Shown: positions 1 through 64,000 of the stretch, piece after piece
How positions within the stretch are numbered: position 1 is the first letter of the stretch
Layout of the letters: every line of letters begins with the position of its first letter
Origin: Escherichia phage LF82-4
Sequence record: PV660448
Strand: one strand, 5' to 3'
DNA length: 64,000 nt
Notes under the pieces: model-generated
The model's database searches: none
Told to the model about the DNA's origin: nothing
Seen by the model: the letters and a program-made list of their open reading frames with translations, nothing else
Position numbers and translations under genes: made by a program

Positions 1-183
1 AGGAGCAGCAAAAATAGTTAAGCCTGATTGCAGCCCTGCATTCAGTGCACCACCTAGTGCGATATTCAACATCGGAATACGAGTAGGGACTTCATCACGA
101 TTATTAAACAGCTTAGACTTAGTCAAGTCTGCAGTCATTTTAGAAGTAGAAGCTTTAATCAGACGAGATTTTAAATCAGACAT
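1..183 (-). CDS. uvsX: UvsX recombinase, N-terminal fragment (gene continues beyond window start)
   Basis: ATG at 181-183 (minus); translation MSDLKSRLIKASTSKMTADLTKSKLFNN... matches T4 UvsX N-terminus as recalled; open to window edge. Confidence 0.85.
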   Translation of the reverse strand, partial: MSDLKSRLIKASTSKMTADLTKSKLFNNRDEVPTRIPMLNIALGGALNAGLQSGLTIFAAP

Positions 184-281
184 TGTATTTTTCCATAGGC
201 ATCATTATATTTTACTCATGTTTAAAAGATAAGATGATTATATACTAAGGGTTATACAGCATTTAAAACTTTAAATGGCTC

Positions 282-830
282 TTAACGAGCCCATTTGATG
301 ATTTCTGTAATCAAACCATTACGTTCGCTTGCATTAAATCCTATAACTTTGTTAGCACCATCATGATTAAGTAATTGATATGTTTGGATTTTGTTATGAA
401 TTGCAAACTCTTCAAAATGTGAAATGACTGTATTAAAACCGAATGAAGACAAAGTAATAAGGTCGTCTTCAAAACTTTCAGTCATTTCGTTACGTGTTAA
501 AATAATTGTGAACACATCATGGTTTTGGCAAAGACGAACATAGTCCTGTTCATAAACGTCAAGAACCGAGTCCGCATCTTGTCGAATACGCCCATAAACC
601 CAGTTACTAATATATCCACGGTCTAACAGATAAATCTTAGTAGGGTCTAAATAATTCAACATCGTTTCGAAACAGCCAACTTCATTTCGAGACTTAACAT
701 CGAAACGCCCATCAACTGTTCGTTTAGGGAAATCAATCTTTACATATCTTTCACTAATTTCCATTATGTCATTAATGAAAGTTGTTTTACCAGCATTATC
801 TGGGCCGTCTACTAAAATAATTTTAGCCAT
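282..830 (-). CDS. thymidylate-kinase-like P-loop kinase (occupies the locus where T4 has beta-gt)
   Basis: 182 aa; Walker A GPDNAGKTT near N-terminus and DRGY LID-like motif typical of dNMP/TMP kinases; ATG start; stop 1 nt after upstream gene. Confidence 0.6.
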   Translation of the reverse strand: MAKIILVDGPDNAGKTTFINDIMEISERYVKIDFPKRTVDGRFDVKSRNEVGCFETMLNYLDPTKIYLLDRGYISNWVYGRIRQDADSVLDVYEQDYVRLCQNHDVFTIILTRNEMTESFEDDLITLSSFGFNTVISHFEEFAIHNKIQTYQLLNHDGANKVIGFNASERNGLITEIIKWAR

Positions 831-831
831 T

Positions 832-1731
832 TTATTCCTCGATTACGACATCTTCGTATTTAGGTATATTATACGGTGAAGAAATTAAAGCATTAAAGTA
901 GATGAACTCACCAAGACCTGGATGGAATACTTCTTCAGGATTTTCGAAATATTGAATTTTCGGACGTCCTTTAAGAATTTGATAGTACTCAGTTTTAGTT
1001 GGTTTAAAAATTCGAATCAGCGCTTCTTCAGGATACTTATTTCTGTCGAAGCTATTATTTGGATCGGTTATATAAAGCGGTTGACCTAATTGAATTGCAC
1101 ATTCAACCACTTGTTCAAAACGATAACATGGGTCACTAATTCGAAATGGATGAAAAATACCATCTAGATGAATAGGAGCCAAATCACCTACAAGACGCTG
1201 CATGATGGAAGGACGTATAACTTTCTGAGTTACGATAATCTTATTACCATCTGCACCGGCGTTAACCAGCACTTCTTTTTGACGTTCATTCAACACGGTA
1301 GTTTGAAGTGAACGATTAACTGACAACATATCGGTTTTTAAGAATTCGTCAATATAAAAACGTGGTTTATTAGGGTCTGCCGTGATATTGAAATTGAATT
1401 CTACATCAAAAGCGCCGTCATATCCAGTGATATCTGTTATTAGAAAATCACAATCATAATAAGCAATTAATGAATCAACCACAAATTCATTTTCAGACCA
1501 GAAATATTTACGAGTGTTATACGCGTTATCTTTATACCATAATGGAACAAACTTAAATTCCGGGAAAAGACGTTCACATTCTTTAATATCAGATGCATTA
1601 CGTGGATATGTAATCACATCACCTGGATTAGCACGGTGCAAATGAAGTTGGAAGTTGCCATCCTTAAGGATAGCATACTGTCCAGTTTCATAAGACCGCA
1701 TACTCAAGATAGGTACGCGGAAAATAGCCAT
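832..1731 (-). CDS. hypothetical 299-aa protein; candidate DNA sugar transferase by position only
   Basis: ATG overlaps stop of gene 42 (TAATG coupling); sits between uvsX and 42 where T4 has beta-glucosyltransferase; no motif recognised by eye. Confidence 0.55.
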   Translation of the reverse strand: MAIFRVPILSMRSYETGQYAILKDGNFQLHLHRANPGDVITYPRNASDIKECERLFPEFKFVPLWYKDNAYNTRKYFWSENEFVVDSLIAYYDCDFLITDITGYDGAFDVEFNFNITADPNKPRFYIDEFLKTDMLSVNRSLQTTVLNERQKEVLVNAGADGNKIIVTQKVIRPSIMQRLVGDLAPIHLDGIFHPFRISDPCYRFEQVVECAIQLGQPLYITDPNNSFDRNKYPEEALIRIFKPTKTEYYQILKGRPKIQYFENPEEVFHPGLGEFIYFNALISSPYNIPKYEDVVIEE

Positions 1732-2447
1732 TAGTCAAGGAATCCTTTAACATAATCAAAATCACGTTCAAACACATGGGCACTTACCATGGTATGAGTA
1801 TAATCACCAACTTCTACACCACATTCGTTAGCGATATAATGAAGTAATTTTCCTTGGAGATAAAAATCCAACTGCATAACAACAGCACAGTTCTGAGAAC
1901 GCATATGACAGTGGGTATAAAGCTTACCGTCACGAATATAATAAGTCACTGAGTCAGTACATGGATATTCAAGTGTTTCGTCCGAATCAAGCAAAGCCTG
2001 ATCAGAACTTTCTAGAATTTGGAACACAACTCTTCGAGAGTTAGGTTTCTCTTTAAGTTCTTTTAGAAGAGCTGGTAATTGGGCCGCAATGCGAGGACCA
2101 TAGAAAGTGTTGAAGTTCGCCGGCAAAGCGTCTGATTTAGGTTTAGAAATAAATTTAGCGACATTAGGATATGCCTTAAACGCTTCTTCTGCATCAGTAC
2201 CACCAGAAATCATAAACTTCCAGAAGTCTTCGGCATATTCATAAGAGATGCGGTTAATACGTGGGTCGGTCATTTTGAATGATGATGGATTGTCAACAAC
2301 TACTGTCATGGACCCGATTTCATTACAACGTCCAATACGAGAATCAGTTACGAATTCAGGATTTTCTAAAATTTCACGATTGACTGCTTTAAATGCGGCT
2401 TGAAAATCTGCGGCTTTGATATATTTCATTGTGTTATGTTTTCCCAT
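1731..2447 (-). CDS. 42: dCMP hydroxymethylase (thymidylate synthase fold)
   Basis: 238 aa; TS-family pattern incl. catalytic-Cys region EYPCTDSV and RSQN...QLDFY segment; GAGGT RBS 5 nt before ATG; T4 synteny. Confidence 0.85.
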   Translation of the reverse strand: MGKHNTMKYIKAADFQAAFKAVNREILENPEFVTDSRIGRCNEIGSMTVVVDNPSSFKMTDPRINRISYEYAEDFWKFMISGGTDAEEAFKAYPNVAKFISKPKSDALPANFNTFYGPRIAAQLPALLKELKEKPNSRRVVFQILESSDQALLDSDETLEYPCTDSVTYYIRDGKLYTHCHMRSQNCAVVMQLDFYLQGKLLHYIANECGVEVGDYTHTMVSAHVFERDFDYVKGFLD

Positions 2448-2489
2448 GTTTACCTCAATACAATTTATTATATACTCAATTCGTAAAGC

Positions 2490-2729
2490 TTATTTGAATT
2501 TCTTGGCAATGTTGATATAACGTAAAGCTTCAGAATCTATACTTCCAAGAACACTATGAAGGAATGCATCAGTGTAGTATTCCAATTGAACAGGTTCTTT
2601 AATCACTTTAGCCGCTTTGGTTTCAAACAGGCCCATAAGGGCCTTTTTAAGAATTTGTTCGTTAGTGTTCAGTTTTATAGTCAAAATCTCTTCATTAAGT
2701 TGGTGGTTAAAAGTTTTTCTAGAAATCAT
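2490..2729 (-). CDS. hypothetical protein (79 aa)
   Basis: ATGA overlap with upstream 386-aa gene; no TM segment so not an Imm homologue. Confidence 0.5.
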   Translation of the reverse strand: MISRKTFNHQLNEEILTIKLNTNEQILKKALMGLFETKAAKVIKEPVQLEYYTDAFLHSVLGSIDSEALRYINIAKKFK

Positions 2730-3886
2730 TCCGGGTACCTCAAAGCGTCATCAGAGTTAGTTATATCAATAATAGATATAGAGTTTTCTGATAACCCATT
2801 TTTAGATAACTGACGTTTATAATATCTTTCACAATATGTACACGTCGTCCCGCAGATTTCATTAGCACAATCGAAATCTGGATGTCTGAACCACCTTTTT
2901 TCTAAAAAACCGTCTAACAATGAGGTTTCAATATTTACTGTATGTGAAAACTCAGTCTCATTTTCAAGAGTGAAAATAGTCTCTAAAGGCTTCCACAGTT
3001 CTAACAAATTACCTTCAAACTTTTCAGAAGCGTATGCTTCAAGAACTTTCAAAATGTAGTCTGTGCTACCTGTACGTCCTGAAACTTTGAATTGAGTGAT
3101 ACCAATATCATTATAAAGTTTCAAATCTTGAGGACGAACAAAACGAGTTCTCAACCAGTTAAATGGGTCTGTATCACGAGCTTTAATGCAGTGTTGCATT
3201 GGATATCCATTTAAGGATTTAGCATCATCAGCTGTAACATCAGTACTATGGAAAATATAGCAAGAGTCACGATAACTACAATGTGTTGTATACCCTTTAC
3301 CAGCATTAGAACAGAACTCATTTACAAGAACTTCAAATATTATATTGTTCTTATTGCAAAACTCTGCTGCACGCTTCAGGAAAGAAACTGAACGGTTCTT
3401 ATGAATTCCACAGCAGACCTTTTTGATATTGTATTGGTCATGTAAGTATTTTATTTGAGTTACAGCATCGACATGTAGAATTGTTGAAACTTCAATCTCA
3501 ATGTCTTTATTGACTTCACGAACAATTTCCATAACAACAGGGTTAGCGATAGTAATACGCCATACGCCTATTGACCAAAGATACTGAACATAATCCTGAA
3601 TAGCTTTCTTCTTCCACTCGACTAGTTCTCTTTTTGAACCAGGATTTATCGTGTTGAGTGTATAGTTAAAGCAAATACCTAATTCGTTACAACGTTTAAC
3701 GTAATCTTCTAACATCTTTTTGTCAACGTCAGGAAGCCTAAAATCAGGTCTGGCTGCTACAAAAGCCATTTCTCTTGTAGAGCCATATACTTCGTTTATC
3801 AAGCTATTAGGATAGGTTTTATTGAGCTCTACGATTTTATCAAGAAGAGCTAAATCAAAATTCGTTCCGATTTTAAAAGTATTCAT
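2726..3886 (-). CDS. hypothetical 386-aa enzyme; tentative resemblance to peptidase-U32 (RlhA/TrhP/UbiU-type) family
   Basis: ATG start; TIM-barrel-like N-terminal pattern and Cys cluster FCSNAGKGYTTHCSYRDSC plus C-terminal CANEICGTTCTYC; assignment by eye only. Confidence 0.55.
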   Translation of the reverse strand: MNTFKIGTNFDLALLDKIVELNKTYPNSLINEVYGSTREMAFVAARPDFRLPDVDKKMLEDYVKRCNELGICFNYTLNTINPGSKRELVEWKKKAIQDYVQYLWSIGVWRITIANPVVMEIVREVNKDIEIEVSTILHVDAVTQIKYLHDQYNIKKVCCGIHKNRSVSFLKRAAEFCNKNNIIFEVLVNEFCSNAGKGYTTHCSYRDSCYIFHSTDVTADDAKSLNGYPMQHCIKARDTDPFNWLRTRFVRPQDLKLYNDIGITQFKVSGRTGSTDYILKVLEAYASEKFEGNLLELWKPLETIFTLENETEFSHTVNIETSLLDGFLEKRWFRHPDFDCANEICGTTCTYCERYYKRQLSKNGLSENSISIIDITNSDDALRYPE

Positions 3887-3942
3887 TTTTTTGCATCTCG
3901 CGTTAATTGATGCGATGGTTTTTGCAGGTCTTACTTAAATTA

Positions 3943-4344
3943 TTATAGATTTGGTTTATATGATTTAAATGTTTCGAATTCGCCTTTATTCATAAGAGCT
4001 TTGAATTCGTCAGGACGCATAGCTTTGTCGTCGATAATCCAATCATATACTGGTTTATGTGTTAGCAAATTATGGTACTTCAAACCAATGTTTTCCAAGT
4101 TCTGAATCAGACTTGGGAGAATGTCAATTGCTATACGACCAGGACCTACCGACTTCATACCACGGGCAGTGTAAAGCGTTATGGTATGCCCTGCATCATA
4201 CAGAGCATTAATGGCAGACACCATTTCGACGTCTGGTTTGAAGTTCACGTAATCACGATTGTTATTCCACTCTGTTATACAATCATCGACATCAAAACAA
4301 AGATTAAGCATGTTTTCTACACGGTGCATTAGATTCGTTCCCAT
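3943..4344 (-). CDS. HAD-superfamily small phosphatase (KdsC-like)
   Basis: 133 aa; HAD motif I FDVDDCIT, motif II ITLYTARG, motif IV IIDD; alternative ATG at 4329 overlaps upstream stop (TAATG). Confidence 0.6.
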   Translation of the reverse strand: MGTNLMHRVENMLNLCFDVDDCITEWNNNRDYVNFKPDVEMVSAINALYDAGHTITLYTARGMKSVGPGRIAIDILPSLIQNLENIGLKYHNLLTHKPVYDWIIDDKAMRPDEFKALMNKGEFETFKSYKPNL

Positions 4345-6014
4345 TGATGAGTGATATCGCCACCGATTGGACGATAAGAAACACCAGTTTCTTTATCAGT
4401 TAGTACCCATTTACCAGGATTTTTTGTAATCAGAGTAGCCGTTACAGGTTCTGCTACGTCATAACTAATAGAGCCGTCTTGAAGTACACGGCCCATGTTA
4501 CGTAATTGCTTAGTCAGAAGTTCCATACCTTTATAATATGCGGCTACCGCTTTAAGTGGATTATTCTTGAAATAACCACCTAATGCAATCCAGATAATTG
4601 CCACCGCCAAATGATGATACTCGTTAAACGAACTCATCTTTCCATATTTGTAAATTAATGGATTGATGTTAATAGTCACATTACAAGTTGTTTCATCAAT
4701 AGTAAACTGTCCCCAGGTCGGATTAGCATTGAATTCATCATAACCTGAAACAGCATAAAGCACTTTAGCTTCATCATACAATTTTGGCCCGTAAATCTTG
4801 GTTTCGCCAAAATATCCACGAGGGTCGATAAACTTGACTTCGCCGTTATCAGTAATCATAGTATTACTGAAGTTCGGGTCACCATGAATAACAGAGTACT
4901 GTCCCTGAGAACGATTATGATAACGAATAAGGTGTTCTAAAGCTTGTTTCAGCATTGGCTTCAGACGTCCAATCTTAGTGTAGTTCACATGTGTGATTTT
5001 ACCAAATGAATCAATCAATGGTTGAATACTTTCACAACGATCAATAACTTTCGTATAGAATTCTTTAGTGAAATCACGACGAACAGTTTCAGGACTTACA
5101 AAATACGTGTCTGTGCTGAATTTCAGTGCATCTAAAATTGCATCAACAATTTGTGGACGAGCAAGACTTGATTTGGATTTAATATATTCAAATGCCGGCT
5201 TACCTTTAATGCGTTCCATTTCAAAGTTATTTTCATTAACAGAAACTAACTGAGGAACTGAATCTGATTTCACTTTCAAATACCACGAAATCTCATCTTT
5301 CTGAAGAGCTCGTCCCTGTTCGGTTAATGCGAATTTAGTTACAGTTTCTTCACCAATTTCAACTGCATTAAAACTACGATTAAGTTCACGAACTTCATGA
5401 GCTTTTTCAAGTTTAGGCATATCACCTAAATCAATTAGATTCATAAGCTCTGATTTATTGAATGCGCCGCTGTAAAGGAATTCTACGAAATCACGTCCTT
5501 TGCAGTATTCATGAATTTCCTCATCGGTAGAACCCATATAGAATTCCCAGTCTTTGAACTGATAAATTCCTACAACATTACCACCTGTTGAACCTACGTT
5601 AGTGATATTTTCACCGTCGAAATTATACCGACATTCGTCACCCTTAACATAGATTGCGTTAACATTCCAAGACCATGAACCAAAATCAGGAATAATATCA
5701 CACCAGTTAACAATTACATTATGGCCATCTAAATCTTTGTGTAATTTAGCAAGAGCATAAGCAGAACCATACGCTTCATCAACTGTACGAATAGTCACAT
5801 TGAACCCTTCTTGCTCACAATAAGCTCGAACAGTTTCAGCAAATTTTGAATGAACTACTACAATAATTTCATCTGCGCCAAGGTCAGAATAAATTGTATA
5901 CAAATTGCTCAGAATAGTGTCTTGTTTATAGTTAACAAGCACCTTAGGAATATGATGCGTTATTGGATACAAACGAGTTGCCAGTCCAGCACCAAGAATA
6001 ACAGCTTTTTTCAT
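4329..6014 (-). CDS. bifunctional sugar-1-phosphate nucleotidylyltransferase / APH-type sugar kinase
   Basis: 561 aa; N-terminal LGAGLATRL nucleotidyltransferase signature; C-terminal HGDPNFSN and IDPRGYFG kinase motifs (aminoglycoside/choline-kinase fold); GAGGA RBS. Confidence 0.7.
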   Translation of the reverse strand: MKKAVILGAGLATRLYPITHHIPKVLVNYKQDTILSNLYTIYSDLGADEIIVVVHSKFAETVRAYCEQEGFNVTIRTVDEAYGSAYALAKLHKDLDGHNVIVNWCDIIPDFGSWSWNVNAIYVKGDECRYNFDGENITNVGSTGGNVVGIYQFKDWEFYMGSTDEEIHEYCKGRDFVEFLYSGAFNKSELMNLIDLGDMPKLEKAHEVRELNRSFNAVEIGEETVTKFALTEQGRALQKDEISWYLKVKSDSVPQLVSVNENNFEMERIKGKPAFEYIKSKSSLARPQIVDAILDALKFSTDTYFVSPETVRRDFTKEFYTKVIDRCESIQPLIDSFGKITHVNYTKIGRLKPMLKQALEHLIRYHNRSQGQYSVIHGDPNFSNTMITDNGEVKFIDPRGYFGETKIYGPKLYDEAKVLYAVSGYDEFNANPTWGQFTIDETTCNVTININPLIYKYGKMSSFNEYHHLAVAIIWIALGGYFKNNPLKAVAAYYKGMELLTKQLRNMGRVLQDGSISYDVAEPVTATLITKNPGKWVLTDKETGVSYRPIGGDITHQWERI

Positions 6015-6055
6015 GTTGTGGTCCTCATTGGTAAGTAGGAGTATTGTACACTATT

Positions 6056-6199
6056 CTAGTTAAAGCATCCATACTTTGCTTGTAGTCCAATCATAATCCA
6101 TCCGATTATAAGAGTCGGAATCATTACTGGAGCCGTTAAGCTCCAGTAGATAGTCATGACAAGCATCAATAGTAAAAGTCCTATTGTTATTGCTTTCAT
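6056..6199 (-). CDS. small hydrophobic protein (47 aa), not in ORF track
   Basis: ATG overlaps stop of the SIS gene (ATGA); MKAITIGLLLLMLVMTIYWSL... two hydrophobic segments; fills gap 6015-6195. Confidence 0.35.
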   Translation of the reverse strand: MKAITIGLLLLMLVMTIYWSLTAPVMIPTLIIGWIMIGLQAKYGCFN

Positions 6200-6831
6200 T
6201 GCTCGCCTCGTAACATGGCACCTAGTGCACCGCCTGGATGGAACTTAAGGAAATCATTAGAGGTAAATCCACGTTCAGACGAAAGGTTGATAGCAAAAGT
6301 ATCGATAAGCGCTAACAATAATGTAGTGGACATGGTCGGAGCCAGAGAATTCTCATCAACCTCTACTGCGATGCCTGTACAGAAAGAGTAATCAAAAAGG
6401 GCTTCATTTTCTTGTGGAATGTCTGGGTTACAATGCAACAGAATCTGTTTGACGTTCGGTCGAATCATTTTAAGATGCTTAGCCACGCCTATCATTTCTT
6501 CAGTTTTACCAGAACGACTAATATGAATCAACACATCATTAGGCGCAATAAATCCTGCATCACCGTGAGAATAATGCCCAGTGTTCAAGTACATACTTGG
6601 GATACCGAGTGAAGCAAATGTCTCAGAAGCTTTAGTTGCAATATTAGCATTCTTACCAACACCTGTAATAATTACTCGGCTTTCATAATTACTAAGTCCA
6701 GGGCGTCGAAGAGTTTCTAGAATAGCATTATAACGAGCAGGGTTTTGACTAATTACTTTGGCCATAGCGGCCAAAGAAGAAGCTTGTTTTATGATTGCGT
6801 CAATAGCGATATTAATAGGAGTAGTTTTCAT
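6196..6831 (-). CDS. SIS-domain sugar-phosphate isomerase (KdsD/GutQ-type arabinose-5-phosphate isomerase-like, no CBS domains)
   Basis: 211 aa; motifs GVGKNANIA, HISRSGKTEE, APTMSTT, HPGGALG characteristic of API SIS domains. Confidence 0.75.
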   Translation of the reverse strand: MKTTPINIAIDAIIKQASSLAAMAKVISQNPARYNAILETLRRPGLSNYESRVIITGVGKNANIATKASETFASLGIPSMYLNTGHYSHGDAGFIAPNDVLIHISRSGKTEEMIGVAKHLKMIRPNVKQILLHCNPDIPQENEALFDYSFCTGIAVEVDENSLAPTMSTTLLLALIDTFAINLSSERGFTSNDFLKFHPGGALGAMLRGEQ

Positions 6832-6871
6832 ATTTCTCTCATTTAATTAGTTTACCGTCCATGGCATTATA

Positions 6872-9583
6872 TCAAAAATCGAACATATCGAAGAGAGATG
6901 CTTTCTTCTCGTAATCGAGTTTCGCTGCTGATGTGAATCCTTCAAGTGGTTTAATAAATGTCTTCTCAAGGAGAACAGTGTAGTCCATCCAATGAAGTAC
7001 GTCGTCTTTAATTAAATCTGTGATTTCAGTACCAGAAGGCCATGCGATACATTTATCACCGAATGGGTTTCCTTCACGTAAAGGCAGAACATATACTTTT
7101 TCACCTTCTACAACTTGTGGAGCATCAATATTACCTTTGATAGCTCGGTTATATGTCAGAATTCCACGAATATGGAACGGACATTTAGGACCAGGGAATC
7201 CACCAACGTCATATTTAGCAATGTTATTCGCAGAAGATACCGACGCGATGCTAATATAATTCAATTGACGGAATTCTTTTTCAAACTCTTTAAAATATTC
7301 TTGTAATGATTCTTCACCTTCTTGAAGCATACGGCGAATACATTCTTTAAGAGCTTTCTGTACTGCTTTAGGGGTCGAAGATTTCTGTGTTTCGAGACCC
7401 ATGATTTTGAGTTTAGGCTCAGCGTATCTGGTTCCTTCCATATCCCACACGTTTAATGCATAACGTTTCTTACCAGTCCAGAATCCGCCAATACCTTTAG
7501 AACCGAGTGGAGGACCAGCGATAGCTTCTCGGTCCATGAACATTAAGTGTTGTTTATTGTTCATGTATTCACACATTTCACGGAAACCTCTATCAATAGC
7601 CGGTTCCATACGTTCACGAGCGAACTTATCTAAGAAGTCTACCCAATGGTTGGTATCACGGAATTTAGATTCACCAACCTTATCAATAATTTTATCTGCA
7701 GATACGTAAATAGAGTCTGTATCACCATAAAGAACGAAAGCTTCACCTTCTGTACCACAAACTTCGTTCAGATATTCATTAACTTTACGTTCAATCCACT
7801 GTAAAGCCATTTGCCCGAATGTTGTGATTGCAGTAGCATTACGCAAATCATAATAACGGAACCAAACGTTTCCAAGTGCACCATAAAGTGAGTTGATGAG
7901 CAATTTACGGTTAATCTGTGCAGTCATACCTGCAACTTCAGTACGTTGAGCTCTAAACAACATTTCATTAAGAGATTTAGCAGACAACTTTTTAATCTTT
8001 TCTTTAATCTCGTCAGTGAAGTCAAAACGATAATCAACATCTAATGGTTCATCAACAGAAAGATTAGGATTATGTAAGGCTTCTTTAATTATTTCACCAT
8101 TACGTTGAGCTGCAAGCATGTAACCTTTATGTTCTTTACGTTGATTAAAGACCTTAGTGATTTCAGTTGGAACTACACCATCACGGTCTTTATAATACAT
8201 CATGCCGTTAGGAGAGCAACTGTACACATCTGAAGGACGTTCAGCGATTGCGTTAATATAATCATGCAGTGGAGCTACTTTAAACGTTCCTGCTATTGTT
8301 TCCGGGCTAATATTCACTTGGCGAATAATACTTGGATACAGGGATGTAAGGTCGAAACTCATTACATATTTGTATCGATTTGGAATAGGTTCCTTAACAA
8401 AAGCACCGGGATAAGGTTGAACCGGGTGAGAACGACCTTGTGGAATCACCTTGCTCTGCTCTTTAAGGCTATTAAAAATAATAGCATCCCATGTTTTAAT
8501 TGGGCTAAACACAGATTGAATCTGTATCTTAGCATAATAACCCATGTCCAAACTCAAGTTGATGAACTGACGCTTAGCATCAATTTGCAATACACGATAC
8601 ACGTCGATAATGTTATAAGAAATATACCGTTGGTGATTGCTTTCACGAAGCTTAGAAATAGGGCCGTCATATTTCAGTTTACCAACGTTCAATTCAAATT
8701 CTGAAATGTAATCCAGAGAATACGACGGTTGATTGGTAAAAGAGAATTTTTTGTAAAGGTCGATATAATCAAGAACAGAGATACCGAACAATGTAATGAT
8801 TTCACGAGAACCATACATGTTTTCGATAACTTTAACACGAGTTTTACGATGTGGTGATAAACGTTTCGCAGTAGATTCGCCAAAAATATTCTTGATTCGG
8901 TTATACACATATGGAATATCAAATGACTCAACGTTCCATCCAGTCAAAATGACAGGAGTTTTCTGTTGCCAGAAGTTGAGATATTCCATCAACAATTCTT
9001 TTTCGTTATCGAACGGCATATAAATGATTTTATCGATAATTTCAGATGGAACTTCATCACCGCCTTGTTCTTGAAGCTTAGCCGCAATTTCGATAGACCA
9101 TTCTTCTACATTACCATACGGAGAATTCAATAGATCAAATACGTAGAACCTGTCGTCAATTGAGTCATAATGGGTGATAGCATCAATCGGATGTTTTGCT
9201 TGTGACGGCTCAGGGAACCCATCCGGAGATGTTACTTCGATGTCGAAGTTAGCCACACGAATTTTTGTATGGTCGTATTTGATTTCATAGTTATAAGTGT
9301 CAGACAAATACGCCAATTTGAAATCGTCCATGCCGAGTGCTTCAAGTCCGATATCTTCCATGCGTTTAATCCATTGGGAGGCATCACGCATATTAGCGAA
9401 CAACTTACGAGTACACGGCTTACCGTAGATATCGAAATATTTCGTAGCCTGACTTTCTGGGCAATGAGCAAACAATGATGGTTTATATTCTACTTCACGA
9501 GTACATTCACGGCCATTAGAATCGATGTAACGTTCAAAAATTGAATCACCAATCTGTTCAACCGTTAAGTAAAATTCTTTCAT
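6872..9583 (-). CDS. 43: DNA polymerase (family B)
   Basis: 903 aa; N-terminus MKEFYLTVEQIGDSIFERYIDSNG... and exo/pol motifs (FDIEV, YGDTDS) match RB69 gp43 as recalled. Confidence 0.97.
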   Translation of the reverse strand: MKEFYLTVEQIGDSIFERYIDSNGRECTREVEYKPSLFAHCPESQATKYFDIYGKPCTRKLFANMRDASQWIKRMEDIGLEALGMDDFKLAYLSDTYNYEIKYDHTKIRVANFDIEVTSPDGFPEPSQAKHPIDAITHYDSIDDRFYVFDLLNSPYGNVEEWSIEIAAKLQEQGGDEVPSEIIDKIIYMPFDNEKELLMEYLNFWQQKTPVILTGWNVESFDIPYVYNRIKNIFGESTAKRLSPHRKTRVKVIENMYGSREIITLFGISVLDYIDLYKKFSFTNQPSYSLDYISEFELNVGKLKYDGPISKLRESNHQRYISYNIIDVYRVLQIDAKRQFINLSLDMGYYAKIQIQSVFSPIKTWDAIIFNSLKEQSKVIPQGRSHPVQPYPGAFVKEPIPNRYKYVMSFDLTSLYPSIIRQVNISPETIAGTFKVAPLHDYINAIAERPSDVYSCSPNGMMYYKDRDGVVPTEITKVFNQRKEHKGYMLAAQRNGEIIKEALHNPNLSVDEPLDVDYRFDFTDEIKEKIKKLSAKSLNEMLFRAQRTEVAGMTAQINRKLLINSLYGALGNVWFRYYDLRNATAITTFGQMALQWIERKVNEYLNEVCGTEGEAFVLYGDTDSIYVSADKIIDKVGESKFRDTNHWVDFLDKFARERMEPAIDRGFREMCEYMNNKQHLMFMDREAIAGPPLGSKGIGGFWTGKKRYALNVWDMEGTRYAEPKLKIMGLETQKSSTPKAVQKALKECIRRMLQEGEESLQEYFKEFEKEFRQLNYISIASVSSANNIAKYDVGGFPGPKCPFHIRGILTYNRAIKGNIDAPQVVEGEKVYVLPLREGNPFGDKCIAWPSGTEITDLIKDDVLHWMDYTVLLEKTFIKPLEGFTSAAKLDYEKKASLFDMFDF

Positions 9584-9630
9584 TTAATTTCCTTTAGACG
9601 AGTTATTGTCTTTTGTTTGTTGATGAACTT

Positions 9631-9636
9631 ATTATA
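9631..9636 (-). promoter_or_regulatory. TATAAT -10 element upstream of gene 43
   Basis: minus-strand TATAAT 48 nt upstream of gene 43 ATG, immediately after regA terminator hairpin. Confidence 0.35.
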
Positions 9637-9643
9637 CTCCAAA

Positions 9644-9659
9644 TGGGACCGAAGTCCCA
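9644..9659 (-). terminator. stem-loop with UUCG tetraloop after regA (terminator or regulatory hairpin)
   Basis: minus strand TGGGAC-UUCG-GUCCCA followed by UUUGG; 5 nt after regA stop. Confidence 0.45.
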
Positions 9660-9664
9660 TTGCT

Positions 9665-10033
9665 TTAATTACCAATTGTATATTTTGCTTTCAAAGTCCA
9701 GTCATCTTTCTGTTTAAAAGAGATAACACGGAAGTTATTAGTCAGGCCAAACAGATCTTCACGAGCAGAGTCTTCAATAACAATCAATCCCCAGTCTTCA
9801 AGCAACTGAGCAATCGAATCACGTCGCTGATAGTCTTCACCATCAATATCAACCTGACGTCCGTCCATACGCAGCATTTCTTTAAAGTGGACGATGTAGT
9901 ATTTACCTTGCTTTTGGAGGATATGACAGGACTGATAAAGGACTTTATCCTTGTTATTAGCGATGCCCATACGGGTCAGAGTCTCTTTGACTTTAAGAAA
10001 ATCTTCGGGGTTCTTCAATTTAATTTCAATCAT
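9665..10033 (-). CDS. regA: translational repressor RegA
   Basis: 122 aa from ATG at 10033 (MIEIKLKNPEDFLKVKETLTRMGIANNKDKVLYQSCHIL...); close match to T4 RegA as recalled; upstream ATG at 10042 also possible. Confidence 0.9.
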   Translation of the reverse strand: MIEIKLKNPEDFLKVKETLTRMGIANNKDKVLYQSCHILQKQGKYYIVHFKEMLRMDGRQVDIDGEDYQRRDSIAQLLEDWGLIVIEDSAREDLFGLTNNFRVISFKQKDDWTLKAKYTIGN

Positions 10034-10035
10034 TT

Positions 10036-10599
10036 TTACCATTCCAATGCTAATTTTTTAAATTGTTTTTGTTCTTTCACATTTTTTGTAACTTCTTTGA
10101 GAAACTCATCAGTGACCATGGCCTTCAGTTCTTTAAGGACTATTGGCAACTTGTTATTTTTTTCAAGGAGCCGCTTATACTCGGTAGCATCATTCATGTT
10201 GATTGTGTAATGTTTCATCAACAGTTTGATAACTAGTAACTCTGAAGTGTCTTCGACTAGTTTAGCCCATTTAGAGAATCGACGACCACGCGGAATTGCC
10301 GCCATCATATAGTTGAAGTGCGCTTCATCACTTAATTCAGAACCGACTAAGTTCATCATGTAAACGGCTGGCATACATTCTGGGAACTGGGATAATGAGT
10401 TCTCAACCATAAATTTTGAGTAGTCGACCTGAGCAATTGACATAGATTTCTTTTCATTAATAGCATTAATGATTTTAAAGAATTCATTCTCAGGTTTTTC
10501 TTTAAACATATCAGCACATTTTTGAATCGCATCAGCGTCATTAGACTTCCATGCAATTTGGTGCTCGTTAAGTTGGACGTCATCATCAAATAAGTTCAT
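10036..10599 (-). CDS. 62: clamp loader small subunit
   Basis: 187 aa, same length as T4 gp62; position between 44 and regA. Confidence 0.85.
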
Positions 10600-10600
10600 A

Positions 10601-11563
10601 TTATTTCCAAGTCAGTTCGCAGGTCAGTTGAAGAAGCATATACATAACATGTAATTCAATATTACTTGCTAATCCATGAAACTTATTATTTTCGCCTGCA
10701 ATTTCATAAAGCGAAATAATACTTTTACCTGGTGCAACTTTGTCATAACATTCAGAAACTAATTTATCGATGAACCATGAATAATCAGCGGCATATTTTG
10801 GAGCTAATGCACGAAGTTGTTTGATATCTTTATTTTTCATTGCTTCTATGACATCATCCACCGTGCCACGATCATTTGTTACAATCGACAAAATACCTGC
10901 ATCAAGAACACCTTTAGACGAGTACTGGTCTAATTGACCAATTGTACGACGAAAGTCCGGGAAGTTCTTTTTAACCAGAGCTGCAACAACTTTCATATCA
11001 GCGATTTCGATATTTTCATTCTTACAGATTTCAACCATACGATGAATCATTTTCTTCATCATCGATATTTTATCTTCTTCGGTTGGACGTCCGAATTCGA
11101 TAACTCGACAACGACTACGTAACGGTTCGATAATTCCATCGATGTTGTTGGCAGTAATAATAATAGAACAGTTACTAGAGAATTCTTCCATGAATGTACG
11201 AAGGTGCCGTTGTGATTCAGCAAGGCCACTACGGTCAAATTCATCAATAACAATAACTTTAGGCTTGCCTTCCATTGAGACTGAACGAGCGAATGCAGTT
11301 AACGGGCCACGCACAAAATCAATCTTACAATCAGAACCGTTGACGAACATCATTTCGGCATTGATATCATTACATAATGCTTTTGCTACGGTTGTTTTAC
11401 CTGTACCAGGAGAAGGAGAGTGCAAAATAATATGAGGAAGTTTTCCTTTAGATACTAAAGACTTGAATGTTTCATGGTCATACGCAGGCAGAATACATTC
11501 GTCAATGGAAGAAGGACGATATTTCTGTTCTAGAATGTGTTCTTTGGAATTGATAGTAATCAT
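10601..11563 (-). CDS. 44: clamp loader ATPase subunit (AAA+)
   Basis: 320 aa; Walker [11 protein letters not shown], Walker [12 protein letters not shown] motif; T4 synteny. Confidence 0.95.
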
Positions 11564-11589
11564 GTAATTTTCCTCATTATCATTAAACT

Positions 11590-11605
11590 GGAGGATTTCT
11601 CCTCC
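11590..11605 (-). promoter_or_regulatory. stem-loop with GAAA tetraloop in 45-44 intergenic region
   Basis: minus strand GGAGGA-GAAA-UCCUCC, about 26 nt upstream of gene 44 ATG. Confidence 0.4.
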
Positions 11606-11638
11606 ATAATCGTACTACATTAAACGTAAAGCTTTGAC

Positions 11639-12325
11639 TTAGAAGTCGTGAGTAGAATCGGCTTCCATTGCAATAACATAACTTACTTGAGAGCTTTCAA
11701 ACTTGGCTGCAACTTTATCACCAGCTCCCCACAACATTACTTTATAGTTACCTGGCTGGATTTTCATATTAGCCATATTGATTACGAAGTTAAAGTTGTT
11801 AGAACCATCATAATCGGTAAGAGTCAAAGAATACTTAGGACGAGTTAGACCAGAATCTTCAACTTTATTATAGCCATTGATAACAATTTTACCATCTTTA
11901 TTTGTAATAGCAATTGTATCAATCTGAAGACCACGTGAAACTCGAAGCAATTGTTGAAGGTCTTCAGCTTTAATTTCAGTAATCACAGAAGCCACTGGGA
12001 ATTGAATTGGCTTATTAGGAAAAACAATGGTGCTCTTGTCGGCAGCAGGCCAATAAACTGTGGAACGTGTGTCCGCAATTTTAATATTGCCATCAGTGTG
12101 CATTGAAATTTCAGCATCGTCAGACACTAGACTCAAAATGCTTAAGAAGCTATTCAAATCATAAAGTGCTACGTCAAAATCAATTTCATCAGAGATATTT
12201 GCTTCCGCATAAGTGGTGCCATTAACTGCACGAGTCATAATAAATTTACCTTGACTCAGCAGAATGCCGGAGTTAATAGAGGCAAAGTTTTTCAGAATAG
12301 CGATAGTATCTTTAGACAGTTTCAT
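11639..12325 (-). CDS. 45: sliding clamp
   Basis: 228 aa from ATG at 12325 (MKLSKDTIAILKNFASINSG...), AAGGAAA RBS; track start at 12340 is TTG. Confidence 0.95.
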   Translation of the reverse strand: MKLSKDTIAILKNFASINSGILLSQGKFIMTRAVNGTTYAEANISDEIDFDVALYDLNSFLSILSLVSDDAEISMHTDGNIKIADTRSTVYWPAADKSTIVFPNKPIQFPVASVITEIKAEDLQQLLRVSRGLQIDTIAITNKDGKIVINGYNKVEDSGLTRPKYSLTLTDYDGSNNFNFVINMANMKIQPGNYKVMLWGAGDKVAAKFESSQVSYVIAMEADSTHDF

Positions 12326-12367
12326 TTTATTTCCTTTCAAGACAATTCAAAGTTTATAACAAATTTA

Positions 12368-12784
12368 TTATGCAGCAACCATCTGCTTTTTAATAGCTTC
12401 AGGCAGTGATTCAATATATTCTGGAATTTTAGAAGCAACAATTTCGCCAGCTGCAATTAATTGTTCATCGGCATCAACGCAGTAGAAATCTTCCAGGCGC
12501 TCAGAACCATCTTTATCAAGAACGATTTTTCCACCTGCTTCAATAGAATCTTTAAAGTGCTTACGCATCAGATGAATCCACATATCAGATACATCGTTAT
12601 CAATAAAACCATAAATCATAAAACGAGTTTCTTGTGGCAAAGATTGAAGCTTTTTAGCACTTGCGTCATCACAATGCAGGACCCATGCTTTACGAACACG
12701 ATTATGGTTATGCGGGTTAGCGTCAGTACGGATAGAAGTAACTTTCAGATCAGCAGCAGTGAAACCTTTAGCAGTAGTAAACAT
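12368..12784 (-). CDS. rpbA: RNA polymerase binding protein RpbA (by synteny)
   Basis: 138 aa between 45 and 46 as in T4. Confidence 0.65.
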   Translation of the reverse strand: MFTTAKGFTAADLKVTSIRTDANPHNHNRVRKAWVLHCDDASAKKLQSLPQETRFMIYGFIDNDVSDMWIHLMRKHFKDSIEAGGKIVLDKDGSERLEDFYCVDADEQLIAAGEIVASKIPEYIESLPEAIKKQMVAA

Positions 12785-12796
12785 ATTATTTCTCTC

Positions 12797-12997
12797 TTAT
12801 TCGTAGAAGTCAGTAACTGTCCATGCGGAATTGCGATTAGACATTATTTTATTATACTCATCTTTAAAAGCAGATTTGAGCATTTGTTCAGTAACAATAT
12901 GTTCTTCACCTGAAAACGTATTGGTCAAAACATATTTTTTAATTTCAGGGACAACAAGAAGATGTTGTCCGGTTGAATACTCCATGTTGTTCTCCAT
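12797..12997 (-). CDS. hypothetical protein (45.2-like)
   Basis: 66 aa; position as T4 45.2. Confidence 0.55.
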   Translation of the reverse strand: MENNMEYSTGQHLLVVPEIKKYVLTNTFSGEEHIVTEQMLKSAFKDEYNKIMSNRNSAWTVTDFYE

Positions 12998-13004
12998 TTA
13001 ATTT

Positions 13005-13027
13005 GATGTGGTCATTATAACCACATC
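13005..13027 (-). promoter_or_regulatory. stem-loop with TATAAT in loop (PeSL-like) upstream of 45.2-like gene
   Basis: minus strand GAUGUGGU-UAUAAUG-ACCACAUC, 8 nt before ATG at 12997. Confidence 0.4.
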
Positions 13028-13039
13028 GTGTTAAAGCGT

Positions 13040-14728
13040 TTATGAAACAGTCATTACAGTAAATCGTCCAACTTTACTCATCTGAAGATGTTGTCCATAA
13101 CGTTGAGGGTCATGGTCTCGATGAGAGATAATGAACACGTTAGTATTTTGTAAACTTCCAAGAATGGTATCTATAGCCTTAACAGCTTCAGAATCTACAG
13201 CGCCGTCAAAAACCTCATCAAGAATCAACGTGTTGATTTTAACACCAGAAACTTTTTCAGCAATATCTCGCCATGTAAACAACAATGCGATATCGATACG
13301 TGCCTTTTCACCTTGACTAAATGAAGCATAACTAAAATCTTCACGACCACGTGATTTTATAGATTCATTGAATTCTTCGTCAATAGAAAACACATAATCA
13401 GCTTCCATGATTTTAAGGTAATGGTTAATCTGCTTGTTGAACAGAGGCACATATTTTTTAATGATAGCACCTTTAATACCAGAATCTTTTAACATATCTG
13501 TTATAATACCACGATGGTATTTTTCAAGAACGTTATCCGATTTTGTTTTAATGATTTTATCAAGTTCTTTTTGAAGCAAAGCTATCTCATCGGCATGGTC
13601 GATAAATTCCGCCGAGGCTTGTTCTATTGCAGCTTTAACTTTCTTAGCTTTATCAATAGTGGCAATCATTGCTTGTTTCTTGGTACGAATATCAGATGCA
13701 AGGTCCTGTTTAGTCTTAACATTAGCTCTATATTCGTCCACTAGGACACTCAGATTATCTCTGTGACAGGTAAGTTGCTCGAATGAGTGATTACATTCAT
13801 GAAGCTTATCGGTAATCTTAGAGACAATAGGATCACCCTGGTGCAACTGTGATGCACAAGTAGGACATGTGCCACCGTCATGATACATCTTAATAACTTT
13901 GTTGTATGAGTCGATTTTAGATTTAATCAAGAATGCTTCTTGTCCTATCTTGTTGAATGCCTCAGTAGGGTCTTCATCAAGAACGATATTAAGTAGTCGC
14001 TCATTAGCTTCTTCGATTTCCGCTTTTAATGAACGAGCTTCTTTGGCTAGGTCGTCATACATATTCTGTAGACGCGCTACATTATCACCAGATAATTTCT
14101 TTTGACGTTCGATATTCTCGTTATAAATCTTAATTTGTTGGATAACACCATCTTTCTTAGCATCGAGAACTTGTCCCTGGGAATTAAGTTCTCGAACTTG
14201 AGACTTATTGATTTTATCCATTTCAGCGAGTGTGCCGACTTCTAAAAGGTCTTCGACAAGTTTTCTACGAGCAGGGGTGCTAAGAGCCATGAAAGGGGTA
14301 TACCCTGCCGTCCCAAGCACAACGATCTGTTTAAAAGACGCGTATGACATTCCGATGCTACGTTCAAATTCTTCTTGGAAGTCACGACTGCTGGCAGATT
14401 CATCGAGACGAACACCGTCAACGGAGATTTCGAAAATATTGGGCTTTTGGCCTCGTTTAATGAAGTATTTTTTATCATCGAATTCCATCCAAAGCTCAAC
14501 TAAGAGCTCTTTCTTGTTCGTGCTATTAATGATTTGTCCTTTCTTAACATCACGAAATGGTTTACCGAAAAGTCCGAAAGTAATGGCTTCTAACATCGTA
14601 GATTTACCACCGCCATTTTTACCAGTGATTAATGTCTTTTGGACTTTATCTAATTGGATATCAATAGGATTCCCACCTACCGACATGATGTTTTGATAAC
14701 GAACACGATTTAATTTAAATGATTTCAT
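13040..14728 (-). CDS. 46: recombination nuclease subunit (Rad50/SbcC-like)
   Basis: 562 aa; Walker A GKNGGGKST, zinc hook CPTC, signature/Walker B near C-terminus; T4 synteny. Confidence 0.95.
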   Translation of the reverse strand: MKSFKLNRVRYQNIMSVGGNPIDIQLDKVQKTLITGKNGGGKSTMLEAITFGLFGKPFRDVKKGQIINSTNKKELLVELWMEFDDKKYFIKRGQKPNIFEISVDGVRLDESASSRDFQEEFERSIGMSYASFKQIVVLGTAGYTPFMALSTPARRKLVEDLLEVGTLAEMDKINKSQVRELNSQGQVLDAKKDGVIQQIKIYNENIERQKKLSGDNVARLQNMYDDLAKEARSLKAEIEEANERLLNIVLDEDPTEAFNKIGQEAFLIKSKIDSYNKVIKMYHDGGTCPTCASQLHQGDPIVSKITDKLHECNHSFEQLTCHRDNLSVLVDEYRANVKTKQDLASDIRTKKQAMIATIDKAKKVKAAIEQASAEFIDHADEIALLQKELDKIIKTKSDNVLEKYHRGIITDMLKDSGIKGAIIKKYVPLFNKQINHYLKIMEADYVFSIDEEFNESIKSRGREDFSYASFSQGEKARIDIALLFTWRDIAEKVSGVKINTLILDEVFDGAVDSEAVKAIDTILGSLQNTNVFIISHRDHDPQRYGQHLQMSKVGRFTVMTVS

Positions 14729-14973
14729 ATGTATTCTCTTCGAATGAAGTCCTCTACATATTTTAACATGTCATCCCTATCAGCAAAATATTCATCTAGT
14801 TCTGCATACATAACAACACCTGGTGCGTACTCACAGGTAACATACATTGTTCCAAAGAAACGAGGAGTTGATTCCTCGTAATTCTCAGTCCATTCAACGA
14901 TACCAATATAACCGTCACCAATACTAAATTCGTGACGATGGATTTCATAGTCAGTCTTCGTCATTATACGCAT
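14725..14973 (-). CDS. hypothetical protein (46.1-like)
   Basis: 82 aa, overlaps gene 46 start by 4 nt. Confidence 0.55.
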   Translation of the reverse strand: MRIMTKTDYEIHRHEFSIGDGYIGIVEWTENYEESTPRFFGTMYVTCEYAPGVVMYAELDEYFADRDDMLKYVEDFIRREYI

Positions 14974-15208
14974 CCTCGATACATGCTTCAGCCATTTTAA
15001 GAATAGAGCCAGGAGTATCGTTGTCCATTATATTAAAGCTAAATTCAATAGCCCAGTCGGTACAGACATGAACGGCTTTAACTTCATTGCCTTCAACACG
15101 TAATGGCTCAATCCAATACTTGATAGTGTTCTCGAATCCATCATCATCTTTAACGTCTATTTCAACTTCAAGCCCGAGCCCAGCATTGTTAAATTCATCT
15201 AAAGTCAT
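14951..15208 (-). CDS. hypothetical protein (46.2-like)
   Basis: 85 aa between 47 and 46. Confidence 0.55.
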   Translation of the reverse strand: MTLDEFNNAGLGLEVEIDVKDDDGFENTIKYWIEPLRVEGNEVKAVHVCTDWAIEFSFNIMDNDTPGSILKMAEACIEDAYNDED

Positions 15209-16224
15209 TGTGTTGCCTCAATATAAAGTTCGTTAGAATATTTGACCAGCGCTTCTCTGTCTTCGTCTGAGATATCTGGAATCGCGTCAATATATTCTTT
15301 AATGATATCTTGAAGTGATTTAATCTCGATTTCCTGGTCGTCATCAGATTCAACACTGTTATCAACTTTAGAAACCATACGAAGAGAGTGAACTACTTTT
15401 TCAAGTTCAGATTCAAACTTAGTCAACTCTGAATCAATTTCTGATACTATAACACGTACGGCTAGATTAGTATAATCAGAATAATTAATTTTGCCTTTAA
15501 ACGGATAAGTGATTCGTCGATGCCATGTTGTTTCATTAGGAATAAATTCCATACGTTCAACATCAGTGTCAAATACCCAGAATCCACGTGGGTCGTTCTC
15601 GTCACCTGCAGTAAGGGTCCATGGTGTCCCAATATATTTGACGTTAGCAGCTTCAGAGATTGTGTGGAAGTGGCCAGACCAGACTTGTTTATAGGTCTTT
15701 AAGAAATCAGGTTCAAGCCCATGAGACTTCATTCCTTTATAGAAATAAAAGCCGTTCAGTTCCCAATGACCAACACAATACGCAGCAGAAGAAGTCTTGA
15801 TGTGCTCTAAGATTTCACCTGTATTTTCTTCACACATCCATGGAATTAAATCAATCAGACACCCATCGAAATCAACAGTCGTAGGTTTATCATAAATAAC
15901 AACATTTTTACGATGAGACAAAAGCTCTTGGGTTGTATTAGGGTATAAAGTTGTCTTATAAAAAAGGTCGTGGTTACCCAAAATAGTGTTAACGGTTATT
16001 CCAGCGTTTTCAGCCATATCAAATAATTCACGAGTAAACTCCATACAACGTTGTGTTGTGTGAGCTCGTACATCAAATACGTCCCCGTACTGTATCCATG
16101 TTGTTATTCCATTTTTAACAGAATAATCCACCATTTGTTTGAATCCATGACGTTGGATGTTTTGAATCCACTCATCATCCTTTTTTACACCTAAGTGCAA
16201 ATCGCCTACGTTAAGAATTTTCAT
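15205..16224 (-). CDS. 47: recombination nuclease subunit (Mre11/SbcD-like)
   Basis: 339 aa from ATG at 16224 (MKILNVGDLHLG...), AAGGTG RBS; phosphoesterase motifs GDLH, GNHD, GHWH. Confidence 0.93.
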   Translation of the reverse strand: MKILNVGDLHLGVKKDDEWIQNIQRHGFKQMVDYSVKNGITTWIQYGDVFDVRAHTTQRCMEFTRELFDMAENAGITVNTILGNHDLFYKTTLYPNTTQELLSHRKNVVIYDKPTTVDFDGCLIDLIPWMCEENTGEILEHIKTSSAAYCVGHWELNGFYFYKGMKSHGLEPDFLKTYKQVWSGHFHTISEAANVKYIGTPWTLTAGDENDPRGFWVFDTDVERMEFIPNETTWHRRITYPFKGKINYSDYTNLAVRVIVSEIDSELTKFESELEKVVHSLRMVSKVDNSVESDDDQEIEIKSLQDIIKEYIDAIPDISDEDREALVKYSNELYIEATQ

Positions 16225-17038
16225 ATTGCACCTTAAATTTACCATAAATTATACTGTGATAACTTAAATCAGGAAAACCTTCTGCGACGGCTAAAGGTCT
16301 AAACTTCTTAGGACTTATTCTACCACATTTTACCCAAAGAGCATATAGTGCTTCATAATATTCAAATAATGGTCCTTTACGAGCTTCAGAAACAGCTTTA
16401 CGCACTTTGTCCTTTATTGACGGGTCTAAATTTCTAAGGGTTTCACTAATTTTGTTTCGATGGGTTTCATTAATAAGATTTCCTTTAAGCCAGCCTTCGG
16501 GTTCAGTCCCTGGGACAAACATTTTCTTTTCTTTGCCATTATTATACCATTTGCGGCCTTTATTGTGACTAGAGGCTTTATATTCAGGAGAACGACCTTT
16601 TACATTACCTTCAGGTATATAAGGTAGAAAACTTTGTTCTAACGTTTCAGGGTTGTATGAGTGTATATGGCCTTTACCATTATGTGAGCCGTACAATGGG
16701 TGCTCTTCTTTTGGAAGTGATAATCCGAAAAATCCTTTAGGAGCAGCAATTGCTTTATTCATATACATCGGGTTATTGGCAGCATCCACCTTTAGTTGGA
16801 GTAAACGTTCAGCTTTTGTCGCTTCTTCTCTCGTGGCGTGTTCACTTACAATACATGAATCAAAAAGGTGTGGATTCATTTTTAGTTCAGAATTGTAAAT
16901 TTCCTTATATGCTTTTGATAAAACCGTTCCGTGATATCCAGCTTTATGCTTTGCAATACTTGTAGAACCTATATAAAACGGTGGAAGTTTGTCACCATCA
17001 TAAATCGTAAAATATACTATGTACATGTTATTCTCCAT
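16211..17038 (-). CDS. GIY-YIG homing endonuclease (Seg-like), free-standing
   Basis: 275 aa; GIY-YIG variant YIVYF...FYIGST, conserved R/E/N, NUMOD3-like HNKGRKWYNNG repeat; 3' end overlaps gene 47 start by 14 nt; locus where T4 has alpha-gt. Confidence 0.8.
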   Translation of the reverse strand: MENNMYIVYFTIYDGDKLPPFYIGSTSIAKHKAGYHGTVLSKAYKEIYNSELKMNPHLFDSCIVSEHATREEATKAERLLQLKVDAANNPMYMNKAIAAPKGFFGLSLPKEEHPLYGSHNGKGHIHSYNPETLEQSFLPYIPEGNVKGRSPEYKASSHNKGRKWYNNGKEKKMFVPGTEPEGWLKGNLINETHRNKISETLRNLDPSIKDKVRKAVSEARKGPLFEYYEALYALWVKCGRISPKKFRPLAVAEGFPDLSYHSIIYGKFKVQYENS

Positions 17039-17053
17039 TTTGTATAGAAATTA

Positions 17054-17082
17054 CTATATCATAGTTTATACTGTTTGTAAAC
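17054..17082 (-). promoter_or_regulatory. early-type promoter (GTTTAC -35, TATAGT-like -10) just upstream of the homing endonuclease gene
   Basis: minus strand GTTTAC...GATATAGT, ending 8-15 nt before ATG at 17038; no obvious RBS in the resulting leader. Confidence 0.35.
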
Positions 17083-17096
17083 CCTAGAAACGGAAA

Positions 17097-17116
17097 AGGA
17101 ACTCCGAAGAGTTCCT
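17097..17116 (-). terminator. hairpin with UUCG loop followed by U-rich tract
   Basis: minus strand AGGAACUC-UUCG-GAGUUCCU then UUUCC. Confidence 0.4.
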
Positions 17117-17288
17117 ATCCACATAGTACACCGTACAGAGGCTCATTTGAACTTTTAAATCGAATGGGCTTGTACGTAATAGTTCCTTCGGCTTTAGCTT
17201 TATCATAAGACTCTTTAAAACGTCTCATTCTTTCTGCTTTGCCTTTACGGATTTTATCGAAATTTTCAGAAGTCGGGATGTTCGTCAT
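17115..17288 (-). CDS. small hypothetical protein (57 aa), not in ORF track
   Basis: ATG at 17288 with GAGAGGTG RBS; MTNIPTSENFDKIRKGKAERMRRF...; fills 290-nt gap. Confidence 0.3.
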   Translation of the reverse strand: MTNIPTSENFDKIRKGKAERMRRFKESYDKAKAEGTITYKPIRFKSSNEPLYGVLCG

Positions 17289-17327
17289 GCATAAGCACCT
17301 CTCAGAAAATGCCTAAATCGATTTCTC

Positions 17328-17549
17328 TCATCGTTTCCACCATTTCTTAACTTGAAATGAATCGACCCACACGAGTTGTTTTGGGTCTGCCTTTACAATA
17401 GGCGGACAAATTTCTGTAATAGAACCGTCGTGATATTCCTTTTCGGAAATTTTAACACAAAGAGGACCTCCCAATTTAAGGGAGAACCCTGCGTTCAGCT
17501 TCAGACGTTTAAACTTTGTTTGAACTAGCGCCATTAATGATGTCCTCAA
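17328..17549 (-). CDS. hypothetical protein (73 aa)
   Basis: track ORF; start uncertain (overlaps upstream ORF by 41 nt). Confidence 0.45.
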   Translation of the reverse strand: MRTSLMALVQTKFKRLKLNAGFSLKLGGPLCVKISEKEYHDGSITEICPPIVKADPKQLVWVDSFQVKKWWKR

Positions 17550-17832
17550 TAGCCTGACGAGTAGTAATCCACTGGATTTTAATTAACTTGTCATTGTATG
17601 GTTGTCGTAGAATATCCCGAGATTTCTTAATAGCATATTCGTAAGCTTCGAAGTTGTTTTGAATTGCTGCTTCTTGAGCATGTGCATAAAGACGGTTTAG
17701 TTCAAAACGATTCTTTTTAAGAATCTTTTCGGATTTTTTACGTGCTTCAGCTTCATTTTTCTTTTGGATTTCTTGTAGCATTTTAGCTACTGCATCTTCT
17801 GCTTCTTTATTTTCAATAATCTCGGTAGTCAT
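17509..17832 (-). CDS. hypothetical protein (107 aa), charged/helical
   Basis: ATG start 2 nt after upstream stop. Confidence 0.6.
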   Translation of the reverse strand: MTTEIIENKEAEDAVAKMLQEIQKKNEAEARKKSEKILKKNRFELNRLYAHAQEAAIQNNFEAYEYAIKKSRDILRQPYNDKLIKIQWITTRQAIEDIINGASSNKV

Positions 17833-17833
17833 A

Positions 17834-18049
17834 TTATCTCATTAAATTAAAATAAAAACGTCCATCCTCTTCAATACAGAACTCGTACTCAACTGGAGTC
17901 CCATTTATTGAAAATGACACGTCATGTGGGTTCAAAGGGTCGATGTCAAAATTAATTTTAAATTCACGACCCAACAGTTTTACCAAATAAGGGATTGCTT
18001 CGTCAAAAGGTTCTTCTAAGTAGTTAGAGATGTCAATTGTCATCCTCAT
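17834..18049 (-). CDS. hypothetical protein (55.x-like)
   Basis: in-frame ATGs at 18127, 18049 and 18043; start ambiguous; overlaps gene 55 3' end. Confidence 0.4.
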
Positions 18050-18608
18050 ATAAAAAATCCAAACTAGGCGAATCGCTAACAACTTCCTTCTTTTCAGCCC
18101 CAGGAGCTTTATAAGCGGATTCTTCATAATGCGTCATTTTATCGTAGATGTCTTGAATAAACGTTTCATCTACCAACGCTACCATATCATCGTCATGACT
18201 GTCGTAGACATTATGAACGAAGTAACTATATTTCTTTGCAACTTCCTTACGTTCTTTTTTGATACGTTGGACAAAAGCATTAAAACAAGCTCGAGTTATG
18301 TATGCATGTGGGTTATTGTACTTAGTTTCGTCGAAATTATGAAGTCCCTTAATAGAGGCTTCAATCCCATCTGCAATCATCTCCTGCTTCCAAGACTGGG
18401 TATATCCTGAAAAGTTGAAACGTTTGGACAGGCCTTCGGCGATAAGCATAATTGCTAAACCGATGGTATCATTCTGACGAATAATTTTGTTTGGGTCTTT
18501 ATTATTTAAGAGCTCCTTTTTCCACTCGATTATAGCGGCGAGAAGCTCTTTATTATTCACATAGTTATTTTTAGGTTTTTGTTCAGTCATAAGTACCTCT
18601 TGGCTCAA
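18033..18608 (-). CDS. 55: late-transcription sigma factor
   Basis: 191 aa; N-terminus ...[21 protein letters not shown]... resembles T4 gp55 as recalled; synteny. Confidence 0.93.
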
Positions 18609-18612
18609 TTCA

Positions 18613-18646
18613 TAGGTCTATTATATCATAATATTTAGAGACCTAT
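18613..18646 (-). promoter_or_regulatory. promoter-early stem-loop (8-bp inverted repeat ATAGGTCT/AGACCTAT enclosing TATAAT) upstream of gene 55
   Basis: read directly; ends about 5 nt upstream of gene 55 ATG region. Confidence 0.4.
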
Positions 18647-18662
18647 CTTAAAGCACGAGATA

Positions 18663-18932
18663 CTATCGGAGCAAACAATAAGCCTGGAATACTTTTTCCA
18701 TTAAACGTTTGAACTCATGGATATCGATATAAAGCTCGGTTAATCCAGCTCCATAAAGAAAATCTAAAAAGTTCTCATGTGTTTCGTTATAGTCGCCTTC
18801 GTTTAATTGAGATACATGAGTTTCCCAAAAACCGACACCTTTAACAAATGGAAAATACGTAACTTTCATAAAGTTGTCGACGTAAAATTCGCCCAGCTTT
18901 TCTTCAGTTATACTGATTCGAGTTAATTTCAT
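18663..18932 (-). CDS. hypothetical protein (89 aa)
   Basis: track ORF in densely packed minus-strand array. Confidence 0.55.
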   Translation of the reverse strand: MKLTRISITEEKLGEFYVDNFMKVTYFPFVKGVGFWETHVSQLNEGDYNETHENFLDFLYGAGLTELYIDIHEFKRLMEKVFQAYCLLR

Positions 18933-19156
18933 TCTAGTTCCTTTGCTGCAAATAAGGCAGCATCCAATGAATCAAATTGGTCAACGAAATCAATATTCAA
19001 CGCATCGTCAACCGTAGCATATAACCACCATTGTTTGAATTCGTATTCTAGAATAAATCCAGGACCTTCAATCTGAGGAAGACCTAGGCTATTTGTACCA
19101 ACTTCGTAACCAGCTAGACGCAGGTCATTAATCAAAGTTTCTGTTAATACGCTCAT
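18929..19156 (-). CDS. hypothetical protein (75 aa)
   Basis: 4-nt overlaps with both neighbours. Confidence 0.55.
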   Translation of the reverse strand: MSVLTETLINDLRLAGYEVGTNSLGLPQIEGPGFILEYEFKQWWLYATVDDALNIDFVDQFDSLDAALFAAKELE

Positions 19157-19485
19157 TTTGCCGCCTTAACAATTTTCAGGTCAACGAATTTTTTCTTACG
19201 TTGATTTTTCATACGACGGATAGTCTTTTCAGAGATTTCATGTTTCTGATAAGCTTTAGATTCAACACCAAATGCAGCAACGTCAAATTCAGAAAGAATA
19301 TATTGTACTAGAATTTCACGAATAGAATTACGTCCAATTTTCTGGTCGTGTTTTTGCATGATTTCATAAAGACGGAATTCCCACGCGTCAAGAACTTGAG
19401 GAGTAACAATACCACCTTTTTCTAGAAGACTAACAACTTTATCGAAAGCGAAAGAGTTCACTACGTTTTTGATTTTAGTAGACAT
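19153..19485 (-). CDS. hypothetical protein (110 aa)
   Basis: ATG at 19485 with GAGGAAAA RBS; track start at 19524 lies inside the upstream promoter cassette. Confidence 0.55.
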   Translation of the reverse strand: MSTKIKNVVNSFAFDKVVSLLEKGGIVTPQVLDAWEFRLYEIMQKHDQKIGRNSIREILVQYILSEFDVAAFGVESKAYQKHEISEKTIRRMKNQRKKKFVDLKIVKAAK

Positions 19486-19503
19486 ATTATTTTCCTCTGT
19501 TAT

Positions 19504-19548
19504 TTTATTATCCAACGAGAGCATTATACTCTGCTCTCAAGAGTTTGT
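19504..19548 (-). repeat. 45-bp promoter cassette, copy A (identical to 49445-49489)
   Basis: tttattatccaacgagagcattatactctgctctcaagagtttgt; contains 7-bp inverted repeat GAGAGCA/TGCTCTC around TATAAT. Confidence 0.8.
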
Positions 19549-19551
19549 GCG

Positions 19552-19791
19552 TTATTTCGTGATAAGATAATGTAAATAGTTTGCTTGACGAACACTGATA
19601 TCAACACCCATATCAAAGATACCTTTATAGAACGGGTATTTGTTTTCAGTAGAATCTAGACTAAAAGCCTTTCCGCCACAACTAACGGTAATAGCATCAG
19701 TTAAAGTGTCATATACAAACTTAATAGTTGAGCCGTTCACTACAACTTCAAGACGTTTTTTCGATGTAATAATGTCTAATTCTTGTTCCAT
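19552..19791 (-). CDS. hypothetical protein (79 aa)
   Basis: track ORF. Confidence 0.55.
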   Translation of the reverse strand: MEQELDIITSKKRLEVVVNGSTIKFVYDTLTDAITVSCGGKAFSLDSTENKYPFYKGIFDMGVDISVRQANYLHYLITK

Positions 19792-19808
19792 GATATTCTC
19801 CTCAAATT

Positions 19809-19835
19809 GGTAGGAAGAAGTGTTATCTTCCTACC
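19809..19835 (-). promoter_or_regulatory. 10-bp inverted repeat hairpin GGTAGGAAGA/TCTTCCTACC between genes
   Basis: read directly; 18 nt upstream of ATG at 19791. Confidence 0.4.
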
Positions 19836-19846
19836 ATCATAAACTA

Positions 19847-20047
19847 TTAACCGAACTTTTTAGCGCCTTTCCAGCCTTCGTACATAATTGCGCAAGTCAA
19901 TAGCACAGCATGTTGGCATTCTTTGTATTTGTAAATCCAGAACCAGCGTAAAAAGTCTTCATCCTCAACACCGTTGAGTTTCATATTGGCAAAGAATTCG
20001 GCACGTTCTTCACGAAGCTTTTGCGATAACATAGATTCAGGATTCAT
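19847..20047 (-). CDS. hypothetical protein (66 aa)
   Basis: ATG at 20047 overlapping upstream stop (ATGA); track start 20059 is GTG. Confidence 0.5.
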   Translation of the reverse strand: MNPESMLSQKLREERAEFFANMKLNGVEDEDFLRWFWIYKYKECQHAVLLTCAIMYEGWKGAKKFG

Positions 20048-20178
20048 TTTGTATTCCACGCCCCATTTTCATCGATGAACTTAATCCAGTCATTTACAGA
20101 CCATTTAGTTGTATCACCCTTTGGATTAACATTTAAAGTATATAATCCTTGCTTAAAAAGCATTCGTTTGATATTCAT
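20044..20178 (-). CDS. small hypothetical protein (44 aa)
   Basis: ATG at 20178 with GAGGAAA RBS, 7 nt after upstream stop; longer track ORF overlaps neighbour by 86 nt. Confidence 0.4.
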   Translation of the reverse strand: MNIKRMLFKQGLYTLNVNPKGDTTKWSVNDWIKFIDENGAWNTK

Positions 20179-20185
20179 AATTTCC

Positions 20186-20479
20186 TCAACTGTAACGATA
20201 ACATTCGTTAGCTTTACGTTTGGCTTCAGTATGAGAAGTATTATAATCATACTCTTCTTTACTGTAAACATCTTTTTTCAACTTACGAACTTCTTTGCGG
20301 AGTTGTCGATTCATTTCATTCTTGACTTCAGAATCAACACCTTTCATACGTTTCCATTTATCTGAGCGGAAGATGTTTTCAACCATGTCTTTGTGGCTAA
20401 CACCGTCAGGAGCTTTACGCTTACCAAAATAGTCGTAATCGCGAACTTTCAAATCTTTACGACGATATGTTTTACCCAT
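20186..20479 (-). CDS. lysine/arginine-rich basic protein (97 aa)
   Basis: ATG at 20479 with GAGGT RBS; MGKTYRRKDLKVRDYDYFGKRK... Confidence 0.5.
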   Translation of the reverse strand: MGKTYRRKDLKVRDYDYFGKRKAPDGVSHKDMVENIFRSDKWKRMKGVDSEVKNEMNRQLRKEVRKLKKDVYSKEEYDYNTSHTEAKRKANECYRYS

Positions 20480-20486
20480 AAGTACC

Positions 20487-20735
20487 TCAGAGGTTGATTG
20501 ATACAATGCGTTTGATAAAATTCACTTCACTTACTGAAAGGTCTTTAAGTCCGATTGATTCTAAACGCTGAGTAAGCGTCAACATCGGGATATAGTCCCA
20601 ATGAGTTTTATTTGCTTGATAAGTACGGACGCCATTAGCAATTTCAACATGTAAATCGGAAATGGTAATGAATACCGGATGCTCGTCATTAACTTTAAGG
20701 GTTAGAACAACCTTCTTTGAATCTAAACTAATCAT
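20487..20735 (-). CDS. hypothetical protein (82 aa)
   Basis: ATGA overlap with upstream gene. Confidence 0.55.
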   Translation of the reverse strand: MISLDSKKVVLTLKVNDEHPVFITISDLHVEIANGVRTYQANKTHWDYIPMLTLTQRLESIGLKDLSVSEVNFIKRIVSINL

Positions 20736-20914
20736 GGCTTAATTTCCTTCGCAATTGAACAGAAGATACTACGGTCACAAAGCATTTCACCAATTTCTGG
20801 GTATTTGATTGAACGGTACCAAACATCCAGGCTTGAAACTCTGGTTATCTGTACTGCATTACCGTTGACAGAATAGTACTGGTCAACCTTAATTTCTTTA
20901 TCTTCAATTGTCAT
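20732..20914 (-). CDS. hypothetical protein (60 aa)
   Basis: ATG at 20914 with GAGGAAA RBS; longer track ORF starts further upstream. Confidence 0.45.
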   Translation of the reverse strand: MTIEDKEIKVDQYYSVNGNAVQITRVSSLDVWYRSIKYPEIGEMLCDRSIFCSIAKEIKP

Positions 20915-21064
20915 TTTGTTTTCCTCTATAGCAGATGGTTTAATCTTAACATATCTATCGAGGATGTAAACTGTTTTATGAAAATATTTTTGATTTGAGA
21001 GGGGCACAAGGAGATAGTGAAGTGAAGATTCCAATGGATTATATTAGAAATGAGATAAAGAAGA

Positions 21065-21079
21065 CCAGGCGGCACCTGG
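21065..21079 (-). terminator. GC-rich hairpin followed by U-rich tract, after nrdH-like gene
   Basis: minus strand CCAGG-UGCCG-CCUGG then UCUUCUUUAUCUC. Confidence 0.45.
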
Positions 21080-21403
21080 TCAATCTTCTATGATATCAGA
21101 GTCGTATCCTAATGAAATCAAGGACTTTTTAAACTCTGCAATATTCTTTTGTTTCTTATCATTTAAAAATATGACAGGATAACGAATATTAAGTGAAGTG
21201 AATCCTGCACGTTTAGCAAGAGATACGATTAAAGGACGGTCATATTCAATCTTACCATTATTAGTGAGGACTTTATAAAATGTATAAGGAGCATTGAGCT
21301 CCTTTAAAAGTTTTGTAACAGTATAACATCCTGGACAACGTCCAACTTCTTCAGGGATGCCATAAATTTCAATCTTGTTCTTTAAGTTCGAGTTTTGTTC
21401 CAC
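21080..21403 (-). CDS. glutaredoxin-like protein (NrdH-like), start codon unresolved
   Basis: CPGC redox motif in IEIYGIPEEVGRCPGCYTV; no in-frame ATG near domain start; candidate GTG at 21403 with AAGGAA upstream; overlaps upstream ORF. Confidence 0.5.
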   Translation of the reverse strand: MEQNSNLKNKIEIYGIPEEVGRCPGCYTVTKLLKELNAPYTFYKVLTNNGKIEYDRPLIVSLAKRAGFTSLNIRYPVIFLNDKKQKNIAEFKKSLISLGYDSDIIED

Positions 21404-21686
21404 GAGAAATAATTCCTTGGTAAGCCCAATAAGGAGGATTAACCGAATCCTCACCCGAGTTTTCTTCAGGAAAATAAACCTGGATAACGAAGCCGGATTC
21501 ATCAAATGTAAAATAAACTGTAGGCAGTTCACCTAACAATTCGGCACGAGCATTAATTTCTTCGAGGTCTTGTTCACGTCCAGCCCAAAAACTAGGATTT
21601 AGATTACATTCGTAAAAATAATAGTCATTACCGAACATATCAAACCCCTTCCAACTCTCTACCACGTACCGCTCAAAACTAATCAT
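21369..21686 (-). CDS. hypothetical protein (105 aa)
   Basis: track ORF. Confidence 0.5.
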   Translation of the reverse strand: MISFERYVVESWKGFDMFGNDYYFYECNLNPSFWAGREQDLEEINARAELLGELPTVYFTFDESGFVIQVYFPEENSGEDSVNPPYWAYQGIISRGTKLELKEQD

Positions 21687-21688
21687 AA

Positions 21689-21904
21689 TTAAGCCTTTTT
21701 ATCAAGAACAGAATTCAGTTTGTTAGTAATTTTATCCAGACGCTCATTGAACTCATTAGAAGATAAGCCCTTTTCTGGAGAAATTAAACTAATCACGAAA
21801 AATACACCAGTAAAAGGAATAAGAAAAATAGCTCCAACTGCCATAAACAGAAAGAATGTTACAGTTGTAAGAAAATCAGCTAAACCTTTACGAAATTTAT
21901 ACAT
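21689..21904 (-). CDS. small membrane protein (71 aa)
   Basis: hydrophobic segment FLTTVTFFLFMAVGAIFLIPFTGVFFVISLI. Confidence 0.55.
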   Translation of the reverse strand: MYKFRKGLADFLTTVTFFLFMAVGAIFLIPFTGVFFVISLISPEKGLSSNEFNERLDKITNKLNSVLDKKA

Positions 21905-21912
21905 ATTTACCC

Positions 21913-22023
21913 TTAATTAATTAACCAAGCGTTGATAAGCAAACCATATTGCGAATAAAATTCTGGGCCAAAATGAAAAATCATATCATTTATAGTATCC
22001 ATAATATAATTCAATTTAATCAT
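21913..22023 (-). CDS. small hypothetical protein (36 aa)
   Basis: ATG at 22023, 2 nt after nrdG stop; longer track ORF overlaps nrdG by 119 nt. Confidence 0.3.
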   Translation of the reverse strand: MIKLNYIMDTINDMIFHFGPEFYSQYGLLINAWLIN

Positions 22024-22486
22024 GTTTCCACACCCCATCGGTATTTGACCAAAGTCGCTGATTATCTGATCCTCGCCACAGCTTTTTGGTCGGAAGATTT
22101 TTCTCATACTTCCCATCAATAATAACATCAACATATTTAAGCATTTTTAGTTGTTTAATATCTTCAAACTTATATCCTGTCCACAACCAAATGCTTTTAT
22201 TGGGATAAAGATTTTTAATAGTTTGAACCACAGAGTGAATCACATCTCGGTTATCAGGATAGAGAGGGTCACCTCCGGTTATAGTCAATCCTTCTATATA
22301 ATCATTATTCAAACATTCAATTAATTGTTCTAGTGTTTCACCAGTGAATGGAATACCATTTCTAGCATTCCATGTTGATTTATTATAACACCCTTCGCAT
22401 TTATGCAAACAACCTGTGACGAAAAGAACGACCCTACAACCAGGGCCATTCACAAAATCGCAAGGATAAAATCTATCATAATTCAT
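22016..22486 (-). CDS. nrdG: anaerobic ribonucleotide reductase activating protein (radical SAM)
   Basis: 156 aa; Cys cluster CLHKCEGCYN; 4-nt overlap with nrdD. Confidence 0.9.
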   Translation of the reverse strand: MNYDRFYPCDFVNGPGCRVVLFVTGCLHKCEGCYNKSTWNARNGIPFTGETLEQLIECLNNDYIEGLTITGGDPLYPDNRDVIHSVVQTIKNLYPNKSIWLWTGYKFEDIKQLKMLKYVDVIIDGKYEKNLPTKKLWRGSDNQRLWSNTDGVWKHD

Positions 22487-24300
22487 TGGTGTTTAACCCT
22501 ATGCATGATTTCTTTATTTTTGCCGAGATTAAATCCACGTTCGTTCGGGTTCCCCAAATAACCGCACGTTCTTCTTATGGTGTTCATCTTTTTAGGATCA
22601 GTTTCTCCACAAACTGAACAAACAAATCCATTTTCAGTAGGAGTCATCTCATGGGTACTTCCACACGTAAAACATTTATCTACTGGCATGTTAACACCAA
22701 AATAATCTAAATGTTGTGCAGCATAATCCCACACGGCCTCAAGACCTTTTAAGTTATTTTTCATATCAGGAAGTTCAACATAAGAAATGTGACCACCTGT
22801 CGCAATGAAATGATATGGCGCTTCACGAGAAATCTTTTCAAACGGAGTAATATTTTCTTCTACTGAAACATGGAAACTATTAGTGTACCAGCCTTTATCA
22901 GTAACATCCTTTACACTTCCATATTTTTCTGTATCAAGTTTACAGAAGCGATAACAAAGGTTTTCAGCAGGAGTAGAATACAAGCTAAAAGCAAATCCGG
23001 TTCTTTCAGTCCACTGTTTAAGACGAGCATTCATTTTAGTTAAAATTTCTTGCCCAATATCACGACCGACAAGAATATTCAATTCGTGAATACCAATGTA
23101 TCCTAAAGACACTGAACTTCTACCGTTTTTAAATAACTCAATTATGTCGTCATCAGGTTTAAGACGAACCCCGAATGCACCTTCTTGGTAAAGAATAGGA
23201 GCAACAGTCGCTTTAACACCCTTTAAAGAACTAATTCTACACATCAAGGCTTCAAAACACAGATCCATTCGTTCATTAAATAATTCGATAAATTTCTGTT
23301 CATTGAACTGTGTTCCAATATAAGAATCTAATGCGATACGAGGAAGATTCAGTGTTACAACACCAAGATTATTACGTCCATCAAGAATTTCATTACCAGT
23401 CGAATCTTTCCATACGCTCAAGAAACTACGGCAGCCCATTGGAGAAACTGGAACTGAAGAACCGGTAATAGCTTTATTATTCTTAACAGAAATAATGTCA
23501 GGATACATTCTTTTGCTTGCACATTCTAACGCAAGTTGTTTAATATCATAGTTCGGATCATCTTTATAAAGATTAACACCTTCTTCAACAAACATAACAA
23601 GTTTAGGAAAAATAGGAGTTATTCCATCACGACCAAGACCTTTAATCCGATTTTTCAGAATTGCCTTCTGAATCATTCGTTCAGTCCAATCGGTTCCCGT
23701 ACCAAATGTAATTGTTACAAAAGGCGTTTGTCCGTTTGAACTAAAGAGAGTATTTACTTCATATTCATAAGCTTGGAACGCATCGTATACGTCTTTTTCT
23801 GTTTTAGATTGGGCATAATTCAACGCATCAGCGATTTGCCATTTTTCTGCATCCTCAATATGTTTTGCATAGGTGCGTTTAACATAAGGAGAAAGAACTT
23901 TATCGACATTCGCAAATGTAGTTCCGCCATACTGATGTGAAGCAACTTGTGCAGTAATTTGTGCCATAATTGCAGTAGCAACACCAATCGATTTAGGCGT
24001 TTCAATTTGAGCATTGCCTAATTTAAATCCATTCTCAAGCATCCCCTTTAAATCGACTAAACAGCAATTAGTAAATGGAAGAGCAGGAGAATAATCAATA
24101 TCATGCATATGAATGATTCCGCTTTCATGCGCATTCATAATAAAAGACGGGACCATATTTTTGGCAATGTGCTTAGACACAATACCAGCCATAAGGTCCC
24201 GTTGAGTTGGAAAAACACGAGAATCTTTATTAGCATTCTCGTTCAAAAGATCTTTATTAGTTTTATAAATTAATCCTTCAATTTCTTTTTCAATTTTCAT
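22483..24300 (-). CDS. nrdD: anaerobic ribonucleoside-triphosphate reductase (glycyl radical enzyme), uninterrupted
   Basis: 605 aa; C-terminal glycyl-radical motif RRTCGYLG and Zn-ribbon CFTCGS...CSVCG; single continuous ORF (no intron). Confidence 0.95.
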   Translation of the reverse strand: MKIEKEIEGLIYKTNKDLLNENANKDSRVFPTQRDLMAGIVSKHIAKNMVPSFIMNAHESGIIHMHDIDYSPALPFTNCCLVDLKGMLENGFKLGNAQIETPKSIGVATAIMAQITAQVASHQYGGTTFANVDKVLSPYVKRTYAKHIEDAEKWQIADALNYAQSKTEKDVYDAFQAYEYEVNTLFSSNGQTPFVTITFGTGTDWTERMIQKAILKNRIKGLGRDGITPIFPKLVMFVEEGVNLYKDDPNYDIKQLALECASKRMYPDIISVKNNKAITGSSVPVSPMGCRSFLSVWKDSTGNEILDGRNNLGVVTLNLPRIALDSYIGTQFNEQKFIELFNERMDLCFEALMCRISSLKGVKATVAPILYQEGAFGVRLKPDDDIIELFKNGRSSVSLGYIGIHELNILVGRDIGQEILTKMNARLKQWTERTGFAFSLYSTPAENLCYRFCKLDTEKYGSVKDVTDKGWYTNSFHVSVEENITPFEKISREAPYHFIATGGHISYVELPDMKNNLKGLEAVWDYAAQHLDYFGVNMPVDKCFTCGSTHEMTPTENGFVCSVCGETDPKKMNTIRRTCGYLGNPNERGFNLGKNKEIMHRVKHQ

Positions 24301-24770
24301 TTTAAACTCTTTCTAAGCTGCTTTTTGAATGAAGCTATTAATTGTGTTTTAGTATCAGATTCATTATATTCAAATCCTCTTTGAAGCATCTCGGTCATCA
24401 TTTCCTCTTTACCTAGTCTTGAGAACTCTTTAGTTTTGTCTGGAACAAAATTAGGATGGATATTATTATCAGAATAATCTTGTTTCAAATAAGCAAGAAG
24501 AGCTTCAAGCCATTCGAGGTAGTCGACATCACGTCCTTTAAGACCGGAACGGTTGAACTTATGCTTCATTTGACCTTCTGCTGCGTTGCACAGATTACAG
24601 AGTAATCCACGAACTCTACCGGCTTTTGGCCCGTTTAATTCATGGTCGTGGTCAAGATGGTTACCTTGAACATCAGGGTCTAATTCACGGTGGCAAATAG
24701 GACACTTACCATTCTGTGCATCATAAAATTTTTGTTTTTCTTCTTTATATTTTGCGCCTGATAATAACAT
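24297..24770 (-). CDS. 49: endonuclease VII (Holliday junction resolvase)
   Basis: 157 aa; Zn-binding CPICHREL and HLDHDHE...LLCNLCN motifs. Confidence 0.9.
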   Translation of the reverse strand: MLLSGAKYKEEKQKFYDAQNGKCPICHRELDPDVQGNHLDHDHELNGPKAGRVRGLLCNLCNAAEGQMKHKFNRSGLKGRDVDYLEWLEALLAYLKQDYSDNNIHPNFVPDKTKEFSRLGKEEMMTEMLQRGFEYNESDTKTQLIASFKKQLRKSLK

Positions 24771-24805
24771 GATAAACCCTTACCTTAAATAGATAAGGGT
24801 ATTTA

Positions 24806-25231
24806 TTAACTTAAACGTCTTTCTAAATATTCAATGTATTCTGCGGCTGCTTGCATCAGGTTACCTTCATAGCCGTCGTTATTTTCTTGTCCAGCTAATT
24901 TAGCTAATGCATAAGAAATTCGTTCACCTTCGAATTCACCAAGTTTACTACCTAGCACATCAGCAATATCAGCCGAATCAATTTCTTCGAGTTCATCTAT
25001 TGAATGGGATTCCCAGAAGCACCAAAGAGAAGTATCACGGTCATAGATGCAAAGTTTCTCACCTGTGTTCAACATCACTTCGATAATGCCATGGTCGCCA
25101 TAACCATCTTCGGTAGTAGTACCAATTACCTTGAGGATTGTTCCTTTCTTTAATTCAGGAAACTTGACTTGTAGTTCTTCGTCTTCTTTAACAATCTTGA
25201 ACCATTTACCGCGAGTTTCAGAAATATTCAT
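24806..25231 (-). CDS. hypothetical acidic protein (142 aa)
   Basis: ATG at 25231; alternative ATG at 25369 would add a 46-aa extension. Confidence 0.5.
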   Translation of the reverse strand: MNISETRGKWFKIVKEDEELQVKFPELKKGTILKVIGTTTEDGYGDHGIIEVMLNTGEKLCIYDRDTSLWCFWESHSIDELEEIDSADIADVLGSKLGEFEGERISYALAKLAGQENNDGYEGNLMQAAAEYIEYLERRLS

Positions 25232-25232
25232 A

Positions 25233-25403
25233 TCAATATTCTCTATAAAAGTTACGATGAGAACGTTTAGCTTTGCGAAGCTGACGTTTAGTAGGACGAA
25301 CTGTAAATAGTTGTCCAGAGAAAAAATTCGAATCGGTTTTAATAAGCAAATACCAATCATGCTTGCCATTTTTTAATAAACGGTACAATAATTTAACTTG
25401 CAT
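25233..25403 (-). CDS. small basic protein (56 aa)
   Basis: ATG at 25403 with GGAAGAG RBS; track start is TTG. Confidence 0.35.
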   Translation of the reverse strand: MQVKLLYRLLKNGKHDWYLLIKTDSNFFSGQLFTVRPTKRQLRKAKRSHRNFYREY

Positions 25404-25531
25404 AATAATCTCTTCCCATTTCCATATCAATTAATTCATTTATTGAAGGTTCATCATAACATGGTTCTTCGTCGTTGTAAACCGTTTCGACGTCTGGCTC
25501 GACAGTCTCCCATCGAGCAGAATACCACGGT

Positions 25532-25867
25532 TTAACCCCGGAGTTTATTGAGCTCTTCATAATCAATCCAGGATTCTAGCCCTGACGGCAGGTCACATTC
25601 AATGTTCCACAGAAGCTCTTCAATGGCTTGCAGGCGATTATATTCTTCAACAGTAATAGTAACCATTGTTTCAGGCTTTTTAACCATCATGTCATTCATC
25701 AGAATGTACAGATCTTCACAAACAGCCGGGTCGTCCCATGTCCATATTTCAGCATCTCGAACCAATGAAGTCGGAATAGAATTTAAAACTTCAAGCTTAG
25801 TAGGAGCGTCAGGACCGAGAAGAGTTGCTACAAATTTATATGCTTTGGCGAAATCAATATCGTTCAT
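25532..25867 (-). CDS. hypothetical protein (111 aa)
   Basis: track ORF. Confidence 0.55.
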   Translation of the reverse strand: MNDIDFAKAYKFVATLLGPDAPTKLEVLNSIPTSLVRDAEIWTWDDPAVCEDLYILMNDMMVKKPETMVTITVEEYNRLQAIEELLWNIECDLPSGLESWIDYEELNKLRG

Positions 25868-25885
25868 TTAAAATATTCTCGCAGT

Positions 25886-26182
25886 TTATTGTTCTACCCA
25901 GGCACAGGAAACTTCGAAATCAGGACCACCGTATTCCCAGTGATATTCACCAACAGGAATCCAGTCACCGTGCTCGTTTTCTTCGTAGTCTTCAGGTTCA
26001 AGACCAACGAATCGCCATTGAACACCTATGATTCGATTACCCATTAATATACGAAATTCACCCCATGGATTATCGATAGCATATTGGATATCGTTCTTAG
26101 CACGAGAACACATTTCTTGATATAACAAAGCTTCTAATTCGCCCTGATCATAAGGGCCCGGGAAAGTTAAATCAATACTCAT
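25886..26182 (-). CDS. hypothetical protein (98 aa)
   Basis: 4-nt overlap with nrdC. Confidence 0.55.
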   Translation of the reverse strand: MSIDLTFPGPYDQGELEALLYQEMCSRAKNDIQYAIDNPWGEFRILMGNRIIGVQWRFVGLEPEDYEENEHGDWIPVGEYHWEYGGPDFEVSCAWVEQ

Positions 26183-26442
26183 TTAAAATATTCTCGCAGT
26201 TGGTCAAATCCACCAATATGACTTCCATCAGGAGCAAATACTTGAGGCATAGTCAATCCAACTTGTGATTCACGTCCTAGTTTATTCAGAAGCTCGTCAA
26301 TTTTTTCTTCATCAAATACACCTTTCTCTGGCATAACATTAATGAATTCGAATGGCTGTTTCTTAACAGTCAGCAATCGTTTCGCATTATCACAATAAAT
26401 GCATTTATGAATAGTAGAGTCATACCCGTACACTTTAAACAT
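26179..26442 (-). CDS. nrdC: glutaredoxin/thioredoxin (NrdC)
   Basis: 87 aa from ATG 26442 (MFKVYGYDSTIHKCIYCDNAKRLL...); CIYC redox motif; matches T4 NrdC as recalled. Confidence 0.9.
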   Translation of the reverse strand: MFKVYGYDSTIHKCIYCDNAKRLLTVKKQPFEFINVMPEKGVFDEEKIDELLNKLGRESQVGLTMPQVFAPDGSHIGGFDQLREYFK

Positions 26443-26848
26443 TATTTTTCCTTTCATCGATTAAATATGCAATGCCAAATACAATACATGTAATAAAACC
26501 TGTGATACAGATAGAAACCAACAACACTGTACCAAAGAACCAAATCAAGTTATCTTTAGTAGTTTGTTTGATATCCATCTCACGAATTTCTATAGCTATC
26601 GTATCACCTTTATTCAGAAGCGTATAAAACGACGGTGATACACGCCTGTCAAAAACTCGTCCTTGCTCATCTTTATAGACTGCAATAAATTCTAATTTAG
26701 AATATTTTCCTGTAGATTGGCCTGAGATTAATTCCACTACCTCCACAGGAATTACTTTAGTTTCCATGTAAGTATTCTGACTGTTCCAAATGAATGGAAT
26801 AACGGCAAAAACTAAAGCTGCGATAAAACAACGAAGGCTATATCTCAT
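26435..26848 (-). CDS. membrane protein (137 aa)
   Basis: N-terminal and C-terminal hydrophobic helices. Confidence 0.55.
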   Translation of the reverse strand: MRYSLRCFIAALVFAVIPFIWNSQNTYMETKVIPVEVVELISGQSTGKYSKLEFIAVYKDEQGRVFDRRVSPSFYTLLNKGDTIAIEIREMDIKQTTKDNLIWFFGTVLLVSICITGFITCIVFGIAYLIDERKNNV

Positions 26849-27153
26849 TATAATATTCTCTCAAATTTGTGGAAGCATTTACGGCATTTCAATTTCAAGT
26901 TATCAGTGGTCCAGTTAACCAGTTGGACTTGGATAGTTCCACATTCCGGGCATGGATGTTTTGCTGCTGATTTGGCAGCATTTTCACGTCGTTCAACCAT
27001 TTTCATTATTTCGTTCCATGCTGGAGGAACGAACTCTTCTTCACCGTGGATTTTATCTCGCTGAACAAATTCAATCTTTGAACTATCGTCAATAAACTTA
27101 ACCAAGCCATGATTAGTGCTCATATCAATATCCTCTAAAAGACGTAGTTTCAT
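26848..27153 (-). CDS. zinc-ribbon protein (101 aa)
   Basis: CPECG...CRKC four-Cys motif. Confidence 0.55.
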   Translation of the reverse strand: MKLRLLEDIDMSTNHGLVKFIDDSSKIEFVQRDKIHGEEEFVPPAWNEIMKMVERRENAAKSAAKHPCPECGTIQVQLVNWTTDNLKLKCRKCFHKFERIL

Positions 27154-28103
27154 TATAACACCTCAATGGCATTTCGTAAACCGTCCGCTTTCGCATTCAG
27201 AGCTTTTAACGATTTAGTCTGTTCTTTAATCTGGGCTTCGACTTCTTTCAGACGAGATTTGAGATATTCACGTTCTTCGCTCAAGTTGTCAACTTTTTCT
27301 ACTTTAGGTTCTTTAATAGTCTTAAGTTTATACTCGTTAGGGTTCTTCAGCTTAATTCGGGTGCGAGAACTGTATAACATTGAACCGTTATCTTCGGATT
27401 CGTCGAACGTTTCAACAACATCCATAGTCTCTAACAATGTAATAAGTTTATAAGACAATGAACGAACGGTTTTGTTATGCTTATTAATTTCTTCAGCTTT
27501 CATGGTACCGAGATTACGTGAGTAGTAATAAGGAACCTGGATATCAATTGATAATGATGCGTTACCATTACCGGTCGGTTTGAATACTGCAGTAACCCAA
27601 TCTTTAACATGAACTTTATTTGTACGACCATCACCGCCCGTGAATAATTTACGAGAATGTTTAAAAAGCATATTCACTTGGTTATTGAATTCACAAGCAA
27701 ATTTATCAGCGAATTTAGTTTCAGGAATGGTAGATAACCAATCAGCCAAATGAGTCTTTTTAACATCATTAATAATAGTGAATTCAACCAAATCAGTTTT
27801 AGATGTCACAGATTTAATAAAGCTCGGTTTCATAAAGTTTTTAATGTTATCGCGAGCTACAGTAGAAGATAATAAACGAGAACGTTTGAACCATTGAAGC
27901 AGTGTCCCTAATGAATGAGAATACGCATTCTGAGTATCTTTACAGATATGATTTTCTTGACCTGTGTATGTACCAAAATCGCGAAGAATACCACTTACTA
28001 CATCTCGGTGTGGAACATCAAATCCTAGTGCACCAACAGCGCGCTGGGCACGAACGTTAGCGATAAGACCGGCAAAGTATTCAATGTAATGTGAACGTGT
28101 CAT
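27153..28103 (-). CDS. hypothetical 316-aa protein with C-terminal coiled coil
   Basis: own promoter cassette at 28127-28161; heptad-like C-terminus LKSRLKEVEAQIKEQTKSLKALNAKADGL. Confidence 0.6.
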   Translation of the reverse strand: MTRSHYIEYFAGLIANVRAQRAVGALGFDVPHRDVVSGILRDFGTYTGQENHICKDTQNAYSHSLGTLLQWFKRSRLLSSTVARDNIKNFMKPSFIKSVTSKTDLVEFTIINDVKKTHLADWLSTIPETKFADKFACEFNNQVNMLFKHSRKLFTGGDGRTNKVHVKDWVTAVFKPTGNGNASLSIDIQVPYYYSRNLGTMKAEEINKHNKTVRSLSYKLITLLETMDVVETFDESEDNGSMLYSSRTRIKLKNPNEYKLKTIKEPKVEKVDNLSEEREYLKSRLKEVEAQIKEQTKSLKALNAKADGLRNAIEVL

Positions 28104-28126
28104 AATATTTTCCTCTCGTTAAGATA

Positions 28127-28161
28127 GATTTATTATACTCCAACCATCCTTGGTTGTAAAC
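28127..28161 (-). promoter_or_regulatory. early promoter cassette (GTTTAC -35, 18-nt spacer with CAACC/GGTTG inverted repeat, TATAAT -10), copy 1
   Basis: minus strand GTTTACAACCAAGGATGGTTGGAGTATAATAAAT; 32-bp core identical to 29147-29181. Confidence 0.6.
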
Positions 28162-28165
28162 CGTT

Positions 28166-29125
28166 TTATGATTTTAATGCATTCATTGCATTAAAAAGTT
28201 TAGAGTACTGCAACTGGAGATTCGTTACAACACTTTGAGCATCACGAAGCTTAGCTTGTGCTTTGTCAAGTTCAACGGACAGTTGGTCTGCAGTAGCCTT
28301 GATTTGGTTGTAATGATAATCTTCGGCCGGAAGAAGGTCATTAGAAACATTTAGTTTTACTGCCGACAGTTTGCACACATTTGGCAAACCTTTAAACATA
28401 CCGGGTTGTGTCGGAGAATATGCGCTTAGAACCTCTGCATTACCGACTGGTGTTGCTGTAATATTGCCTTCAAACAATGCATTTTCCTTTTTAAGATTTT
28501 GATAGTATTCAGAGTCTTTGTGCCACCATGGCGCAGGAACCTTTTTACCAATAGATACACGAGCCTGGATAGCGATATGGCCCTTATTCTTGATAGGGTC
28601 GATAATATTAAGCTCACGAGAATAAATTGCTTTAATTTGGTGAATATTATCACCTAACACTTCCAACGCTTGGTGGAATACACGAGCAACGTTATCGTTC
28701 TTAGGTTTATATGTAAGAGTGAACTCGTTCTCACTGATAACCATGATTTCTAACTTATCGTAAGTATATTTCAAATGTTTCATGTTAATTGCTTGAGGAC
28801 GAATACGAGAAGCAATGGCCATCAGATTGTTAAGGTTATTTCGGAACTGTTTAGCGAAATATTGTCCTTCACCGCCGATACAAAAATTACGAAGTTTCTG
28901 TTTGGCTAATAAACGGCTGAACTCACCATTTTTAATGAACTCTTTAACGGGTGTGTTAGTAATGCATTCAAATTGAGTAAACATACGAGAATTAATCCCA
29001 TAATATGAACAGATTTCCTCAATCTCTTCAGGAGTCTTTACAGGCATACGGATAGGATTAGGTCCTGGAGTATATGCGTTCGAGGTAAATTCTTTGATAA
29101 GTTCTCTACGTGTAATAAAAGCCAT
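28166..29125 (-). CDS. hypothetical 319-aa protein with C-terminal coiled coil
   Basis: own promoter cassette at 29147-29181. Confidence 0.6.
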   Translation of the reverse strand: MAFITRRELIKEFTSNAYTPGPNPIRMPVKTPEEIEEICSYYGINSRMFTQFECITNTPVKEFIKNGEFSRLLAKQKLRNFCIGGEGQYFAKQFRNNLNNLMAIASRIRPQAINMKHLKYTYDKLEIMVISENEFTLTYKPKNDNVARVFHQALEVLGDNIHQIKAIYSRELNIIDPIKNKGHIAIQARVSIGKKVPAPWWHKDSEYYQNLKKENALFEGNITATPVGNAEVLSAYSPTQPGMFKGLPNVCKLSAVKLNVSNDLLPAEDYHYNQIKATADQLSVELDKAQAKLRDAQSVVTNLQLQYSKLFNAMNALKS

Positions 29126-29146
29126 TTTATATTCCTCATGTTGAAA

Positions 29147-29181
29147 AATTTATTATACTCCAACCATCCTTGGTTGTACAT
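29147..29181 (-). promoter_or_regulatory. early promoter cassette, copy 2 (-35 variant TGTACA)
   Basis: atttattatactccaaccatccttggttgta shared with copy 1. Confidence 0.6.
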
Positions 29182-30176
29182 CATTCCTTAAGAAGTTTTA
29201 CTACTTGAATAAGATTAGCTCGTTCTGTTTTATTTTTACCGTTTAAGCCTGCTAATCGTGAGATTTCATCGTCAGTCTGTTGAATAGTTACATTAAGTTC
29301 GTTAATCAAAGCTTCAAAGTATTTGATTTGCTCAGCATGTTTTGATTCAAATTTCTGAACCGGAATAACGTCTTGGTTCAGTCCATCAATAAGGTCTTTA
29401 AGAGCATCTTCTTGGTTGATATCATATTCAACTTCCTTTATTTCTTCAACGAGCTCGTCTTTATATCTAACGTCTTTTAGTCCTGGTGCTGGTCCTGAAA
29501 TCTCTTCTTTAAGAGTACAAACATACCCAATACGGTATCCAATGCCGTCTCGCTTGATATCAACTTCGTCGATAAATCCACAATGTTTAAGTCCAGAGCC
29601 GATTATGTCAAAATATCCTTGACGACGTCCTTCAAACGTTACACGAACTACTAAGACAGTTTTGCCACCGACCTTTTGAAGCTCACATTTATAAAAGTCC
29701 GTTGAACCTGAATAACGTGGATGAGTTTTAAAGTTCATCTGACGATCTAGGCCCATTTGTAAACGTGCTGTTACGGCCATAAAACGTGTTTGGTTCTCGT
29801 TAAGATGAGCAACAATCCATTTCAAAGGCATTTTACACTGTTCACGACCGAACAAATCAGTACGTCCTAGATTACGCAGGATGTTGTTAGAGTTAATCAT
29901 CGACAGAACGTTAAGTTTATTCAACGCGCTGAAGATTCCGTCAGCCATTGATTTTCCATAACCTTTACACGCTTTAATAAGTGCTCGCGGCAGATTAGTA
30001 TAGATTTCAGACGGCATATGAAAATCAAATTTACTAGTCAGTAATTGATGAACTTGGATAGCAATTTGCTCATAATTAAGTGCTCTGCGATCGTTATGGT
30101 CTTTAAACCACACTTTAATCTGTGAAGCACATAAACCGTTAATTTCATGTTTTACCGCATCAGATGTAATGCTCAT
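29181..30176 (-). CDS. hypothetical 331-aa protein with C-terminal coiled coil
   Basis: track ORF; promoter 30213-30236. Confidence 0.6.
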   Translation of the reverse strand: MSITSDAVKHEINGLCASQIKVWFKDHNDRRALNYEQIAIQVHQLLTSKFDFHMPSEIYTNLPRALIKACKGYGKSMADGIFSALNKLNVLSMINSNNILRNLGRTDLFGREQCKMPLKWIVAHLNENQTRFMAVTARLQMGLDRQMNFKTHPRYSGSTDFYKCELQKVGGKTVLVVRVTFEGRRQGYFDIIGSGLKHCGFIDEVDIKRDGIGYRIGYVCTLKEEISGPAPGLKDVRYKDELVEEIKEVEYDINQEDALKDLIDGLNQDVIPVQKFESKHAEQIKYFEALINELNVTIQQTDDEISRLAGLNGKNKTERANLIQVVKLLKE

Positions 30177-30212
30177 AACTATTTCCTCAGATTGAATTGG
30201 AACTCAAAACCA

Positions 30213-30236
30213 TTATAACCCGTCCTTGGGTAAAGC
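30213..30236 (-). promoter_or_regulatory. early-type promoter (CTTTAC -35, CCAAGGA spacer motif, TATAAT -10)
   Basis: minus strand CTTTACCCAAGGACGGGTTATAATGG. Confidence 0.45.
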
Positions 30237-30238
30237 GT

Positions 30239-30766
30239 TTATGCGTGAACCGTCTTTAAACGTTCTTCAAATTTCCGAAGAGTACTAATACGTTCTGCTT
30301 TCTGTTTTGTATAGTTTGCAATACGTTCTGAAGTGAGAGCGTATCGTTCGTTTACTGTTTCTTTCATGAAGTCAGGGATTTCACGAGAAGCTTTAATTTC
30401 ATCAAACTTGTCGAGTACTGCCTGGTCTTCAGCGATTAAATTTTCGTACATCTCGATATCTTTCTTGATAAACTCGATATCTTCCTGGGTTACTTTGGAT
30501 AAACGAGACGCTTTATCCTTTTTGTACTGCTCGTTAGTTTCACGAGACCAGAATAATGTACGTTTTTTGTTAGTGTTTTTGTAGACTTCCACAATTCCAA
30601 CTGAATCGATGATAACAATCCAATTCCAGCGAGATTTGAAAATCTGACCTCCGTCCACGGTAATCTCGTTATCATAAGCAACGTCATTAAAGAACTTGCT
30701 CTGTGCTTCAGATTTAAATTTACCGTCGTTATAATTTACCAGGTTGAAAATATCTTTAGCGTTCAT
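30239..30766 (-). CDS. hypothetical protein (175 aa)
   Basis: track ORF with ATG. Confidence 0.6.
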   Translation of the reverse strand: MNAKDIFNLVNYNDGKFKSEAQSKFFNDVAYDNEITVDGGQIFKSRWNWIVIIDSVGIVEVYKNTNKKRTLFWSRETNEQYKKDKASRLSKVTQEDIEFIKKDIEMYENLIAEDQAVLDKFDEIKASREIPDFMKETVNERYALTSERIANYTKQKAERISTLRKFEERLKTVHA

Positions 30767-30785
30767 GTTTTACCTCCAGTAGTTG

Positions 30786-30822
30786 ATAGGTCTATAATAA
30801 CACAACCATAGACCTTGTAAAC
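30786..30822 (-). promoter_or_regulatory. promoter-early stem-loop, family ttgataggtctataataaca
   Basis: GTTTAC -35; inverted repeat AGGTCTAT/ATAGACCT around TATTAT. Confidence 0.5.
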
Positions 30823-30824
30823 AA

Positions 30825-31112
30825 CTAAAAGAAACTTTTTTCAGTATTTTTTCCACTGAACCAAACCGACTTCGGGGTTTTCTGTAACTTTTCAGATTTA
30901 AGTTTCTCTTCCTGTTCTTTCTTATATACACTCTTGTCGTACTGGAGCATCTCTATGGCATTCTTTTGCAAACGATCTAAGGTAATTAAGGCTTTAGTTT
31001 TTCCTTTCAAGGAAGAGTCCTGGCGAACCTCCTCGCTATATTGCATTGTAGAACTAACCATACGATGAGCATAGAGTTCGACTGCGGCTTTAATTTTTTG
31101 CATAAAATCCAT
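30825..31112 (-). CDS. hypothetical protein (95 aa)
   Basis: track ORF; an alternative overlapping ORF 31007-31213 exists. Confidence 0.45.
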   Translation of the reverse strand: MDFMQKIKAAVELYAHRMVSSTMQYSEEVRQDSSLKGKTKALITLDRLQKNAIEMLQYDKSVYKKEQEEKLKSEKLQKTPKSVWFSGKNTEKSFF

Positions 31113-31250
31113 AACATATCCTCTTTGATTTGTACATCATTATTTTTAAATATTTCTATGCCCTCAGTAGGTTCCTGGTGTCCTTCTTTGAGGTAAGCCA
31201 TATGATTATTCATCTTTATGGCTTTTGTTACCTCAGGACTTCCTGTAAGC

Positions 31251-32231
31251 TTATTTCAGTAAAGTTACTTCAGAGATTTCCTCCCAACCATCTTTATCAG
31301 TTGAAATAAAATCTGCCACATAAAGAGCCGTACGTAATGATACATTGCGAAGACGAGACACGTTAGCCTTCATCCAGGACAATGCTTTGTACGTTTCAGC
31401 ATTAGTCAAGCCACGTTTCTGCATCATGTCAGTAGATAATATTACATCTTCAACTCGAACCATAATCTCTTCATTAGAGTGTACTCCAAGGTCGAGATAC
31501 ACTGAACGAGATACTAAAGCTTGAAGGTGCGGAGCAAGTTTCGAACCGCGTTCTAACTCTTTATCGATATCAACGTTTGTAATGAAAACAATAGTACCTT
31601 CAAACTCAAATTCTTTATCGATACCCTTATCATCAAGATAAGATGATGCAGTGCTCCAGCAAACTTTGCGTTTATCATCAGTATCTAATGCTGCTTTAAG
31701 AAGGTTCAAGATATCTATATCCGAGAATACATCAACATCGTCGATTAAGAGAACGCTGTCTGCATCACGGTTGAGCCAAAGTTGTTCGTAAAGGCCAATA
31801 CCAGAGATTTTACCATTAATGCTTTTGTATTTGATGAAACCATTATCATTAGCATTATTAAGCGCTTTATCCAGAGAATACGTCTTACCAATACCAGCTG
31901 CACCTGAAATAATGAGTGAACGAATTTTGCCATCGATAATGCCATTCGTCATCATGTTCATTACTTTAAAGCGTTTGTTGATACGAGTTTTCATATCTTC
32001 AGTGCTTTCAACAACTGCAACTGGTGTCGTCTCAACTCCTTCCATTACGATGTCTGATTTGAAGACCCATACTCCACGTTCAGAACCATCAATCATAACG
32101 AAAATTTTACCGTCACCTAAGTGGGAACATTCAGGATTAAGCTTTGCTGGGAACCATGTCTTTGTGGCAACATAAGAACCGGAGATTTCATTATTACGAT
32201 AGATACCTTTTTTGATTTGAACGTTGAACAT
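31251..32231 (-). CDS. P-loop ATPase (AAA-like)
   Basis: 326 aa from ATG 32231 (GGAG RBS); Walker A GAAGIGKT, Walker B LLIDDVD. Confidence 0.6.
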   Translation of the reverse strand: MFNVQIKKGIYRNNEISGSYVATKTWFPAKLNPECSHLGDGKIFVMIDGSERGVWVFKSDIVMEGVETTPVAVVESTEDMKTRINKRFKVMNMMTNGIIDGKIRSLIISGAAGIGKTYSLDKALNNANDNGFIKYKSINGKISGIGLYEQLWLNRDADSVLLIDDVDVFSDIDILNLLKAALDTDDKRKVCWSTASSYLDDKGIDKEFEFEGTIVFITNVDIDKELERGSKLAPHLQALVSRSVYLDLGVHSNEEIMVRVEDVILSTDMMQKRGLTNAETYKALSWMKANVSRLRNVSLRTALYVADFISTDKDGWEEISEVTLLK

Positions 32232-32261
32232 TTTATTCTCCAAATTTACTCATTTCGTTTT

Positions 32262-32299
32262 GATAGGTCTATAATAACATATCCTAAAAACATGTACAC
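32262..32299 (-). promoter_or_regulatory. promoter-early stem-loop, family ttgataggtctataataaca (GTGTAC -35 variant)
   Basis: 20-bp core identical to 30784-30803. Confidence 0.45.
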
Positions 32300-32329
32300 T
32301 ACTTTTTAAAAATATTTTGACCCCCTAAA

Positions 32330-32343
32330 GGGCCCGAAGGCCC
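32330..32343 (-). terminator. GC hairpin with UUCG loop after 329-aa gene
   Basis: minus strand GGGCC-UUCG-GGCCC followed by UUUAGGGGG; 3 nt after stop. Confidence 0.4.
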
Positions 32344-32346
32344 TTA

Positions 32347-33336
32347 TCATTTATAGTATGAATTGTGGTTTTCTAAGTAGACTTGCTCAAGGAAGTCATC
32401 CCAGAAACTCATATCTACTTTTTGCTGCATACCATTCTTGGCAGCTTGTTCTGACGCATGTTCAACTTGGTCAACGATATCTTCTAGGAATTCTTGTACA
32501 GTTTTAAACGTATGTTTACCAAGCTTAACATCGAGAATAAATGGAGCATCCTGAAGCGGGTAAACCAGGTCGCCGGTTTTGTAAATTTCTAAGAGCTGAA
32601 GTCCACCACGGCATGCGTGACTCAATGCTTTCCAATCAATGCCTTCATTGGCTTCTGCCTTACGAGCACGTTCACCGTAGTTCTCTTCAAGTTTAACCAG
32701 GATGGCATTGAACTCTTTGTTAGTTAACGTATCTTGGAATTTACGGTCTAACAGACTATAGAATGTTTGCTTACCTGTTTTCTCGTTTTCAGTTTCAACC
32801 CATGAAGCAAATTCACCTATAGGCAAAACATTCTTCATATGTGATAAACGAATTACTGCACCGTTATCAAAGTATTGTCCCCATTCATTAGAACGTTTAA
32901 GGGCTTGACGAAGAACAGCCAGCCGAGAACCCTTGACACCGTATTTAGAAGCTTGCTTACGGACATACCCTAAATAAGATTTCATGTTAGTGGTATAGAA
33001 ACGAGACCTGTTATCTTGAATATACTTCCATACATCAGGCAAATCAGATTTAACTACTAGACTTTGTGGAGTGTGAAGCATATCTAATGCGACGGTTTCA
33101 CCATCCGCAGCTAGTTTAAAGAAATATTTGAGACTATATAACTCATGGTCTACGTCGTCTTTTGTGTTCTTAGAAGATGTGTTATTCGTGTTCTTGCTCA
33201 TATGTTCTTTAACGTTACCGGTCAAGATATCACGAGCATGAGGGACATAAATTTCTTTAAAATCGACGTCAGACTCAGGAGTAGACGTTCCATAAAGGTG
33301 GCTACCAAAGTAGCCTTTCATAATTGTTTTCATCAT
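32347..33336 (-). CDS. predicted nucleotidyltransferase (Pol-beta fold) with C-terminal domain of unknown function
   Basis: 329 aa; N-terminal GS-x13-DVD motif (FGSHLYGTSTPESDVDF) typical of the Pol-beta nucleotidyltransferase superfamily. Confidence 0.6.
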   Translation of the reverse strand: MMKTIMKGYFGSHLYGTSTPESDVDFKEIYVPHARDILTGNVKEHMSKNTNNTSSKNTKDDVDHELYSLKYFFKLAADGETVALDMLHTPQSLVVKSDLPDVWKYIQDNRSRFYTTNMKSYLGYVRKQASKYGVKGSRLAVLRQALKRSNEWGQYFDNGAVIRLSHMKNVLPIGEFASWVETENEKTGKQTFYSLLDRKFQDTLTNKEFNAILVKLEENYGERARKAEANEGIDWKALSHACRGGLQLLEIYKTGDLVYPLQDAPFILDVKLGKHTFKTVQEFLEDIVDQVEHASEQAAKNGMQQKVDMSFWDDFLEQVYLENHNSYYK

Positions 33337-33806
33337 TTAGCCTTATATTCAAGAGTAGGACAGACTTTTTCTTTATGAGCTTTAAGGTATTCACCTATTA
33401 ATGATTTCTTACGTTCAATAGGCTCAAGTCCATTTTTAATTCGTTCTTGGTTTTGTGCAATGAGCTCAATTTCTTTATAATATTTTCTGTCGTTATATTT
33501 GTCTAACAACCAAGACGGACCAATTACCAACCCGGTAGCAATAAAAGCCATGACTGCTACAATTAAAATGCCTACACCAATTGAGGCTGGAACTAATGTC
33601 CATAGACTGCTAAAAACAAAGAATTTAGTTAAAATTTCCTGGCCAATGATTGTGACTGCTGCTAAAATCGCAAATCCAATAATTGAAGCAGCCAATACCG
33701 GGATTAACGTTTTCCAAAAATAAGCACACAACGTTTTAGGACGATTCCATGTACTATTGAATGCAGCATAAATTTTATAGTGCCAAGAGTTTTCATTGAT
33801 AATCAT
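33333..33806 (-). CDS. polytopic membrane protein (157 aa)
   Basis: three hydrophobic helices. Confidence 0.55.
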   Translation of the reverse strand: MIINENSWHYKIYAAFNSTWNRPKTLCAYFWKTLIPVLAASIIGFAILAAVTIIGQEILTKFFVFSSLWTLVPASIGVGILIVAVMAFIATGLVIGPSWLLDKYNDRKYYKEIELIAQNQERIKNGLEPIERKKSLIGEYLKAHKEKVCPTLEYKAK

Positions 33807-33815
33807 AATAATTCC

Positions 33816-34352
33816 TTATTTCAAAGTCGGGATAATAGAATCAAGATAAGCTTTAAGAGCAACTGCTTCGTCTTTGGTAAACGTAGTAATATGTGAACGT
33901 AAATCATCAATTTGACGAATAGTTACGACATCACCATCTTCATAAGAATTCCGTACATCCAACGTCGTGGTATAGTTTAGAGCTACCGGATTAATAATAA
34001 AAGCACCACGTCCTTTACCCCATTGAAGTTTAGCCTTTTCGGGTGTTTCAGGTGTTTCAGAATTCAAGAATTCTTTAACCTTATCAACGAATGTTTTCCA
34101 ATTATCAATAGAAAGACACATATCTTCAGTTTCGATATTAGCACCACGTTCCCCACGATAAAAACGAACTTGTAGCTCATTGCCAATACTAGTTACGCTA
34201 TTAAATCCTGAAGGAGCATAAGATAAAATCTCTTCCAATTCCATAGGAAGAATAGTAATACTATCATCTTCTTGAGTGAAAAGATAGGTATTACCGAGTT
34301 TTTCGATAGTCAAGTCACCGAACATTTCAGTTGTTTCAATTACAGTTTTCAT
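33816..34352 (-). CDS. hypothetical protein (178 aa)
   Basis: ATG at 34352; track start 34364 is TTG. Confidence 0.55.
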   Translation of the reverse strand: MKTVIETTEMFGDLTIEKLGNTYLFTQEDDSITILPMELEEILSYAPSGFNSVTSIGNELQVRFYRGERGANIETEDMCLSIDNWKTFVDKVKEFLNSETPETPEKAKLQWGKGRGAFIINPVALNYTTTLDVRNSYEDGDVVTIRQIDDLRSHITTFTKDEAVALKAYLDSIIPTLK

Positions 34353-34353
34353 A

Positions 34354-34533
34354 TTATTCACCAATTAAAGTTTCAACAAAATTCACCAAATCATTCTGAC
34401 GAGCATCAACTTGCTTTTCATAGAAGTCTCCGCTATCATTTACTGCGTGATAAGCTACATCATTTAAATCAGTATCGGCTTCACGCAAGTCATGGATAAG
34501 GTCCATCAATTTATTAGCTTGTTCACGGGTCAT
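34354..34533 (-). CDS. small protein (59 aa), not in ORF track; paralogue of 34912-35091
   Basis: MTREQANKLMDLIHDL...; stop overlaps next ATG; N-terminus similar to MTRKEKISKLMFLIEEY of the other small gene. Confidence 0.4.
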   Translation of the reverse strand: MTREQANKLMDLIHDLREADTDLNDVAYHAVNDSGDFYEKQVDARQNDLVNFVETLIGE

Positions 34534-34640
34534 TTTACCATACTCGTTTCAATAAGATTCACTATGCCGTTTACCATGTTATAAGTAAACATCGGATAAT
34601 TGTATTGTACTACAACATAAGCGATAAGCAAAAGTTTCAT
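34530..34640 (-). CDS. hydrophobic peptide (36 aa), not in ORF track
   Basis: ATG at 34640 with GGAG RBS; TGA overlaps downstream ATG. Confidence 0.25.
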   Translation of the reverse strand: MKLLLIAYVVVQYNYPMFTYNMVNGIVNLIETSMVK

Positions 34641-34659
34641 TTTGTTCTCCGTTCGTTTT

Positions 34660-34698
34660 GGTAGGACTACTATAACATAGTCCTACCAAGATGTAAAC
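34660..34698 (-). promoter_or_regulatory. promoter-early stem-loop, family taggactactataacatagtcct
   Basis: GTTTAC -35; 9-bp inverted repeat GTAGGACTA/TAGTCCTAC around TATAGT-like -10. Confidence 0.5.
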
Positions 34699-34931
34699 TA
34701 CCGATTGTGTTTTAAATGTTGATAAAGTTCTTCAACTTGTTTAGGGTCCAAAACAATTAGGTCATTTTCTTGGCGAAGATAAAGCCATCCCTTATCCCCA
34801 GGACCATTTTTACAAAACATCGCCACCATATCATCATCTTCAGCGCTTTCAGGTAAAAGTTCAAGCACACCGTCTTCAGATTTTCCAGTATAATCGTAAA
34901 GCATAATATCCTCACATAATCTCGTTAACAT
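34698..34931 (-). CDS. hypothetical protein (77 aa)
   Basis: track ORF. Confidence 0.5.
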   Translation of the reverse strand: MLTRLCEDIMLYDYTGKSEDGVLELLPESAEDDDMVAMFCKNGPGDKGWLYLRQENDLIVLDPKQVEELYQHLKHNR

Positions 34932-35091
34932 ACATTTGCAATTCGGTGTGAGCGTCGGCCATCTTTTTCATAGCTCTGTTAATGTCGATGTCTCCATCTT
35001 CGCAACCATGAGCATTTTCCCAATCAGATACCGCATTAGCGTACTCTTCAATCAAAAACATCAACTTAGAAATCTTTTCTTTACGTGTCAT
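34912..35091 (-). CDS. small protein (59 aa), paralogue of 34354-34533
   Basis: ATG at 35091 directly after SD-bearing inverted-repeat arm. Confidence 0.45.
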   Translation of the reverse strand: MTRKEKISKLMFLIEEYANAVSDWENAHGCEDGDIDINRAMKKMADAHTELQMYVNEIM

Positions 35092-35095
35092 AACG

Positions 35096-35147
35096 TTCTC
35101 CTCTAGTAAGTAAGGTCTACTATAACACAACCTGAGGAGAAGTAAAC
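35096..35147 (-). promoter_or_regulatory. promoter-early stem-loop with SD in 3' arm (8-bp inverted repeat TTCTCCTC/GAGGAGAA flanking TATAGT)
   Basis: minus strand GTTTAC TTCTCCTCAGGTTGTGT TATAGT ...CTAGAGGAGAACGTT ATG. Confidence 0.55.
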
Positions 35148-35155
35148 TGCTAAAT

Positions 35156-35186
35156 GCAAAAAAGCCCCAACCTTTCGGAAGGGGCT
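35156..35186 (-). terminator. intrinsic terminator, copy 1 of 3 identical hairpins
   Basis: minus strand AGCCCCUUCCGAAAGGUUGGGGCU followed by UUUUUUG; 5 nt after stop of 35191-35748. Confidence 0.6.
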
Positions 35187-35190
35187 TTGA

Positions 35191-35748
35191 TTAGTTTTTG
35201 TAATATCGTAAAGGGTTGATATGGAATGAAAGCATTGCGCGTGGAATAGGACGTCTCAAAAGACTCTTAAGTTTCCAACCACAGTAAACACGCAGATAAA
35301 ATGTAATACCACCAACCTTAAGATAAGGTATAGCAGCGAATAATCCCCATGCAGACTCGTTCCAAACTAAAAGATATCCATGATGTGCTGGGTCAGGAGA
35401 TCCTGATTTAGTTTCGGCGTTGCCTTTATAGTGCCATTTTGATGAAGCTTCGCGACCTAAAACATGATACGAAAAATTATATGCTTTGTTGCGCCATAAC
35501 CAAGCTACGCGTTGAGCATATTTACCTATAACAGGAATTTTACGTATTTTAGACCAACGTTCAACATGGCCACGGTCACCATCGATAGGATTATCGTAAG
35601 TCATCATCCAGTCAAAGCCATAAGGTAGTTTACCGGTTTTTTCACTATGGAATGGAACTACAAATGGTGCTAGAATAATTGCTAAAATCGCTGCGATCCA
35701 ATCTATAGGAACAAGAACAACCCAACTTACATATTTTAAAAATTTCAT
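35191..35748 (-). CDS. membrane-anchored protein (185 aa), late-promoter driven
   Basis: N-terminal TM helix; TATAAATA late promoter 25 nt upstream; AGAGAGGA RBS. Confidence 0.6.
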   Translation of the reverse strand: MKFLKYVSWVVLVPIDWIAAILAIILAPFVVPFHSEKTGKLPYGFDWMMTYDNPIDGDRGHVERWSKIRKIPVIGKYAQRVAWLWRNKAYNFSYHVLGREASSKWHYKGNAETKSGSPDPAHHGYLLVWNESAWGLFAAIPYLKVGGITFYLRVYCGWKLKSLLRRPIPRAMLSFHINPLRYYKN

Positions 35749-35772
35749 ATATCCTCTCTTAGTTTACAAGGA

Positions 35773-35780
35773 TATTTATA
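35773..35780 (-). promoter_or_regulatory. late promoter TATAAATA
   Basis: exact T4 late consensus on minus strand, 25 nt upstream of ATG at 35748. Confidence 0.6.
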
Positions 35781-35809
35781 CAAAAAGCCCCAACCTTTCG
35801 GAAGGGGCT
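35781..35809 (-). terminator. intrinsic terminator, copy 2 of 3 identical hairpins
   Basis: same 24-bp hairpin plus U-tract, 7 nt after rI stop. Confidence 0.6.
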
Positions 35810-35815
35810 AGTAAA

Positions 35816-36118
35816 TTAGATAGATGTAGGCTCTAATTTTATTTTCATGAACTCGGCAAATTGTCTGGCGGTTTTTATGCCTTGTTCATGACATTCAAAT
35901 GCATCATCACAGGGGCTATTTTTGTAATGCTTTGCCATATACTTATAGAATTTTTCAGAGTTCTCGACATTTTGAATTTCAAACAAAGTATATACGTTTT
36001 TAATCCCTGATTCCATAAAGTTATCAAAGTATGGGTCAATATGTGCAGTACCAACGATAGGAGTTGTTGCTGCAAAAAACCCCAGCATCGCCATGACAGC
36101 TATCGCTCTTAAGGCCAT
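35816..36118 (-). CDS. rI: lysis inhibition regulator (periplasmic, signal-anchored)
   Basis: 100 aa; MALRAIAVMAMLGFFAATTPIVG signal; ...DPYFDNFMESGIKNVYTLFE... resembles T4 RI as recalled. Confidence 0.85.
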   Translation of the reverse strand: MALRAIAVMAMLGFFAATTPIVGTAHIDPYFDNFMESGIKNVYTLFEIQNVENSEKFYKYMAKHYKNSPCDDAFECHEQGIKTARQFAEFMKIKLEPTSI

Positions 36119-36130
36119 ATAGGCCTCCTG

Positions 36131-36343
36131 TTAATTTTGGCCAGTATTTATTTTTCGCCTTTGGACGGCCTTAACATCTGTGAGGTATTTTTCCAGCTTG
36201 CGCTTGCGTGTATAATCAGCTTTAGAACCAGTTTGACGGATATCCTCGTTTAAATGAGAAATAGAATGTCCTAATTCTCTTCGGATTTCATCCAATTGGG
36301 TTACAGTAAGATTACGAAGTTGTCTTTCGTTTAATTGCTGCAT
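36131..36343 (-). CDS. hypothetical protein (rI.1-like)
   Basis: 70 aa; late promoter TATAAATA at 36368-36375. Confidence 0.55.
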
Positions 36344-36367
36344 ATATACCTCTTGGTTAGATATTAG

Positions 36368-36375
36368 TATTTATA
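36368..36375 (-). promoter_or_regulatory. late promoter TATAAATA (inside 3' end of tk)
   Basis: exact late consensus on minus strand, 25 nt upstream of ATG at 36343. Confidence 0.55.
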
Positions 36376-36952
36376 ACAACCCTGTCAAATCATTCCAATG
36401 CTTCCGGCATAATGACACATATCTATCGGTATCACCAATTTCAATTTGACTGCCATCTGTAATTGGAAGTCCGTCTTCCGTGACTCTAGCTACCATTGTG
36501 GCCTTTTTACCACAATGACAGACACCTTTAAGTTCAACAAGCTTATCGGCAATAGCCATTAATGCTTGAGAACCTTCAAATAGATTACCTTTAAAATCTG
36601 TTCGTAGTCCATATGCCATTACCGGCACATTGTATACGTCAACAATACGACTAAGTTGATACACCTTTTCAGTAGTTAAGAACTGAGCTTCGTCAACAAA
36701 TACGCAGTGAATATCCTTTTGTGCTGCAGCCCATTTATAGAATTCAAAGATATCCATGTCTTTTGTAATTATATTGGCATCCTGACGAATACCAATACGA
36801 GAGACTATTTCACCTTTTGAATTACGAGTATCAATAGCCGGTTTAAGAACTAATACACCCATGCCACGTTCTTTATAGTTATGTGCGGCAGTAAGTAATG
36901 AAGCAGACTTACCAGCGTTCATAGCGGCATAGGTAAAAATTAAACTAGCCAT
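36371..36952 (-). CDS. tk: thymidine kinase
   Basis: 193 aa; P-loop NAGKSASLL, C-terminal Zn motif CHCG...C; T4 synteny. Confidence 0.93.
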   Translation of the reverse strand: MASLIFTYAAMNAGKSASLLTAAHNYKERGMGVLVLKPAIDTRNSKGEIVSRIGIRQDANIITKDMDIFEFYKWAAAQKDIHCVFVDEAQFLTTEKVYQLSRIVDVYNVPVMAYGLRTDFKGNLFEGSQALMAIADKLVELKGVCHCGKKATMVARVTEDGLPITDGSQIEIGDTDRYVSLCRKHWNDLTGLL

Positions 36953-37142
36953 AAGAGTCCTTAGTTAAATTTTCTAAATATGTTTCTAAATCATTTTCAG
37001 CTTTATTGATAGATTTTACTAATTCGTAGTATGTTTCGGCATCTCCATATTCAGAAGATATTTCAAAAGACAAATCCTTTTCTAAACTAATAATTTCACC
37101 AACTAAAAATAATATTTCGTTCTTTTGTTCGCGAGTAATCAT
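36945..37142 (-). CDS. hypothetical protein (tk.x-like)
   Basis: 65 aa. Confidence 0.5.
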   Translation of the reverse strand: MITREQKNEILFLVGEIISLEKDLSFEISSEYGDAETYYELVKSINKAENDLETYLENLTKDSYG

Positions 37143-37330
37143 AATGAATTTATATAATCAATAAGTTCTTGCTCTTTATCGTCAAAATCTTTACACAGTT
37201 CTTCGTATTCGTCAGTATTAAAAGGACCGCATTCATTACAAACTTTTTCCAATTCGCTATTTTTATCCATAACTTCGTGGATAAGAGAAAAGAGTTTGTC
37301 TTTTTGTTCTTTACTTAAACTCATAACCAT
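37139..37330 (-). CDS. hypothetical protein (tk.x-like)
   Basis: 63 aa; N-terminal region similar to previous ORF (possible duplication). Confidence 0.5.
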   Translation of the reverse strand: MVMSLSKEQKDKLFSLIHEVMDKNSELEKVCNECGPFNTDEYEELCKDFDDKEQELIDYINSL

Positions 37331-37548
37331 GTCACCTTTAAACAGTATTCTTCTACATGCTGTTTACGACCTTTCTTATCAATAAAGGTATATTCAACGA
37401 ATGTTCCAATGTAGTCTTTATCGACATCATGTGGACTATTAATTGGACATTTAGTACGACAAATGCGTTCCCATTGACGAATAATTACTGCTTTATTTTT
37501 AGGATCAAACGGATGTGGGTAATGCACATTCATAATAATGGTTCCCAA
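37321..37548 (-). CDS. hypothetical protein (75 aa)
   Basis: track ORF. Confidence 0.5.
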   Translation of the reverse strand: MGTIIMNVHYPHPFDPKNKAVIIRQWERICRTKCPINSPHDVDKDYIGTFVEYTFIDKKGRKQHVEEYCLKVTWL

Positions 37549-38027
37549 TCAACAATCACAATTTCTAGTTTAGTGGAATATGTATCAAGAATTTCTTCAA
37601 TGATATCCCAGTTTCCACCACCTATACCTGCACCAATTCTTGGCATGTAAATCACAGGCTTTGCTATCTTATTCTTTCCGAATTTATTTAATTCTATTAT
37701 ACAATTCATTAAAGCAGAGTACTCAAAATTAGGTCCGGGCTCAAACTGTGTATAAAGATTAAAGCAATAAGCTTTATGGGTCTTAAAATATTTTTCATAA
37801 ACCGAATAGGAACCGAGTTTAGACTCGTCTCCGAATTCGGTTTGAAGTTTATCGGCTTCTAAAATTTTTGGATAAGCCTTTGCTAATTGTCCTGCTACAC
37901 CAGCGCCCATTGTATGAAAACAATTGCACCCATGAGCAATATTATTACCTTTAGAAAACAGGGCGACAATATCGCCCTTGATATAGTTTTTAATCACTTG
38001 CTGCAAGTCCTCTAGTATAAGAGTCAA
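37530..38027 (-). CDS. macro-domain protein (ADP-ribose binding/hydrolase fold)
   Basis: motifs NNIAHGCNCFHTMGAGVAG and IGAGIGGGNW resemble macro-domain signatures; start is non-ATG (TTG at 38027 or GTG at 37997 with GAGGA RBS). Confidence 0.6.
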   Translation of the reverse strand: MTLILEDLQQVIKNYIKGDIVALFSKGNNIAHGCNCFHTMGAGVAGQLAKAYPKILEADKLQTEFGDESKLGSYSVYEKYFKTHKAYCFNLYTQFEPGPNFEYSALMNCIIELNKFGKNKIAKPVIYMPRIGAGIGGGNWDIIEEILDTYSTKLEIVIVDWEPLL

Positions 38028-38337
38028 CTAGACGGTCCACCATAGAATTGCATGCTGCCTTATCTTTAGGTTCCGCCACCGAGCATTCTAATATTTGCCA
38101 TTTTTTATAGTATCTTTTAATTAAGGTAGACGCCTTGAACCTACTAGACGCCCCATCTTTTTCTCCGTCTTTATATGCATATAACAATTTTTGTGAAAAA
38201 TCTACTTTACACTCTTGACTTTTACCACAATAATCAGACGCCGTTCTGTTTGTATACTCCGTTACATCAGTATATGTAGTATTAGCAAGAGCGTTAAATG
38301 AAACCAAGCCAACTATTAAAGCCAACATTTTGGTCAT
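37990..38337 (-). CDS. secreted protein with signal peptide (115 aa)
   Basis: MTKMLALIVGLVSFNALA signal. Confidence 0.55.
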   Translation of the reverse strand: MTKMLALIVGLVSFNALANTTYTDVTEYTNRTASDYCGKSQECKVDFSQKLLYAYKDGEKDGASSRFKASTLIKRYYKKWQILECSVAEPKDKAACNSMVDRLVDSYTRGLAASD

Positions 38338-38876
38338 TCTTTTATTTCCAGTAGTTTATTTGATTTAAGGTAATTAGCCTTTTCTAGGACTTCAGAAGCA
38401 TATTTACTTCCAGCACTTGTCTTCCATCCAGCATTATATGAGGATATGGCTTTCCTTATATCCCCGTTATGTATATTTAACCAATAAGAAAATTCGATAT
38501 AAGCCCATCTTGCTGAATTAGACCGCTTAGATAGCATTTTCTTAATTTGGGCATCAGTCATATTATAACCAAGCTGGTTAATTCTTGCCCTCATTGTTGG
38601 TAGATAATTTTGGAACATTCCATACGCATGGTGACCTTTCTTATCTTTAAGATTAATACCGGCAGATGATTCCTGCCATAGTATTGCGGCCATTATGTAT
38701 CCAAGTCCTTTCTTATGCATATTTTCATGCGTTTTAAATTTTCCATCCTTAGAAAACTGTTCCCCAAACTGATAAGCATAATTCAAGTTATCGAGTTGGA
38801 CATTACTAAAAGTATGCTCGGAGCTATGTGCTGATAACGAAAGAGCAAATAGACCAGCGAGTAGTGCTTTTCTCAT
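38334..38876 (-). CDS. periplasmic lytic-transglycosylase-like protein (SLT domain)
   Basis: signal peptide; ILWQESS catalytic-Glu motif, GMFQ and SYNAG motifs. Confidence 0.6.
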   Translation of the reverse strand: MRKALLAGLFALSLSAHSSEHTFSNVQLDNLNYAYQFGEQFSKDGKFKTHENMHKKGLGYIMAAILWQESSAGINLKDKKGHHAYGMFQNYLPTMRARINQLGYNMTDAQIKKMLSKRSNSARWAYIEFSYWLNIHNGDIRKAISSYNAGWKTSAGSKYASEVLEKANYLKSNKLLEIKE

Positions 38877-38884
38877 GTTTACCT

Positions 38885-39343
38885 CTAGATTTTAATCACT
38901 GCTTTAGAAGCTTTTCCTGGTAGTCGTTTACTGTTAATAATAGCCATTCTGCATTGAAGAGTCTTCATTTTGAATGCTGGATTTTCGCGACAAACTGTAA
39001 GTCCTAACCAAAGATTTCCATCAGTTATTTCTAAACGGCCTGGGCGATATTCGACACCTTCGACAAAATCTTCATCAACATCTGGACGTGCCGGCATTGA
39101 TAAAAATTCTGCAACTTCTTTAGCATGATTTTTTACTTTATGAAATAATTCAAAAACGTAATTCTCATCTATTTCTCTCTGGATGGCACGATCTAAGAGA
39201 TGTTGAGAATACTTGATATGAAAGCCTGGTAGTCCAAGAGACTTTGCAGCATCTTTTATACCGGCATTTATTTTGCGGAACTCCGTTTCAAAGATTCGAC
39301 GGAGTTTATTACGGCGGATAAAAACTTCCGAATTGATAGTCAT
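38885..39343 (-). CDS. regB: endoribonuclease RegB
   Basis: 152 aa from ATG 39343 (MTINSEVFIRRNKLRR...); matches T4 RegB as recalled; track start is TTG. Confidence 0.85.
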   Translation of the reverse strand: MTINSEVFIRRNKLRRIFETEFRKINAGIKDAAKSLGLPGFHIKYSQHLLDRAIQREIDENYVFELFHKVKNHAKEVAEFLSMPARPDVDEDFVEGVEYRPGRLEITDGNLWLGLTVCRENPAFKMKTLQCRMAIINSKRLPGKASKAVIKI

Positions 39344-39350
39344 TTTGATT

Positions 39351-39400
39351 TCTCCTCTAGTTGACAAGTCTATAGTAACACAACTAGAGGAGAAGTAAAC
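39351..39400 (-). promoter_or_regulatory. promoter-early stem-loop with SD in 3' arm (10-bp inverted repeat TCTCCTCTAG/CTAGAGGAGA) upstream of regB
   Basis: minus strand GTTTAC TTCTCCTCTAGTTGTGT TACTAT ...CTAGAGGAGAAATCAAA ATG. Confidence 0.55.
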
Positions 39401-39699
39401 TACTCTTTGAAAGGAATTAACTTTTTAACTGCTTTAGATACTTCGTCACGAACCTGATGGAAGTTCTTGAGCTGTTCAAGGCGTTGTTCGTAATACGCAA
39501 TCTCATCTTCTTCAAGACAATCGTCAGCGTCTTCTTTCAGATATGCCTTGTACTCATTAAAGAGGGCCCATAGGCGGTTCTCAAAGTCATCAAGGCTTTG
39601 AATTTTCTTGTGCTTCGGAACAAGGCCAAAAGGATTGCTTTCAGTTATGCGTCTAGATGCTTCATAATGAGTTCCAAAGCCTGATAGGATTTGAGCCAT
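39400..39699 (-). CDS. hypothetical protein (vs.3-like position)
   Basis: 99 aa; ATG start. Confidence 0.55.
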
Positions 39700-39965
39700 T
39701 AGTATTTTTCCTCAGGTCGAAATACTGCACGACAGGCCCACATGCTGGCTTCTTTTAGATGTTGCTTAGCATACTTAAGAGCCTGTACTGCATCCATATC
39801 TTCTTTGGTTTGTTGCTCTGTTTCATTTTCTTTCAAGATATATGCTTCTTCAATCAGAGCATCAAACAACAATCCAAGACGGACTTCTGCATCTTTAATA
39901 GCGTTCACTTTACCGATTTTATCGTCGGTATGCGGCTTGTAGCCTTTGATGTCTTCAATCGACAT
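39699..39965 (-). CDS. hypothetical protein (88 aa; position of T4 vs.4)
   Basis: ATG at 39965; longer track ORF N-terminus is an out-of-context extension. Confidence 0.5.
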
Positions 39966-40179
39966 AAGGAATTTCCTCATCGGTGACAAGGTCATATTCG
40001 ACCAATTGGATAGGCTCGTTAATACCATATCCACGTACAGTGATATCGGTTGTCGGATATTTTCCAGTAATATCACCCATTCTAAATGCTTCAGTGAATG
40101 ATTGCTCACCTGAGCAACTAAACCAGGCGGCAAAACATTTTAAAACATCTTCAGACCCTTCTATAATCAATTTAGCCAT
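39955..40179 (-). CDS. hypothetical protein (74 aa)
   Basis: ATG start; 1-nt overlap with GrcA-like stop. Confidence 0.5.
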   Translation of the reverse strand: MAKLIIEGSEDVLKCFAAWFSCSGEQSFTEAFRMGDITGKYPTTDITVRGYGINEPIQLVEYDLVTDEEIPYVD

Positions 40180-40541
40180 TATAGACTCTCAGTAAAGGTA
40201 CGAGCGATAACGTCGCGCTGCTGTTCCGGAGTCAGAGAGTTAAAGCGAACTGCATAACCGGATACACGAATGGTCAGCTGAGGATATTTTTCCGGATGCT
40301 TAACTGCATCTTCCAGAGTTTCACGACGCAGAACGTTAACGTTCAGGTGTTGACCACCTTCAATTTTAACTTTAGGTTGATGTTCAATTTCAATTTCACG
40401 GGCATGTAAACCGTAGAAAATTTCCGGGTCTACAATAGCGTCTTCTTTAAAAGTCTTAGAGACGATAATCCGGGCTTGAGTACCATCTTCAAAATAAATA
40501 GTGCCTTTATGTACACCTTCAAGAATTTGATATGCTTTCAT
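40179..40541 (-). CDS. autonomous glycyl radical cofactor (GrcA/YfiD-like)
   Basis: 120 aa; C-terminal ~60 aa (…[59 protein letters not shown]) match E. coli GrcA as recalled incl. glycyl-radical site RVSGYAV; 3' half visibly GC-richer. Confidence 0.8.
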
Positions 40542-40547
40542 ATAACC

Positions 40548-40856
40548 TCAATTAGAAAATAAATTTATCCAAGTTTTTTCTTTAATCAAAAATGGGTCGG
40601 AATTAAACGCCATTAAACTTTGAGTGATTAATCCCTTAAACGGCCCATCAATAAATTCCATTTTGAAATGCGGAATACTAGTCATCAACCGTGCATTAGG
40701 AGCAGTACAAAGAACCTGCTGCCCCGCGAAAGGACCTTTAGTCAAACTGTATCGTTTAGGTTTAAAATGGTAAATCTCATAATTTTCTACAAGAGCCCTT
40801 TTATTGCATACTGGGCTGTTATAACAATATTCAAAAACTTCAATAGTGGTCATCAT
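40548..40856 (-). CDS. hypothetical protein (102 aa)
   Basis: track ORF. Confidence 0.5.
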   Translation of the reverse strand: MMTTIEVFEYCYNSPVCNKRALVENYEIYHFKPKRYSLTKGPFAGQQVLCTAPNARLMTSIPHFKMEFIDGPFKGLITQSLMAFNSDPFLIKEKTWINLFSN

Positions 40857-41392
40857 TGCATTCCAATCACAAAAAATTGAGGACGAGCATTACCGCCGAT
40901 GCAATATTTGCTTTTGCAACAGTGTTGGACTGTTTTAATATGGACATTGTAAATCTTATCCATATCAGGAGCTTTAATAGGCTCGTCAATTATGTACAGA
41001 ATACGAGAAAGCGTTAATCCACGGAATTTAGAACCTTCATTGCCAATAAAACTACGGACAGAATCGGTAAATAAACGGAATCGAATATCATCGCTAGAAT
41101 AACGAGAAAATTCTTTTTTAATGTTGCCAGCAGAAATTTTAGCATAGGCTGAAGTATTAGAAAGAACAATAACTGTTCCACCATCATACAGCCAATTAGC
41201 AGCAAAGTTAGTCACAGCAATTGATTTACCTGATTGTCGGCCGCCGTCTAAACGAAGTGTACAGTACTGCTTGAGTACGTCTTCAAACGGTGGGATATAA
41301 CCGTTCTTACAAATTTCTTCTACTCTAGCATCAGAATGGTGTGTAAAAGCATTCATCAGGGATAGATAAGGTCCAGTTAAAAATGTTCTCAT
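40853..41392 (-). CDS. hypothetical protein (179 aa) with P-loop-like GGRQSGKS
   Basis: ATG start; Walker-A-like motif. Confidence 0.55.
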   Translation of the reverse strand: MRTFLTGPYLSLMNAFTHHSDARVEEICKNGYIPPFEDVLKQYCTLRLDGGRQSGKSIAVTNFAANWLYDGGTVIVLSNTSAYAKISAGNIKKEFSRYSSDDIRFRLFTDSVRSFIGNEGSKFRGLTLSRILYIIDEPIKAPDMDKIYNVHIKTVQHCCKSKYCIGGNARPQFFVIGMQ

Positions 41393-41452
41393 TTAGTTTC
41401 TCTTTTAGGTTGGGCCATTCCGTGGCGCATGAATTGTCCATTTCTGTATTTA

Positions 41453-41503
41453 CCCCTCTAAGTAATTATGAATATACTATCACAATTCTAGGAGAAAGTA
41501 AAC
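41453..41503 (-). promoter_or_regulatory. promoter-early stem-loop with SD-like 3' arm
   Basis: minus strand GTTTAC TTTCTCCTAGAATTGTG ATAGTA ...CTTAGAGGGG. Confidence 0.4.
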
Positions 41504-41505
41504 TG

Positions 41506-41808
41506 TTATTTACCTTTAATTACTTTAGCTGCTTCGATAGCCGCTTGCTGAAGGTCATCCATAGACATACCGAATTTAGAAGCAAAGTTATCAATTTTCT
41601 TTTCGACAGCATTCAAAGGCTTGGCCTGTTTACCTTCATTAGCGCCAGGAAGAGCGAGAATACGCTCTTTGTCAATATAAAGGCTTACAAGTTTCTTACG
41701 GTCTTTATCGGACAAATCATGAAATGAATGGGCCTTTTTATTTATAGCGGCTTCTAATTTACCTGCACTCACTCGCGCTTCAGTAATAAATTCTTGATAT
41801 GTTTTCAT
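41506..41808 (-). CDS. internal head protein (capsid-targeting sequence)
   Basis: N-terminus MKTYQEFITEARV... = T4 IP capsid-targeting signal. Confidence 0.75.
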   Translation of the reverse strand: MKTYQEFITEARVSAGKLEAAINKKAHSFHDLSDKDRKKLVSLYIDKERILALPGANEGKQAKPLNAVEKKIDNFASKFGMSMDDLQQAAIEAAKVIKGK

Positions 41809-41839
41809 TTTTTGTTTCCTTGTTTGTTTTGATAGAGTA

Positions 41840-41869
41840 ATTATACCATATTAATACTTAAGCGTAAAC
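41840..41869 (-). promoter_or_regulatory. early promoter (GTTTAC -35, TATAAT -10)
   Basis: minus strand GTTTACGCTTAAGTATTAATATGGTATAAT; upstream of IP gene 41506-41808. Confidence 0.5.
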
Positions 41870-41872
41870 AAT

Positions 41873-42133
41873 TTAAGCTTTACCGCCAGAAATAATTCCG
41901 AAGTTGTTAAAATCGTATCCAATATCGTCAACATCTACTTTAGGATTTACTACAACATAAGCAATTTCACTACGTTTTGCATAGGTGTTGATTTCTTTAC
42001 CATCGCCACCTAAGAAAGAATACCCATTACGTTTTAATGAGCCAAAGTCTTCGGCATCACCAATGAAAGCTTTAACTTTAAATTTAGGACCTTTGGCATC
42101 TGCTTCAATGATAAATTCTTGATACATTTTCAT
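41873..42133 (-). CDS. internal head protein (capsid-targeting sequence)
   Basis: N-terminus MKMYQEFIIEADAKG. Confidence 0.7.
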   Translation of the reverse strand: MKMYQEFIIEADAKGPKFKVKAFIGDAEDFGSLKRNGYSFLGGDGKEINTYAKRSEIAYVVVNPKVDVDDIGYDFNNFGIISGGKA

Positions 42134-42139
42134 TTTTCC

Positions 42140-42553
42140 TTAGTAAATTGATTTACCATAGTATTTGTACCAAGTAGGACGTTGAGCAATTTTTTCATCT
42201 AAGCGTGCTTGACTTATCGCAACGGACGCTTCGGACGGGACATAATTATTACGAAATTCGGCAGGGATGTCGGAAATATCCTGGACTGTCGTGTCCTTGA
42301 TTTTGAAACCACGTTTCAAGCATTCAGCGATTAGCTCGATTTGTCGTAAACGTAAAAATTCAAGTTTGTCGTAAAAGAATGTTACGTGACCTGTGCCTAA
42401 GATAAATGTTGGAGAGATTTTAAAATCCTTTACACGTTTACCGTTTTGGACATGTTTACGGACTGCACTAAATACGCGTGGTAATTCACGATACTCAGCC
42501 ATAAGATGTTGATCGGTCAGTTCAGAAACAAGTGTTAAATTGATACGAGTCAT
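42140..42553 (-). CDS. denV: endonuclease V (pyrimidine dimer DNA glycosylase)
   Basis: 137 aa from ATG 42553 ([28 protein letters not shown]...); matches T4 DenV as recalled. Confidence 0.93.
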
Positions 42554-42556
42554 AAT

Positions 42557-42610
42557 TTCCTCCAAGTAGTTGATGAATGTATAGTATCAAAACCCTTGGA
42601 GGAAGTAAAC
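42557..42610 (-). promoter_or_regulatory. promoter-early stem-loop with SD in 3' arm (10-bp inverted repeat TTCCTCCAAG/CTTGGAGGAA) upstream of denV
   Basis: minus strand GTTTAC TTCCTCCAAGGGTTTTG ATACTATA ...CTTGGAGGAAATT ATG. Confidence 0.55.
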
Positions 42611-42611
42611 A

Positions 42612-42893
42612 CTATTTTTCTGAAGCGCCTGAAATATATTTTTCAAGACGTTGTTTCATCAGCGAGCCGTTCTTAGCGATTTCTTCCGGTTTATCGCACA
42701 TACGTAACAAGGCTTCAAGCTTAGCGATATCGCTGGTACGTTCAAATTTGCGAGTATCTATCTTACTAGCAAGTTCAGAAATACGTGCTAATAGACTTTC
42801 GGCTTCAACCAAAGCTGCACCTAGCTTAGTTGCAAATGTGTCAGTAGCTTCGTTAAGAATAGATTCTGATAAAAATTCACTATATGTTTTCAT
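42612..42893 (-). CDS. internal head protein (capsid-targeting sequence)
   Basis: ATG at 42893 gives [13 protein letters not shown]...; overlaps e stop (ATGA). Confidence 0.7.
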
Positions 42894-43378
42894 ATATACG
42901 CTTTCCAAGTTCCTGTTTTAAATGTTGAGATTACGCGTTTCGCGCGATTAGGTGTCTGACGATACCATTTAGATTGGGCGAGATTTACTGCCGCTTCATC
43001 CCAACGTTTCTGTTGAAGCATACGAAGAGAATTAGTAAAACCAGCAACGCCTGCTACACCCATTTGGAAGACCATATTGACCAATGCACATCGACGAACC
43101 GCGTCTAAAGAATCATATACCGGTTTAAGTTTAGCATTACCCAAGATTCCGCGAACGGCTTTATCGACGTCTTCGTTAAATAGCTTTTCAGCCTCATCAA
43201 GGGTAATTGTACCGTTGCATTTACGACCGATCATTCTGTCAAGTTCAGCTTTAGCTACGGCTAAAGACGGGTTCTTTGTTACTAAATGGCCTATGCCAAT
43301 CGTCCAAAAGCCTTCAGTGTCTTTGTATAAAGTCAGTCTAAGACCTTCGTCATTACGAAGCATTTCAAATATATTCAT
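42890..43378 (-). CDS. e: lysozyme (endolysin)
   Basis: 162 aa from ATG 43378 ([32 protein letters not shown]...); matches T4 lysozyme as recalled; track start is GTG inside upstream hairpin. Confidence 0.95.
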
Positions 43379-43380
43379 AA

Positions 43381-43404
43381 TACCTCCCACGTTTATAGGA
43401 GGTA
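43381..43404 (-). promoter_or_regulatory. stem-loop sequestering the lysozyme Shine-Dalgarno (7-bp stem UACCUCC/GGAGGUA, loop UAUAAACGUG)
   Basis: read directly; SD GGAGG is the 3' arm, 4 nt before ATG; loop carries TATAAA late-promoter-like element. Confidence 0.6.
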
Positions 43405-43412
43405 TTTATTAC

Positions 43413-43871
43413 TTATAGGATGGTAGTGAGCACCTTGTATAACGATTTGCCCATTACATATTCCCATTGAGAAGGTTTAATTAAAGCGAATGCATCAAAT
43501 TCAGGAATCTGTCGTCCGTCTGGGAATGTATGATAGGAATTACAAACACTGTTTCTGAATTGCTCATGCTCTACAGGGATGGTATATAGGAACAGATGAA
43601 TATTCTTATTGTCTGAGTAATGATGTTCACCTAGGTCTTTCAGGAAGGCAGGGTCATATTGTGTAAACCCAGTTTCTTCTTCGCATTCACGAATAGCGGC
43701 TTCAATAGGAGATTCGCCAGGTTCGACACGGCCTTTAGGAATATCCCACCGATGAGCTAATGCACCTTTAGGACGAGAACCAGTTACACGACCCATGAAT
43801 AATTCTTTATTTTCGGTAAGGAAAATAATACCGGCAGATAGTTCTTTCACTTTATTTTTCTTACTCATCAT
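43413..43871 (-). CDS. nudE: Nudix hydrolase
   Basis: Nudix box GRVEPGESPIEAAIRECEEETGF. Confidence 0.85.
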   Translation of the reverse strand: MMSKKNKVKELSAGIIFLTENKELFMGRVTGSRPKGALAHRWDIPKGRVEPGESPIEAAIRECEEETGFTQYDPAFLKDLGEHHYSDNKNIHLFLYTIPVEHEQFRNSVCNSYHTFPDGRQIPEFDAFALIKPSQWEYVMGKSLYKVLTTIL

Positions 43872-44097
43872 CTCGGTCCCATGATTTGGCCATTAATTCA
43901 GACATAAATTCTTCAATGCGCGTTTCTTTAGATGGACTTTCACTATTAGAGACCGCAAGTTTGTAATCTGCAATAGGACGGAACAAATCAAGGTCCATAT
44001 TAAGATCGTCTTTGATTTGTTCTTCAGATACGTCTTTATCATACGTATACAAATAACTATCACCCGATTCTGATTTAACGTAAATTGCTATGCTCAT
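43861..44097 (-). CDS. hypothetical acidic protein (78 aa)
   Basis: track ORF. Confidence 0.5.
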   Translation of the reverse strand: MSIAIYVKSESGDSYLYTYDKDVSEEQIKDDLNMDLDLFRPIADYKLAVSNSESPSKETRIEEFMSELMAKSWDRDDE

Positions 44098-44492
44098 CTC
44101 AAATTCCTACATTCGGTAATAAAACGTTCAACTTCATTATTCTTGGCCTTTATCTTGTCTTTACGTTCCTGTAAACTACTTTTAACAAGATTAATAATGA
44201 TGCCTATAGTACCTCCACCAATAATACCACCAATAATACTTACGATAGTAGATGCTAATAATATAGCGATAATATCTGGTATGGCAAAGGCACTTACTTT
44301 AGTACTAAAAAACCATACCGACGGTACAAATATAATCCATCCTGTTATCCATTGGCACTTATTGAAAAACTTTTCAAGCTCAGCTTGAGTTGTTCTTATT
44401 ACTTCATCGATAGGTTGATATCCATTAATGTATCTGTTCACGATAATACCTGCTGGCTGGTCGATTTTAAATTCTTGACAAATACGTTTCAC
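44094..44492 (-). CDS. membrane protein (132 aa)
   Basis: two TM helices incl. glycine-zipper IIGGIIGGGTIGIII. Confidence 0.55.
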   Translation of the reverse strand: MKRICQEFKIDQPAGIIVNRYINGYQPIDEVIRTTQAELEKFFNKCQWITGWIIFVPSVWFFSTKVSAFAIPDIIAILLASTIVSIIGGIIGGGTIGIIINLVKSSLQERKDKIKAKNNEVERFITECRNLR

Positions 44493-44573
44493 TAAGTAGG
44501 ATGGACATCCTGTCCAATCTACTGAATAGTACGAAATACCTTCATTACTTAGACCAATATGTTTTGTTAATCA

Positions 44574-45260
44574 TTACCAGCCTTCCATAGGGAATTCCAG
44601 ATAAACTTGAGCATTGACACGAATTTCATTGGTAATCTTTTTAACTCGGTCTGTATTACGAGATACACGTCCGAACCAACGCCATCCATTACTAATTGCA
44701 CGAGAACCAGTGTGCCATGTTTGCCAATCAAACTGAAGAAGAGTACGGTCCGGAGCTTCCCATTTCTCTAGTTCACCTTTTTCAATTTTTTCGAGGACTT
44801 CTTTGTGCCATTGGCGATAGATAAGTTCGCCATCAGGAATCTGACTGAACTCTGCAGTTCCTGTTGCAAAATGAGTAGGACACACGTCAGCGTTAACAAG
44901 ACCAAGAATATGTTCAGAATGGTAACGAGGGTTATCATAGTCAGGTTGTCCTGCAGTAATAAAGTGTTGGCCGACTGGAATATCAGGGCGAGGAACATCG
45001 TCATGGTGATATCCAGGAATAGCAGGATACCAACCAGGCATCAGCATATGAACCCGAGAATCAAATACAACATGTTGATTAGTCCAATCAATTGGGAGAT
45101 TGGCAATAAAGCTACGAGTAATAGGACCGCCGTTATCCCAAGCAAAACTCAAATCACAGTTAAAGAACATTGGTTCATTTTTGATTTGGTCATTTTGTAC
45201 GTTATGAGCAAAACCACCTACTGCGCGAGCTTGACTATTAAACACTTTAGAACTATTCAT
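44574..45260 (-). CDS. hypothetical protein (228 aa)
   Basis: ATG start; His/Asp-rich segment YHHDDVPRP (possible metal site), no firm family. Confidence 0.55.
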   Translation of the reverse strand: MNSSKVFNSQARAVGGFAHNVQNDQIKNEPMFFNCDLSFAWDNGGPITRSFIANLPIDWTNQHVVFDSRVHMLMPGWYPAIPGYHHDDVPRPDIPVGQHFITAGQPDYDNPRYHSEHILGLVNADVCPTHFATGTAEFSQIPDGELIYRQWHKEVLEKIEKGELEKWEAPDRTLLQFDWQTWHTGSRAISNGWRWFGRVSRNTDRVKKITNEIRVNAQVYLEFPMEGW

Positions 45261-45261
45261 A

Positions 45262-45567
45262 TTATTTTCCTCGACATTCTTTAATGAAATTTTCTAGATT
45301 GGTAGATTCAATAGCTTTTTTACGAGCTTCTGCATGTTCTTCTTCAGACAATTTACATTTATAATTAACCCAGACGTTATGGTCAAAACTAGTCGTGGCA
45401 TATAATAACAATGCTCCAACGAATAGCAAAAACGGCGATAAGAATACAAAACCAGGAACACCATCCATATCGTAAGCCTTTTGTAATACTGCAACAGAAA
45501 GGGCTGCGTAAAAAGGTGATGCAAATATTGTTAAAAGACCAATTCGGTTGGTTTCGCCTAATTTCAT
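45262..45567 (-). CDS. membrane protein (101 aa)
   Basis: two hydrophobic helices; GAGGAGAAT RBS. Confidence 0.55.
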   Translation of the reverse strand: MKLGETNRIGLLTIFASPFYAALSVAVLQKAYDMDGVPGFVFLSPFLLFVGALLLYATTSFDHNVWVNYKCKLSEEEHAEARKKAIESTNLENFIKECRGK

Positions 45568-45588
45568 AATATTCTCCTCATGTTTTTA

Positions 45589-45626
45589 ATAGGACTACTA
45601 TAACATAGTCCTATAATTGTGTAAAC
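45589..45626 (-). promoter_or_regulatory. promoter-early stem-loop, family taggactactataacatagtcct
   Basis: GTTTAC -35; inverted repeat ATAGGACT/AGTCCTAT. Confidence 0.5.
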
Positions 45627-45638
45627 AGTTTTGTGAAG

Positions 45639-46595
45639 TTATTTGAAAGGTTTTACCATATGGAAATTTTGTTTGAAACGTTTGACGTAATCATTTTTGC
45701 CGAGCTTATGATACATAGCCACTACTTCATAATAGTTCTCGTATGCGTACTCACGGAACCATCCGGAGGTGATGCTTGTACAGACTTTTTCCAATGCCAT
45801 CATAAAACTGGCTTCAGGGTTAATTTTAAAGTTATTAGGAATCTGAGAACGTTCTAATGCTAATACACATGATTCTTCGTATACACCGGCCAATTTGACC
45901 ATTTCTGGTAATGATTCGAACTTCTCGCGTGAGGTCATGACTTCAGAACCATCTTTCATATAAAATGTATACGCTGGACGGTCTGTTAGTGCAATGGCTT
46001 CATGAATAGTATCATGGTCATATGTATAGATGTCATCTTTAAAGAACGCACTTTTAGAAGTGTCAAGAACCGGGTGAGCATAGTTCAAAGTTTCTTTCTG
46101 GCGTTTCAACATAATTTCAGTAAGTTCATCGTTCAGTGTAACACCTTTACCACGAAGATACTGAATATGGTTCATAGTCTTTAAAAAGAATGGATTATTT
46201 TTCTTGAAACGATGAGACATCTTAATTGCAAGACATATCTCAGGAGTTGCCCAGTAAAACCCAGTCAAACGGTCTTTAGTCAAATTTTTCTTGGCGTATT
46301 TTAAAAGGTCATAAGAAGATGTGAAATCTTCAGGAGTGAGTTCACCGACTAATTCACGGACATTAGTGATTGCCGGAACAATATATGCTTCAAAATGAGT
46401 TTCACGTCCATTATGGAAGCATTTGAAAACTTGGACATCAGGGTTATCTTGGTGAACATATACACCCATCATTTGATTTTTGAATACATTCCAAGAACCT
46501 TGGTCCGCAATAAAGTCCCAATCACTATTTTTGATAGCGCTAGAATCAATAAGGCCATGGTAGTGAAGTGCACGAGAACCAATAACTAACATCAT
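45639..46595 (-). CDS. hypothetical protein (318 aa)
   Basis: track ORF; N-terminal GSRALHYHG...SDWDF weakly nucleotidyltransferase-like. Confidence 0.55.
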   Translation of the reverse strand: MMLVIGSRALHYHGLIDSSAIKNSDWDFIADQGSWNVFKNQMMGVYVHQDNPDVQVFKCFHNGRETHFEAYIVPAITNVRELVGELTPEDFTSSYDLLKYAKKNLTKDRLTGFYWATPEICLAIKMSHRFKKNNPFFLKTMNHIQYLRGKGVTLNDELTEIMLKRQKETLNYAHPVLDTSKSAFFKDDIYTYDHDTIHEAIALTDRPAYTFYMKDGSEVMTSREKFESLPEMVKLAGVYEESCVLALERSQIPNNFKINPEASFMMALEKVCTSITSGWFREYAYENYYEVVAMYHKLGKNDYVKRFKQNFHMVKPFK

Positions 46596-46620
46596 AATAT
46601 TTTCCTCGAATTTAGATTAC

Positions 46621-46872
46621 TTAAATTTCGCGACATGCGATATTATATTCATCCCAGAGGTCGTCATGTGAAGCCTCTACCAATGGAACGATTGTACCAT
46701 TTATATCTTCATTATAAGGGCAAATTGTACAGTGCGCATCTTCGAATCGGATGCCTTTGTGTTCAGATTTTTTATAACGCATATCGAATATCTTTGCAAA
46801 CTTTTCACGAGTAATAGTTTTAGCAACTACTTCGGTTCCTATACTTTCGTAATAAACCATTGTTGTCTCCAT
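46621..46872 (-). CDS. hypothetical protein (83 aa)
   Basis: track ORF. Confidence 0.5.
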   Translation of the reverse strand: METTMVYYESIGTEVVAKTITREKFAKIFDMRYKKSEHKGIRFEDAHCTICPYNEDINGTIVPLVEASHDDLWDEYNIACREI

Positions 46873-46880
46873 TTAATTTG

Positions 46881-46918
46881 ATAGGACTACTATAACATAG
46901 CCCTATCTTGTTGTAAAC
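46881..46918 (-). promoter_or_regulatory. promoter-early stem-loop, family taggactactataacatagtcct (one arm mismatch)
   Basis: GTTTAC -35; gataggactactataacatagccctatc. Confidence 0.45.
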
Positions 46919-46922
46919 TGTT

Positions 46923-47120
46923 TTAGCAAGAATAACTAGATGATACCCAGCCTTGAACAGTGATACTATTGTGGGATAATGAGATCGCGTCCTGGAGATT
47001 CAGACCTGCATTATCTTCAATCCACAATGTAACTTCTTCACGCTCTTCGGTTGCAATCTGGAACAGGTTTTCTAGAGCAGCTACGGCCGTACGTACAGCA
47101 CAATCTAATTCACGAGACAT
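46923..47120 (-). CDS. small protein with conserved C-terminal W-V-S-S-S-x-x-C motif (paralogue 1)
   Basis: ends ...QGWVSSSYSC. Confidence 0.5.
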   Translation of the reverse strand: MSRELDCAVRTAVAALENLFQIATEEREEVTLWIEDNAGLNLQDAISLSHNSITVQGWVSSSYSC

Positions 47121-47129
47121 ATGATTTCC

Positions 47130-47402
47130 TTAACAAGTGTGAGAAGATGCAACCCAACCACCAGTTTCGAGGCTCAGGTTGTAGTCGTATTGGTAAACGT
47201 CAGCCCATTCGGCATAACCGTTTTTTGTACAACGTTCAAGATCGGCTTTAAGATGTCCGGGTGAATGATAGGTTCCACCCATACCATAAGCTGGGTACAA
47301 GTTGAATGTTGTGTTTTGTTTATCAGCAATTTCTTTGGCAGCCTCAATAGCTGCATAGATTTTTGCTACAGCTTCAGCCAGTTCGGTTTGTTCTTTAGAC
47401 AT
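47130..47402 (-). CDS. small protein with conserved C-terminal W-V-[AS]-S-S-x-x-C motif (paralogue 2)
   Basis: ends ...GGWVASSHTC. Confidence 0.55.
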   Translation of the reverse strand: MSKEQTELAEAVAKIYAAIEAAKEIADKQNTTFNLYPAYGMGGTYHSPGHLKADLERCTKNGYAEWADVYQYDYNLSLETGGWVASSHTC

Positions 47403-47411
47403 AATGATTCC

Positions 47412-47717
47412 TTAGCACAACGCAGAAGATGAAACCCAAGCACCTTCAGTAATAACGTATCCATTACCTTCACGCTTAACATCGCCGCCATTATTTTCAA
47501 TTTCATCTTTCATCCACTGGGATACGATTTCACCCTTAGGATAATAAGTACGACCGCTACCATAATCACCTACAGAAAATGATACGGCATATTGGTCTGC
47601 GATCTTTGTTGCTTCTTCTTCGATACGTTCAGCTTGATTCAGAAGTTTATAAATTGCATCTGAAGCGGATTTGGCATCATTAAACTCTGGTACTTTAATT
47701 TCAATAATCTTACTCAT
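47412..47717 (-). CDS. small protein with conserved C-terminal W-V-S-S-S-x-x-C motif (paralogue 3)
   Basis: ends ...GAWVSSSALC. Confidence 0.55.
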   Translation of the reverse strand: MSKIIEIKVPEFNDAKSASDAIYKLLNQAERIEEEATKIADQYAVSFSVGDYGSGRTYYPKGEIVSQWMKDEIENNGGDVKREGNGYVITEGAWVSSSALC

Positions 47718-47776
47718 TTTCTACATTCCTTAATAAAGTTTTCGATTGTTTCATTTTCACGTTTAGCTAGGAGTTC

Positions 47777-47806
47777 ATTATAACTAATCATTTGAGAAGC
47801 GTAAAC
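47777..47806 (-). promoter_or_regulatory. early promoter (GTTTAC -35, TATAAT -10)
   Basis: minus strand GTTTACGCTTCTCAAATGATTAGTTATAAT. Confidence 0.5.
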
Positions 47807-47815
47807 AGCATAAAT

Positions 47816-48208
47816 TCAGTTAAGGCTTTTGCATCTTATTTCCTTAACGAATTCCATAGCTTCTTCATATTCATACTTTTTAACAGCTTCATCATACTGA
47901 GCTTGGGCTTTTGCGCACTGAACTTTCCATTCTCTTAATCGGGCTCTGTGATGACGGCCTTGGTACCAATATCCCATCCAGTTAATAGGCATTAATAAAA
48001 ATGGTACAATAAGTGGTGCGACGAACATTAATGAAAATGCTGCATCAGACGATATAACTTCACTAGAATCTAAAACGGCTCCTATAATCATAAAGATTAA
48101 AAATGCTAAAGCTAAAATAGGGCCAAATAGTACTTCATTTGGGATTAATTTACGCTTGTATTCATACGCCCAGGGCTTACTTGGCATGTACAGGGTTGGC
48201 TTTGACAT
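47816..48208 (-). CDS. membrane protein (130 aa)
   Basis: ATG at 48208; two TM helices; track start is TTG. Confidence 0.5.
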   Translation of the reverse strand: MSKPTLYMPSKPWAYEYKRKLIPNEVLFGPILALAFLIFMIIGAVLDSSEVISSDAAFSLMFVAPLIVPFLLMPINWMGYWYQGRHHRARLREWKVQCAKAQAQYDEAVKKYEYEEAMEFVKEIRCKSLN

Positions 48209-48779
48209 ATTCTCTACATTCCATAATAAATTGCTCAAGGATTAAATTGTTAGTGAAATTAGGACTAACAACCATAGTTTCATAAAGCGCATCAATAGCA
48301 CTTAAAGCATCAACTCTCTTAAGCAAAGGCTTGCCTTCATACATAGTTTCAGAATCGACGATTAACGTAAAGTAGTATTTTTTATTATCGACTAGAACTT
48401 CTGTATCGATATAAAACATATTAGACCTCAGAAGCTTATCTCTAAAACCATAATAATCTTCAGAGCGTTCGCTGATATATTCCCATTCAGTGTTTAAACA
48501 ACAAACAGACCACGTAGGAGCAACGAAATCAGTGAATCTAATATCATAGTCTGCAACTAGTTTAGCAATAGCTCCGATATCATGAATCATAATACCTGGG
48601 GCTAATAAAGATTTTCTGCTATGGCTAGCCGTTTTCTCAGTGGTTTCATAAGAAGACGACCAATACCATTTACGTCCGGTTGCAACATATCGTAATGAAT
48701 CAACTAAAGACGTAGGTGGATTTACCTTATCTCGGAACTCTTCGAACATTGAGTCAATATCATTATTTTGGTTTCGCAT
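48177..48779 (-). CDS. hypothetical protein (200 aa)
   Basis: ATG at 48779 with AAGGAG RBS; track start is TTG. Confidence 0.55.
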   Translation of the reverse strand: MRNQNNDIDSMFEEFRDKVNPPTSLVDSLRYVATGRKWYWSSSYETTEKTASHSRKSLLAPGIMIHDIGAIAKLVADYDIRFTDFVAPTWSVCCLNTEWEYISERSEDYYGFRDKLLRSNMFYIDTEVLVDNKKYYFTLIVDSETMYEGKPLLKRVDALSAIDALYETMVVSPNFTNNLILEQFIMECREYVKANPVHAK

Positions 48780-48802
48780 GTTAACTCCTTTATTATCCAA
48801 AA

Positions 48803-48820
48803 GGAGGACCGGAGTCCTCC
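48803..48820 (-). terminator. hairpin (7-bp GC-rich stem) followed by UUUUGG
   Basis: minus strand GGAGGAC-UCCG-GUCCUCC UUUUGG, after stop at 48829. Confidence 0.5.
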
Positions 48821-48828
48821 GTATTATT

Positions 48829-49422
48829 TTATTTCAAAGAGTTAATATATTCTTGTACATCAGCAGAAGTGGTTTCGACACCGGCTGGAGTGCCATTGAA
48901 CGTTTCAACACGAGTCAGAGTGTCTTCGATATCAACCTTAGTCAGTGCAGCGATTTCAATCACATCATCAGCCGTAGAGATACCAAGGGCATTGGCTGCT
49001 CGAGTTTCACGAATGTATTCGAGTTTGATTGCCAGGTTCTGACGAGCATCATCAAGTTCAACCACCTTACGAGCAATTTCAATTCGCATAGCGGCATACC
49101 CATCAGCTTTTGTATTAAGTTGTTCGGCAGTTCGACGATACAGAAGACCAAGCTTAGCATGCATGGTAACATCTTGTCCTTCAGCCAGGAGCTTACGAAT
49201 TTCACGTTCCTTAGAAGCGGCTTGCTTGTTCTTTTCATTAACAAGTTCGCGAATACGTTTTTCTTCATTAATAGATTTAACAGAAGCCGTTTTTAGTTCT
49301 TTGATTTGGGTAATCAACTTATCTGCAGCTGCGTTATACTGTTCTTCGACAGTCAGATTTTTAGCCATAGCAGTACCCAGTTTAGTGCGGATGAATTCAA
49401 CAAGTTTCTTCAGTGTGTTCAT
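48829..49422 (-). CDS. hypothetical coiled-coil protein (197 aa)
   Basis: ATG at 49422; track start is TTG. Confidence 0.55.
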
Positions 49423-49444
49423 ATTATTACCTTTCAATTGGTGG

Positions 49445-49489
49445 TTTATTATCCAACGAGAGCATTATACTCTGCTCTCAAGAGTTTGT
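49445..49489 (-). repeat. 45-bp promoter cassette, copy B (identical to 19504-19548)
   Basis: minus strand TTTACA -35 ... TATAAT -10 embedded in GAGAGCA/TGCTCTC stem-loop. Confidence 0.8.
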
Positions 49490-49492
49490 AAA

Positions 49493-49720
49493 TTATTTTT
49501 TAATCAAATTGACATAAAACTTGGCATCTTCGGGGTGCATGCCTTCGCAGTATTCTTCAACCATGAACTTCTTAACAGCTTCATAAGGACCACTCAGATT
49601 AAGCTCAGTTGTCCAGAACTTGGAATCTTGTACTGAATCGATACGAACTTCAGGGTGACGGTTGCGAATAACTTCTTCTGTGTATTCATAATCAACGACA
49701 TCAATACTAACTTTAGCCAT
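49493..49720 (-). CDS. hypothetical protein (75 aa)
   Basis: track ORF; GAGGAAAA RBS. Confidence 0.55.
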   Translation of the reverse strand: MAKVSIDVVDYEYTEEVIRNRHPEVRIDSVQDSKFWTTELNLSGPYEAVKKFMVEEYCEGMHPEDAKFYVNLIKK

Positions 49721-49766
49721 TTTGTTTTCCTCTTGATTTGATGTGATTACTATAACATAAACTTAC

Positions 49767-49931
49767 TTAGATGTAAACTATTTCAACATCACCTTTAGCT
49801 GCTTTATAACCTTCGGCCCAAGATACAACAGAGTTTTTATCTGAGGATTCAAATTCAGGCATTGGACTTTCACCAATATTCACACAGTATGTTTCTTCAT
49901 TTTCATCGAACCAAATAATTAAAGTAGTCAT
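49767..49931 (-). CDS. small acidic protein (54 aa), not in ORF track
   Basis: ATG at 49931 with GGAG RBS; fills 280-nt gap. Confidence 0.35.
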   Translation of the reverse strand: MTTLIIWFDENEETYCVNIGESPMPEFESSDKNSVVSWAEGYKAAKGDVEIVYI

Positions 49932-49950
49932 TTTGTTTACTCCACTGTAG

Positions 49951-49990
49951 TTGATAAGTCTATAGTATCACCATCCTTGGTGCTTGTACA
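49951..49990 (-). promoter_or_regulatory. promoter-early stem-loop, family ttgataagtctatagtatca
   Basis: TGTACA -35, CCAAGGATGG spacer motif, TACTAT -10. Confidence 0.45.
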
Positions 49991-49999
49991 TCATTATTT

Positions 50000-50305
50000 T
50001 TAATTTTTCCAACTTAACAACTTGTAGTGTCCTTCATTCGTACGAGGTTTATCCCAATAGATATTAATAAACGATGTCTCACCAATAGAAGTCGGCGGTT
50101 TTTTCTCTACAGTAAGACCTTCGCTTTCTAACCACTCAATGACTTTTGTAGATAAAGCTAAAGAAACATGTAATGGACAACGACAGTATTTTTCACCTTT
50201 AGCTGAAGACTCGTACATCATTTCTAAAATACGTTTTTGCACTTTTTTAAAAATAGTTTCAGCAGATTCTTCAGATTTTTTATTCAGTTCAGTGTAAAGA
50301 CTCAT
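50000..50305 (-). CDS. hypothetical protein (101 aa)
   Basis: track ORF with ATG. Confidence 0.55.
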   Translation of the reverse strand: MSLYTELNKKSEESAETIFKKVQKRILEMMYESSAKGEKYCRCPLHVSLALSTKVIEWLESEGLTVEKKPPTSIGETSFINIYWDKPRTNEGHYKLLSWKN

Positions 50306-50322
50306 AATATTCTCCTCTGCGG

Positions 50323-50362
50323 TTGATAAGTCTATAGTATCATGTCCTTAGAAGAAGTAAAC
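50323..50362 (-). promoter_or_regulatory. promoter-early stem-loop, family ttgataagtctatagtatca
   Basis: GTTTAC -35; 20-bp core identical to 49951-49970. Confidence 0.45.
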
Positions 50363-50392
50363 AACTTTTTAAACTTTTTCTGCCCTAGATAC

Positions 50393-50421
50393 CAAAAAGC
50401 CCCAACCTTTCGGAAGGGGCT
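50393..50421 (-). terminator. intrinsic terminator, copy 3 of 3 identical hairpins
   Basis: same 24-bp hairpin AGCCCCUUCCGAAAGGUUGGGGCU plus U-tract. Confidence 0.55.
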
Positions 50422-50462
50422 AAGCCTTGCGGCAACCTTGTCGGGGTTTCCACCTACTAGGT

Positions 50463-50554
50463 AAGTGTTTGTACGAAACGCCGGGATTCGAACCCGGTTA
50501 TTAAGCAGTTGACGCTACTCAATATTTTTAAAAGGCCATATCTCGACCATATCC
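50463..50554 (-). ncRNA. tRNA-like structured RNA candidate (acceptor stem plus canonical T-arm, non-canonical interior)
   Basis: minus strand 7-bp acceptor pairing CGGAACG/CGUUUCG and T-arm CCGGG-UUCGAAU-CCCGG; no canonical D/anticodon arms found by hand; lies in 330-nt ORF-free gap. Confidence 0.3.
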
Positions 50555-50732
50555 GAACGTTCCGTCAAAAACGCTACTCGGCTTACGGCAAAGATATTTC
50601 CTCGAATCGATAATTCTGTGCGCCGTTTCTGCTGTGATGTAAGGGGATATTAACGAATCATAAAGATTTATTAAGACCAGTCCTTACTCAGGGAACATCA
50701 GTCCGACGACTTACCGGTAGCGACCCGGCTTC

Positions 50733-51077
50733 TTATTTTGGCATATCATCAATTTGCTCTCGACGCCGACGCCATAGATTAATCGCTTCATAAACACATT
50801 CAGCATTTGGTATATGGCGACAATAGTATAGTGATTCGCGTTTCTGGAACCGATGTTGCAATGGGATTTCGTTTAAAAGGTCTTTACGGTCAAAGTATTC
50901 AAAACTAGTTAACCCGGAACGGTTTTTAAGAAACTTCCAATGGCCAAATTCATTTTGGAAATAAACGTAATCAGCGTGTTGATATAATGAATTAATCAAC
51001 CGGTCGGAAATAACTGTATCCTGTTCGTTAAAATAAAACGTTAAATCATGAACTACCAGATAAATATTGCCTTTCAT
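50733..51077 (-). CDS. hypothetical protein (114 aa)
   Basis: ATG start; 8 nt after HEG stop. Confidence 0.55.
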   Translation of the reverse strand: MKGNIYLVVHDLTFYFNEQDTVISDRLINSLYQHADYVYFQNEFGHWKFLKNRSGLTSFEYFDRKDLLNEIPLQHRFQKRESLYYCRHIPNAECVYEAINLWRRRREQIDDMPK

Positions 51078-51084
51078 ATTTTCC

Positions 51085-51753
51085 TCACTTAAATTTTAGT
51101 TTATAGCCTTTAATCCAACCTTCCGGAATAGGATCGGTTTTCTTAATTTTCTTAGATTTCTTTTCTTCTAATGAATGAATCCACATAGTACCAAACTGGG
51201 AATTTTTCTCGCCTTGTTGGTGTTTGTTCCTGGCGTGGGTATCTTTCATTTTAGCAATAGTTTCGGAAGTATGATTTTTATTTAAAAACGACTTAGTGCT
51301 AGAGAATTTTTCTCTGTATTCAGGTAAAGTCCACAGATGCTTTAATTTCTCTGAACCCATTTTACGATATTTTTCTTGAAGCACTTCATCAGAATCAAAT
51401 CTCTCTTTAAAAGCTTTGGCTCCTTTAATAGAGGCTTCTTTCTTTTTATAATTAAATTCGTAAGTATTTAAATGGTCCCAACCACCTTCGCCACCAAGTT
51501 TTAAATTATATACGTCAGAACGATTCAAAAATTCTTCGTTTACGATATTTTTCTCGGCTTCAAACATCTGCTCTTTAGTGTCAAAGAATTCTAAAATTTC
51601 TTTATTAAAATTTTCTATACCATACTTGTCTTGGGCTCTTTTTAATAATTTACCAGAACCCATATATCCATCATCTAAATTTTCGGTAGAATGAGCGCCT
51701 ATATAGATTTTATTATTAATTTTATTTGTTATTTTATAAGTGTAATGGAACAT
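51085..51753 (-). CDS. GIY-YIG homing endonuclease (SegB-like) in tRNA region
   Basis: 222 aa; GIY-YIG YTYKITNKINNKIYIGAH, NUMOD3-like repeats KNHTSETIAKMK and GEKNSQFGTMW. Confidence 0.8.
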   Translation of the reverse strand: MFHYTYKITNKINNKIYIGAHSTENLDDGYMGSGKLLKRAQDKYGIENFNKEILEFFDTKEQMFEAEKNIVNEEFLNRSDVYNLKLGGEGGWDHLNTYEFNYKKKEASIKGAKAFKERFDSDEVLQEKYRKMGSEKLKHLWTLPEYREKFSSTKSFLNKNHTSETIAKMKDTHARNKHQQGEKNSQFGTMWIHSLEEKKSKKIKKTDPIPEGWIKGYKLKFK

Positions 51754-51794
51754 AAATATCTCCTATTTCTAAGAGTATTTATGTTCCCAAAATA

Positions 51795-51866
51795 TGGCCC
51801 TGGCTGGTTTCGATCCAGCTACCTATCAGTTATGAGCTGACAGCTCTCCCATTGAGCTACAGGGCC
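51795..51866 (-). tRNA. tRNA with anticodon CAU (Met or Ile2-type)
   Basis: 72 nt cloverleaf folded by hand: acceptor GGCCCUG/CAGGGCC, D-arm GCUC/GAGC, anticodon stem GUCAG/CUGAU with loop CUCAUAA, T-arm GCUGG/CCAGC; no encoded CCA. Confidence 0.8.
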
Positions 51867-51960
51867 TTAATAACTTTCTATTATGAAAGGCACTTTAGAG
51901 CACCTTTGGTAATAGAGGGTAGATTAATAATAACACATAATTCTTAAAGCAAATTACGTT

Positions 51961-52251
51961 TTACCATACCATATTAATGTAATTATACTCAATACATTCA
52001 AGATTTAAAGGATTCTTGAAAATATCATATTCAAGAGGACCTTTTTCTGTTTCAATAAAGAAATCAAAGTTCACACTATTAAATTTGCGGTCTTCCCAAA
52101 GTAATTTAACCTGTGAAGATGAACGGTCGACGTAAACCTTTTCAACTTCAAAGTGGGTCAAAATACCATAGTAATCGACTAGTGCTTTAGCTGCACGTTG
52201 ATCGCTTTCATATCCATTCTCAACGGATTTTACCTTAGCATAAAGAATCAT
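51961..52251 (-). CDS. hypothetical protein (96 aa)
   Basis: track ORF. Confidence 0.55.
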   Translation of the reverse strand: MILYAKVKSVENGYESDQRAAKALVDYYGILTHFEVEKVYVDRSSSQVKLLWEDRKFNSVNFDFFIETEKGPLEYDIFKNPLNLECIEYNYINMVW

Positions 52252-52610
52252 GAATGTTCCACCACTTCAAAGGTGTGAGCATCAACAATATGATACCAGT
52301 CAAAATTTTCTTCTGCGTTTTTATAAATTTCGCGAAGAGCCTCAACAGTTTTTCCTGTAGCAACAAGGTCGTCAATACCACCAAGAGGATAACAGTCATA
52401 ACCAGCAAACAGAAGGAAATTAATAGTTTCTGTAGGTTCTGGATGCAAAACACCATTATCATCTACCACTTCAAAGAAAGTGTAAGAAGGAGTACAAGTT
52501 TTAATCCAAGCCCATGCTTGAGCTGCTGAATCAAATGGTCTGCGTATCAAACGACAATCAGGGTCTTTAGAAGGATTTGCTTCAAAATCCGCATATACGT
52601 GATATTTCAT
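52248..52610 (-). CDS. hypothetical protein (120 aa)
   Basis: ATG at 52610 with AAGGTGAG RBS; track start is TTG. Confidence 0.55.
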   Translation of the reverse strand: MKYHVYADFEANPSKDPDCRLIRRPFDSAAQAWAWIKTCTPSYTFFEVVDDNGVLHPEPTETINFLLFAGYDCYPLGGIDDLVATGKTVEALREIYKNAEENFDWYHIVDAHTFEVVEHS

Positions 52611-52611
52611 T

Positions 52612-52797
52612 TTACTCACCTTTTGCAATTTTATCCATAACGATAGCGATTAAGCCGATTAGAAATGCTACTACCAATGAGATAGAATTTTCTGTTGTTG
52701 TCAGTAGTCCACAAATGAATCCTACAAACATCGAAAAACTAAAAGCCATTGAAGCAATTACTACAGCAACATTACGAATCAGTTCAGCGCGTTTCAT
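52612..52797 (-). CDS. small membrane protein (61 aa)
   Basis: two hydrophobic helices. Confidence 0.5.
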   Translation of the reverse strand: MKRAELIRNVAVVIASMAFSFSMFVGFICGLLTTTENSISLVVAFLIGLIAIVMDKIAKGE

Positions 52798-52816
52798 TTT
52801 ATTCTCCTCAGTAGTT

Positions 52817-52855
52817 GATAGGGTAATAGTATCACTACCCTATCTAAAAGTAAAC
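52817..52855 (-). promoter_or_regulatory. promoter-early stem-loop (9-bp inverted repeat GATAGGGTA/TACCCTATC)
   Basis: GTTTAC -35 at 52850-52855. Confidence 0.5.
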
Positions 52856-52866
52856 GGTTTTATAAA

Positions 52867-53175
52867 CTATTTTATTCCGCGTGATGCAATCGTATTCTGC
52901 CGTTTAACACCAGTTTGTTTAAAGTCATGACTGTCGATTTGATCGGTGCGAGCAACTCCGAATGATGATTTAATCTTAGCTTTAGATCCTTTAGTTATAG
53001 AAATAAACATCTCGGAAGACCCTTTCTTAAAGTCTGATGCAGATACTTCAACACCGTTCTTAGCAAGTGACCTCAGAATTGCATCCGCGTACTCATCATC
53101 AAGACTCGCTTGAGTATTAATAACAAATGTCTTTGGTGCAGCCGCTTCATTGATAAATTCTTTATAGGTTTTCAT
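52867..53175 (-). CDS. internal head protein (capsid-targeting sequence)
   Basis: N-terminus MKTYKEFINEAAAP. Confidence 0.7.
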   Translation of the reverse strand: MKTYKEFINEAAAPKTFVINTQASLDDEYADAILRSLAKNGVEVSASDFKKGSSEMFISITKGSKAKIKSSFGVARTDQIDSHDFKQTGVKRQNTIASRGIK

Positions 53176-53197
53176 TTTATTTTCCTAATTAATTTTG

Positions 53198-53235
53198 ATA
53201 GGACTACTATAACATAGTCCTATTAGCATGTAAAC
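53198..53235 (-). promoter_or_regulatory. promoter-early stem-loop, family taggactactataacatagtcct
   Basis: GTTTAC -35; inverted repeat ATAGGACT/AGTCCTAT. Confidence 0.5.
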
Positions 53236-53238
53236 TAC

Positions 53239-53526
53239 TTACAGAAGGGTTTTTGCAATAATTTTAAGCTGAGCTACAGAAATATGCTTAGCTTTAAACA
53301 GTGCAGTCTCTTCAGCCGGAGAGATAACAATAGTAGCGCCATCTTTCTTAGCAGACCATCCATCCCCTAAGTAAACAGTACCTTTTACTTCTTCGCCATC
53401 AACCAGACTAATCATTGGTTTACCCTCACGTCCTTTATTTGCTTTAATAACTTCGGAAGTAAGGGTCGCTTCGGTCAGAGTAGAAACGTTAGCATCAGGT
53501 GATATAAATTCTTTATAGGTTTTCAT
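53239..53526 (-). CDS. internal head protein (capsid-targeting sequence)
   Basis: N-terminus MKTYKEFISPDANV. Confidence 0.7.
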   Translation of the reverse strand: MKTYKEFISPDANVSTLTEATLTSEVIKANKGREGKPMISLVDGEEVKGTVYLGDGWSAKKDGATIVISPAEETALFKAKHISVAQLKIIAKTLL

Positions 53527-53554
53527 TTTATTTCCTTGAGGTTGTTTATTTTAT

Positions 53555-53590
53555 AGGATGATAGTAACACACCATCATCCTTATGTAAAC
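53555..53590 (-). promoter_or_regulatory. promoter-early stem-loop (8-bp inverted repeat AGGATGAT/ATCATCCT)
   Basis: GTTTAC -35 at 53585-53590. Confidence 0.5.
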
Positions 53591-53603
53591 TGTTTTGTGA
53601 AAA

Positions 53604-54289
<686 letters not shown>

Positions 54290-54293
54290 TTTA

Positions 54294-55028
54294 TTACCTT
54301 AAGATTTTTTCAATTTTAGAATAAAGCTCTTCTAACGAGCCGTCGTTTGTAATAACTAAGTCGCCTTCTTCAATAGGCAACCCAGCTTCTGTAATATGTT
54401 TATCAGTGGATTCCGTACCAGAGCGAACCACATGAATAACTGTAGCACCCATCGCTCTAGCGGTTTCCATTTCATGGACTTGTCGTGTATCGGTCACAAC
54501 GTAGTAATCGAAATCACTTCCAATATAATCCATATAGTTTAATGCAAAAAGCTTAACCCAATACATACGGTCAAATAAATTAACGACAACATCCGTACCG
54601 AGGGCTTGCATAAGACGGCGGATCGACCATGTGTCGTTGATATTATTTATAGCTTCACGCAGGGCTTCATATGGTTTAATATCTAGATATGAATATCCAC
54701 CTTCTAACGATGATAATACTTTAACATTATTAATTGGTAAATATTGACTTTGCAAATAAATTAGCGCTTCTTCCAATAATTCAATAACATCCAACTTATT
54801 GAGATTTAATGGTGTTTCACGGTCGTATCCAATGCCTTCAAAGTATTCGTATTTCAACTCTGTGAATACATCAGGATTTTCAGCATGTCTACGTCCCCAG
54901 GCTATTGCTAGAGCGTCTTTAATTGGATATGCTAATTGGTATTTTACGGATTTAAAGTTTGAATTGATGTAATCAGCAGTAGTGTCTTTACCACTACGTT
55001 TGATGCCACTTAAAAAGATTAGCTCCAT
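54294..55028 (-). CDS. 1: deoxynucleoside monophosphate kinase
   Basis: 244 aa; MELIFLSGIKRSGKDTTADYI... matches T4 gp1 as recalled. Confidence 0.93.
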   Translation of the reverse strand: MELIFLSGIKRSGKDTTADYINSNFKSVKYQLAYPIKDALAIAWGRRHAENPDVFTELKYEYFEGIGYDRETPLNLNKLDVIELLEEALIYLQSQYLPINNVKVLSSLEGGYSYLDIKPYEALREAINNINDTWSIRRLMQALGTDVVVNLFDRMYWVKLFALNYMDYIGSDFDYYVVTDTRQVHEMETARAMGATVIHVVRSGTESTDKHITEAGLPIEEGDLVITNDGSLEELYSKIEKILR

Positions 55029-55081
55029 AGGTTTTCCTCATATAATTTATAAGTGATTATAACATACGGAGCTAGAAGCGA

Positions 55082-55666
55082 TTAACGCAAGGAAGGGTGT
55101 CTAGAAATGGATTTAGATTCGGCTGCTTGACGAGGCTGTTGAGATACAATGACTTCGCCGTCTTTTTCTATCGTCATATACGCGTAGTGAATAGTTGCTA
55201 CGCACGTAACGGCAGGATCAGAATCTTCAGTGTAACTAAATTCAATTTCGCTCAAATCAGAAATCCATGGTTTATAGAAATTTGCCGTCAAAACGACTTC
55301 AGTCTTATTGTTGTTTAAAATGTGCAAAGTAACAAACTCAGGACCATCGGCATGGGCTGTATTATGACCGGTTATATAGTTATTAGTGCTGAGCATCCAT
55401 TTATACATGTTCATCCAGGACGTCATGTCTTCATCAACTATAAATCGTACAATAAAAGGGTCATATTCAAATGTAGTGCCTGCGCGCATTGCACGTCCTA
55501 ACCCCATTGTGCCTGTCACAGTTTCAACAACAGGAATTCTCACACCTGGCAATGGTGCCGTTTGGGCATTGAGCACAAAACCTGAAGTTCGTGTACTATC
55601 TGGGATATCCACAACAAAGTTTGTTATATTTGTTTGGTTAAAAATCTGTCTCGTTGGACGAGTCAT
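55082..55666 (-). CDS. 3: tail completion / sheath stabiliser protein (by synteny)
   Basis: 194 aa from ATG 55666 with GAGGTG RBS; position between 1 and 2. Confidence 0.75.
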   Translation of the reverse strand: MTRPTRQIFNQTNITNFVVDIPDSTRTSGFVLNAQTAPLPGVRIPVVETVTGTMGLGRAMRAGTTFEYDPFIVRFIVDEDMTSWMNMYKWMLSTNNYITGHNTAHADGPEFVTLHILNNNKTEVVLTANFYKPWISDLSEIEFSYTEDSDPAVTCVATIHYAYMTIEKDGEVIVSQQPRQAAESKSISRHPSLR

Positions 55667-55768
55667 AAGCACCTCAAAAACGCTTTAATAAAAATACAGT
55701 ATAATGGTTTTAGGTCTCTTCCATTAATCCGGTTCAACAGAATATCAGAAGAACGGAAGAGAATAGAA

Positions 55769-56590
55769 TTAAGATTTCCAAACAGTATTCGCAGAGAAAC
55801 GTTTTCCTTTTGACATAAATTGCTGAGTAGGTAACATGATTATGTTAGCCCAGTCTTTAGGAGCGATTTCTGTTATTGTTCCTCTAATGTGGCCTGGCAG
55901 GTATGCTTTAATCATTTTGTCAGCACCTTGAAATCCTTTCACCTTGCTCCAGTCTATCTTCAACTTTGTGTTATTAGTAATAGTAGTTGTGCTAGCATAT
56001 TGCTTCAGCAATTCTTCAAGAAACTGTTGACGTGCTTTAGGTGGGATATAGTGCAAGTTTAACCCGTACATCAAATTATGTTTACCTAATCCTAAATAAA
56101 TAATCAAAGGATATCGGTCCCAGTATGGCAGAGTATCTTTATGTTTAGCATCATACACGTAAGTATAAATTTTGCCTGGTGTAGGCTTGACTACTTTGTG
56201 ACCTTTTACACTTTTCTTAATTGTTTCAACAAACCACTTAGATGATTTGTTGTTTACTGCTGCGCCTTCATTTCTAATCTTTTCTCGTATTGAACTGCGA
56301 AACGAGTTTATCATCAGAAGTTGTCGTTCTTGCTTATTGAGTTTATTTTTAGGTTTGGATTCAAGCGTTTCAATTTTCTGTGCAGTCTTAATAGATGATG
56401 CATATCTAGACATTGCAGATGTAAACGACGAGTATTTTATTCCTTTTGATTCTGCAAATGCTTTTGCAGTGATTCCTTTCTCTTTAGCTTTCTTGTATTC
56501 TAATCCTATCTCAATCCATTTTCTTTCATTCATAGACTGAGCAATCTTAGGGGCTTGTACGCCTTCAGATATAATTTGGAATATGCTCAT
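55769..56590 (-). CDS. 2: DNA end protector protein
   Basis: 273 aa; [10 protein letters not shown]..., GLNLHYIPP and [22 protein letters not shown] match T4 gp2 as recalled. Confidence 0.93.
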
Positions 56591-56592
56591 AA

Positions 56593-57042
56593 TTACCCCT
56601 TGTATCCGAGTTTCCTAAGTCCGTCTTCGGTTAGAACTCGAAATTTTATATTTCTCTTTTCTGCGACAGCAGAAGCAGCTTTCCATTTGTCGCAGTTCAC
56701 AGACCAGGTGTATATTTCATTCATATAACGTTTCTTTGCTGCGGTCGTAAGATTTGCAGGCTTAATAGGTGGTTGAGTTTCTTTCTTTGGTTTTATTTCT
56801 ACAAAGAACTCTTGACCTGATGCATCTTTCATCCATATGTCCATATAGTATCGACGTTTCTTACCTTCAGCATTACAAAAATATGGAATTACGGCTGTTT
56901 CACTACCCCATGCAATAATTTCCGGATTTTTATCCAACCATTCGAAAAAGAATTTTTCCCAGTTTGAACGATACGTTATTTTGGTATGGTCTCCACGGTA
57001 TTTTTTTAAATTTTTTGGGACCCATTTACCAGAGTAGGCCAT
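56593..57042 (-). CDS. 4: head completion protein
   Basis: 149 aa; synteny and N-terminus resemble T4 gp4. Confidence 0.88.
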
Positions 57043-57053
57043 GTTGTCCTCCT

Positions 57054-57061
57054 TATAAATA
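57054..57061 (+). promoter_or_regulatory. late promoter TATAAATA for gene 53 operon
   Basis: exact late consensus on plus strand 43 nt upstream of gene 53 ATG. Confidence 0.6.
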
Positions 57062-57068
57062 GTATTAT

Positions 57069-57076
57069 TATTTATA
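57069..57076 (-). promoter_or_regulatory. late promoter TATAAATA for gene 4 (divergent)
   Basis: exact late consensus on minus strand 27 nt upstream of gene 4 ATG; AGGAGGA RBS in leader. Confidence 0.55.
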
Positions 57077-57103
57077 CCAATTTAATATTGGAAGGAGACT
57101 ATT

Positions 57104-57679
57104 TTGTTATTTACATTCTTCGACCCAATAGGATATAGTGCTAAAACAGTTGATAAGAATGCACCTACTATTCCTATGACAGACATATTTCGTAACTATA
57201 AAGAGTACTTTAAACGTGTTGCTGCCAATTATAGATTACGTTCTTATTACATTAAAGGCTCTCCACGTCCTGAAGAACTAGCAAACATAATTTATGGCAA
57301 CCCTCAATTATACTGGGTCCTTTTGATGTGTAATGATAACTATGATCCGTATTATGGTTGGATTACATCTCAGGAAGCAGCGTATCAAGCGTCTATTCAG
57401 AAATATGCAAATGCTGGCGGAGACCAAATTCTTTACCATATTAACGAGAATCGTGAGAAATTTTACAATTTAGTTTCATACCCAGACGAGCCTTTAGTGT
57501 GGTATGATAAAGGTGATGAAGCTCGTAAGTATCCGCAATATAAAGGACCTTTAGCTGCAGTAGATACTTATGAAGCGGCAATATTAGATAATGAAAAACT
57601 TCGTAAAATAAAAATTGTTGCAAAAGAAGATATAAACTCGTTTATTACTGATTTGATTCGTGAGATGGAGATTGCATAA
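57104..57679 (+). CDS. 53: baseplate wedge protein
   Basis: 191 aa; MLFTFFDPIGYSAKTV... matches T4 gp53 as recalled. Confidence 0.93.
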   Translation: MLFTFFDPIGYSAKTVDKNAPTIPMTDIFRNYKEYFKRVAANYRLRSYYIKGSPRPEELANIIYGNPQLYWVLLMCNDNYDPYYGWITSQEAAYQASIQKYANAGGDQILYHINENREKFYNLVSYPDEPLVWYDKGDEARKYPQYKGPLAAVDTYEAAILDNEKLRKIKIVAKEDINSFITDLIREMEIA

Positions 57680-59412
57680 TGGAAATGATTAGCAGTAGCC
57701 TTAATTGGTTCGTGGGTGTTGTTGAGGACAGAATGGACCCATTAAAACAAGGGCGAGTTCGAGTTCGAGTCGTTGGTCTTCATCCAGCACAGAGAGCACA
57801 AGGTGATGTACAAGGTATTCCTACAGAAAAACTTCCGTGGATGACTGTTATTCAACCTATTACGTCTGCATCAATTTCAGGTATTGGTGGTTCTGTTACA
57901 GGTCCTGTTGAAGGAACTCGAGTATATGGTCATTTCTTAGACAAATGGAAAACAAACGGGATTGTACTTGGTACATACGGCGGAATCGTACGTGAAAAGC
58001 CTAATAGACTTGAAGGTTTTTCAGACCCGACTGGCCAATATCCGCGACGTTTAGGTAATGATACGAACGTATTAAACCAAGGTGGTGAAGCTGGTTATTA
58101 TTCAAACTCTAACGTAATTCAAGATAACAACTTGGATTATGGTATAAACCCAGATGATACAGATTTGGCAAATATTCCAGAAGATGATGACCCTAATTTT
58201 ACAATAACAGAAATGTTACGTCGTGACGAAGGACTTCGTGATAAAGTGTATTGGGACCATCTAGGGTATCCTACAGTAGGTATTGGACACCTTATCGTAA
58301 TGGAAAAGACCCGAGATATGTCTCGAATTAATAAATTGTTATCTGACCAAGTAGGGCGTGAAGTAACAGGAAATCCAGGGACTATTACATTAGAAGAAGC
58401 AACAGCGTTATTTGAGAAAGACCTTGCTAAGATGCAGAAAGATATTCGTTCTAATTCTAAAGTAGGTCCTGTTTATGCCAAAATGAATAGGTCTCGCCAA
58501 ATGGCATTAGAAAACATGTGCTTCCAAATGGGTGTTGGCGGTGTAGCAAAATTCAATACTATGCTTAAAGCAATGGCCGCAGGCGATTGGAAAACTGCAT
58601 ACAAATCTGGGCGTGATTCGTTATGGTTCCAACAGACTAAAGGACGTGCTTCACGCGTAACAACAATTATTTTAACTGGTAACATGGAATCATACGGTGT
58701 TCCTGTTAAAACACCACCTTCGCCTGGTGTTGGTGCCGATTTAGTTACTAGAAATACAGATCCAGAAGATCCGGCTAGTCCTCCTGTTCCATTAGATTCA
58801 CGTATCCTTTTTAAAGAACCGGAATCAAGTTATCGTGGTGAATACCCGTATGTTCATGCTATGGAAACAGAAAGCGGACATATCCAAGAGTTTGACGACA
58901 CTCCAGGTAATGAACGTTATCGCTTAGTTCATCCGACAGGGTCATATGAGGAAGTTTCTCCATCCGGTCGTCGTACTCGTAAAACTGTAGAAGACCTTTT
59001 TGACATCACTAATGGCGATGGGAACTTCTTGATTTCTGGTGATAAACTTGTTAACGTTGGTGCTAATGAAATATATTATAACATGGCAGACCGCCTCCAT
59101 CAAATAGATGGCAGCGACACAATCTTTATTCGTGGTAACCAAACTAAAACTGTTGAAGGCGATGGAACTCTTTACGTTAAGGGCAATATCAAAATAGTTG
59201 TTGACGGAAATGCAGATATTCTTGTTAAAGGTGATGCTAAGACTCAAGTTGAAGGGAATCATGACTATACTGTCAATGGTAATGTTAAATGGACTGTCAA
59301 TGGTAATGTTGATATGACTGTTGCTGGCAATTGGTCTGAGACAATGACTACAATGAGCTCAATAGCTTCAGGACAATATACTGTTGACGGATCTCGTATT
59401 GATATTGGGTAA
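57679..59412 (+). CDS. 5: baseplate hub/central spike with lysozyme domain
   Basis: 577 aa; N-terminal OB domain, central T4-lysozyme-like domain (...ITEMLRRDEGLRDKVYWDHLGYPTVGIGHL...), C-terminal VxGxxxxx beta-helix repeats. Confidence 0.95.
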   Translation: MEMISSSLNWFVGVVEDRMDPLKQGRVRVRVVGLHPAQRAQGDVQGIPTEKLPWMTVIQPITSASISGIGGSVTGPVEGTRVYGHFLDKWKTNGIVLGTYGGIVREKPNRLEGFSDPTGQYPRRLGNDTNVLNQGGEAGYYSNSNVIQDNNLDYGINPDDTDLANIPEDDDPNFTITEMLRRDEGLRDKVYWDHLGYPTVGIGHLIVMEKTRDMSRINKLLSDQVGREVTGNPGTITLEEATALFEKDLAKMQKDIRSNSKVGPVYAKMNRSRQMALENMCFQMGVGGVAKFNTMLKAMAAGDWKTAYKSGRDSLWFQQTKGRASRVTTIILTGNMESYGVPVKTPPSPGVGADLVTRNTDPEDPASPPVPLDSRILFKEPESSYRGEYPYVHAMETESGHIQEFDDTPGNERYRLVHPTGSYEEVSPSGRRTRKTVEDLFDITNGDGNFLISGDKLVNVGANEIYYNMADRLHQIDGSDTIFIRGNQTKTVEGDGTLYVKGNIKIVVDGNADILVKGDAKTQVEGNHDYTVNGNVKWTVNGNVDMTVAGNWSETMTTMSSIASGQYTVDGSRIDIG

Positions 59413-59415
59413 TAT

Positions 59416-59931
59416 ATGGCACAAATACTTCCTTTAAATACCGACTTAGGAGAAGACATGGAAGTGGCGTCTATTGACGTCCTTTTTACTCCTCAGCTAG
59501 AAACGTCCGAAACTTTAGTGTCAATAAATATAACAGATTATGAACCGACACAAGGCATTACGGTAGATGGTAATCGTTTATATGGAACATATGAAAGTGT
59601 GTTTAGCTTTTCTTCGGATGCATTGAAATATCGATTAAATGATGATTTTAAAACTGCATCTTCATGGGATGATTTACCGAAAGATGAATCCGCACAGTTA
59701 TATTTGTGGAGAGCTCCTCAGAATCTTCGTAAAGTGTTTAGTTATACGGTTGAAATGATTTATAACTACCAAGAAGAAAGTTCATCAGGCGGCACAAGAA
59801 GTGACTCTGGTGCAGAACCTCCACCGGCTCCAGTACAAAAAACTCTTACTAAGGTTTATACAAAAACTATAGTAGGAAATTGGAGCAAATGGGCACAACA
59901 ATTACGAAACTATGTTTATATGAGGCCATAA
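59416..59931 (+). CDS. baseplate-associated protein 5.1 (by synteny)
   Basis: 171 aa between 5 and 5.4. Confidence 0.7.
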
Positions 59932-59933
59932 AA

Positions 59934-60227
59934 ATGTCTGGCTTAAGTTACGACCAGTGCGTTACAACAGGTCATGAAGCATGGCCTCCTACGGTAATTA
60001 ACGCTTCTCAATCTAAAGTATTCACCGGTGGTATTCCTGTTCTTGTAGCAGGAGACCAAATAACACCTCATACAGAAATTAAAAAACCATACGAGACTCA
60101 TGGTGGTGTTACTGAACCTCGTACATCTAAAGTATATGTCACCGGTAAAAAGGCCGTTCAAATGGCTGACCCAATTTCATGCGGGGATACTGTTTCTCAG
60201 GCCTCGTCAAAAGTCTTTATCAAATAG
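59934..60227 (+). CDS. 5.4: PAAR-repeat spike tip protein
   Basis: 97 aa from ATG 59934 ([21 protein letters not shown]...); matches T4 gp5.4 as recalled. Confidence 0.9.
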
Positions 60228-60235
60228 GAATTAAA

Positions 60236-62206
60236 ATGGCAAACACTCCTGTAAATTATCAATTAACCCGAACAGCGAATGCTATTCCCGAGATTTTTAT
60301 CGGGGGCACATTTGCCGAAATCAAACAAAACATTATCGAATGGCTCAATGGACAGAACGAATTTCTTGATTATGATTTTGAAGGTTCGCGTTTAAACGTA
60401 TTGTGCGACCTTTTAGCATATAATACTCTTTATATCCAACAGTTCAGTAATAGTGCGGTGTATGAAAGCTTTATGCGCACTGCAAACTTGCGTAGCTCTG
60501 TTGTACAAGCGGCTCAAGATAACGGATACCTGCCTGCATCTAAATCGGCAGCACAAACAGAAATTATGCTCACATGTACGGATGCGTTAAATAGAAACTA
60601 TATCACTATTCCGCGTGGTACTCGTTTCCTGGCGTATGCTAAAGGTACTTCTGTTAACCCGTATAACTTTGTTTCCACCGAAGACGTCATTGTAGTTAAA
60701 GACAAAAATAATCAATATTTCCCACGTCTTAGGTTAGCTCAGGGACGTATTGTTCGTACTGAATTAACATTTGATAAATTAAAACCTATCATTATTCGTG
60801 ATAAGAACATTGACCGTAATTTGGTTAAATTGTATGTTGACGGAGCAGAATGGATTAACTGGACTCGCAAATCGATGGTTCATGCTGGTTCTACTTCAAC
60901 CATTTATTATATGCGAGAAACTGTTGACGGGAACACTGAATTTTATTTTGGTGAAGGTGAAATCTCTATTAACACATCAGAAGGTGCTTTAACATCTAAC
61001 TACGTTGGCGGCCTTAAACCTGTCCAGGGTTCTAAAATCGTAATTGAATATATTTCTACTAATGGTGCTGAAGCAAATGGTGCAGTAGGATTCTCTTATG
61101 CTGATACATTAGCTAATATCACAGTTATTGGAATTAATGAAAACCCAAGTAATAACCCTGACTTCGTTGGTGCGGATGGCGGTGGCGACCCTGAAGATAT
61201 TGAACGTATCCGTGAATTAGGTACAATTAAACGCGAAACTCAACAACGATGTGTGACTGCGACAGATTACGACACATTCGTCTCTGAACGATTTGGTTCT
61301 ATTATTCAAGCGGTTCAGACATTTACGGATTCATCTAAGCCTGGGTACGCATTTATTGCTGCTAAACCTAAGTCTGGGTTATATTTGACTTCCGTCCAAC
61401 GAGACGATATTAAAAATTATCTTAATGAGTATAACTTAGGGACGATAACTCCTGTTGTTATTTCTCCTGATTATTTGTTTATTAAAATGAATATTCGCGT
61501 TACGTATGCATTGAACAAATTACAGGAATCTGAACAATGGTTAGAAGGCCAAATTATTAATAAAATCGACCGGTATTATATTGAAGACGTGGAAATTTTT
61601 AACTCGTCATTCGCAAAATCTAAAATGCTAACGTATGTCGATGACGCAGATATTTCTATCATTGGTTCGTCTGCGACTATTCAAATGGTTCGCGAGGTAC
61701 AGAACTTCTACAAAACACCTGAAACAGGTATTAAATACAATAACCAGATTAAAGATAGAACATTAGAATCTAACGTGTTTTCATTTGATAGTTTACGCGT
61801 TGACCCTGAAACGGAAGCTACTATTAAATACGACGTTCGCATTGTAGGTTCAGATAGAAATGACCGTGGCATTGGACAAGTTATCATTGGCCCGTTTGCA
61901 GATGGCGACGTTATAGAAAATGCTTATATTCAACCATATACTGGTGACGATTTTAATAAACTTCATGTTACGGACGGAAGAAACAAATATTACTCTATAG
62001 GTGAAGTAAATTATCCTGCTGATTCAATTTATTGGAATATAGCTAAAATTGATTTAACTTCTGATAGGTTTGAAGTTCAAACTATTGAACTCTATTCAGA
62101 CCCAGCTGATGATGTTATCTTTACTAAAGACGGGTCATTAATTGTATTTGAAAATGACTTACGTCCGCAATATTTAACCATAGATTTGGAGCCTATTTCA
62201 CAATGA
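60236..62206 (+). CDS. 6: baseplate wedge protein
   Basis: 656 aa from ATG 60236 (MANTPVNYQLTRTANAIPEIFIGG...); track start further upstream is non-ATG. Confidence 0.93.
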   Translation: MANTPVNYQLTRTANAIPEIFIGGTFAEIKQNIIEWLNGQNEFLDYDFEGSRLNVLCDLLAYNTLYIQQFSNSAVYESFMRTANLRSSVVQAAQDNGYLPASKSAAQTEIMLTCTDALNRNYITIPRGTRFLAYAKGTSVNPYNFVSTEDVIVVKDKNNQYFPRLRLAQGRIVRTELTFDKLKPIIIRDKNIDRNLVKLYVDGAEWINWTRKSMVHAGSTSTIYYMRETVDGNTEFYFGEGEISINTSEGALTSNYVGGLKPVQGSKIVIEYISTNGAEANGAVGFSYADTLANITVIGINENPSNNPDFVGADGGGDPEDIERIRELGTIKRETQQRCVTATDYDTFVSERFGSIIQAVQTFTDSSKPGYAFIAAKPKSGLYLTSVQRDDIKNYLNEYNLGTITPVVISPDYLFIKMNIRVTYALNKLQESEQWLEGQIINKIDRYYIEDVEIFNSSFAKSKMLTYVDDADISIIGSSATIQMVREVQNFYKTPETGIKYNNQIKDRTLESNVFSFDSLRVDPETEATIKYDVRIVGSDRNDRGIGQVIIGPFADGDVIENAYIQPYTGDDFNKLHVTDGRNKYYSIGEVNYPADSIYWNIAKIDLTSDRFEVQTIELYSDPADDVIFTKDGSLIVFENDLRPQYLTIDLEPISQ

Positions 62207-64000
62207 CAGTAAAAGCGCCAGCAGTCACGAGTCTCAGATTATCTAAATTGTCCGCAAACCAAGTTCAAATTCGCTGGGATGAGGTTGGCGCTAATTTCTA
62301 CTATTTTGTGGAAATAGCTGAGACCAAAACAGCTAACGGGGAAGCAATTCCCCGTAATAGCTATAGATGGACTAATTTAGGATATACCGCTGATAACAAT
62401 TTCTTTGAGTCTGGTTTAAATTCATTAACAACATATATGATGCGTGTGGCTACAGCAGCGGAGGGATTTGAGCAGTCTGATTGGAGATACACCGAAGAGT
62501 TTGAAACATTTGAAATAAACGCTTACACATTCCAACATATGATTGAAATGCAATTAGCTAACGAGTTTATTTCTGAAAAATTTACAAAAAATAATACAAG
62601 CTACGTTGATTTTAATAATGACACGATCATGGCAGCACTGATGAGCGAGTCGTTCCAATTTAGTCCTGCATACACCGATGTGTCATCGATTAGAAATTTT
62701 ATAATTGGTGAAAATCAGTATCATGAAATCCAGGGGCATATCCAGGATGTATGTAAAGATATAAATCGAGTATATCTAATGGAATCTGAAGGAATTCTTT
62801 ACCTTTTTGAAAGATTCCAACCTATTGTAAAAGTGTCTAATGATAAAGGCCAAACATGGAAAGCGGTTAAATTGCTTAATGACCGTGTAGGATATCCACT
62901 TTCACGAACCGTATATTACCAATCAGAATATACGACGTATTTGCTCGGCTATGATAAGATTTTTTACGGGCGTAAATCATCCGATATTCGTTGGTCTGCT
63001 GATGATGTTCGTTTCAGTTCACAAGACGTAACATTTGCTAAAATCGGGGACCAATTAAATTTAGGTTTTGATGTAGAGATTTTCGGTACATACGCGTCAT
63101 TACCAGGAAACGTATCACGTATTGCAGAAGCTATTACTTGTAATGATGACTATGTTTATATTGCGGCCAGAGATAAAGTTCGCTTCGTTAAAACCAGTAA
63201 CGCTCCTATTGATTCAGATCCATTATCTCCGACCTATTCCGAACGGTTGTTTGAACCTGAGATGTTTACAATAACAGGCAACCCTAAAGCAGTTTGTTAT
63301 AAAATGGATTCTGTTGGTGGAAGAATATTCGCTCTTATTATTGGTGAAGTCGAAAACGTTAATGACGACCCAAGAACAAAGCCTATTTTGGATTCTGTTG
63401 ATAAAGGTGTATACGTTTTAGACCATGACGCTGGAACATTTAAAAGGATATTTGGTAATACTGAAGAAGAACGCCGTCGTATAGAACCGGCTTTCACCAA
63501 TATGTCTACTGACGGTGTTGAGCTTTATATCTCTTCTAGTAATTTTAAATTTTTAGAATCTGATATTGTTGACGACCCGGAAACGCAATCTAAGTATGGA
63601 CTTTTAGGAGCGGTTAAGTATGAATATCCTAGAGAATGGCTCGCAGATAAACATTACCATATGATGATTTTCGCATCAAACGAAGAAAGTAATTGGGAAA
63701 CTTTTTCACCAACTCCTATGCAGTATTATGCAGAACCTTTCTTTAGTTATTCTAGAAAATCAGGCACACGTTCTTGGATTAATAACTCTGATAGAGCGGT
63801 AGTGATTTATTCTGATTTGCTTTACACAAAGGTAGTGGAAAGCTACCCTAGCACTTCACCTGATCGTAAAGTTCACGAATACTGGAATGATGGCGATTGT
63901 AAGATTGTTATGCCGAATATAGAATTCACTGGATTTAAAAAATACGCGTCTGGTATGTTGTTTTATAAATCATCAGGTGAAATAATTTCATATTATGATT
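62203..64000 (+). CDS. 7: baseplate wedge initiator, 5' part (continues beyond window end)
   Basis: ATG at 62203 overlapping gene 6 stop (ATGA); frame traced open to window end; MTVKAPAVTSLRLSKLSANQVQIRWDEVGANFYYFVEIAETK... matches T4 gp7 as recalled. Confidence 0.9.
   Translation, partial: MTVKAPAVTSLRLSKLSANQVQIRWDEVGANFYYFVEIAETKTANGEAIPRNSYRWTNLGYTADNNFFESGLNSLTTYMMRVATAAEGFEQSDWRYTEEFETFEINAYTFQHMIEMQLANEFISEKFTKNNTSYVDFNNDTIMAALMSESFQFSPAYTDVSSIRNFIIGENQYHEIQGHIQDVCKDINRVYLMESEGILYLFERFQPIVKVSNDKGQTWKAVKLLNDRVGYPLSRTVYYQSEYTTYLLGYDKIFYGRKSSDIRWSADDVRFSSQDVTFAKIGDQLNLGFDVEIFGTYASLPGNVSRIAEAITCNDDYVYIAARDKVRFVKTSNAPIDSDPLSPTYSERLFEPEMFTITGNPKAVCYKMDSVGGRIFALIIGEVENVNDDPRTKPILDSVDKGVYVLDHDAGTFKRIFGNTEEERRRIEPAFTNMSTDGVELYISSSNFKFLESDIVDDPETQSKYGLLGAVKYEYPREWLADKHYHMMIFASNEESNWETFSPTPMQYYAEPFFSYSRKSGTRSWINNSDRAVVIYSDLLYTKVVESYPSTSPDRKVHEYWNDGDCKIVMPNIEFTGFKKYASGMLFYKSSGEIISYYD

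Follow-up and report, generated by a model that had tools for sequence, protein, structure and literature searches.

Two DNA modification systems frame the locus described here. In the glucosyl-hmC system of phage T4, dCMP is altered by an enzyme of the ThyA family ahead of replication, and a sugar is later placed onto the new hydroxyl. In RB69 and Mosigvirus NP, virion DNA is reported to contain mono- or di-arabinosyl-5-hydroxycytosine, with arabinose on every cytosine, attached through an ether link to 5-hydroxycytosine as the acceptor (PMC13326640; PMC13390438). The genes behind this modification, of which ORF055c and ORF53_52c were nominated in 2018 (PMC6024577), form a cluster known from earlier publications (Thomas 2018, Mahler 2025, He 2026, Lee 2026).

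Most steps have been attributed to individual enzymes. RB69 gp48, a flavin-bearing protein, makes 5hodCMP with 18O coming from O2, and in aerobic E. coli it suffices by itself for 5hodC formation (PMC13326640). For HY126, the order reported is conversion of Ara5P to Ara-1,5-P2 by the kinase, removal of the 5-phosphate by the HAD enzyme, and uridylylation by the N-terminal domain of AfhE (PMC13326640). The same paper cites the kinase and nucleotidyltransferase activities of AfhE, describes the role of the phosphatase AfhF, assigns the isomerase role to the RB69 gp55-type SIS protein, and reports UDP-Araf as the donor of phage transferases in vitro. Its Table 1 lists RB69 gp45 and gives gp46:47 as an arabinosyltransferase with GT-B-like structural matches. 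A more distant system, that of the Acinetobacter phage DLP3 and Lazarusvirus, has the SIS protein, an AfhE-like fusion (~56% identity), the HAD phosphatase, a ThyA-type hydroxylase, the glycosyltransferase (GT) and the kinase in the same order; it lacks exactly a U32 plus 79-aa cassette, and carries extra transferases for a third arabinose.

An RB69-type cluster in phage LF82-4

We analyzed a window of 64,000 nucleotides from Escherichia phage LF82-4 (PV660448). Its DNA is 99.6% identical to that of phage LF82-1 and 97.8% to that of RB69, identifying an RB69-like Mosigvirus; the closest relatives are the LF82-series phages (99.6%), and LF82-4 is another isolate of this genus. Positions 282-6831 very probably constitute its arabinosyl-5-hydroxycytosine DNA hypermodification system (Table 1). 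The genes are syntenic with RB69 gp45-gp55, and neither content nor order differs substantively from the RB69 and HY126 Afh clusters.

Table 1. Predicted genes of the hypermodification cluster in the LF82-4 window
Coordinates	Strand	Length (aa)	Predicted product	Homolog	Basis
282..830	-	182	thymidylate-kinase-like nucleotide kinase	RB69 gp45	PHROG 761 thymidylate kinase, E 6e-45
832..1731	-	299	first DNA arabinosyltransferase	RB69 gp46:47	PHROG 3891, E 3e-156
1731..2447	-		5-hydroxy-dCMP synthase, flavin/O2-dependent thymidylate-synthase homolog	RB69 gp48	PDB 9iqc/9ir2/9iqu
2490..2729	-	79	helical protein	RB69 gp49	AF2 model
2726..3886	-	386	U32-family protein with conserved cysteines	RB69 gp50	Pfam Peptidase_U32, E 7e-11
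3943..4344	-	133	small HAD-type phosphatase, removing the 5-phosphate of arabinose-1,5-bisphosphate	AfhF; RB69 gp51	TIGR01689, E 1.9e-13
4329..6014	-	561	bifunctional arabinose-5-P 1-kinase (C-terminal, APH/choline-kinase-like) and UDP-arabinose pyrophosphorylase (N-terminal nucleotidyltransferase)	AfhE; RB69 ORF53_52c	domain matches, HY126 AfhE
6056..6199	-	47	hydrophobic peptide	RB69 gp54	PHROG 3610 (unknown function), E 6e-26
6196..6831	-	211	arabinose-5-phosphate isomerase, ribulose-5-P to arabinose-5-P	RB69 gp55	Pfam SIS, E 9e-11; PHROG 5670

A preliminary description of this DNA had placed six ORFs at 2490-6831, and all of them are present. The SIS ORF overlaps that of the 47-aa peptide by 4 nt (ATGA), the 561-aa and 133-aa ORFs share 16 nt, the U32 and 79-aa ORFs share 4 nt, and the remaining gaps among the six measure 41-56 nt. 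Such junctions on a single strand indicate that the cluster is co-directional and largely translationally coupled, much as had been described. Its extent was nonetheless drawn too short, given that the system continues through 282-2447, where the ThyA homolog and the GT share 1 nt and the GT and the kinase lie 1 base apart. The sugar genes lie within the DNA-replication module, flanked by the polymerase on one side and by the base hydroxylase, transferase and kinase on the other.

T4 keeps its modification genes in the same neighborhood, between uvsX and gene 43, yet the two systems differ in chemistry: a hydroxyl is expected here instead of a hydroxymethyl, with flavin and O2 in place of folate, and arabinose from phage-made UDP-Araf in place of glucose from host UDP-glucose. 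A tblastn search of the whole window found no homolog of T4 alpha-gt, beta-gt, imm or imm.1 (for the two transferases, no match better than E 0.01), so that their proposed absence holds as far as T4 homologs are concerned; the beta-gt slot, however, is filled by the 299-aa GT and the 182-aa kinase. Between genes 42 and 43, T4 has imm and imm.1, and not imm alone as had been assumed. The second arabinosyltransferase (RB69 gp3) is not encoded within the window.

Sugar activation and base hydroxylation

The SIS protein, the fusion enzyme and the HAD phosphatase are encoded together, in an order identical to RB69 gp55-gp51, and profile searches bear out the three calls made for them in the preliminary description. 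The 211-aa SIS protein matches KpsF/GutQ (TIGR00393, E 2e-32) and KdsD (E 7e-31) in NCBIfam, and its PDB matches are the arabinose-5-P isomerases 3etn, 5uqi and 2xhz (E 1e-19 to 1e-25), aligned across their SIS domains. The C-terminal CBS pair is absent: positions 2-153 of the 268 in the KpsF/GutQ model are covered, and the score (112.8 bits) falls under the curated cut-off of 203.7. The protein is hence best described, from its sequence, as a SIS-only relative of KdsD that is predicted to work like KdsD. In the 561-aa protein, residues 3-99 match NTP_transferase (Pfam, E 8.5e-10), with further matches to NCBIfam sugar-1-P nucleotidylyltransferase models and to PDB 1jyk, while residues 308-409 give weak kinase-fold matches only (fructosamine kinase, EcKL and RIO; E 2e-3 to 9e-3). 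The motifs GAGLATRL, HGDPNFSN and IDPRGYFG are all found in the translation, and the intact gene product has the same length as resequenced RB69 ORF53_52c, 561 aa (PMC6024577). The 133-aa phosphatase has no match in Pfam and was found through NCBIfam, as a capsule-biosynthesis phosphatase of HAD type (TIGR01689); against PDB 9iqw_A it shows 1 substitution in 129 aligned residues (E 4e-87).

The product of 1731-2447 had been taken for a dCMP hydroxymethylase, but it is only 25% identical to T4 gp42 and near-identical, over its full length, to PDB 9iqc/9ir2/9iqu (E 2e-161). We take 9iqc (hydroxylase) and 9iqw (phosphatase) to be HY126 enzymes. The protein contains HMRSQN, that is, the RSQN (D169N) signature reported for 5hodCMP synthases (PMC13326640), and the comparison points to a 5-hydroxy-dCMP synthase and not to a T4-type gene 42 enzyme. 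The 299-aa GT gene is intact in the window and split in the RB69 record; its product has no sequence match in Pfam or PDB. The 182-aa kinase shows a weak match to the dTMP kinase P-loop (NCBIfam).

In the pathway we propose, the SIS enzyme would turn host ribulose-5-P into arabinose-5-P, the C-terminal kinase domain of the 561-aa protein would phosphorylate C1 to give arabinose-1,5-bisphosphate, the HAD enzyme would take off the 5-phosphate, and the N-terminal nucleotidyltransferase domain would produce UDP-arabinofuranose. In parallel, the ThyA homolog would hydroxylate dCMP at C5 using flavin and O2, kinases would lift the product to the triphosphate for incorporation by the polymerase, and the 299-aa GT, with a second GT encoded beyond the window, would attach one or two arabinose units to the 5-hydroxyl. 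We assign these steps to the window because they were shown or assigned for the RB69 and HY126 enzymes, two PDB chains are near-identical to its products, and identity to RB69 is 97.8%. Likewise, the 97.8-99.6% identity to relatives suggests that LF82-4 virion DNA carries arabinosyl-5-hydroxycytosine. The general route of the preliminary description, from ribulose-5-P via arabinose-5-P to NDP-arabinose for a modified cytosine in an RB69-type phage, agrees with PMC6024577 and with the account in PMC13326640, and this analysis found no evidence contradicting the known pathway.

Where that description departs from the published chemistry is in the acceptor and in the order of steps. In it, the NDP-pentose glycosylates hmC supplied by a gene 42 dCMP hydroxymethylase of T4 type, and dephosphorylation precedes C1 phosphorylation. 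The report it mentioned exists: the 2018 study nominates the same genes and describes ara-hmC in RB69 from HPAEC and MALDI (PMC6024577), and the downstream gene does belong to the thymidylate-synthase family, as does gp42. Yet NMR and LC-MS gave an ether link to 5-hydroxycytosine (PMC13326640), the hmC assignment is termed an error in a later paper (PMC13390438), the ThyA homolog is near-identical to 9iqc and carries D169N, and the HY126 kinase and phosphatase are reported to act on Ara5P and Ara-1,5-P2, respectively (PMC13326640), reversing the order. We consider the hmC route highly improbable. More improbable still is that the sugar genes are auxiliary metabolic genes for the host envelope or capsule (a KDO or capsule-type pathway), as their nearest characterized families (KdsD/GutQ/KpsF isomerases, 'capsule biosynthesis phosphatase') and their database annotations (GlmU, capsule protein, phosphoheptose isomerase) could lead one to suspect. 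Against this stand their position in the DNA-replication module, the arabinosylation of every cytosine in RB69 and NP virion DNA together with the reported use of UDP-Araf by phage transferases in vitro, and the recurrence of the same gene set beside DNA glycosyltransferases in unrelated phages.

The U32 protein and its gene neighborhoods

Published labels aside, the 386-aa protein is the one enzyme of the cluster that the literature covered leaves unexplained. The preliminary description listed the ORF correctly, but neither named it nor gave it a place in the pathway. It belongs to the U32 family (Peptidase_U32 score of 42.2 bits, cut-off 22.4), with a weak match to UbiU only in NCBIfam, and the top PDB match of its AF2 model (pLDDT 89.9) is the U32 protein 5d88. 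Among 130 diverse members, C192, C203 and C233 do not vary, and position 209 holds either Cys or His; the C-terminus has an extra conserved CX4CX3CX2C. Cysteine spacing is x10, x5, x23, compared to CX6CX15CX3/4C in the canonical 4Fe-4S motif. The top HHalign match is RlhA, a modest one (prob 88%, single-sequence template) in which the first two cysteines of the RlhA motif pair with C203 and C209. The phage subfamily is very divergent and apparently phage-dominated (441 clusters at E<=1e-30), and the U32 protein is the most conserved of the module, exceeding the DNA polymerase in conservation across genera.

T4-like phages invariably have U32 next to the ThyA homolog. Among 28 unrelated (non-T4) U32 lineages, a homolog of the 299-aa GT lies within six genes of U32 in 19, an AfhE-like gene in 12 and a kinase in eight; a hydroxylase-type ThyA homolog does so in none of the 28, within the ±10 kb examined around U32 in these contigs, beyond which a distant one could lie. 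Some modules of uncultured phages consist of kinase, GT and U32 without any arabinose-activation genes, and a second form reads GT-SIS-AfhE-HAD-U32, sometimes with DAHP-synthase/chorismate-mutase. Fusions of the latter two activities adjoin U32 in unrelated phages, and genuine CM_2 genes lie directly 3' of it in Winkler-, Kanagawa-, Teguna- and Bragavirus relatives. In megaphage-like contigs, U32 follows a dCMP deaminase, with a thymidylate kinase close by and no sugar genes. L010 has a genuine TAGT (E 4e-8) whose gene overlaps that of U32 at the latter's end, recalling the TET/JBP dioxygenase and TAGT modules in which a base-oxidizing enzyme is paired with a DNA glycosyltransferase; the likeness comes from gene context only, TET being dependent on O2 and 2-oxoglutarate and acting on 5mC in DNA, whereas U32 is proposed below to be O2-independent. 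Conversely, a U32 homolog is missing from all 57 Acinetobacter phage records that carry the fusion enzyme, a count confounded by phylogeny, and E. coli Dhakaviruses such as JS10 have the pathway without U32, which is therefore not universally required.

The two small proteins are less informative. The 47-aa peptide has no match in Pfam or NCBIfam and is conserved, position included, in phages from other genera. The 79-aa gene occupies or adjoins the slot that holds chorismate mutase in related phages, and L021, L023 and L029 have both in tandem, the 79-aa gene and a genuine CM_2 gene. Its product was considered as an AroQ (CM_2) chorismate mutase and rejected, with no match in Pfam (CM_2 included) even at E 10 and an HHalign probability of 0.9% against phage chorismate mutase; the AF2 model (pLDDT 67) has three helices.

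Proposed function of the U32 protein

[quoted passage not shown] Prephenate was shown to be the oxygen donor for UbiU/V and a requirement for RlhA- and TrhP-dependent hydroxylation, RlhA and TrhP being known as required for the reaction and not as demonstrated direct hydroxylases (PMC10990095, PMC6747719). The conserved cysteines of phage U32 overlap the Fe-S motif of this family, and phage U32, like these proteins, is associated with prephenate-forming enzymes; it differs from them in cysteine spacing, in the extra CX4CX3CX2C and in substrate, presumed to be a deoxynucleotide instead of RNA or quinone.

From these analogies, the gene neighborhoods above and the strong conservation of the protein, we propose that the 386-aa product may be the founder of a large, mainly viral subfamily of U32 proteins acting as prephenate-dependent, O2-independent pyrimidine-deoxynucleotide C5-hydroxylases, a proposal for which we see the balance as even. 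RlhA chemistry, as reported, is the same cytosine C5-hydroxylation (PMC5727448). U32 would provide a second route to the 5-hydroxypyrimidine nucleotide, independent of O2 and with host prephenate as oxygen donor, and in RB69-like phages would be the anaerobic counterpart of the 5hodCMP synthase, which uses O2 and flavin, much as the host has the pairs TrhO/TrhP and UbiI,H,F/UbiU,V. Counting against it are the sufficiency of gp48 in aerobic E. coli, the Dhakaviruses that have the pathway but not U32, the non-canonical cysteine spacing with its modest RlhA match, and the lack of a chorismate mutase gene in this Mosigvirus window. In the literature covered, from which He 2026 and Mahler 2025 are excepted, we found no account linking phage U32 to prephenate-dependent C5-hydroxylation.

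Published labels suggest other roles: 'sugar or heterocycle reductase' in Table 1 of PMC13326640, and an 'epimerase' listed in the cluster by PMC13390438. U32 could then be a redox helper of the flavin enzyme (e.g. a flavin reductase) or a sugar modifier, and no hydroxylase. A flavin monooxygenase needs reducing equivalents, the two conserved cysteine clusters could pass electrons, and U32 always adjoins the ThyA homolog in T4-like phages. However, its persistence in the 28 lineages without a nearby hydroxylase-type ThyA homolog, and in kinase-GT-U32 modules without arabinose activation, indicates that it is tied to neither. Its recurrent neighbors, chorismate mutase and DAHP synthase-CM, are prephenate makers, and the megaphage-like contigs keep it among nucleotide genes and without sugar genes. 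A helper or sugar-modifying role is thus unlikely in our view.

The window also encodes NrdD and NrdG, a strictly anaerobic reductase. If U32 is indeed a prephenate-dependent hydroxylase, a phage carrying it together with NrdD/NrdG could replicate in the anoxic gut, phage DAHP-synthase/chorismate-mutase would boost prephenate, and U32 would be the sole hydroxylase feeding DNA glycosylation modules in many uncultured phages.

Gene layout of the module

The window comes from a T4-like Mosigvirus. Over bases 1-9600 it shares 99.6% identity with Escherichia phage LF82-1 and 97.8% with RB69 (RB69 positions 23766-33367). Every ORF named in the preliminary description was found where it had been placed, on the minus strand. 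Start/stop overlaps couple the SIS isomerase to the 47-aa ORF, the 561-aa to the 133-aa ORF and the 386-aa to the 79-aa ORF, the other ORF junctions being gaps of 41-56 nt. The co-directional run extends beyond the left boundary initially drawn, with three more genes, and in RB69 its ORFs bear the RefSeq names gp45 to gp55. Two genes are split in the RB69 record (NC_004928, our L001) and intact in the window: the 299-aa arabinosyltransferase (ORF046c/047c, 2332-3232 of L001) and the 561-aa fusion (ORF052c/053c, 5829-7515). This agrees with the published view that both splits are sequencing errors in an old record (PMC13326640, PMC6024577).

Comparison genomes from several genera (L002, at 5352-5990; L017, L022, L023 and L025) carry a putative homing endonuclease of 212 aa, inserted after the HAD phosphatase gene and before U32, which is not found in the window. 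A promoter/terminator scan of positions 1-7200 gave 24 sites against 26 expected from shuffles, showing no enrichment. On the minus strand at 2467-2489, after the 79-aa ORF ends and before the ThyA homolog begins, we found GCTTTA-N11-TATAAT followed by GAGG and ATG, which resembles a T4 MotA-dependent middle promoter.

Features of the window discussed in the text
Feature	Coordinates	Strand
Kinase-like protein, 182 aa	282-830	minus
299-aa protein	832-1731	minus
ThyA (thymidylate-synthase) homolog, 238 aa	1731-2447	minus
79-aa ORF	2490-2729	minus
U32 protein, 386 aa	2726-3886	minus
HAD phosphatase, 133 aa	3943-4344	minus
AfhE-like fusion, 561 aa	4329-6014	minus
47-aa ORF	6056-6199	minus
SIS isomerase, 211 aa	6196-6831	minus
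275-aa ORF	16211-17038	
NrdG, class III ribonucleotide reductase activase	22016-22486	
NrdD, strictly anaerobic class III ribonucleotide reductase	22483-24300	

A published pathway and its chemistry

The pathway encoded here is already known from publications of 2018 to 2026, so that the finding has no novelty. Thomas et al. 2018 reported arabinose on RB69 DNA and put forward, as candidates for UDP-arabinose, ORF055c and ORF53_52c, the latter being the 561-aa ORF obtained on resequencing (PMC6024577). According to Lee et al. 2026, an ether bond joins the sugar to 5-hydroxycytosine rather than to hydroxymethylcytosine (hmC), the donor is UDP-arabinofuranose, and 5-hydroxy-dCMP is made by RB69 gp48, which binds flavin loosely and takes its oxygen from 18O2 (PMC13326640). 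A 2026 Mosigvirus NP paper again called the hmC assignment erroneous (PMC13390438).

By this published chemistry of RB69-type DNA, the hmC proposed as the modified base has to be replaced by 5-hydroxycytosine. The neighbouring gene taken for a dCMP hydroxymethylase encodes the ThyA homolog, which is only 25% identical to T4 gp42 and matches PDB 9iqc, 9ir2 and 9iqu at E 2e-161; unlike T4 gp42, which has RSND at the corresponding site, it reads RSQN, the D169N signature of 5hodCMP synthases (PMC13326640). The proposed order, dephosphorylation and then phosphorylation of C1, was also wrong as judged from HY126: in the work of He et al. 2026, as cited in PMC13326640, the bifunctional AfhE converts arabinose-5-P to the 1,5-bisphosphate, the AfhF phosphatase strips the 5-phosphate, and AfhE later uridylylates arabinose-1-P. 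The claimed absence of alpha-gt and beta-gt stood in that the 64-kb window holds no homolog of either (nor of imm, imm.1 or RB69 gp3), but the beta-gt locus is not empty; and T4 carries imm and imm.1, rather than imm only, between genes 42 and 43. The 275-aa ORF lies between genes 47 and 55, the position of T4 alpha-gt, and has neither a Pfam match nor similarity to alpha-gt.

The enzyme families assigned to the arabinose branch were borne out. The 211-aa protein, called KdsD/GutQ-like, matches Pfam SIS (E 9e-11), KpsF/GutQ (E 2e-32) and KdsD (E 7e-31), as well as PDB 3etn, 5uqi and 2xhz; it has no CBS pair and falls under curated full-length cut-offs, and is probably KdsD-like in function, not a full family member. 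In the 561-aa protein the motifs quoted earlier are present in the translation and the N-terminus is a sugar-1-phosphate nucleotidyltransferase (E 8.5e-10), as proposed, while the C-terminus gives only weak kinase-fold matches. The 133-aa protein hits a HAD-type capsule-biosynthesis phosphatase model (E 1.9e-13), in line with the original call, and differs from PDB 9iqw at 1 of 129 aligned residues. The original observation is therefore confirmed and its interpretation right in outline. Because it re-discovers a published pathway, its value lies in a correct annotation with corrected chemistry, and the U32 gene is the only part worth pursuing.

The U32 protein and its genomic neighbours

The 386-aa protein has a Peptidase_U32 domain (E 7e-11). 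It appears in print with the table label 'sugar or heterocycle reductase', without discussion (PMC13326640), and a second paper apparently counts it as an 'epimerase' (PMC13390438). The characterised U32 proteins, RlhA (5-hydroxycytidine 2501 in 23S rRNA), TrhP (5-hydroxyuridine 34 in tRNA) and UbiU/UbiV (anaerobic ubiquinone hydroxylations), are all linked to O2-independent, prephenate-requiring hydroxylations; UbiU and UbiV bind 4Fe-4S clusters, inferred also for RlhA and TrhP, and prephenate is the proven oxygen donor for UbiU/V, while RlhA and TrhP are putative direct hydroxylases (PMC6747719, PMC10990095). Lee et al. state that these RNA hydroxylation routes use no 5hodCMP-synthase homologs, and do not connect gp50, the RB69 homolog of U32, to them (PMC13326640).

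Across 130 diverse members of the U32 family, C192, C203 and C233 are invariant, position 209 is Cys in 58% and His in 41%, and a C-terminal CX4CX3CX2C is conserved in 93-95%. In the alignment, the segment C203-x5-C209-Y-I-x-H falls on the first part of the RlhA Fe-S motif, with atypical cysteine spacing. When the family was compared to single E. coli sequences by HHalign, RlhA was the best of four paralogs (probability 88%, E 3e-6), a modest preference from which we do not claim subfamily membership. Sequence search against PDB gave no match even at E 1, while a Foldseek search of PDB with a confident AF2 model (pLDDT 89.9) retrieved the U32 protein 5d88 as best hit and otherwise generic TIM barrels. 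With 441 clusters (50% identity) scoring at E<=1e-30, this is a large subfamily, and the distant members inspected are likewise in phage replication modules.

Prephenate is the product of chorismate mutase (CM), and genes for this step recur beside U32. Serratia phage LC53 (E 1.7e-11) and Enterobacter phage Entb_45 (E 2.4e-10) each have a genuine CM_2 chorismate mutase gene that overlaps the U32 stop codon and precedes the ThyA homolog, an arrangement shared by Yersinia, Proteus, Klebsiella and other relatives. For LC53, a Tn-seq preprint gives no essentiality figures for individual genes. A DAHP-synthase/CM_2 fusion adjoins U32 in three unrelated phage lineages (L040, L041/L043 and L044), and a DAHP-synthase-family gene directly follows it in L009 and L028. 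Neither a CM nor a DAHP synthase was found in the window.

The 79-aa ORF, which equals the Entb_45 CM in slot and length, was considered as a diverged CM and rejected: its family occurs in tandem with a true CM in L021, L023 and L029 (Yersinia phages and L029), and profile comparison found no similarity between the two. AF2 folds it, with low confidence (pLDDT 67), into a bundle of three helices, a model too poor for structure search. Homologs within Mosigvirus (P0142-P0152) are 90-96% identical, versus 99-100% for U32, and some genomes have shortened variants of 47-58 aa, suggesting weaker constraint. The 47-aa hydrophobic peptide keeps its position across several genera; like the 79-aa product, it matches only a PHROG of unknown function.

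Scanning IMG/VR yielded 47 U32 loci which, together with metagenomic contigs and after dereplication, represent 28 non-T4-like lineages, which have 40-56% identity to the window protein. At a distance of up to six genes from U32, a gp46:47-like glycosyltransferase was present in 19 of the 28 lineages, an AfhE-like enzyme in 12, a SIS isomerase and a KdsC-like HAD phosphatase in nine each, a gp45-like kinase in eight, and a DAHP synthase (with or without CM) and a dCMP deaminase in five each. Only one lineage had a ThyA-family neighbour, an ordinary dUMP-type thymidylate synthase (QRSGD, GFN); a hydroxylase-type homolog was found in 0/28 within this distance, unrelated contigs being covered over ±10 kb. 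Two layouts recur: GT-SIS-AfhE-(DAHPS-CM)-HAD-U32, which keeps the SIS, AfhE, HAD, U32 order of the window, and kinase-GT-U32, without sugar-activation genes.

In L010 (8001-10000) and L036, an unrelated phage contig of ~61 kb, a true TET-associated glycosyltransferase (TAGT; Pfam E 4e-8) overlaps the U32 stop, and a second glycosyltransferase, a dUTPase/dCTP-deaminase-like gene and a UDP-galactopyranose mutase are also present, suggesting DNA with a galactofuranosyl-hydroxypyrimidine for which neither TET nor ThyA would be needed. Megaphage-like contigs, the largest of 466 kb (L004, 7447-9086; L007/L008, 7504-9083), have U32 directly after a dCMP deaminase and next to a thymidylate kinase and a UDG-PolIII-alpha fusion. 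This setting lacks sugar genes and hints at a hydroxylated uracil nucleotide. These neighbours tie U32 to deoxynucleotide metabolism and DNA glycosyltransferases; neither arabinose synthesis nor the ThyA-type hydroxylase seems, by gene context, to be a fixed partner.

On a separate contig with dockerin and GH43 genes (L005/L006, 8001-15428), two paralogous U32 genes are interspersed with genes for a 5'(3')-deoxyribonucleotidase, a PnuC-like transporter, a deoxynucleoside kinase, a radical-SAM/SPASM protein and a nucleoside 2-deoxyribosyltransferase, in what looks like a nucleoside-salvage or modification island.

A candidate oxygen-independent route to 5-hydroxypyrimidines

Among the proteins of the module, U32 is the best conserved across T4-like genera: between the window and L002, L003 and L015-L029 its identity is 83-89%, where DNA polymerase reaches 64-80%, the ThyA homolog 73-83% and AfhE 42-72%. 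It occurs in 221 cultured-phage records, from phages of Escherichia, Klebsiella, Shigella, Serratia, Proteus, Yersinia, Enterobacter, Providencia, Edwardsiella, Pectobacterium and Shewanella, besides seven further organism-name groups; the genera itemised are facultative anaerobes. It was found in 0/57 Acinetobacter phage records with an AfhE homolog, a correlation confounded by phylogeny. In a host control based on NrdD, the ten commonest phage groups with this gene do not include Acinetobacter, which does not imply outright absence. In phage Lazarus, unlike in the window, the HAD gene is directly followed by the ThyA homolog, exactly the U32 cassette being missing. E. coli Dhakaviruses are also without U32.

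From these comparisons we infer that U32 may be a prephenate-dependent, O2-independent route to a 5-hydroxypyrimidine nucleotide, a specific and testable candidate mechanism provided by comparative genomics. U32 would form the nucleotide without O2 and be redundant with the flavin enzyme in air, a pairing that would parallel TrhO/TrhP and UbiI,H,F/UbiU,V in the host. Both NrdD and NrdG are encoded in the window together with an O2-dependent dCMP hydroxylase; a phage replacing all cytosine via an O2-requiring enzyme could otherwise make no use of such anaerobic capacity. The main rival explanation is that U32 is a redox partner or a sugar-modifying enzyme, against which speaks its presence in ThyA-less and in sugar-gene-less contexts. 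Several points weigh against a hydroxylase nonetheless: gp48 alone is enough in air (PMC13326640), the cysteine spacing is atypical, and the ThyA-less contexts of unrelated contigs refer to ±10 kb only. The lack of a chorismate mutase of its own in the window weighs against it too, and a Mosigvirus hydroxylase would then draw on host PheA/TyrA. The idea may already be in print.

If U32 is an O2-independent dCMP hydroxylase, it would account for replication in the anoxic gut by phages in which an O2-requiring enzyme serves to replace every cytosine, and prephenate-dependent hydroxylation would reach from RNA and quinones to DNA precursors. U32 beside a DNA glycosyltransferase would then mark hydroxypyrimidine-glycosylated genomes in uncultured phages without a ThyA-type or TET-type hydroxylase. 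Since oxygen and the flux through the host aromatic pathway could then determine modification status, phage therapy and the evasion of restriction and CRISPR would be affected as well.

Follow-up and report, generated by a model that had tools for sequence, protein, structure and literature searches.

A divergent U32-family protein in the DNA-modification operon of a T4-like phage probably allows synthesis of the 5-hydroxycytosine DNA base without oxygen

How can a gut phage fully replace the cytosine of its DNA when oxygen is lacking? The DNA of phage RB69 carries mono- and di-arabinosyl-5-hydroxycytosine, not arabinosyl-hmC, and the thymidylate-synthase (TS) homolog gp48 makes 5-hydroxy-dCMP, binding flavin and incorporating 18O from O2 (PMC13326640). 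Together with a dNMP kinase, gp48 is sufficient for the appearance of 5hodC in the DNA of aerobic E. coli (PMC13326640). The recently described 5-hydroxycytosine pathway rests on this O2-requiring flavoenzyme, yet the gut in which these phages live is largely anoxic and they carry an anaerobic ribonucleotide reductase; full cytosine replacement without O2 is a gap, to which a U32-family gene in the same operon offers a concrete and testable answer. We propose that the U32 protein probably lets the gut phage make the 5-hydroxycytosine DNA base without oxygen, a proposal on which there is no experiment yet.

The window, by which we mean the whole stretch of 64,000 nucleotides analyzed, derives from a T4-like phage. 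The 6.8-kb region around the U32 gene is 97.9% identical to RB69 at the DNA level and 99.5% identical to the LF82-series Mosigviruses. All genes of the operon lie on the same strand (Table 1), in the order DNA polymerase, isomerase, nucleotidyltransferase-kinase, HAD phosphatase, U32 protein, ORF79, TS homolog, 299-aa transferase and kinase-like protein. The U32 gene, which starts with ATG and corresponds to RB69p050, is located between the genes for the HAD phosphatase and the TS-like hydroxylase. The ORF call and the neighboring genes confirmed the original prediction of a 386-aa ORF within a modification operon. The same prediction had assumed hmC as the modified base, which has to be abandoned because the operon makes arabinosyl-5-hydroxycytosine instead (PMC13326640). 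A sigma-70-like site is present just upstream of the U32 gene, and the number of such sites in the promoter scan was not above that in shuffled sequences. The phage also encodes the anaerobic ribonucleotide reductase NrdD and the activase NrdG, and is thus equipped to replicate without O2.

Table 1. Positions of the genes and sequence motifs discussed in the text.
Feature	Position	Strand	Basis or remark
Thymidylate-kinase-like nucleotide kinase (RB69p045 ortholog)	282..830	-	
299-aa predicted DNA arabinosyltransferase 1 (RB69 gp46:47 ortholog, intact here)	832..1731	-	PMC13326640
Thymidylate-synthase homolog (RB69 gp48 ortholog)	1731..2447	-	Pfam; region 97.9% DNA identity to RB69; PMC13326640
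79-aa ORF (ORF79), phrog_8601, function unknown	2490..2729	-	
U32-family protein, 386 aa (RB69p050 ortholog)	2726..3886	-	Predicted prephenate-dependent, O2-independent pyrimidine C5-hydroxylase
C340-x4-C345-x3-C349-x2-C352 motif	2831..2869	-	Predicted second metal or Fe-S site
First Cys set, aa 192-233 (C192, C203, C209, C233), preceded by E190	3188..3313	-	Predicted [4Fe-4S] site
Match to the Pfam Peptidase_U32 model, aa 94-286	3029..3607	-	Pfam profile
HAD-type phosphatase (AfhF-like, RB69 gp51 ortholog)	3943..4344	-	
Sigma-70-like site	3969..3942	-	Promoter scan
Bifunctional nucleotidyltransferase and kinase (AfhE-like, RB69 gp52:53 ortholog, intact here)	4329..6014	-	
SIS-domain arabinose-5-phosphate isomerase (RB69 gp55 ortholog)	6196..6831	-	
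NrdG, activase	22016..22486		
NrdD, anaerobic ribonucleotide reductase	22483..24300		

Existing annotations give little guidance on the U32 gene. It is labeled 'peptidase' in phrog_5757 and 'peptidase' or 'collagenase-like protease' in GenBank. Lee et al. 2026 mention RB69p050 only in their Table 1, as a 'sugar or heterocycle reductase' on the basis of a match to 5d88 (PMC13326640). Their discussion points out that the RlhA and TrhP/TrhO routes use no homologs of the 5hodCMP synthase, and gp50 is not connected with these routes (PMC13326640).

We searched the protein against the Pfam model PF01136 (Peptidase_U32) and obtained an E-value of 7.3e-11 and 42.2 bits, above the curated gathering cut-off of 22.4 bits. 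With the four U32 paralogs of E. coli MG1655 as the reference for comparison, hhalign against RlhA/TrhP/UbiU gave 94% probability (E 1.3e-7) over 273 columns. The AlphaFold2 model (pLDDT 90.7, pTM 0.89) has alternating strands and helices, and its best structural match in the PDB was the U32 protein Mk0906 (5d88). The structural matches are TIM barrels. We took the profile match and the U32-type TIM-barrel catalytic domain as tests of family membership, and the signature Glu followed by two Cys as a test for the U32 hydroxylases; all three were found, the signature with an altered spacing. The main reading of the original prediction, tentative U32 features with a TIM-barrel-like pattern, is therefore borne out by profile, alignment and fold.

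Membership in the family does not amount to orthology with RlhA, TrhP, UbiU or UbiV, which we rejected in the absence of any equivalog-level match and of accessory domains. NCBIfam returned only UbiU, far below its threshold (18.5 bits vs a cut-off of 440), and DUF3656, the accessory domain of RlhA, was not found in the phage protein with Pfam. Sequence identity to canonical U32 members is approximately 19%. Of the 1.84 billion cluster representatives searched with the profile of the phage subfamily, only 1670 were retrieved (455 with E-values of 1e-30 or better), indicating that canonical U32 proteins were not reached. Neither the single protein nor a 33-sequence profile found anything relevant in sequence searches of the PDB, where only BIM1 came up as a chance match, and PADLOC reported nothing for either the U32 protein or ORF79. 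Judged from these sequence comparisons, the phage proteins form a separate, compact, phage-specific and very divergent subfamily of the U32 family.

The Cys cluster and the C-terminal four-Cys motif named in the original prediction are both present, as FCSNAGKGYTTHCSYRDSC (aa 191-209) and CANEICGTTCTYC (aa 340-352), respectively. The first Cys set (aa 192-233) includes a divergent U32 signature, E-x12-C-x5-C-Y-x2-H. In the hhalign alignment, E190, C203, C209 and C233 are paired with E161, C169, C176 and C196 of RlhA, and FKVSGR of the phage protein is aligned to FKIEGR of RlhA. The phage protein has a five-residue insertion ahead of the first signature Cys and a C-x5-C spacing, compared with C-x6-C in canonical members. 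When placed on the canonical four-Cys set C-x6-C-x15-C-x3-C, C203, C209 and C233 are aligned, leaving the third canonical Cys without a partner. The invariant C192 may replace the missing Cys, by analogy with the non-canonical Cys of UbiU and UbiV. One chain thus carries two four-Cys sets, for each of which Fe-S binding can be inferred only from sequence, without geometry or metal data. The C345-x3-C349-x2-C352 part of the second set looks similar to a radical SAM motif but is C-terminal, not N-terminal; with no Radical_SAM match in Pfam and no radical SAM structure among the structural matches listed, we rejected a radical SAM enzyme.

Both Cys sets are widely conserved. C158, C192, C203, C209, C233, C340, C345, C349 and C352 are invariant in 120 homologs. 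In a set of 129 more remote cluster representatives, C192, C203 and C233 are retained in about 100% and C340, C345, C349 and C352 in 93-95%, and C209, present in 100% of the close homologs, is found in 59%, possibly because of misalignment there. Other conserved core residues in these 129 representatives are R46, N78, S134, N164, R165, K267, R271 and Y285. Conservation hence covers the residues of the catalytic motif as well as the eight Cys of the two sets. Strong purifying selection acts on the gene: in comparison with the orthologs of Serratia LC53 and Yersinia TG1, dN/dS is 0.03-0.07 (dS was saturated).

What reaction could such a protein catalyze? The original prediction that U32 enzymes hydroxylate nucleobases or quinones without O2 agrees with the literature on RlhA, TrhP and UbiU/UbiV. 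The known nucleic-acid reactions of the family are C5 hydroxylations of pyrimidines in RNA, yielding ho5C by RlhA and ho5U by TrhP, and both enzymes are O2-independent and prephenate-dependent. For UbiU/UbiV, prephenate was proven to be the oxygen donor by 18O labeling; up to 2024, in vitro reconstitution had not been achieved for any U32 enzyme (PMC10990095). In RlhA, C169 and C176 are essential, the E161A variant is nearly inactive, and C-terminal Cys residues are essential as well (PMC5727448). We lean toward the interpretation, without regarding it as settled, that the phage U32 protein is a prephenate-dependent Fe-S enzyme that hydroxylates C5 of cytosine independently of O2, likeliest on dCMP, as an anoxic backup. 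According to this model, dCMP would most likely be converted to 5-hydroxy-dCMP, and the hydroxyl group would originate from prephenate, releasing phenylpyruvate and CO2, as proposed for UbiU/UbiV, TrhP and RlhA. The product would join the TS-like route through the dNMP kinase and the polymerase, followed by arabinosylation on DNA, so that the phage would possess two hydroxylases, the TS-like enzyme for oxic hosts and the U32 enzyme for anoxic ones. The hydroxylase activity is inferred, and so is the mononucleotide substrate, which we deduced from the compact protein, the logic of a pre-replicative pathway, and the MazG and kinase neighbors in other phages; a reaction on DNA or with a different nucleotide stays possible. 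Weighing against the model, there is no biochemical or genetic evidence on the U32 protein, and the subfamily is remote from canonical U32 members. For aerobic 5hoC synthesis, the U32 gene is dispensable.

Gene neighborhoods provided the clue to the oxygen donor. Prephenate is the product of chorismate mutase (CM), whose pathway is supplied by DAHP synthase. Annotated phage genomes, contigs from IMG/VR and from metagenomes, and genomes in GTDB yielded 62 loci that encode members of this U32 subfamily, each viewed only to 8 kb on either side of U32. In 30 of these loci, a CM gene lies no more than 2.2 kb from U32 on the same strand, mostly abutting or overlapping it, and CM_2 of Pfam supports representative CMs with E-values from 1e-9 to 5e-20. 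At least three arrangements occur: Kanagawavirus, Winklervirus and other Straboviridae have a CM of 78-132 aa between the U32 and TS genes, jumbo-phage contigs have a stand-alone CM of about 107-151 aa directly downstream of U32, and other contigs have DAHP-synthase-CM fusions just upstream of it. One locus (L023) has a DAHP synthase alone, without CM fusion. U32 is thus recurrently linked to CM, DAHP synthase and DNA-glycosylation genes. Because of the metabolic relationship of these enzymes, the CM linkage is our strongest single argument for prephenate use by the phage U32 protein, although the support is indirect and prephenate use remains an inference. From the 37% GC of the window and a genome of about 168 kb, we infer about 62,000 cytosines per genome, each requiring one prephenate, a demand that would explain the CM and DAHP synthase genes in other lineages.

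No CM was found anywhere in the 64,000-nt window, which counts against the model; this Mosigvirus would have to depend on the host PheA/TyrA. ORF79 fills the slot next to the CM position of other genera; the U32 stop and the ORF79 start share 4 nt (ATGA), with GAGG ahead of the start. We considered ORF79 as a diverged CM and rejected this possibility, as it had no CM_2 match at E-values up to 10, hhalign gave only 16% probability, and a separate CM gene coexists with ORF79 in four loci (L011, L016, L018 and L024). The database homologs of ORF79 are very similar to one another.

The phyletic pattern bears on the presumed anaerobic role. We counted 368 phage records with the AfhE-like gene, 57 of them from Acinetobacter, and 221 with U32, all at 80% identity or more. 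The named hosts of the U32-positive records (Escherichia, Shigella, Klebsiella, Enterobacter, Serratia, Yersinia, Proteus, Providencia, Edwardsiella, Pectobacterium and Shewanella) are facultative anaerobes. In Acinetobacter phage Tonic and Pseudomonas phage PspYZU05, two phages of aerobes with the same pathway, the HAD gene is followed directly by the TS gene, without U32. This HAD-TS junction was matched in 57 Acinetobacter records; 63 records, not identified individually, matched it in one uninterrupted place, and in U32-positive phages the match is split between two places. The absence of U32 from the Acinetobacter and Pseudomonas clusters examined lends indirect support to O2-independent hydroxylation. 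A strict rule that a facultatively anaerobic host means the presence of U32 is contradicted by E. coli Dhakaviruses such as WG01, which have the pathway and lack U32, indicating that host aerobiosis as a rule has exceptions.

Outside Straboviridae, the U32 subfamily occurs in clusters of a different composition. Viral contigs and contigs of anaerobe MAGs have a glycosyltransferase, an A5P isomerase, an AfhE-like protein, a DAHPS-CM fusion, a HAD protein and U32, or, alternatively, a MazG-like protein, a kinase, a glycosyltransferase, U32 and PolIII-alpha. By HMM, the TS-like hydroxylase was detected only in Straboviridae loci and not within 8 kb in the other U32 clusters, the sole nearby exception being a canonical ThyA 4.6 kb from U32 in L025. 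Since only 8 kb on each side was viewed, a TS-like gene could be elsewhere on the anaerobe-phage contigs. A distant T4-like contig (L042) has HAD, two glycosyltransferases, isomerase, AfhE-like protein and U32 between polymerase and a UvsX-like gene, with no TS-like gene. Among 185,579 species genomes of cellular organisms, we found only 11 loci of the U32 subfamily, most of them on MAG contigs of anaerobes in GTDB (Erysipelotrichales, Oscillospiraceae, Gastranaerophilaceae, Romboutsia, Tannerella and Phocaeicola), and several share the architectures of the viral contigs. Contigs binned with strict anaerobes and without a nearby TS-like gene support the O2-independent role only indirectly, and the anaerobic role is likewise inferred.

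The proposed pair of hydroxylases resembles known systems in part. RlhA (YdcP), the 5-hydroxylase of C2501 in E. coli 23S rRNA, depends on prephenate and Fe-S and performs the cytosine C5 hydroxylation predicted for the phage protein; besides E161, C169 and C176, which align to E190, C203 and C209, it has an additional essential C-terminal Cys group, whose likeness to the phage C-terminal motif is an analogy without demonstrated homology. RlhA differs in its length of 653 aa with DUF3656 and in acting on pre-50S rRNA, whereas the 386-aa phage protein is predicted to act on a deoxynucleotide and, at about 19% identity, has the C-x5-C spacing and a different C-terminal C-x4-C-x3-C-x2-C motif. 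The pair of TrhP, a prephenate-dependent and O2-independent U32 protein, and the unrelated O2-dependent TrhO yields a single product, as we suppose for the phage pair. However, their substrate is tRNA uridine (U34), the O2-dependent partner is a rhodanese, not a TS homolog, and their redundancy was demonstrated genetically, whereas that of the phage U32/TS-like pair is only inferred. UbiU/UbiV is reportedly a heterodimer with one [4Fe-4S] per subunit, as Pelosi et al. are said to have described in 2019. Acting with UbiT, these U32 Fe-S proteins work on a small molecule as the anaerobic counterparts of the flavin monooxygenases UbiI, H and F. They differ from the phage protein, which has two conserved Cys sets on one chain, in being a heterodimer with one cluster per subunit and a lipid substrate (PMC10990095). 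Mk0906 (PDB 5d88) from Methanopyrus kandleri, a U32 catalytic domain of unknown function with 14% identity to the phage protein, lacks its C-terminal Cys-rich extension of about 100 aa. Within the operon itself, the TS-like 5-hydroxy-dCMP synthase (RB69 gp48, DLP3 gp80) makes the product that we predict for U32, but by an experimentally shown reaction with flavin and oxygen from O2 on a TS fold unrelated to U32. TS homologs of this synthase type carry a D169N signature (PMC13326640).

Which other functions could account for the U32 gene? The same chemistry might be directed at another substrate, namely cytosine in DNA after replication, or dCTP, CMP or dUMP, not dCMP. RlhA and TrhP both act on polymers, and dCMP deaminase or dUTPase genes lie beside some U32 homologs, so that uracil substrates are possible in other phages. 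The phage protein, however, is without the additional domains that RlhA (653 aa, DUF3656) and TrhP (453 aa) possess, the cytosine of RB69 is fully replaced by a pre-replicative route through the dNMP kinase, and the clusters with MazG-like protein and kinase fit a mononucleotide route. We regard a different substrate as unlikely but worth keeping in mind. A target in RNA, such as U34 of tRNA or C2501-like sites of rRNA in the host or phage, through which translation would be tuned during infection, is suggested by the fact that the characterized nucleic-acid enzymes of the family are RNA hydroxylases. This possibility is highly improbable in view of the occurrence of U32 in DNA-modification clusters with glycosyltransferase and NDP-sugar genes across many unrelated phage lineages, the absence of an RNA-binding extension, and the presence of RlhA and TrhP in E. 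coli already.

The remaining alternatives dispense with base hydroxylation. An action on the sugar branch, e.g. as the 'sugar or heterocycle reductase' of Lee et al. 2026, would be consistent with the gene position between the sugar-activation and base-modification genes, and the label itself came from structure matches alone (PMC13326640). Yet Acinetobacter phage DLP3 makes the mono- and di-arabinosyl-5hoC ions shared with RB69 without a U32 gene, no U32 member is known as a reductase, and the linkage to CM and DAHP synthase would be left unexplained; we therefore find this role improbable. A genuine peptidase or collagenase, the name in most database records, is backed by annotation only, and we give it next to no weight: the name is historical, with no protease mechanism known for the U32 family (PMC5727448), the gene context is nucleotide and sugar metabolism, and conservation falls on Cys, Arg and Lys, not on the catalytic residues of a protease. 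The original prediction had offered the pathway glycosyltransferase as its alternative, and indeed no Pfam glycosyltransferase family matches in the cluster, the U32 protein included. The U32-type TIM-barrel fold, with no GT-A or GT-B among the structural matches listed, effectively refutes this reading; moreover, the 299-aa neighbor and RB69 gp3 are predicted arabinosyltransferases whose DLP3 homologs were assayed in vitro.

Prephenate-dependent hydroxylation of a DNA precursor thus remains our preferred explanation of the U32 gene. A limited literature search revealed no paper that links U32, RlhA or chorismate mutase to phage DNA modification. We see about an even chance that the protein represents the first prephenate-dependent hydroxylase acting on a DNA precursor and, with the phage CM and DAHP synthase, an O2-independent route to glycosylated 5-hydroxypyrimidine DNA, being the sole hydroxylase in phages of strict anaerobes and the anoxic twin in enterobacterial T4-like phages. 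If true, prephenate-dependent hydroxylation would extend from RNA and quinones to DNA precursors, and a soluble single-chain U32 protein with a nucleotide substrate could make it possible to reconstitute U32 chemistry in vitro for the first time. The finding would be relevant to phage therapy and to studies of defense systems that rely on the modification state under anoxia, and it would predict that many glycosylated 5-hydroxypyrimidine DNAs await exploration in the phages of gut anaerobes.

The cluster of a distant T4-like contig (L042), which carries a family B polymerase, RecA/UvsX-like protein, helicase and gp32-like protein, includes the U32 gene and lacks the TS-like gene encoding the O2/flavin-dependent 5-hydroxy-dCMP synthase. 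In this contig, the U32 protein seems to have naturally taken the place of the flavin hydroxylase. The cluster of Dhakavirus WG01 (Escherichia phage; L058) has no U32/CM (chorismate mutase) module, and no arabinose-5-phosphate (A5P) isomerase is annotated in it; WG01 presumably draws on the KdsD/GutQ of its host and needs O2 for the hydroxylation step. In the window, the transferase and the nucleotidyltransferase-kinase are each a single intact ORF. Both genes are split in two in the RB69 reference record (gp46:47 and gp52:53, respectively), and PMC13326640 ascribes the splits to sequencing errors.

In several viral and MAG contigs, the U32 gene adjoins a gene for DAHP synthase with CM fused at its C terminus, and in L023 DAHP synthase stands without the fusion. 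These neighbours look like auxiliary metabolic genes driving the shikimate pathway toward prephenate.

Features in the window and in the collected loci
Feature	Locus	Coordinates	Strand	Detail
Transferase	window	832..1731	-	299 aa
ORF79	window	2490..2729	-	79 aa; phrog_8601
Sigma-70-like site	window	3942..3969	-	TTTAAA, 16 nt, TATAAT; 10/12 matches
Nucleotidyltransferase-kinase	window	4329..6014	-	561 aa
NrdG	window	22016..22486	-	radical-SAM activase
NrdD	window	22483..24300	-	anaerobic ribonucleotide reductase; Pfam E 1.5e-171
Modification cluster	L042	216-12163		HAD/GT/GT/A5P isomerase/AfhE-like/U32
CM (Serratia phage LC53)	L008	6158-6502		114 aa
DAHP synthase-CM	L034	6411-7433		by U32
DAHP synthase-CM	L036, L037, L038			by U32
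DAHP synthase-CM	L048	9079-10197		by U32
DAHP synthase-CM	L063	6931-7959		by U32
DAHP synthase	L023	9080-9826		by U32
GP88-methyltransferase-U32	L002	5135-9098
GP88-methyltransferase-U32	L061, L067-L070

The start codon of ORF79, the small downstream neighbour, overlaps the U32 stop codon as ATGA, with GAGG 8 nt upstream; ORF79 is translationally coupled to U32. We rejected ORF79 as a chorismate mutase; phages of the Yersinia TG1 type and others (L011, L016, L018 and L024) carry it alongside a separate CM. Database homologs of ORF79 are all Mosigvirus-like, many of them shortened to 47-58 aa. ORF79, whose function is unknown, could act as a partner of U32 or could be a gene in decay. The N terminus of the LC53 CM (MRRINHTMNEL) is similar to that of the ORF79 family (KINHKLNEEL), which suggests that a fusion or deletion once brought the two small genes together. 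The sigma-70-like site precedes the U32 start by ~55 nt, spanning the HAD gene end and the spacer between the genes; shuffled sequence contains sites of this kind no less often than the window does.

The same U32 subfamily also recurs in a second order, GP88 (PF17338), a SAM methyltransferase (~414-443 aa), a 265-aa protein without any Pfam match and U32, including in an isolate genome of Phocaeicola faecalis (L070). In L002, the genes after U32 encode NT5C, an NMN transporter, a deoxynucleoside kinase, a radical SAM/SPASM protein, another U32 (also divergent) and a protein resembling nucleoside 2-deoxyribosyltransferase. This context may represent a pathway that hydroxylates and then methylates a nucleobase.

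With NrdG and NrdD, the window phage is able to produce dNTPs in the absence of O2, and this makes it more pressing to ask how it forms 5-hydroxycytosine under the same conditions.

Follow-up and report, generated by a model that had tools for sequence, protein, structure and literature searches.

Early promoter cassettes with built-in hairpins between accessory genes of an RB69-group phage: predicted roles in RNA and in gene exchange

The closest described systems are the promoter-early stem-loops (PeSLs) of T4-type phages. A PeSL consists of an early promoter, an AT-rich upstream region, a variably placed stem-loop that may overlap the -10, a Shine-Dalgarno sequence (SD) and an ATG; these elements are enriched in hyperplastic regions and are located at indels between close relatives (Arbiol 2010, PMC2839356; Comeau 2014, PMC4122927). 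Conserved promoter/hairpin elements are also described for the internal-protein loci of T-even phages (Repoila et al. 1994, in the summary of Arbiol 2010, PMC2839356), and at the T4 genes e, soc, 49 and I-TevI hairpins that sequester the SD are combined with an internal promoter (Uzan and Miller 2010, PMC3014915). The window analysed here, 64,000 nucleotides of Escherichia phage LF82-4 (PV660448), is from a Mosigvirus of the RB69 group (T4-family coliphages) and features about two dozen compact predicted early promoters between small accessory genes, many of them with built-in hairpins.

The sites were located with a two-block T4 early promoter matrix (UP element plus GTTTAC, a spacer of 16-18 nt, TGn plus -10), with a cut-off of 12.8 bits, the top score among 20 shuffled windows. 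On the minus strand 23 sites exceed this value, all between 17.0 and 53.6 kb, and 21 of them are intergenic, in a region where intergenic DNA makes up only ~8%; the same matrix finds no site on the plus strand of the window. The original prediction of at least 20 intergenic minus-strand promoters is thus borne out by a systematic scan. A further site at 19552, with a weak -35 and a sub-threshold score, was tallied separately and brings the class tallies to 24 sites. Significance is confined to the T4-specific promoter model; a scan with a generic sigma-70 consensus does not exceed chance (66 sites versus 63.9 in shuffles). Of the 26 early promoters that Nolan et al. 2006 predicted in RB69, 24 coincide exactly with matrix sites, and T4 has the same architectures at the orthologous ipI, trna.4, regB, denV and nrdC.8. 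From the T4 orthologues we infer the promoter activity of the cassettes; their start sites are predictions.

In an independent repeat search, these cassettes ranked first among the families of direct repeats in the region. A 29-mer core occurs four times (34658, 45586, 46878 and 53195) with two mismatches at most, against none expected from shuffles; an exact 45-bp pair lies at 19504/49445, identical 20-mers at 49951 and 50323, and a 34-mer pair with two mismatches at 28127/29147. CCAAGGATGG is present in three copies on the minus strand. All 12 of the near-identical cores cited earlier were found at their coordinates. The claim that cassettes flank almost every gene was overstated: an early promoter precedes 6 of the 14 genes at 27-35.2 kb and 14 of the 34 genes at 39-54 kb (~40%). 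The first of the sites originally proposed (13005-13038) is a middle promoter with a MotA box and an inverted repeat, not a GTTTAC early promoter.

Table 1. Cassettes, promoters, terminators and coding repeats in the window.
Feature	Position	Strand	Details
Class I cassette	53554..53590	-	-35 53584-53590, -10 53561-53566; arms AGGATGATGGT/ACTATCATCCT around -10; downstream gene: internal-protein gene 53239-53526
Class I cassette	53198..53235	-	ATAGGACTAT/GTAGTCCTAT; upstream of internal-protein gene 52867-53175
Class I cassette	52817..52855	-	GATAGGGTAGTG/TATTACCCTATC; upstream of trna.4 homologue 52612-52797
Weak class II cassette	50308..50362	-	spacer CTTCTTC pairs with SD GAGGAG; terminator upstream 50395-50421
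Class III cassette	49946..49991	-	CACCAaggaTGGTG hairpin within spacer
Early promoter, no convincing hairpin	49742..49778	-	-35 within last codons of upstream ORF
Class I cassette	49457..49493	-	TGAGAGCA/TGCTCTCG; member of exact 45-bp pair
Early promoter, no hairpin	47770..47806	-	matrix site
Class I cassette	46880..46918	-	GATAGGGCTAT/GTAGTCCTATC; sense-strand G-U pair
Class I cassette	45589..45626	-	ATAGGACTAT/GTAGTCCTAT
Class II cassette	42557..42610	-	spacer anti-SD arm TTCCTCCAAG pairs with CTTGGAGGAA, SD of denV (42140-42553)
Early promoter, no hairpin	41833..41869	-	upstream of internal-protein gene 41506-41808
Weak class I cassette	41464..41503	-	AATTGTGA/TCATAATT; homologous to T4 cassette upstream of ipIII
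Class II cassette	39350..39400	-	TTCTCCTCTAGTTG pairs with CAACTAGAGGAGAA (14 bp), SD of regB (38885-39343)
Class II cassette	35096..35147	-	TTCTCCTC/GAGGAGAA; terminator upstream 35160-35186
Class I cassette	34658..34698	-	TTGGTAGGACTAT/GTAGTCCTACCAA, 13 bp, -20.6 kcal/mol
Early promoter, degenerate 5' arm	32264..32299	-	RB69 cassette chimera; terminator upstream 32328-32345
Class I cassette	30787..30822	-	AGGTCTATGGT/ATTATAGACCT; upstream of nrdC.8 homologue
Class III cassette	29145..29181	-	CAACCAaggaTGGTTG; upstream partner in p000v deletion
Class III cassette	28125..28161	-	CAACCAaggaTGGTTG; downstream partner in p000v deletion
Candidate early promoter, no hairpin	25446..25482	-	inside ORF 25393-25560
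Weak class II cassette	20922..20971	-	TCCTC/GAGGA; terminator ~90 nt upstream
Class I cassette, degenerate -35	19516..19552	-	second member of exact 45-bp pair
Early promoter, no hairpin	17046..17082	-	terminator upstream 17094-17115; insertion breakpoint at 17050-17094
Half cassette	31130..31154	-	UP element and ATGTACA -35 only; 92% identical to 49984-50008
MotA-box (CGCTTTA) middle promoter	13005..13038	-	TATAAT flanked by GATGTGGT/ACCACATC
MotA-box middle promoter	18612..18655	-	ATAGGTCT/AGACCTAT arms around -10 region
Intrinsic terminator GCCCCTTCCGAAAGGTTGGGGCTTTTT, copy 1 of 3	35160..35186	-	
Terminator GCCCCTTCCGAAAGGTTGGGGCTTTTT, copy 2 of 3	35783..35809	-	
Terminator GCCCCTTCCGAAAGGTTGGGGCTTTTT, copy 3 of 3	50395..50421	-	
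Internal-protein N-terminal targeting peptide (MKTYxEF) repeat, one of five	41779..41808	-	remaining repeats: 42104-42133, 42864-42893, 53146-53175, 53497-53526

The hairpins fall into three classes. In class I (10 sites) the arms surround the -10; in class II (5 sites) the spacer contains an anti-SD arm that pairs with the downstream SD; class III (3 sites) has a small hairpin wholly within the spacer. The remaining 6 of the 24 sites have no convincing hairpin, and a hairpin is therefore not required for a promoter to exist. The proposed position of the -10, inside or between inverted-repeat arms, applies to the 15 sites of the first two classes but not to the other nine. Across 142 promoter families the mean fold z is -1.63 (P ~1e-16), with z < -2 in 35%, relative to shuffled controls. 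With composition controlled for, folding is better on the sense than on the antisense strand (P 0.0095); a strand test on G-U against A-C mismatches counted 6 against 2, too few to tell the strands apart. One pairing register is common to several unrelated arm sequences, and at one position of the 34698 cassette three relatives display a series from G-C through G-U to A-U. The identification as PeSLs is supported: the promoter features, compactness and intergenic location of such elements are all seen, and hairpin stability lies well beyond that of shuffled controls.

[quoted passage not shown] The predicted probability that the SD is unpaired is 0.10-0.21 in read-through RNA, compared with 0.40-0.70 in RNA started at the cassette itself. 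Over the first 11 nt, the spacers show an enrichment of anti-SD 4-mers, both in the window (5 of 24 sites against a background of 4.1%, P 0.0026) and among the families (15 of 142, P 0.0008). The regB hairpin is retained in phages whose RegB proteins are 56-97% identical; it is 86% paired, a figure that drops to 42-52% if the partner is slid, and six positions show 2-4 pair types. Upstream of denV there are at least eight different arm pairs, every one of which sequesters the SD. Distant T4-like phages conserve both the regB and the denV anti-SD/SD hairpin, with compensatory changes. The reviews covered here contain no description of such conserved hairpins at regB or denV, and neither gene is among the known SD-sequestering cases of Uzan and Miller 2010 (PMC3014915).

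The stem-loops could also be terminators or attenuators of upstream transcription, as in the original PeSL proposal, with terminator-promoter composites isolating every gene; this is possible, but we consider it doubtful. The intergenic hairpins are stable as RNA (-12.6 to -20.6 kcal/mol), and a GC-rich PeSL stem-loop of RB49 lowered lacZ expression to roughly the same extent as a strong terminator (Arbiol 2010, PMC2839356). A separate upstream terminator accompanies none of the 10 class I cassettes and 5 of the 14 others (P 0.053), which fits class I hairpin and terminator being alternatives. However, class I stems are AT-rich (31-44% GC), and their tails are A-rich and lack a U-tract (0-2 T in the 8 nt past the stem), whereas the true terminators of the window have GC-rich stems, UUCG-type loops and, in 5 of the 7 folded, tails of 5-6 T. 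The terminator scan flagged no class I hairpin. The hairpins that embrace the -10 do not look like intrinsic terminators, and the true GC-rich terminators stand apart from them. The pairing of class II hairpins with the SD points to translation and not to termination.

It is unlikely that the hairpins are functionless, the promoters having been copied by gene conversion with the palindromes as passengers. Such copying would suit the lineage-specific families, since ATAGGACTAT arms recur in Mosigvirus cassettes, and the T4 region examined has none. Gene conversion between paralogous cassettes may alter both arms together, mimicking compensatory mutation; the 19552 and 49493 cassettes, 30 kb apart and identical over 45 bp, look like a case of it. 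A passenger origin nevertheless sits poorly with the strong enrichment of hairpins over 142 independent families, with the orthologous regB and denV cassettes of distant phages, which preserve pairing with different sequences, and with the series in the 34698 cassette, which is the usual compensatory path.

Less probable still is an action of the inverted repeats as double-stranded DNA, either as operators of a dimeric phage protein (for example in early-promoter shut-off) or as cruciforms, which would alter promoter strength or draw in endonuclease VII. The -10 lies at the centre of the palindromes, the shut-off mechanism of T4 early promoters is 'not completely understood' (Uzan and Miller 2010, PMC3014915), and cruciform cutting could explain recombination at the cassettes. 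But the arm sequences vary between families while complementarity is retained, making a single sequence-specific protein unlikely; the registers are variable, the sense strand carries G-U pairs and is the better folding of the two, and the SD with which a class II arm pairs is 40 nt distant, an arrangement without logic at the DNA level. Highly improbable, and refuted at the level of sequence, is a tandem duplication of genes with their promoters, for which the five adjacent nrdC.x ORFs of about 320 aa (316-331 aa) might be cited, four with an early cassette upstream (two of the four cores nearly identical) and one with a MotA-type middle promoter: the proteins downstream of cassettes with shared cores have no mutual blastp match below 1e-3, and match different Pfam families or none.

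Gene shuffling at the repeats, as originally suggested, is supported by a comparison of the window with six relatives. Sixteen of 61 breakpoints lie inside 76-bp cassettes, where 2.6 are expected uniformly and 8.9 with restriction to gene boundaries (P ~0.009, only moderately significant), and this association may be inflated because BLAST alignment ends tend to halt at conserved islands. In two events the cassette is a clean chimera, crossed over within the shared core. The single cassette of p000v joins the 5' half of the 29181 cassette to the 3' half of the 28161 cassette, and the 32299 cassette of the window equals, in its 5' half, the RB69 cassette that lies upstream of RB69ORF102c and, in its 3' half, the one downstream of that ORF. 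ECO111 has a 664-bp insertion at the upstream edge of the 45589..45626 cassette, and the 47770..47806 promoter has, in RB69 and HX01, an insertion of 250 bp directly against the 5' edge of its GTTTAC. The half cassette at 31130..31154 sits in an intergenic stretch that varies among relatives. The direction assigned to each event is presumptive.

Other repeats show similar junctions. The first two terminator copies bracket a gene (35191-35748) that is absent from four of the six relatives (RB69, p000v, TH12 and HX01), and a crossover in the terminator repeat accounts for its presence or absence. The junction at the third copy has a 711-bp insertion in LF82-1, p000v, TH12 and HX01, and a larger one in RB69. 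GC-rich terminators likewise serve as recombination joints. Replacement breakpoints are located at the ends of the MKTYxEF repeats.

We consider it likely (probability roughly 0.78) that these sites, with their directly observed promoter signature, hairpins, covariation and chimeric junctions, are T-even-type early promoter cassettes (PeSLs) whose hairpins would act at the RNA level and which would also be recombination joints. Each cassette would be a strong early promoter for host sigma70, made up of an A-rich UP element, GTTTAC, a spacer of 17 nt and TGn plus TAYWRT, followed by a leader of 20-24 nt with a GGAG-type SD and the ATG. As all genes over ~57 kb point one way, each cassette would also be transcribed through from upstream, and since its own transcript starts inside or after the 3' arm, the hairpin would form only in read-through RNA. 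In class II, only RNA begun at the early promoter of the next gene itself (regB, denV and others) would then serve for that gene's translation. In class I, a stable hairpin without a U-tract, ~15 nt past the upstream stop codon, would most likely insulate the upstream message, through attenuation of read-through or a block to 3' exonucleases after cuts by RegB or RNase E. Independently of these hairpin roles, the 25-45 bp cores common to cassettes would provide short patches of homology, as would the terminator repeat and the 5' end that the internal-protein genes have in common, at which phage recombination could add, delete or swap the genes in between. Regulatory cassettes that double as joints for gene exchange are a known kind, and ordinary for the T4 family.

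The early promoters of RB69 occupy orthologous positions (Nolan et al. 2006, PMC1524935); neither 'inverted repeat' nor 'palindrom' occurs in the text of that study, where, in contrast with the present reading, promoters are not treated as recombination joints. The PeSLs of RB49 and phi1 (PMC2839356) have the same order of elements, an early promoter and a stem-loop of variable position relative to the -35 and -10, then SD and ATG, and the same setting in hyperplastic regions, upstream of small ORFs and at indels, with recombination between neighbouring cassettes. The RB49 elements have near-perfect TTGACA...TATAAT promoters and stems of the G(n)-loop-C(n) type, one of them with transcription-terminating activity in a reporter, whereas the window cassettes have a GTTTAC -35, AT-rich stems without a U-tract and unrelated arm sequences. 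Closer in promoter sequence are the PST/T4 PeSLs and the nt-1/KVP40 PeSL/PmSL elements (Comeau et al. 2014, PMC4122927), which share the consensus TTTACW N17 TAYWAT, degraded halves, middle-promoter versions and links to insertions, deletions and replacements. The PST stem-loops are drawn just upstream of the promoter; in the window this layout applies only to the five cassettes that have separate GC-rich terminators, and most hairpins surround the -10 or reach the SD.

As at the loci of Repoila et al. 1994, the internal-protein loci at 41.4-42.9 kb and 52.8-53.6 kb have class I cassettes, share an N-terminal coding repeat and both contain replacement breakpoints; the window cassettes, however, reach far past these loci. 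The T4 genes e, soc, 49 and I-TevI (PMC3014915) follow the same logic as class II, in that long transcripts sequester the SD through an upstream arm while the proximal promoter begins inside the structure, so that only its own transcripts are translated. In T4 these are late (gp55) promoters, which delay translation, whereas the internal promoter of class II is early and would tie translation to the first minutes of infection.

The repeated promoter cores reported in the original prediction are all present at the positions it gave for them. The 29-mer core occurs in four copies, with none expected from shuffles, the 45-bp pair at 19504 and 49445 is an exact match, and CCAAGGATGG occurs three times. 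An independent repeat search of 13-57 kb returned the cassettes as the largest direct-repeat families, followed by an N-terminal repeat of the internal proteins and one terminator. A motif scan of the whole region, which had been proposed as a check, was run on both strands with a two-block matrix (UP element and GTTTAC; TGn and -10; spacer of 16-18 nt) based on 20 intergenic seeds. This gave 23 minus-strand sites and no plus-strand site above the best score of 20 shuffled windows. The whole set lies within 17.0-53.6 kb, 21 of the 23 being intergenic, and includes three sites that were not seeds (20971, 25482 and 41503); the scan found no cassettes in 1-17 kb, which holds the replication genes, or past 54 kb. 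Site 19552, which has a weak -35, scores below the matrix threshold and was tracked apart, bringing the set to 24. A generic sigma-70 consensus scan returned 66 sites against 63.9, which is not above chance, and was set aside for the T4-specific matrix; the signal is thus specific to the T4 early-promoter form.

The consensus of the window sites is GTTTAC-N17-TAYWRT, and they are followed by leaders of 20-24 nt and then by a Shine-Dalgarno (SD) sequence and ATG. Applied to RB69, the same matrix reproduces, in the matching 42-77 kb and with the offset constant throughout, 24 of the 26 early promoters predicted by Nolan et al. 2006 (PMC1524935). In T4 (38-78 kb) it finds 16 sense-strand and no antisense sites, located upstream of regB, denV, ipI, ipII/III, nrdC.x and other genes; the T4 RefSeq record carries no annotated promoter features, and no start-site map of T4 turned up in the literature searched. 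On the basis of homology, the window sites probably act as promoters.

The window shows 100% identity to Escherichia phage LF82-1 between 30 and 36 kb, and 91-98% identity to RB69-group phages (genus Mosigvirus) elsewhere. The gene order is T4-like (43, regA, 62, 44, 45, 46, 47, 55, nrdG/D, 49, nrdC.x, tk, vs, regB, internal proteins, denV, e, tRNA region, ipI, 57, 1, 3), and every gene up to 57.0 kb is on the minus strand. The claim that cassettes flank almost every gene of the hyperplastic regions was too strong: an early promoter stands before six of the 14 genes at 27-35.2 kb and before 14 of the 34 at 39-54 kb. The small stable RNAs rnaC and rnaD of T4 have homologues that take up most of one 427-bp 'intergenic' gap and for which Rfam gave no family; the rnaC homologue matches T4 at 98.6%, much more closely than the DNA around it, and the rnaD homologue at 86%.

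Each site was folded from -35 to +40 and searched for ungapped stems. A stem-loop lies within or next to the promoter at 18 of the 24 sites, and neither procedure gave a convincing hairpin at the other six. Three architectures can be distinguished. In class I, with 10 sites, the spacer holds the 5' arm and its partner, the 3' arm, extends from where the -10 ends to roughly +3, so that TGn-TATAGT falls in the loop between them; the stems are of 8-13 bp, with energies of -12.6 to -20.6 kcal/mol as RNA. In class II (42610, 39400, 35147, 50362 and 20971), an anti-SD sequence (TTCTCCTC, TTCCTCC) placed directly after GTTTAC pairs with the SD of the next gene, in a helix that covers the entire promoter. 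Class III (three sites) has a hairpin of 5-6 bp internal to the spacer, CAACCAaggaTGGTTG. Transcription is predicted to begin within or past the 3' arm in class I and downstream of the 5' arm in class II, so that the hairpins could form only in RNA coming from upstream. An Rfam search placed none of the cassettes in a family. In two loci from more distant phages, L143 and L144 (RegB 56% identical), both hairpin types are nested about 60 nt upstream of regB, with a GC-rich class I hairpin (GGGCCAUGAUACUAUGGCCC) around the -10, inside a short anti-SD/SD helix.

Separate GC-rich terminators, with UUCG-type loops and a tail of 5-6 T, precede five cassettes and also occur elsewhere. Of the seven separate elements that were folded, five show the GC-rich stem and U-tract of a rho-independent terminator, again with 5-6 T, and none of the class I, II or III hairpins does. 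The class I stems are stable, their tails are A-rich with 0-2 T in 8 nt and lack a U-tract, and a terminator scan called no class I hairpin. A separate terminator accompanies none of the class I cassettes and five of the 14 others (P 0.053), a suggestive but weak indication that the class I hairpin and the terminator are alternative insulators.

Coordinates of terminators and other features in the window
Feature	Position	Strand	Basis or remark
Terminator, GC-rich stem and U-tract	17094-17115		folding
Terminator, GC-rich stem and U-tract	35160-35186		folding
Terminator, GC-rich stem and U-tract	37960-37978		folding
Terminator, GC-rich stem and U-tract	48803-48820		folding
Further copy of the 35160-35186 terminator	35783-35809
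Further copy of the 35160-35186 terminator	50395-50421
rnaC homologue	50472-50610	-
rnaD homologue	50618-50733	-
GIY-YIG homing endonuclease gene (segB-like)	51085-51753
tRNA-Met	51795-51866
Half cassette	31130-31154
Middle-promoter version	13005-13038
Middle-promoter version	18612-18655

Promoters from the window, the six relatives and T4-like IMG/VR loci were pooled into 142 families (<80% identity). Measured against dinucleotide shuffles, their z averages -1.63 (P about 1e-16), and z is below -2 in 35%. After control for composition the sense strand folds better than the antisense (paired P 0.0095), which gives modest support to a role at the RNA level; G-U and A-C mismatches number 6 and 2, an event count too small to separate RNA from DNA. 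A single pairing register, whose centre is the first base pair of positions in the -10 (its first two bases), recurs in 14 families with several unrelated arm sequences, and at the 34698 site one position changes in the series G-C, G-U, A-U among orthologous cassettes (window, RB69 and ECO111). Gene conversion between cassettes can alter both arms at once, and the 19552 and 49493 cassettes look like such a case, being identical over 45 bp, with a different arm pair at the first locus in RB69. At the homologue of trna.4 the relatives were too few and too close for a class I covariation test at one orthologous site. An IMG/VR pattern scan with GTTTACA...TGTTATAGT returned mostly unrelated contigs, and at least three promoter hits were present in only 15 of 120 loci. 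The sequence CCTATCAA(C/A), just 3' of the -10 (about -5 to +6), is common to nearly all cassettes, with or without a 5' arm. The 3' arm seems to be anchored on this conserved start-site region, its complement being supplied by the freely variable spacer.

The original prediction also held that genes are shuffled through these repeats, which could be examined by comparing cassette-flanked genes across RB69 relatives. BLAST alignments of the window with LF82-1, RB69, p000v, TH12, ECO111 and HX01 were chained, and indels or replacements of at least 30 bp were collected, giving 61 distinct breakpoints. The comparison bears the proposal out: 16 of the 61 fall inside the 76-bp cassette intervals, compared with 2.6 for uniform placement (maximum 11 in 2000 trials) and 8.9 under a null confined to gene-boundary zones (P 0.009), and chimeric cassettes are seen relative to p000v and RB69. 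For another 10 breakpoints a cassette is no more than 40 bp away; several of these fall in terminators or where the targeting-peptide repeat of the internal proteins ends. In p000v the gene at 28166-29125 is absent and a single cassette is left, in which the 5' part of 29181 and the 3' part of 28161 are joined in their common 29-bp core. RB69 and ECO111 have an additional ORF (RB69ORF102c) between two cassettes; the lone 32299 cassette of the window combines the 5' part of the first with the 3' part of the second, joined within a 24-bp -10/discriminator core common to both. Both events are unambiguous. An origin of the repeated cores by tandem paralogy was ruled out by blastp and Pfam, since the proteins downstream of core-sharing cassettes are unrelated and the cores therefore do not derive from gene duplication.

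Terminators also mark joints. The gene at 35191-35748 (DUF7338) has a TATAAATA late promoter of its own and lies between two 27-bp terminator copies; it is absent from RB69, p000v, TH12 and HX01, where one copy remains. A third copy is the site of a 711-bp insertion in four relatives and of a larger one in RB69. The 27-bp terminator (GCCCCTTCCGAAAGGTTGGGGCTTTTT) runs directly into a late-promoter-like TATAAATA and a gene in two places, at 35783-35830 of the window and at about 40965-41005 of locus L001. This suggests that terminator, late promoter and gene form a portable module with different insertion sites in different relatives.

Some indels have other causes, such as the GIY-YIG homing endonuclease, whose gene adjoins tRNA-Met; the tRNA-Arg that LF82-1, RB69 and other relatives carry is absent from this region, and p000v has the same arrangement as the window. 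An exact 23-bp direct repeat (25864-25886 and 26179-26201) spans an SD and a stop/start overlap (TAAATGA), and the gene between the copies (25886-26182) is absent from RB69 and ECO111; this repeat is a recombination joint that is neither promoter nor terminator. At 44451-44549, in the e.2 region and away from the cassettes, identity to LF82-1 falls from 99.8% to 94.2%, a mosaic junction from ordinary homologous exchange. The variable stretch 15899-17093 measures 1195 bp, against a shorter, unrelated 374 bp in five relatives; in TH12 the difference extends over a longer stretch. The breakpoint on its right falls where a terminator T-run ends or the 17082 promoter begins. Between gene 47 and this promoter the stretch contains a 271-aa ORF (16211-17026) for which Pfam gave no match.

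The class II hairpins differ from the rest in their predicted effect on translation. At four sites the probability that the SD is unpaired is predicted as 0.40-0.70 in the promoter's own transcript and 0.10-0.21 in read-through RNA; in class I, and at sites with no hairpin, a fall of that magnitude is not seen consistently. Anti-SD 4-mers occupy the first 11 nt of the spacer at five of the 24 sites against a background of 4.1% (P 0.0026), and occur in 15 of the 142 pooled families (P 0.0008). Upstream of regB (RegB 56-97% identical), GTTTAC, the anti-SD arm, the -10 and the SD arm are kept in all phages compared. Both sides of the distal stem vary there (CUAGUUG/CAACUAG, CUUGACUG/CAGUUAAG, CUUUAUG/CAUAAAG and UGUAAG/CUUACA), and pairing between the arms reaches 86%, a figure that drops to 42-52% if the partner is shifted by 1-3 nt. 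MAFFT misaligned the arms of the regB leaders, so that RNAalifold returned no more than the 7-bp anti-SD/SD core; the arms were re-anchored on CUCC/GGAG by script. Upstream of denV, about 30 distinct T4-like contigs carry at least eight different arm pairs, all of which sequester the SD, and the 5' arm is at or upstream of the predicted start.

In class II the 5' arm is in the spacer and the predicted +1 at least 20 nt downstream, as for an internal promoter. The SD is predicted to be paired in RNA from upstream in the manner of e, soc, 49 and I-TevI, with covariation at regB and denV. The internal promoters are of the GTTTAC early type, and do not have the TATAAATA form of late promoters (gp55). 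In the 2010 review of T4 post-transcriptional control (PMC3014915), the only genes credited with such SD hiding are e, soc, 49, I-TevI and some homing-endonuclease genes, in each case through late promoters, and no hairpin is mentioned in its section on regB. We would give roughly two chances in five to the reading that anti-SD hairpins in early promoters are a general, conserved T-even device, by which regB, denV and other genes would be translatable only from own-promoter RNA because upstream read-through RNA would hide the ribosome-binding site. If so, the shut-off of early promoters at 2-3 min would also stop translation of these genes despite lasting read-through RNA, and the GGAG of regB, a target of RegB's own cutting, would be shielded in longer RNAs. 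Conserved, covarying and absent from the reviews consulted, the early-promoter SD hairpins at regB and denV are the part that specialists might not expect.

Together, the cassettes offer a quantified example of short regulatory elements that link exchangeable gene modules in a large virulent phage. The phage belongs to the RB69 group, for which promoter-early stem-loops (PeSLs) were previously uncatalogued. Three things that had been merged under the PeSL label (-10 hairpins, SD-sequestering hairpins and true terminators) are now split. For the engineering and annotation of therapeutic phages of the T4 type, the positions of the cassettes are predictive of where accessory genes can be inserted or lost, and also of which genes need their own promoter for translation.

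At the sequence level, an early promoter, a stem-loop, an intergenic location in hyperplastic regions, immediately ahead of small or unknown ORFs, and coincidence with indel and replacement sites are all present, and the PeSL interpretation of the original prediction is supported. The closest matches to the window consensus and cassettes are the T-even PeSL form of PST and T4 (TTTACW N17 TAYWAT; Comeau 2014, PMC4122927) and the 'PeSL-like' elements of internal-protein loci (Arbiol 2010, PMC2839356). The half cassette and the middle-promoter versions of the window are as reported for other phages (PMC4122927). The PeSLs of RB49 differ, the window stems being AT-rich and without sign of terminator identity, and in the PST figures the hairpins precede the promoter, whereas most of those in the window overlap it. 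The proposed anti-SD device of early promoters would mirror the late-promoter hairpins of e, soc, 49 and I-TevI.
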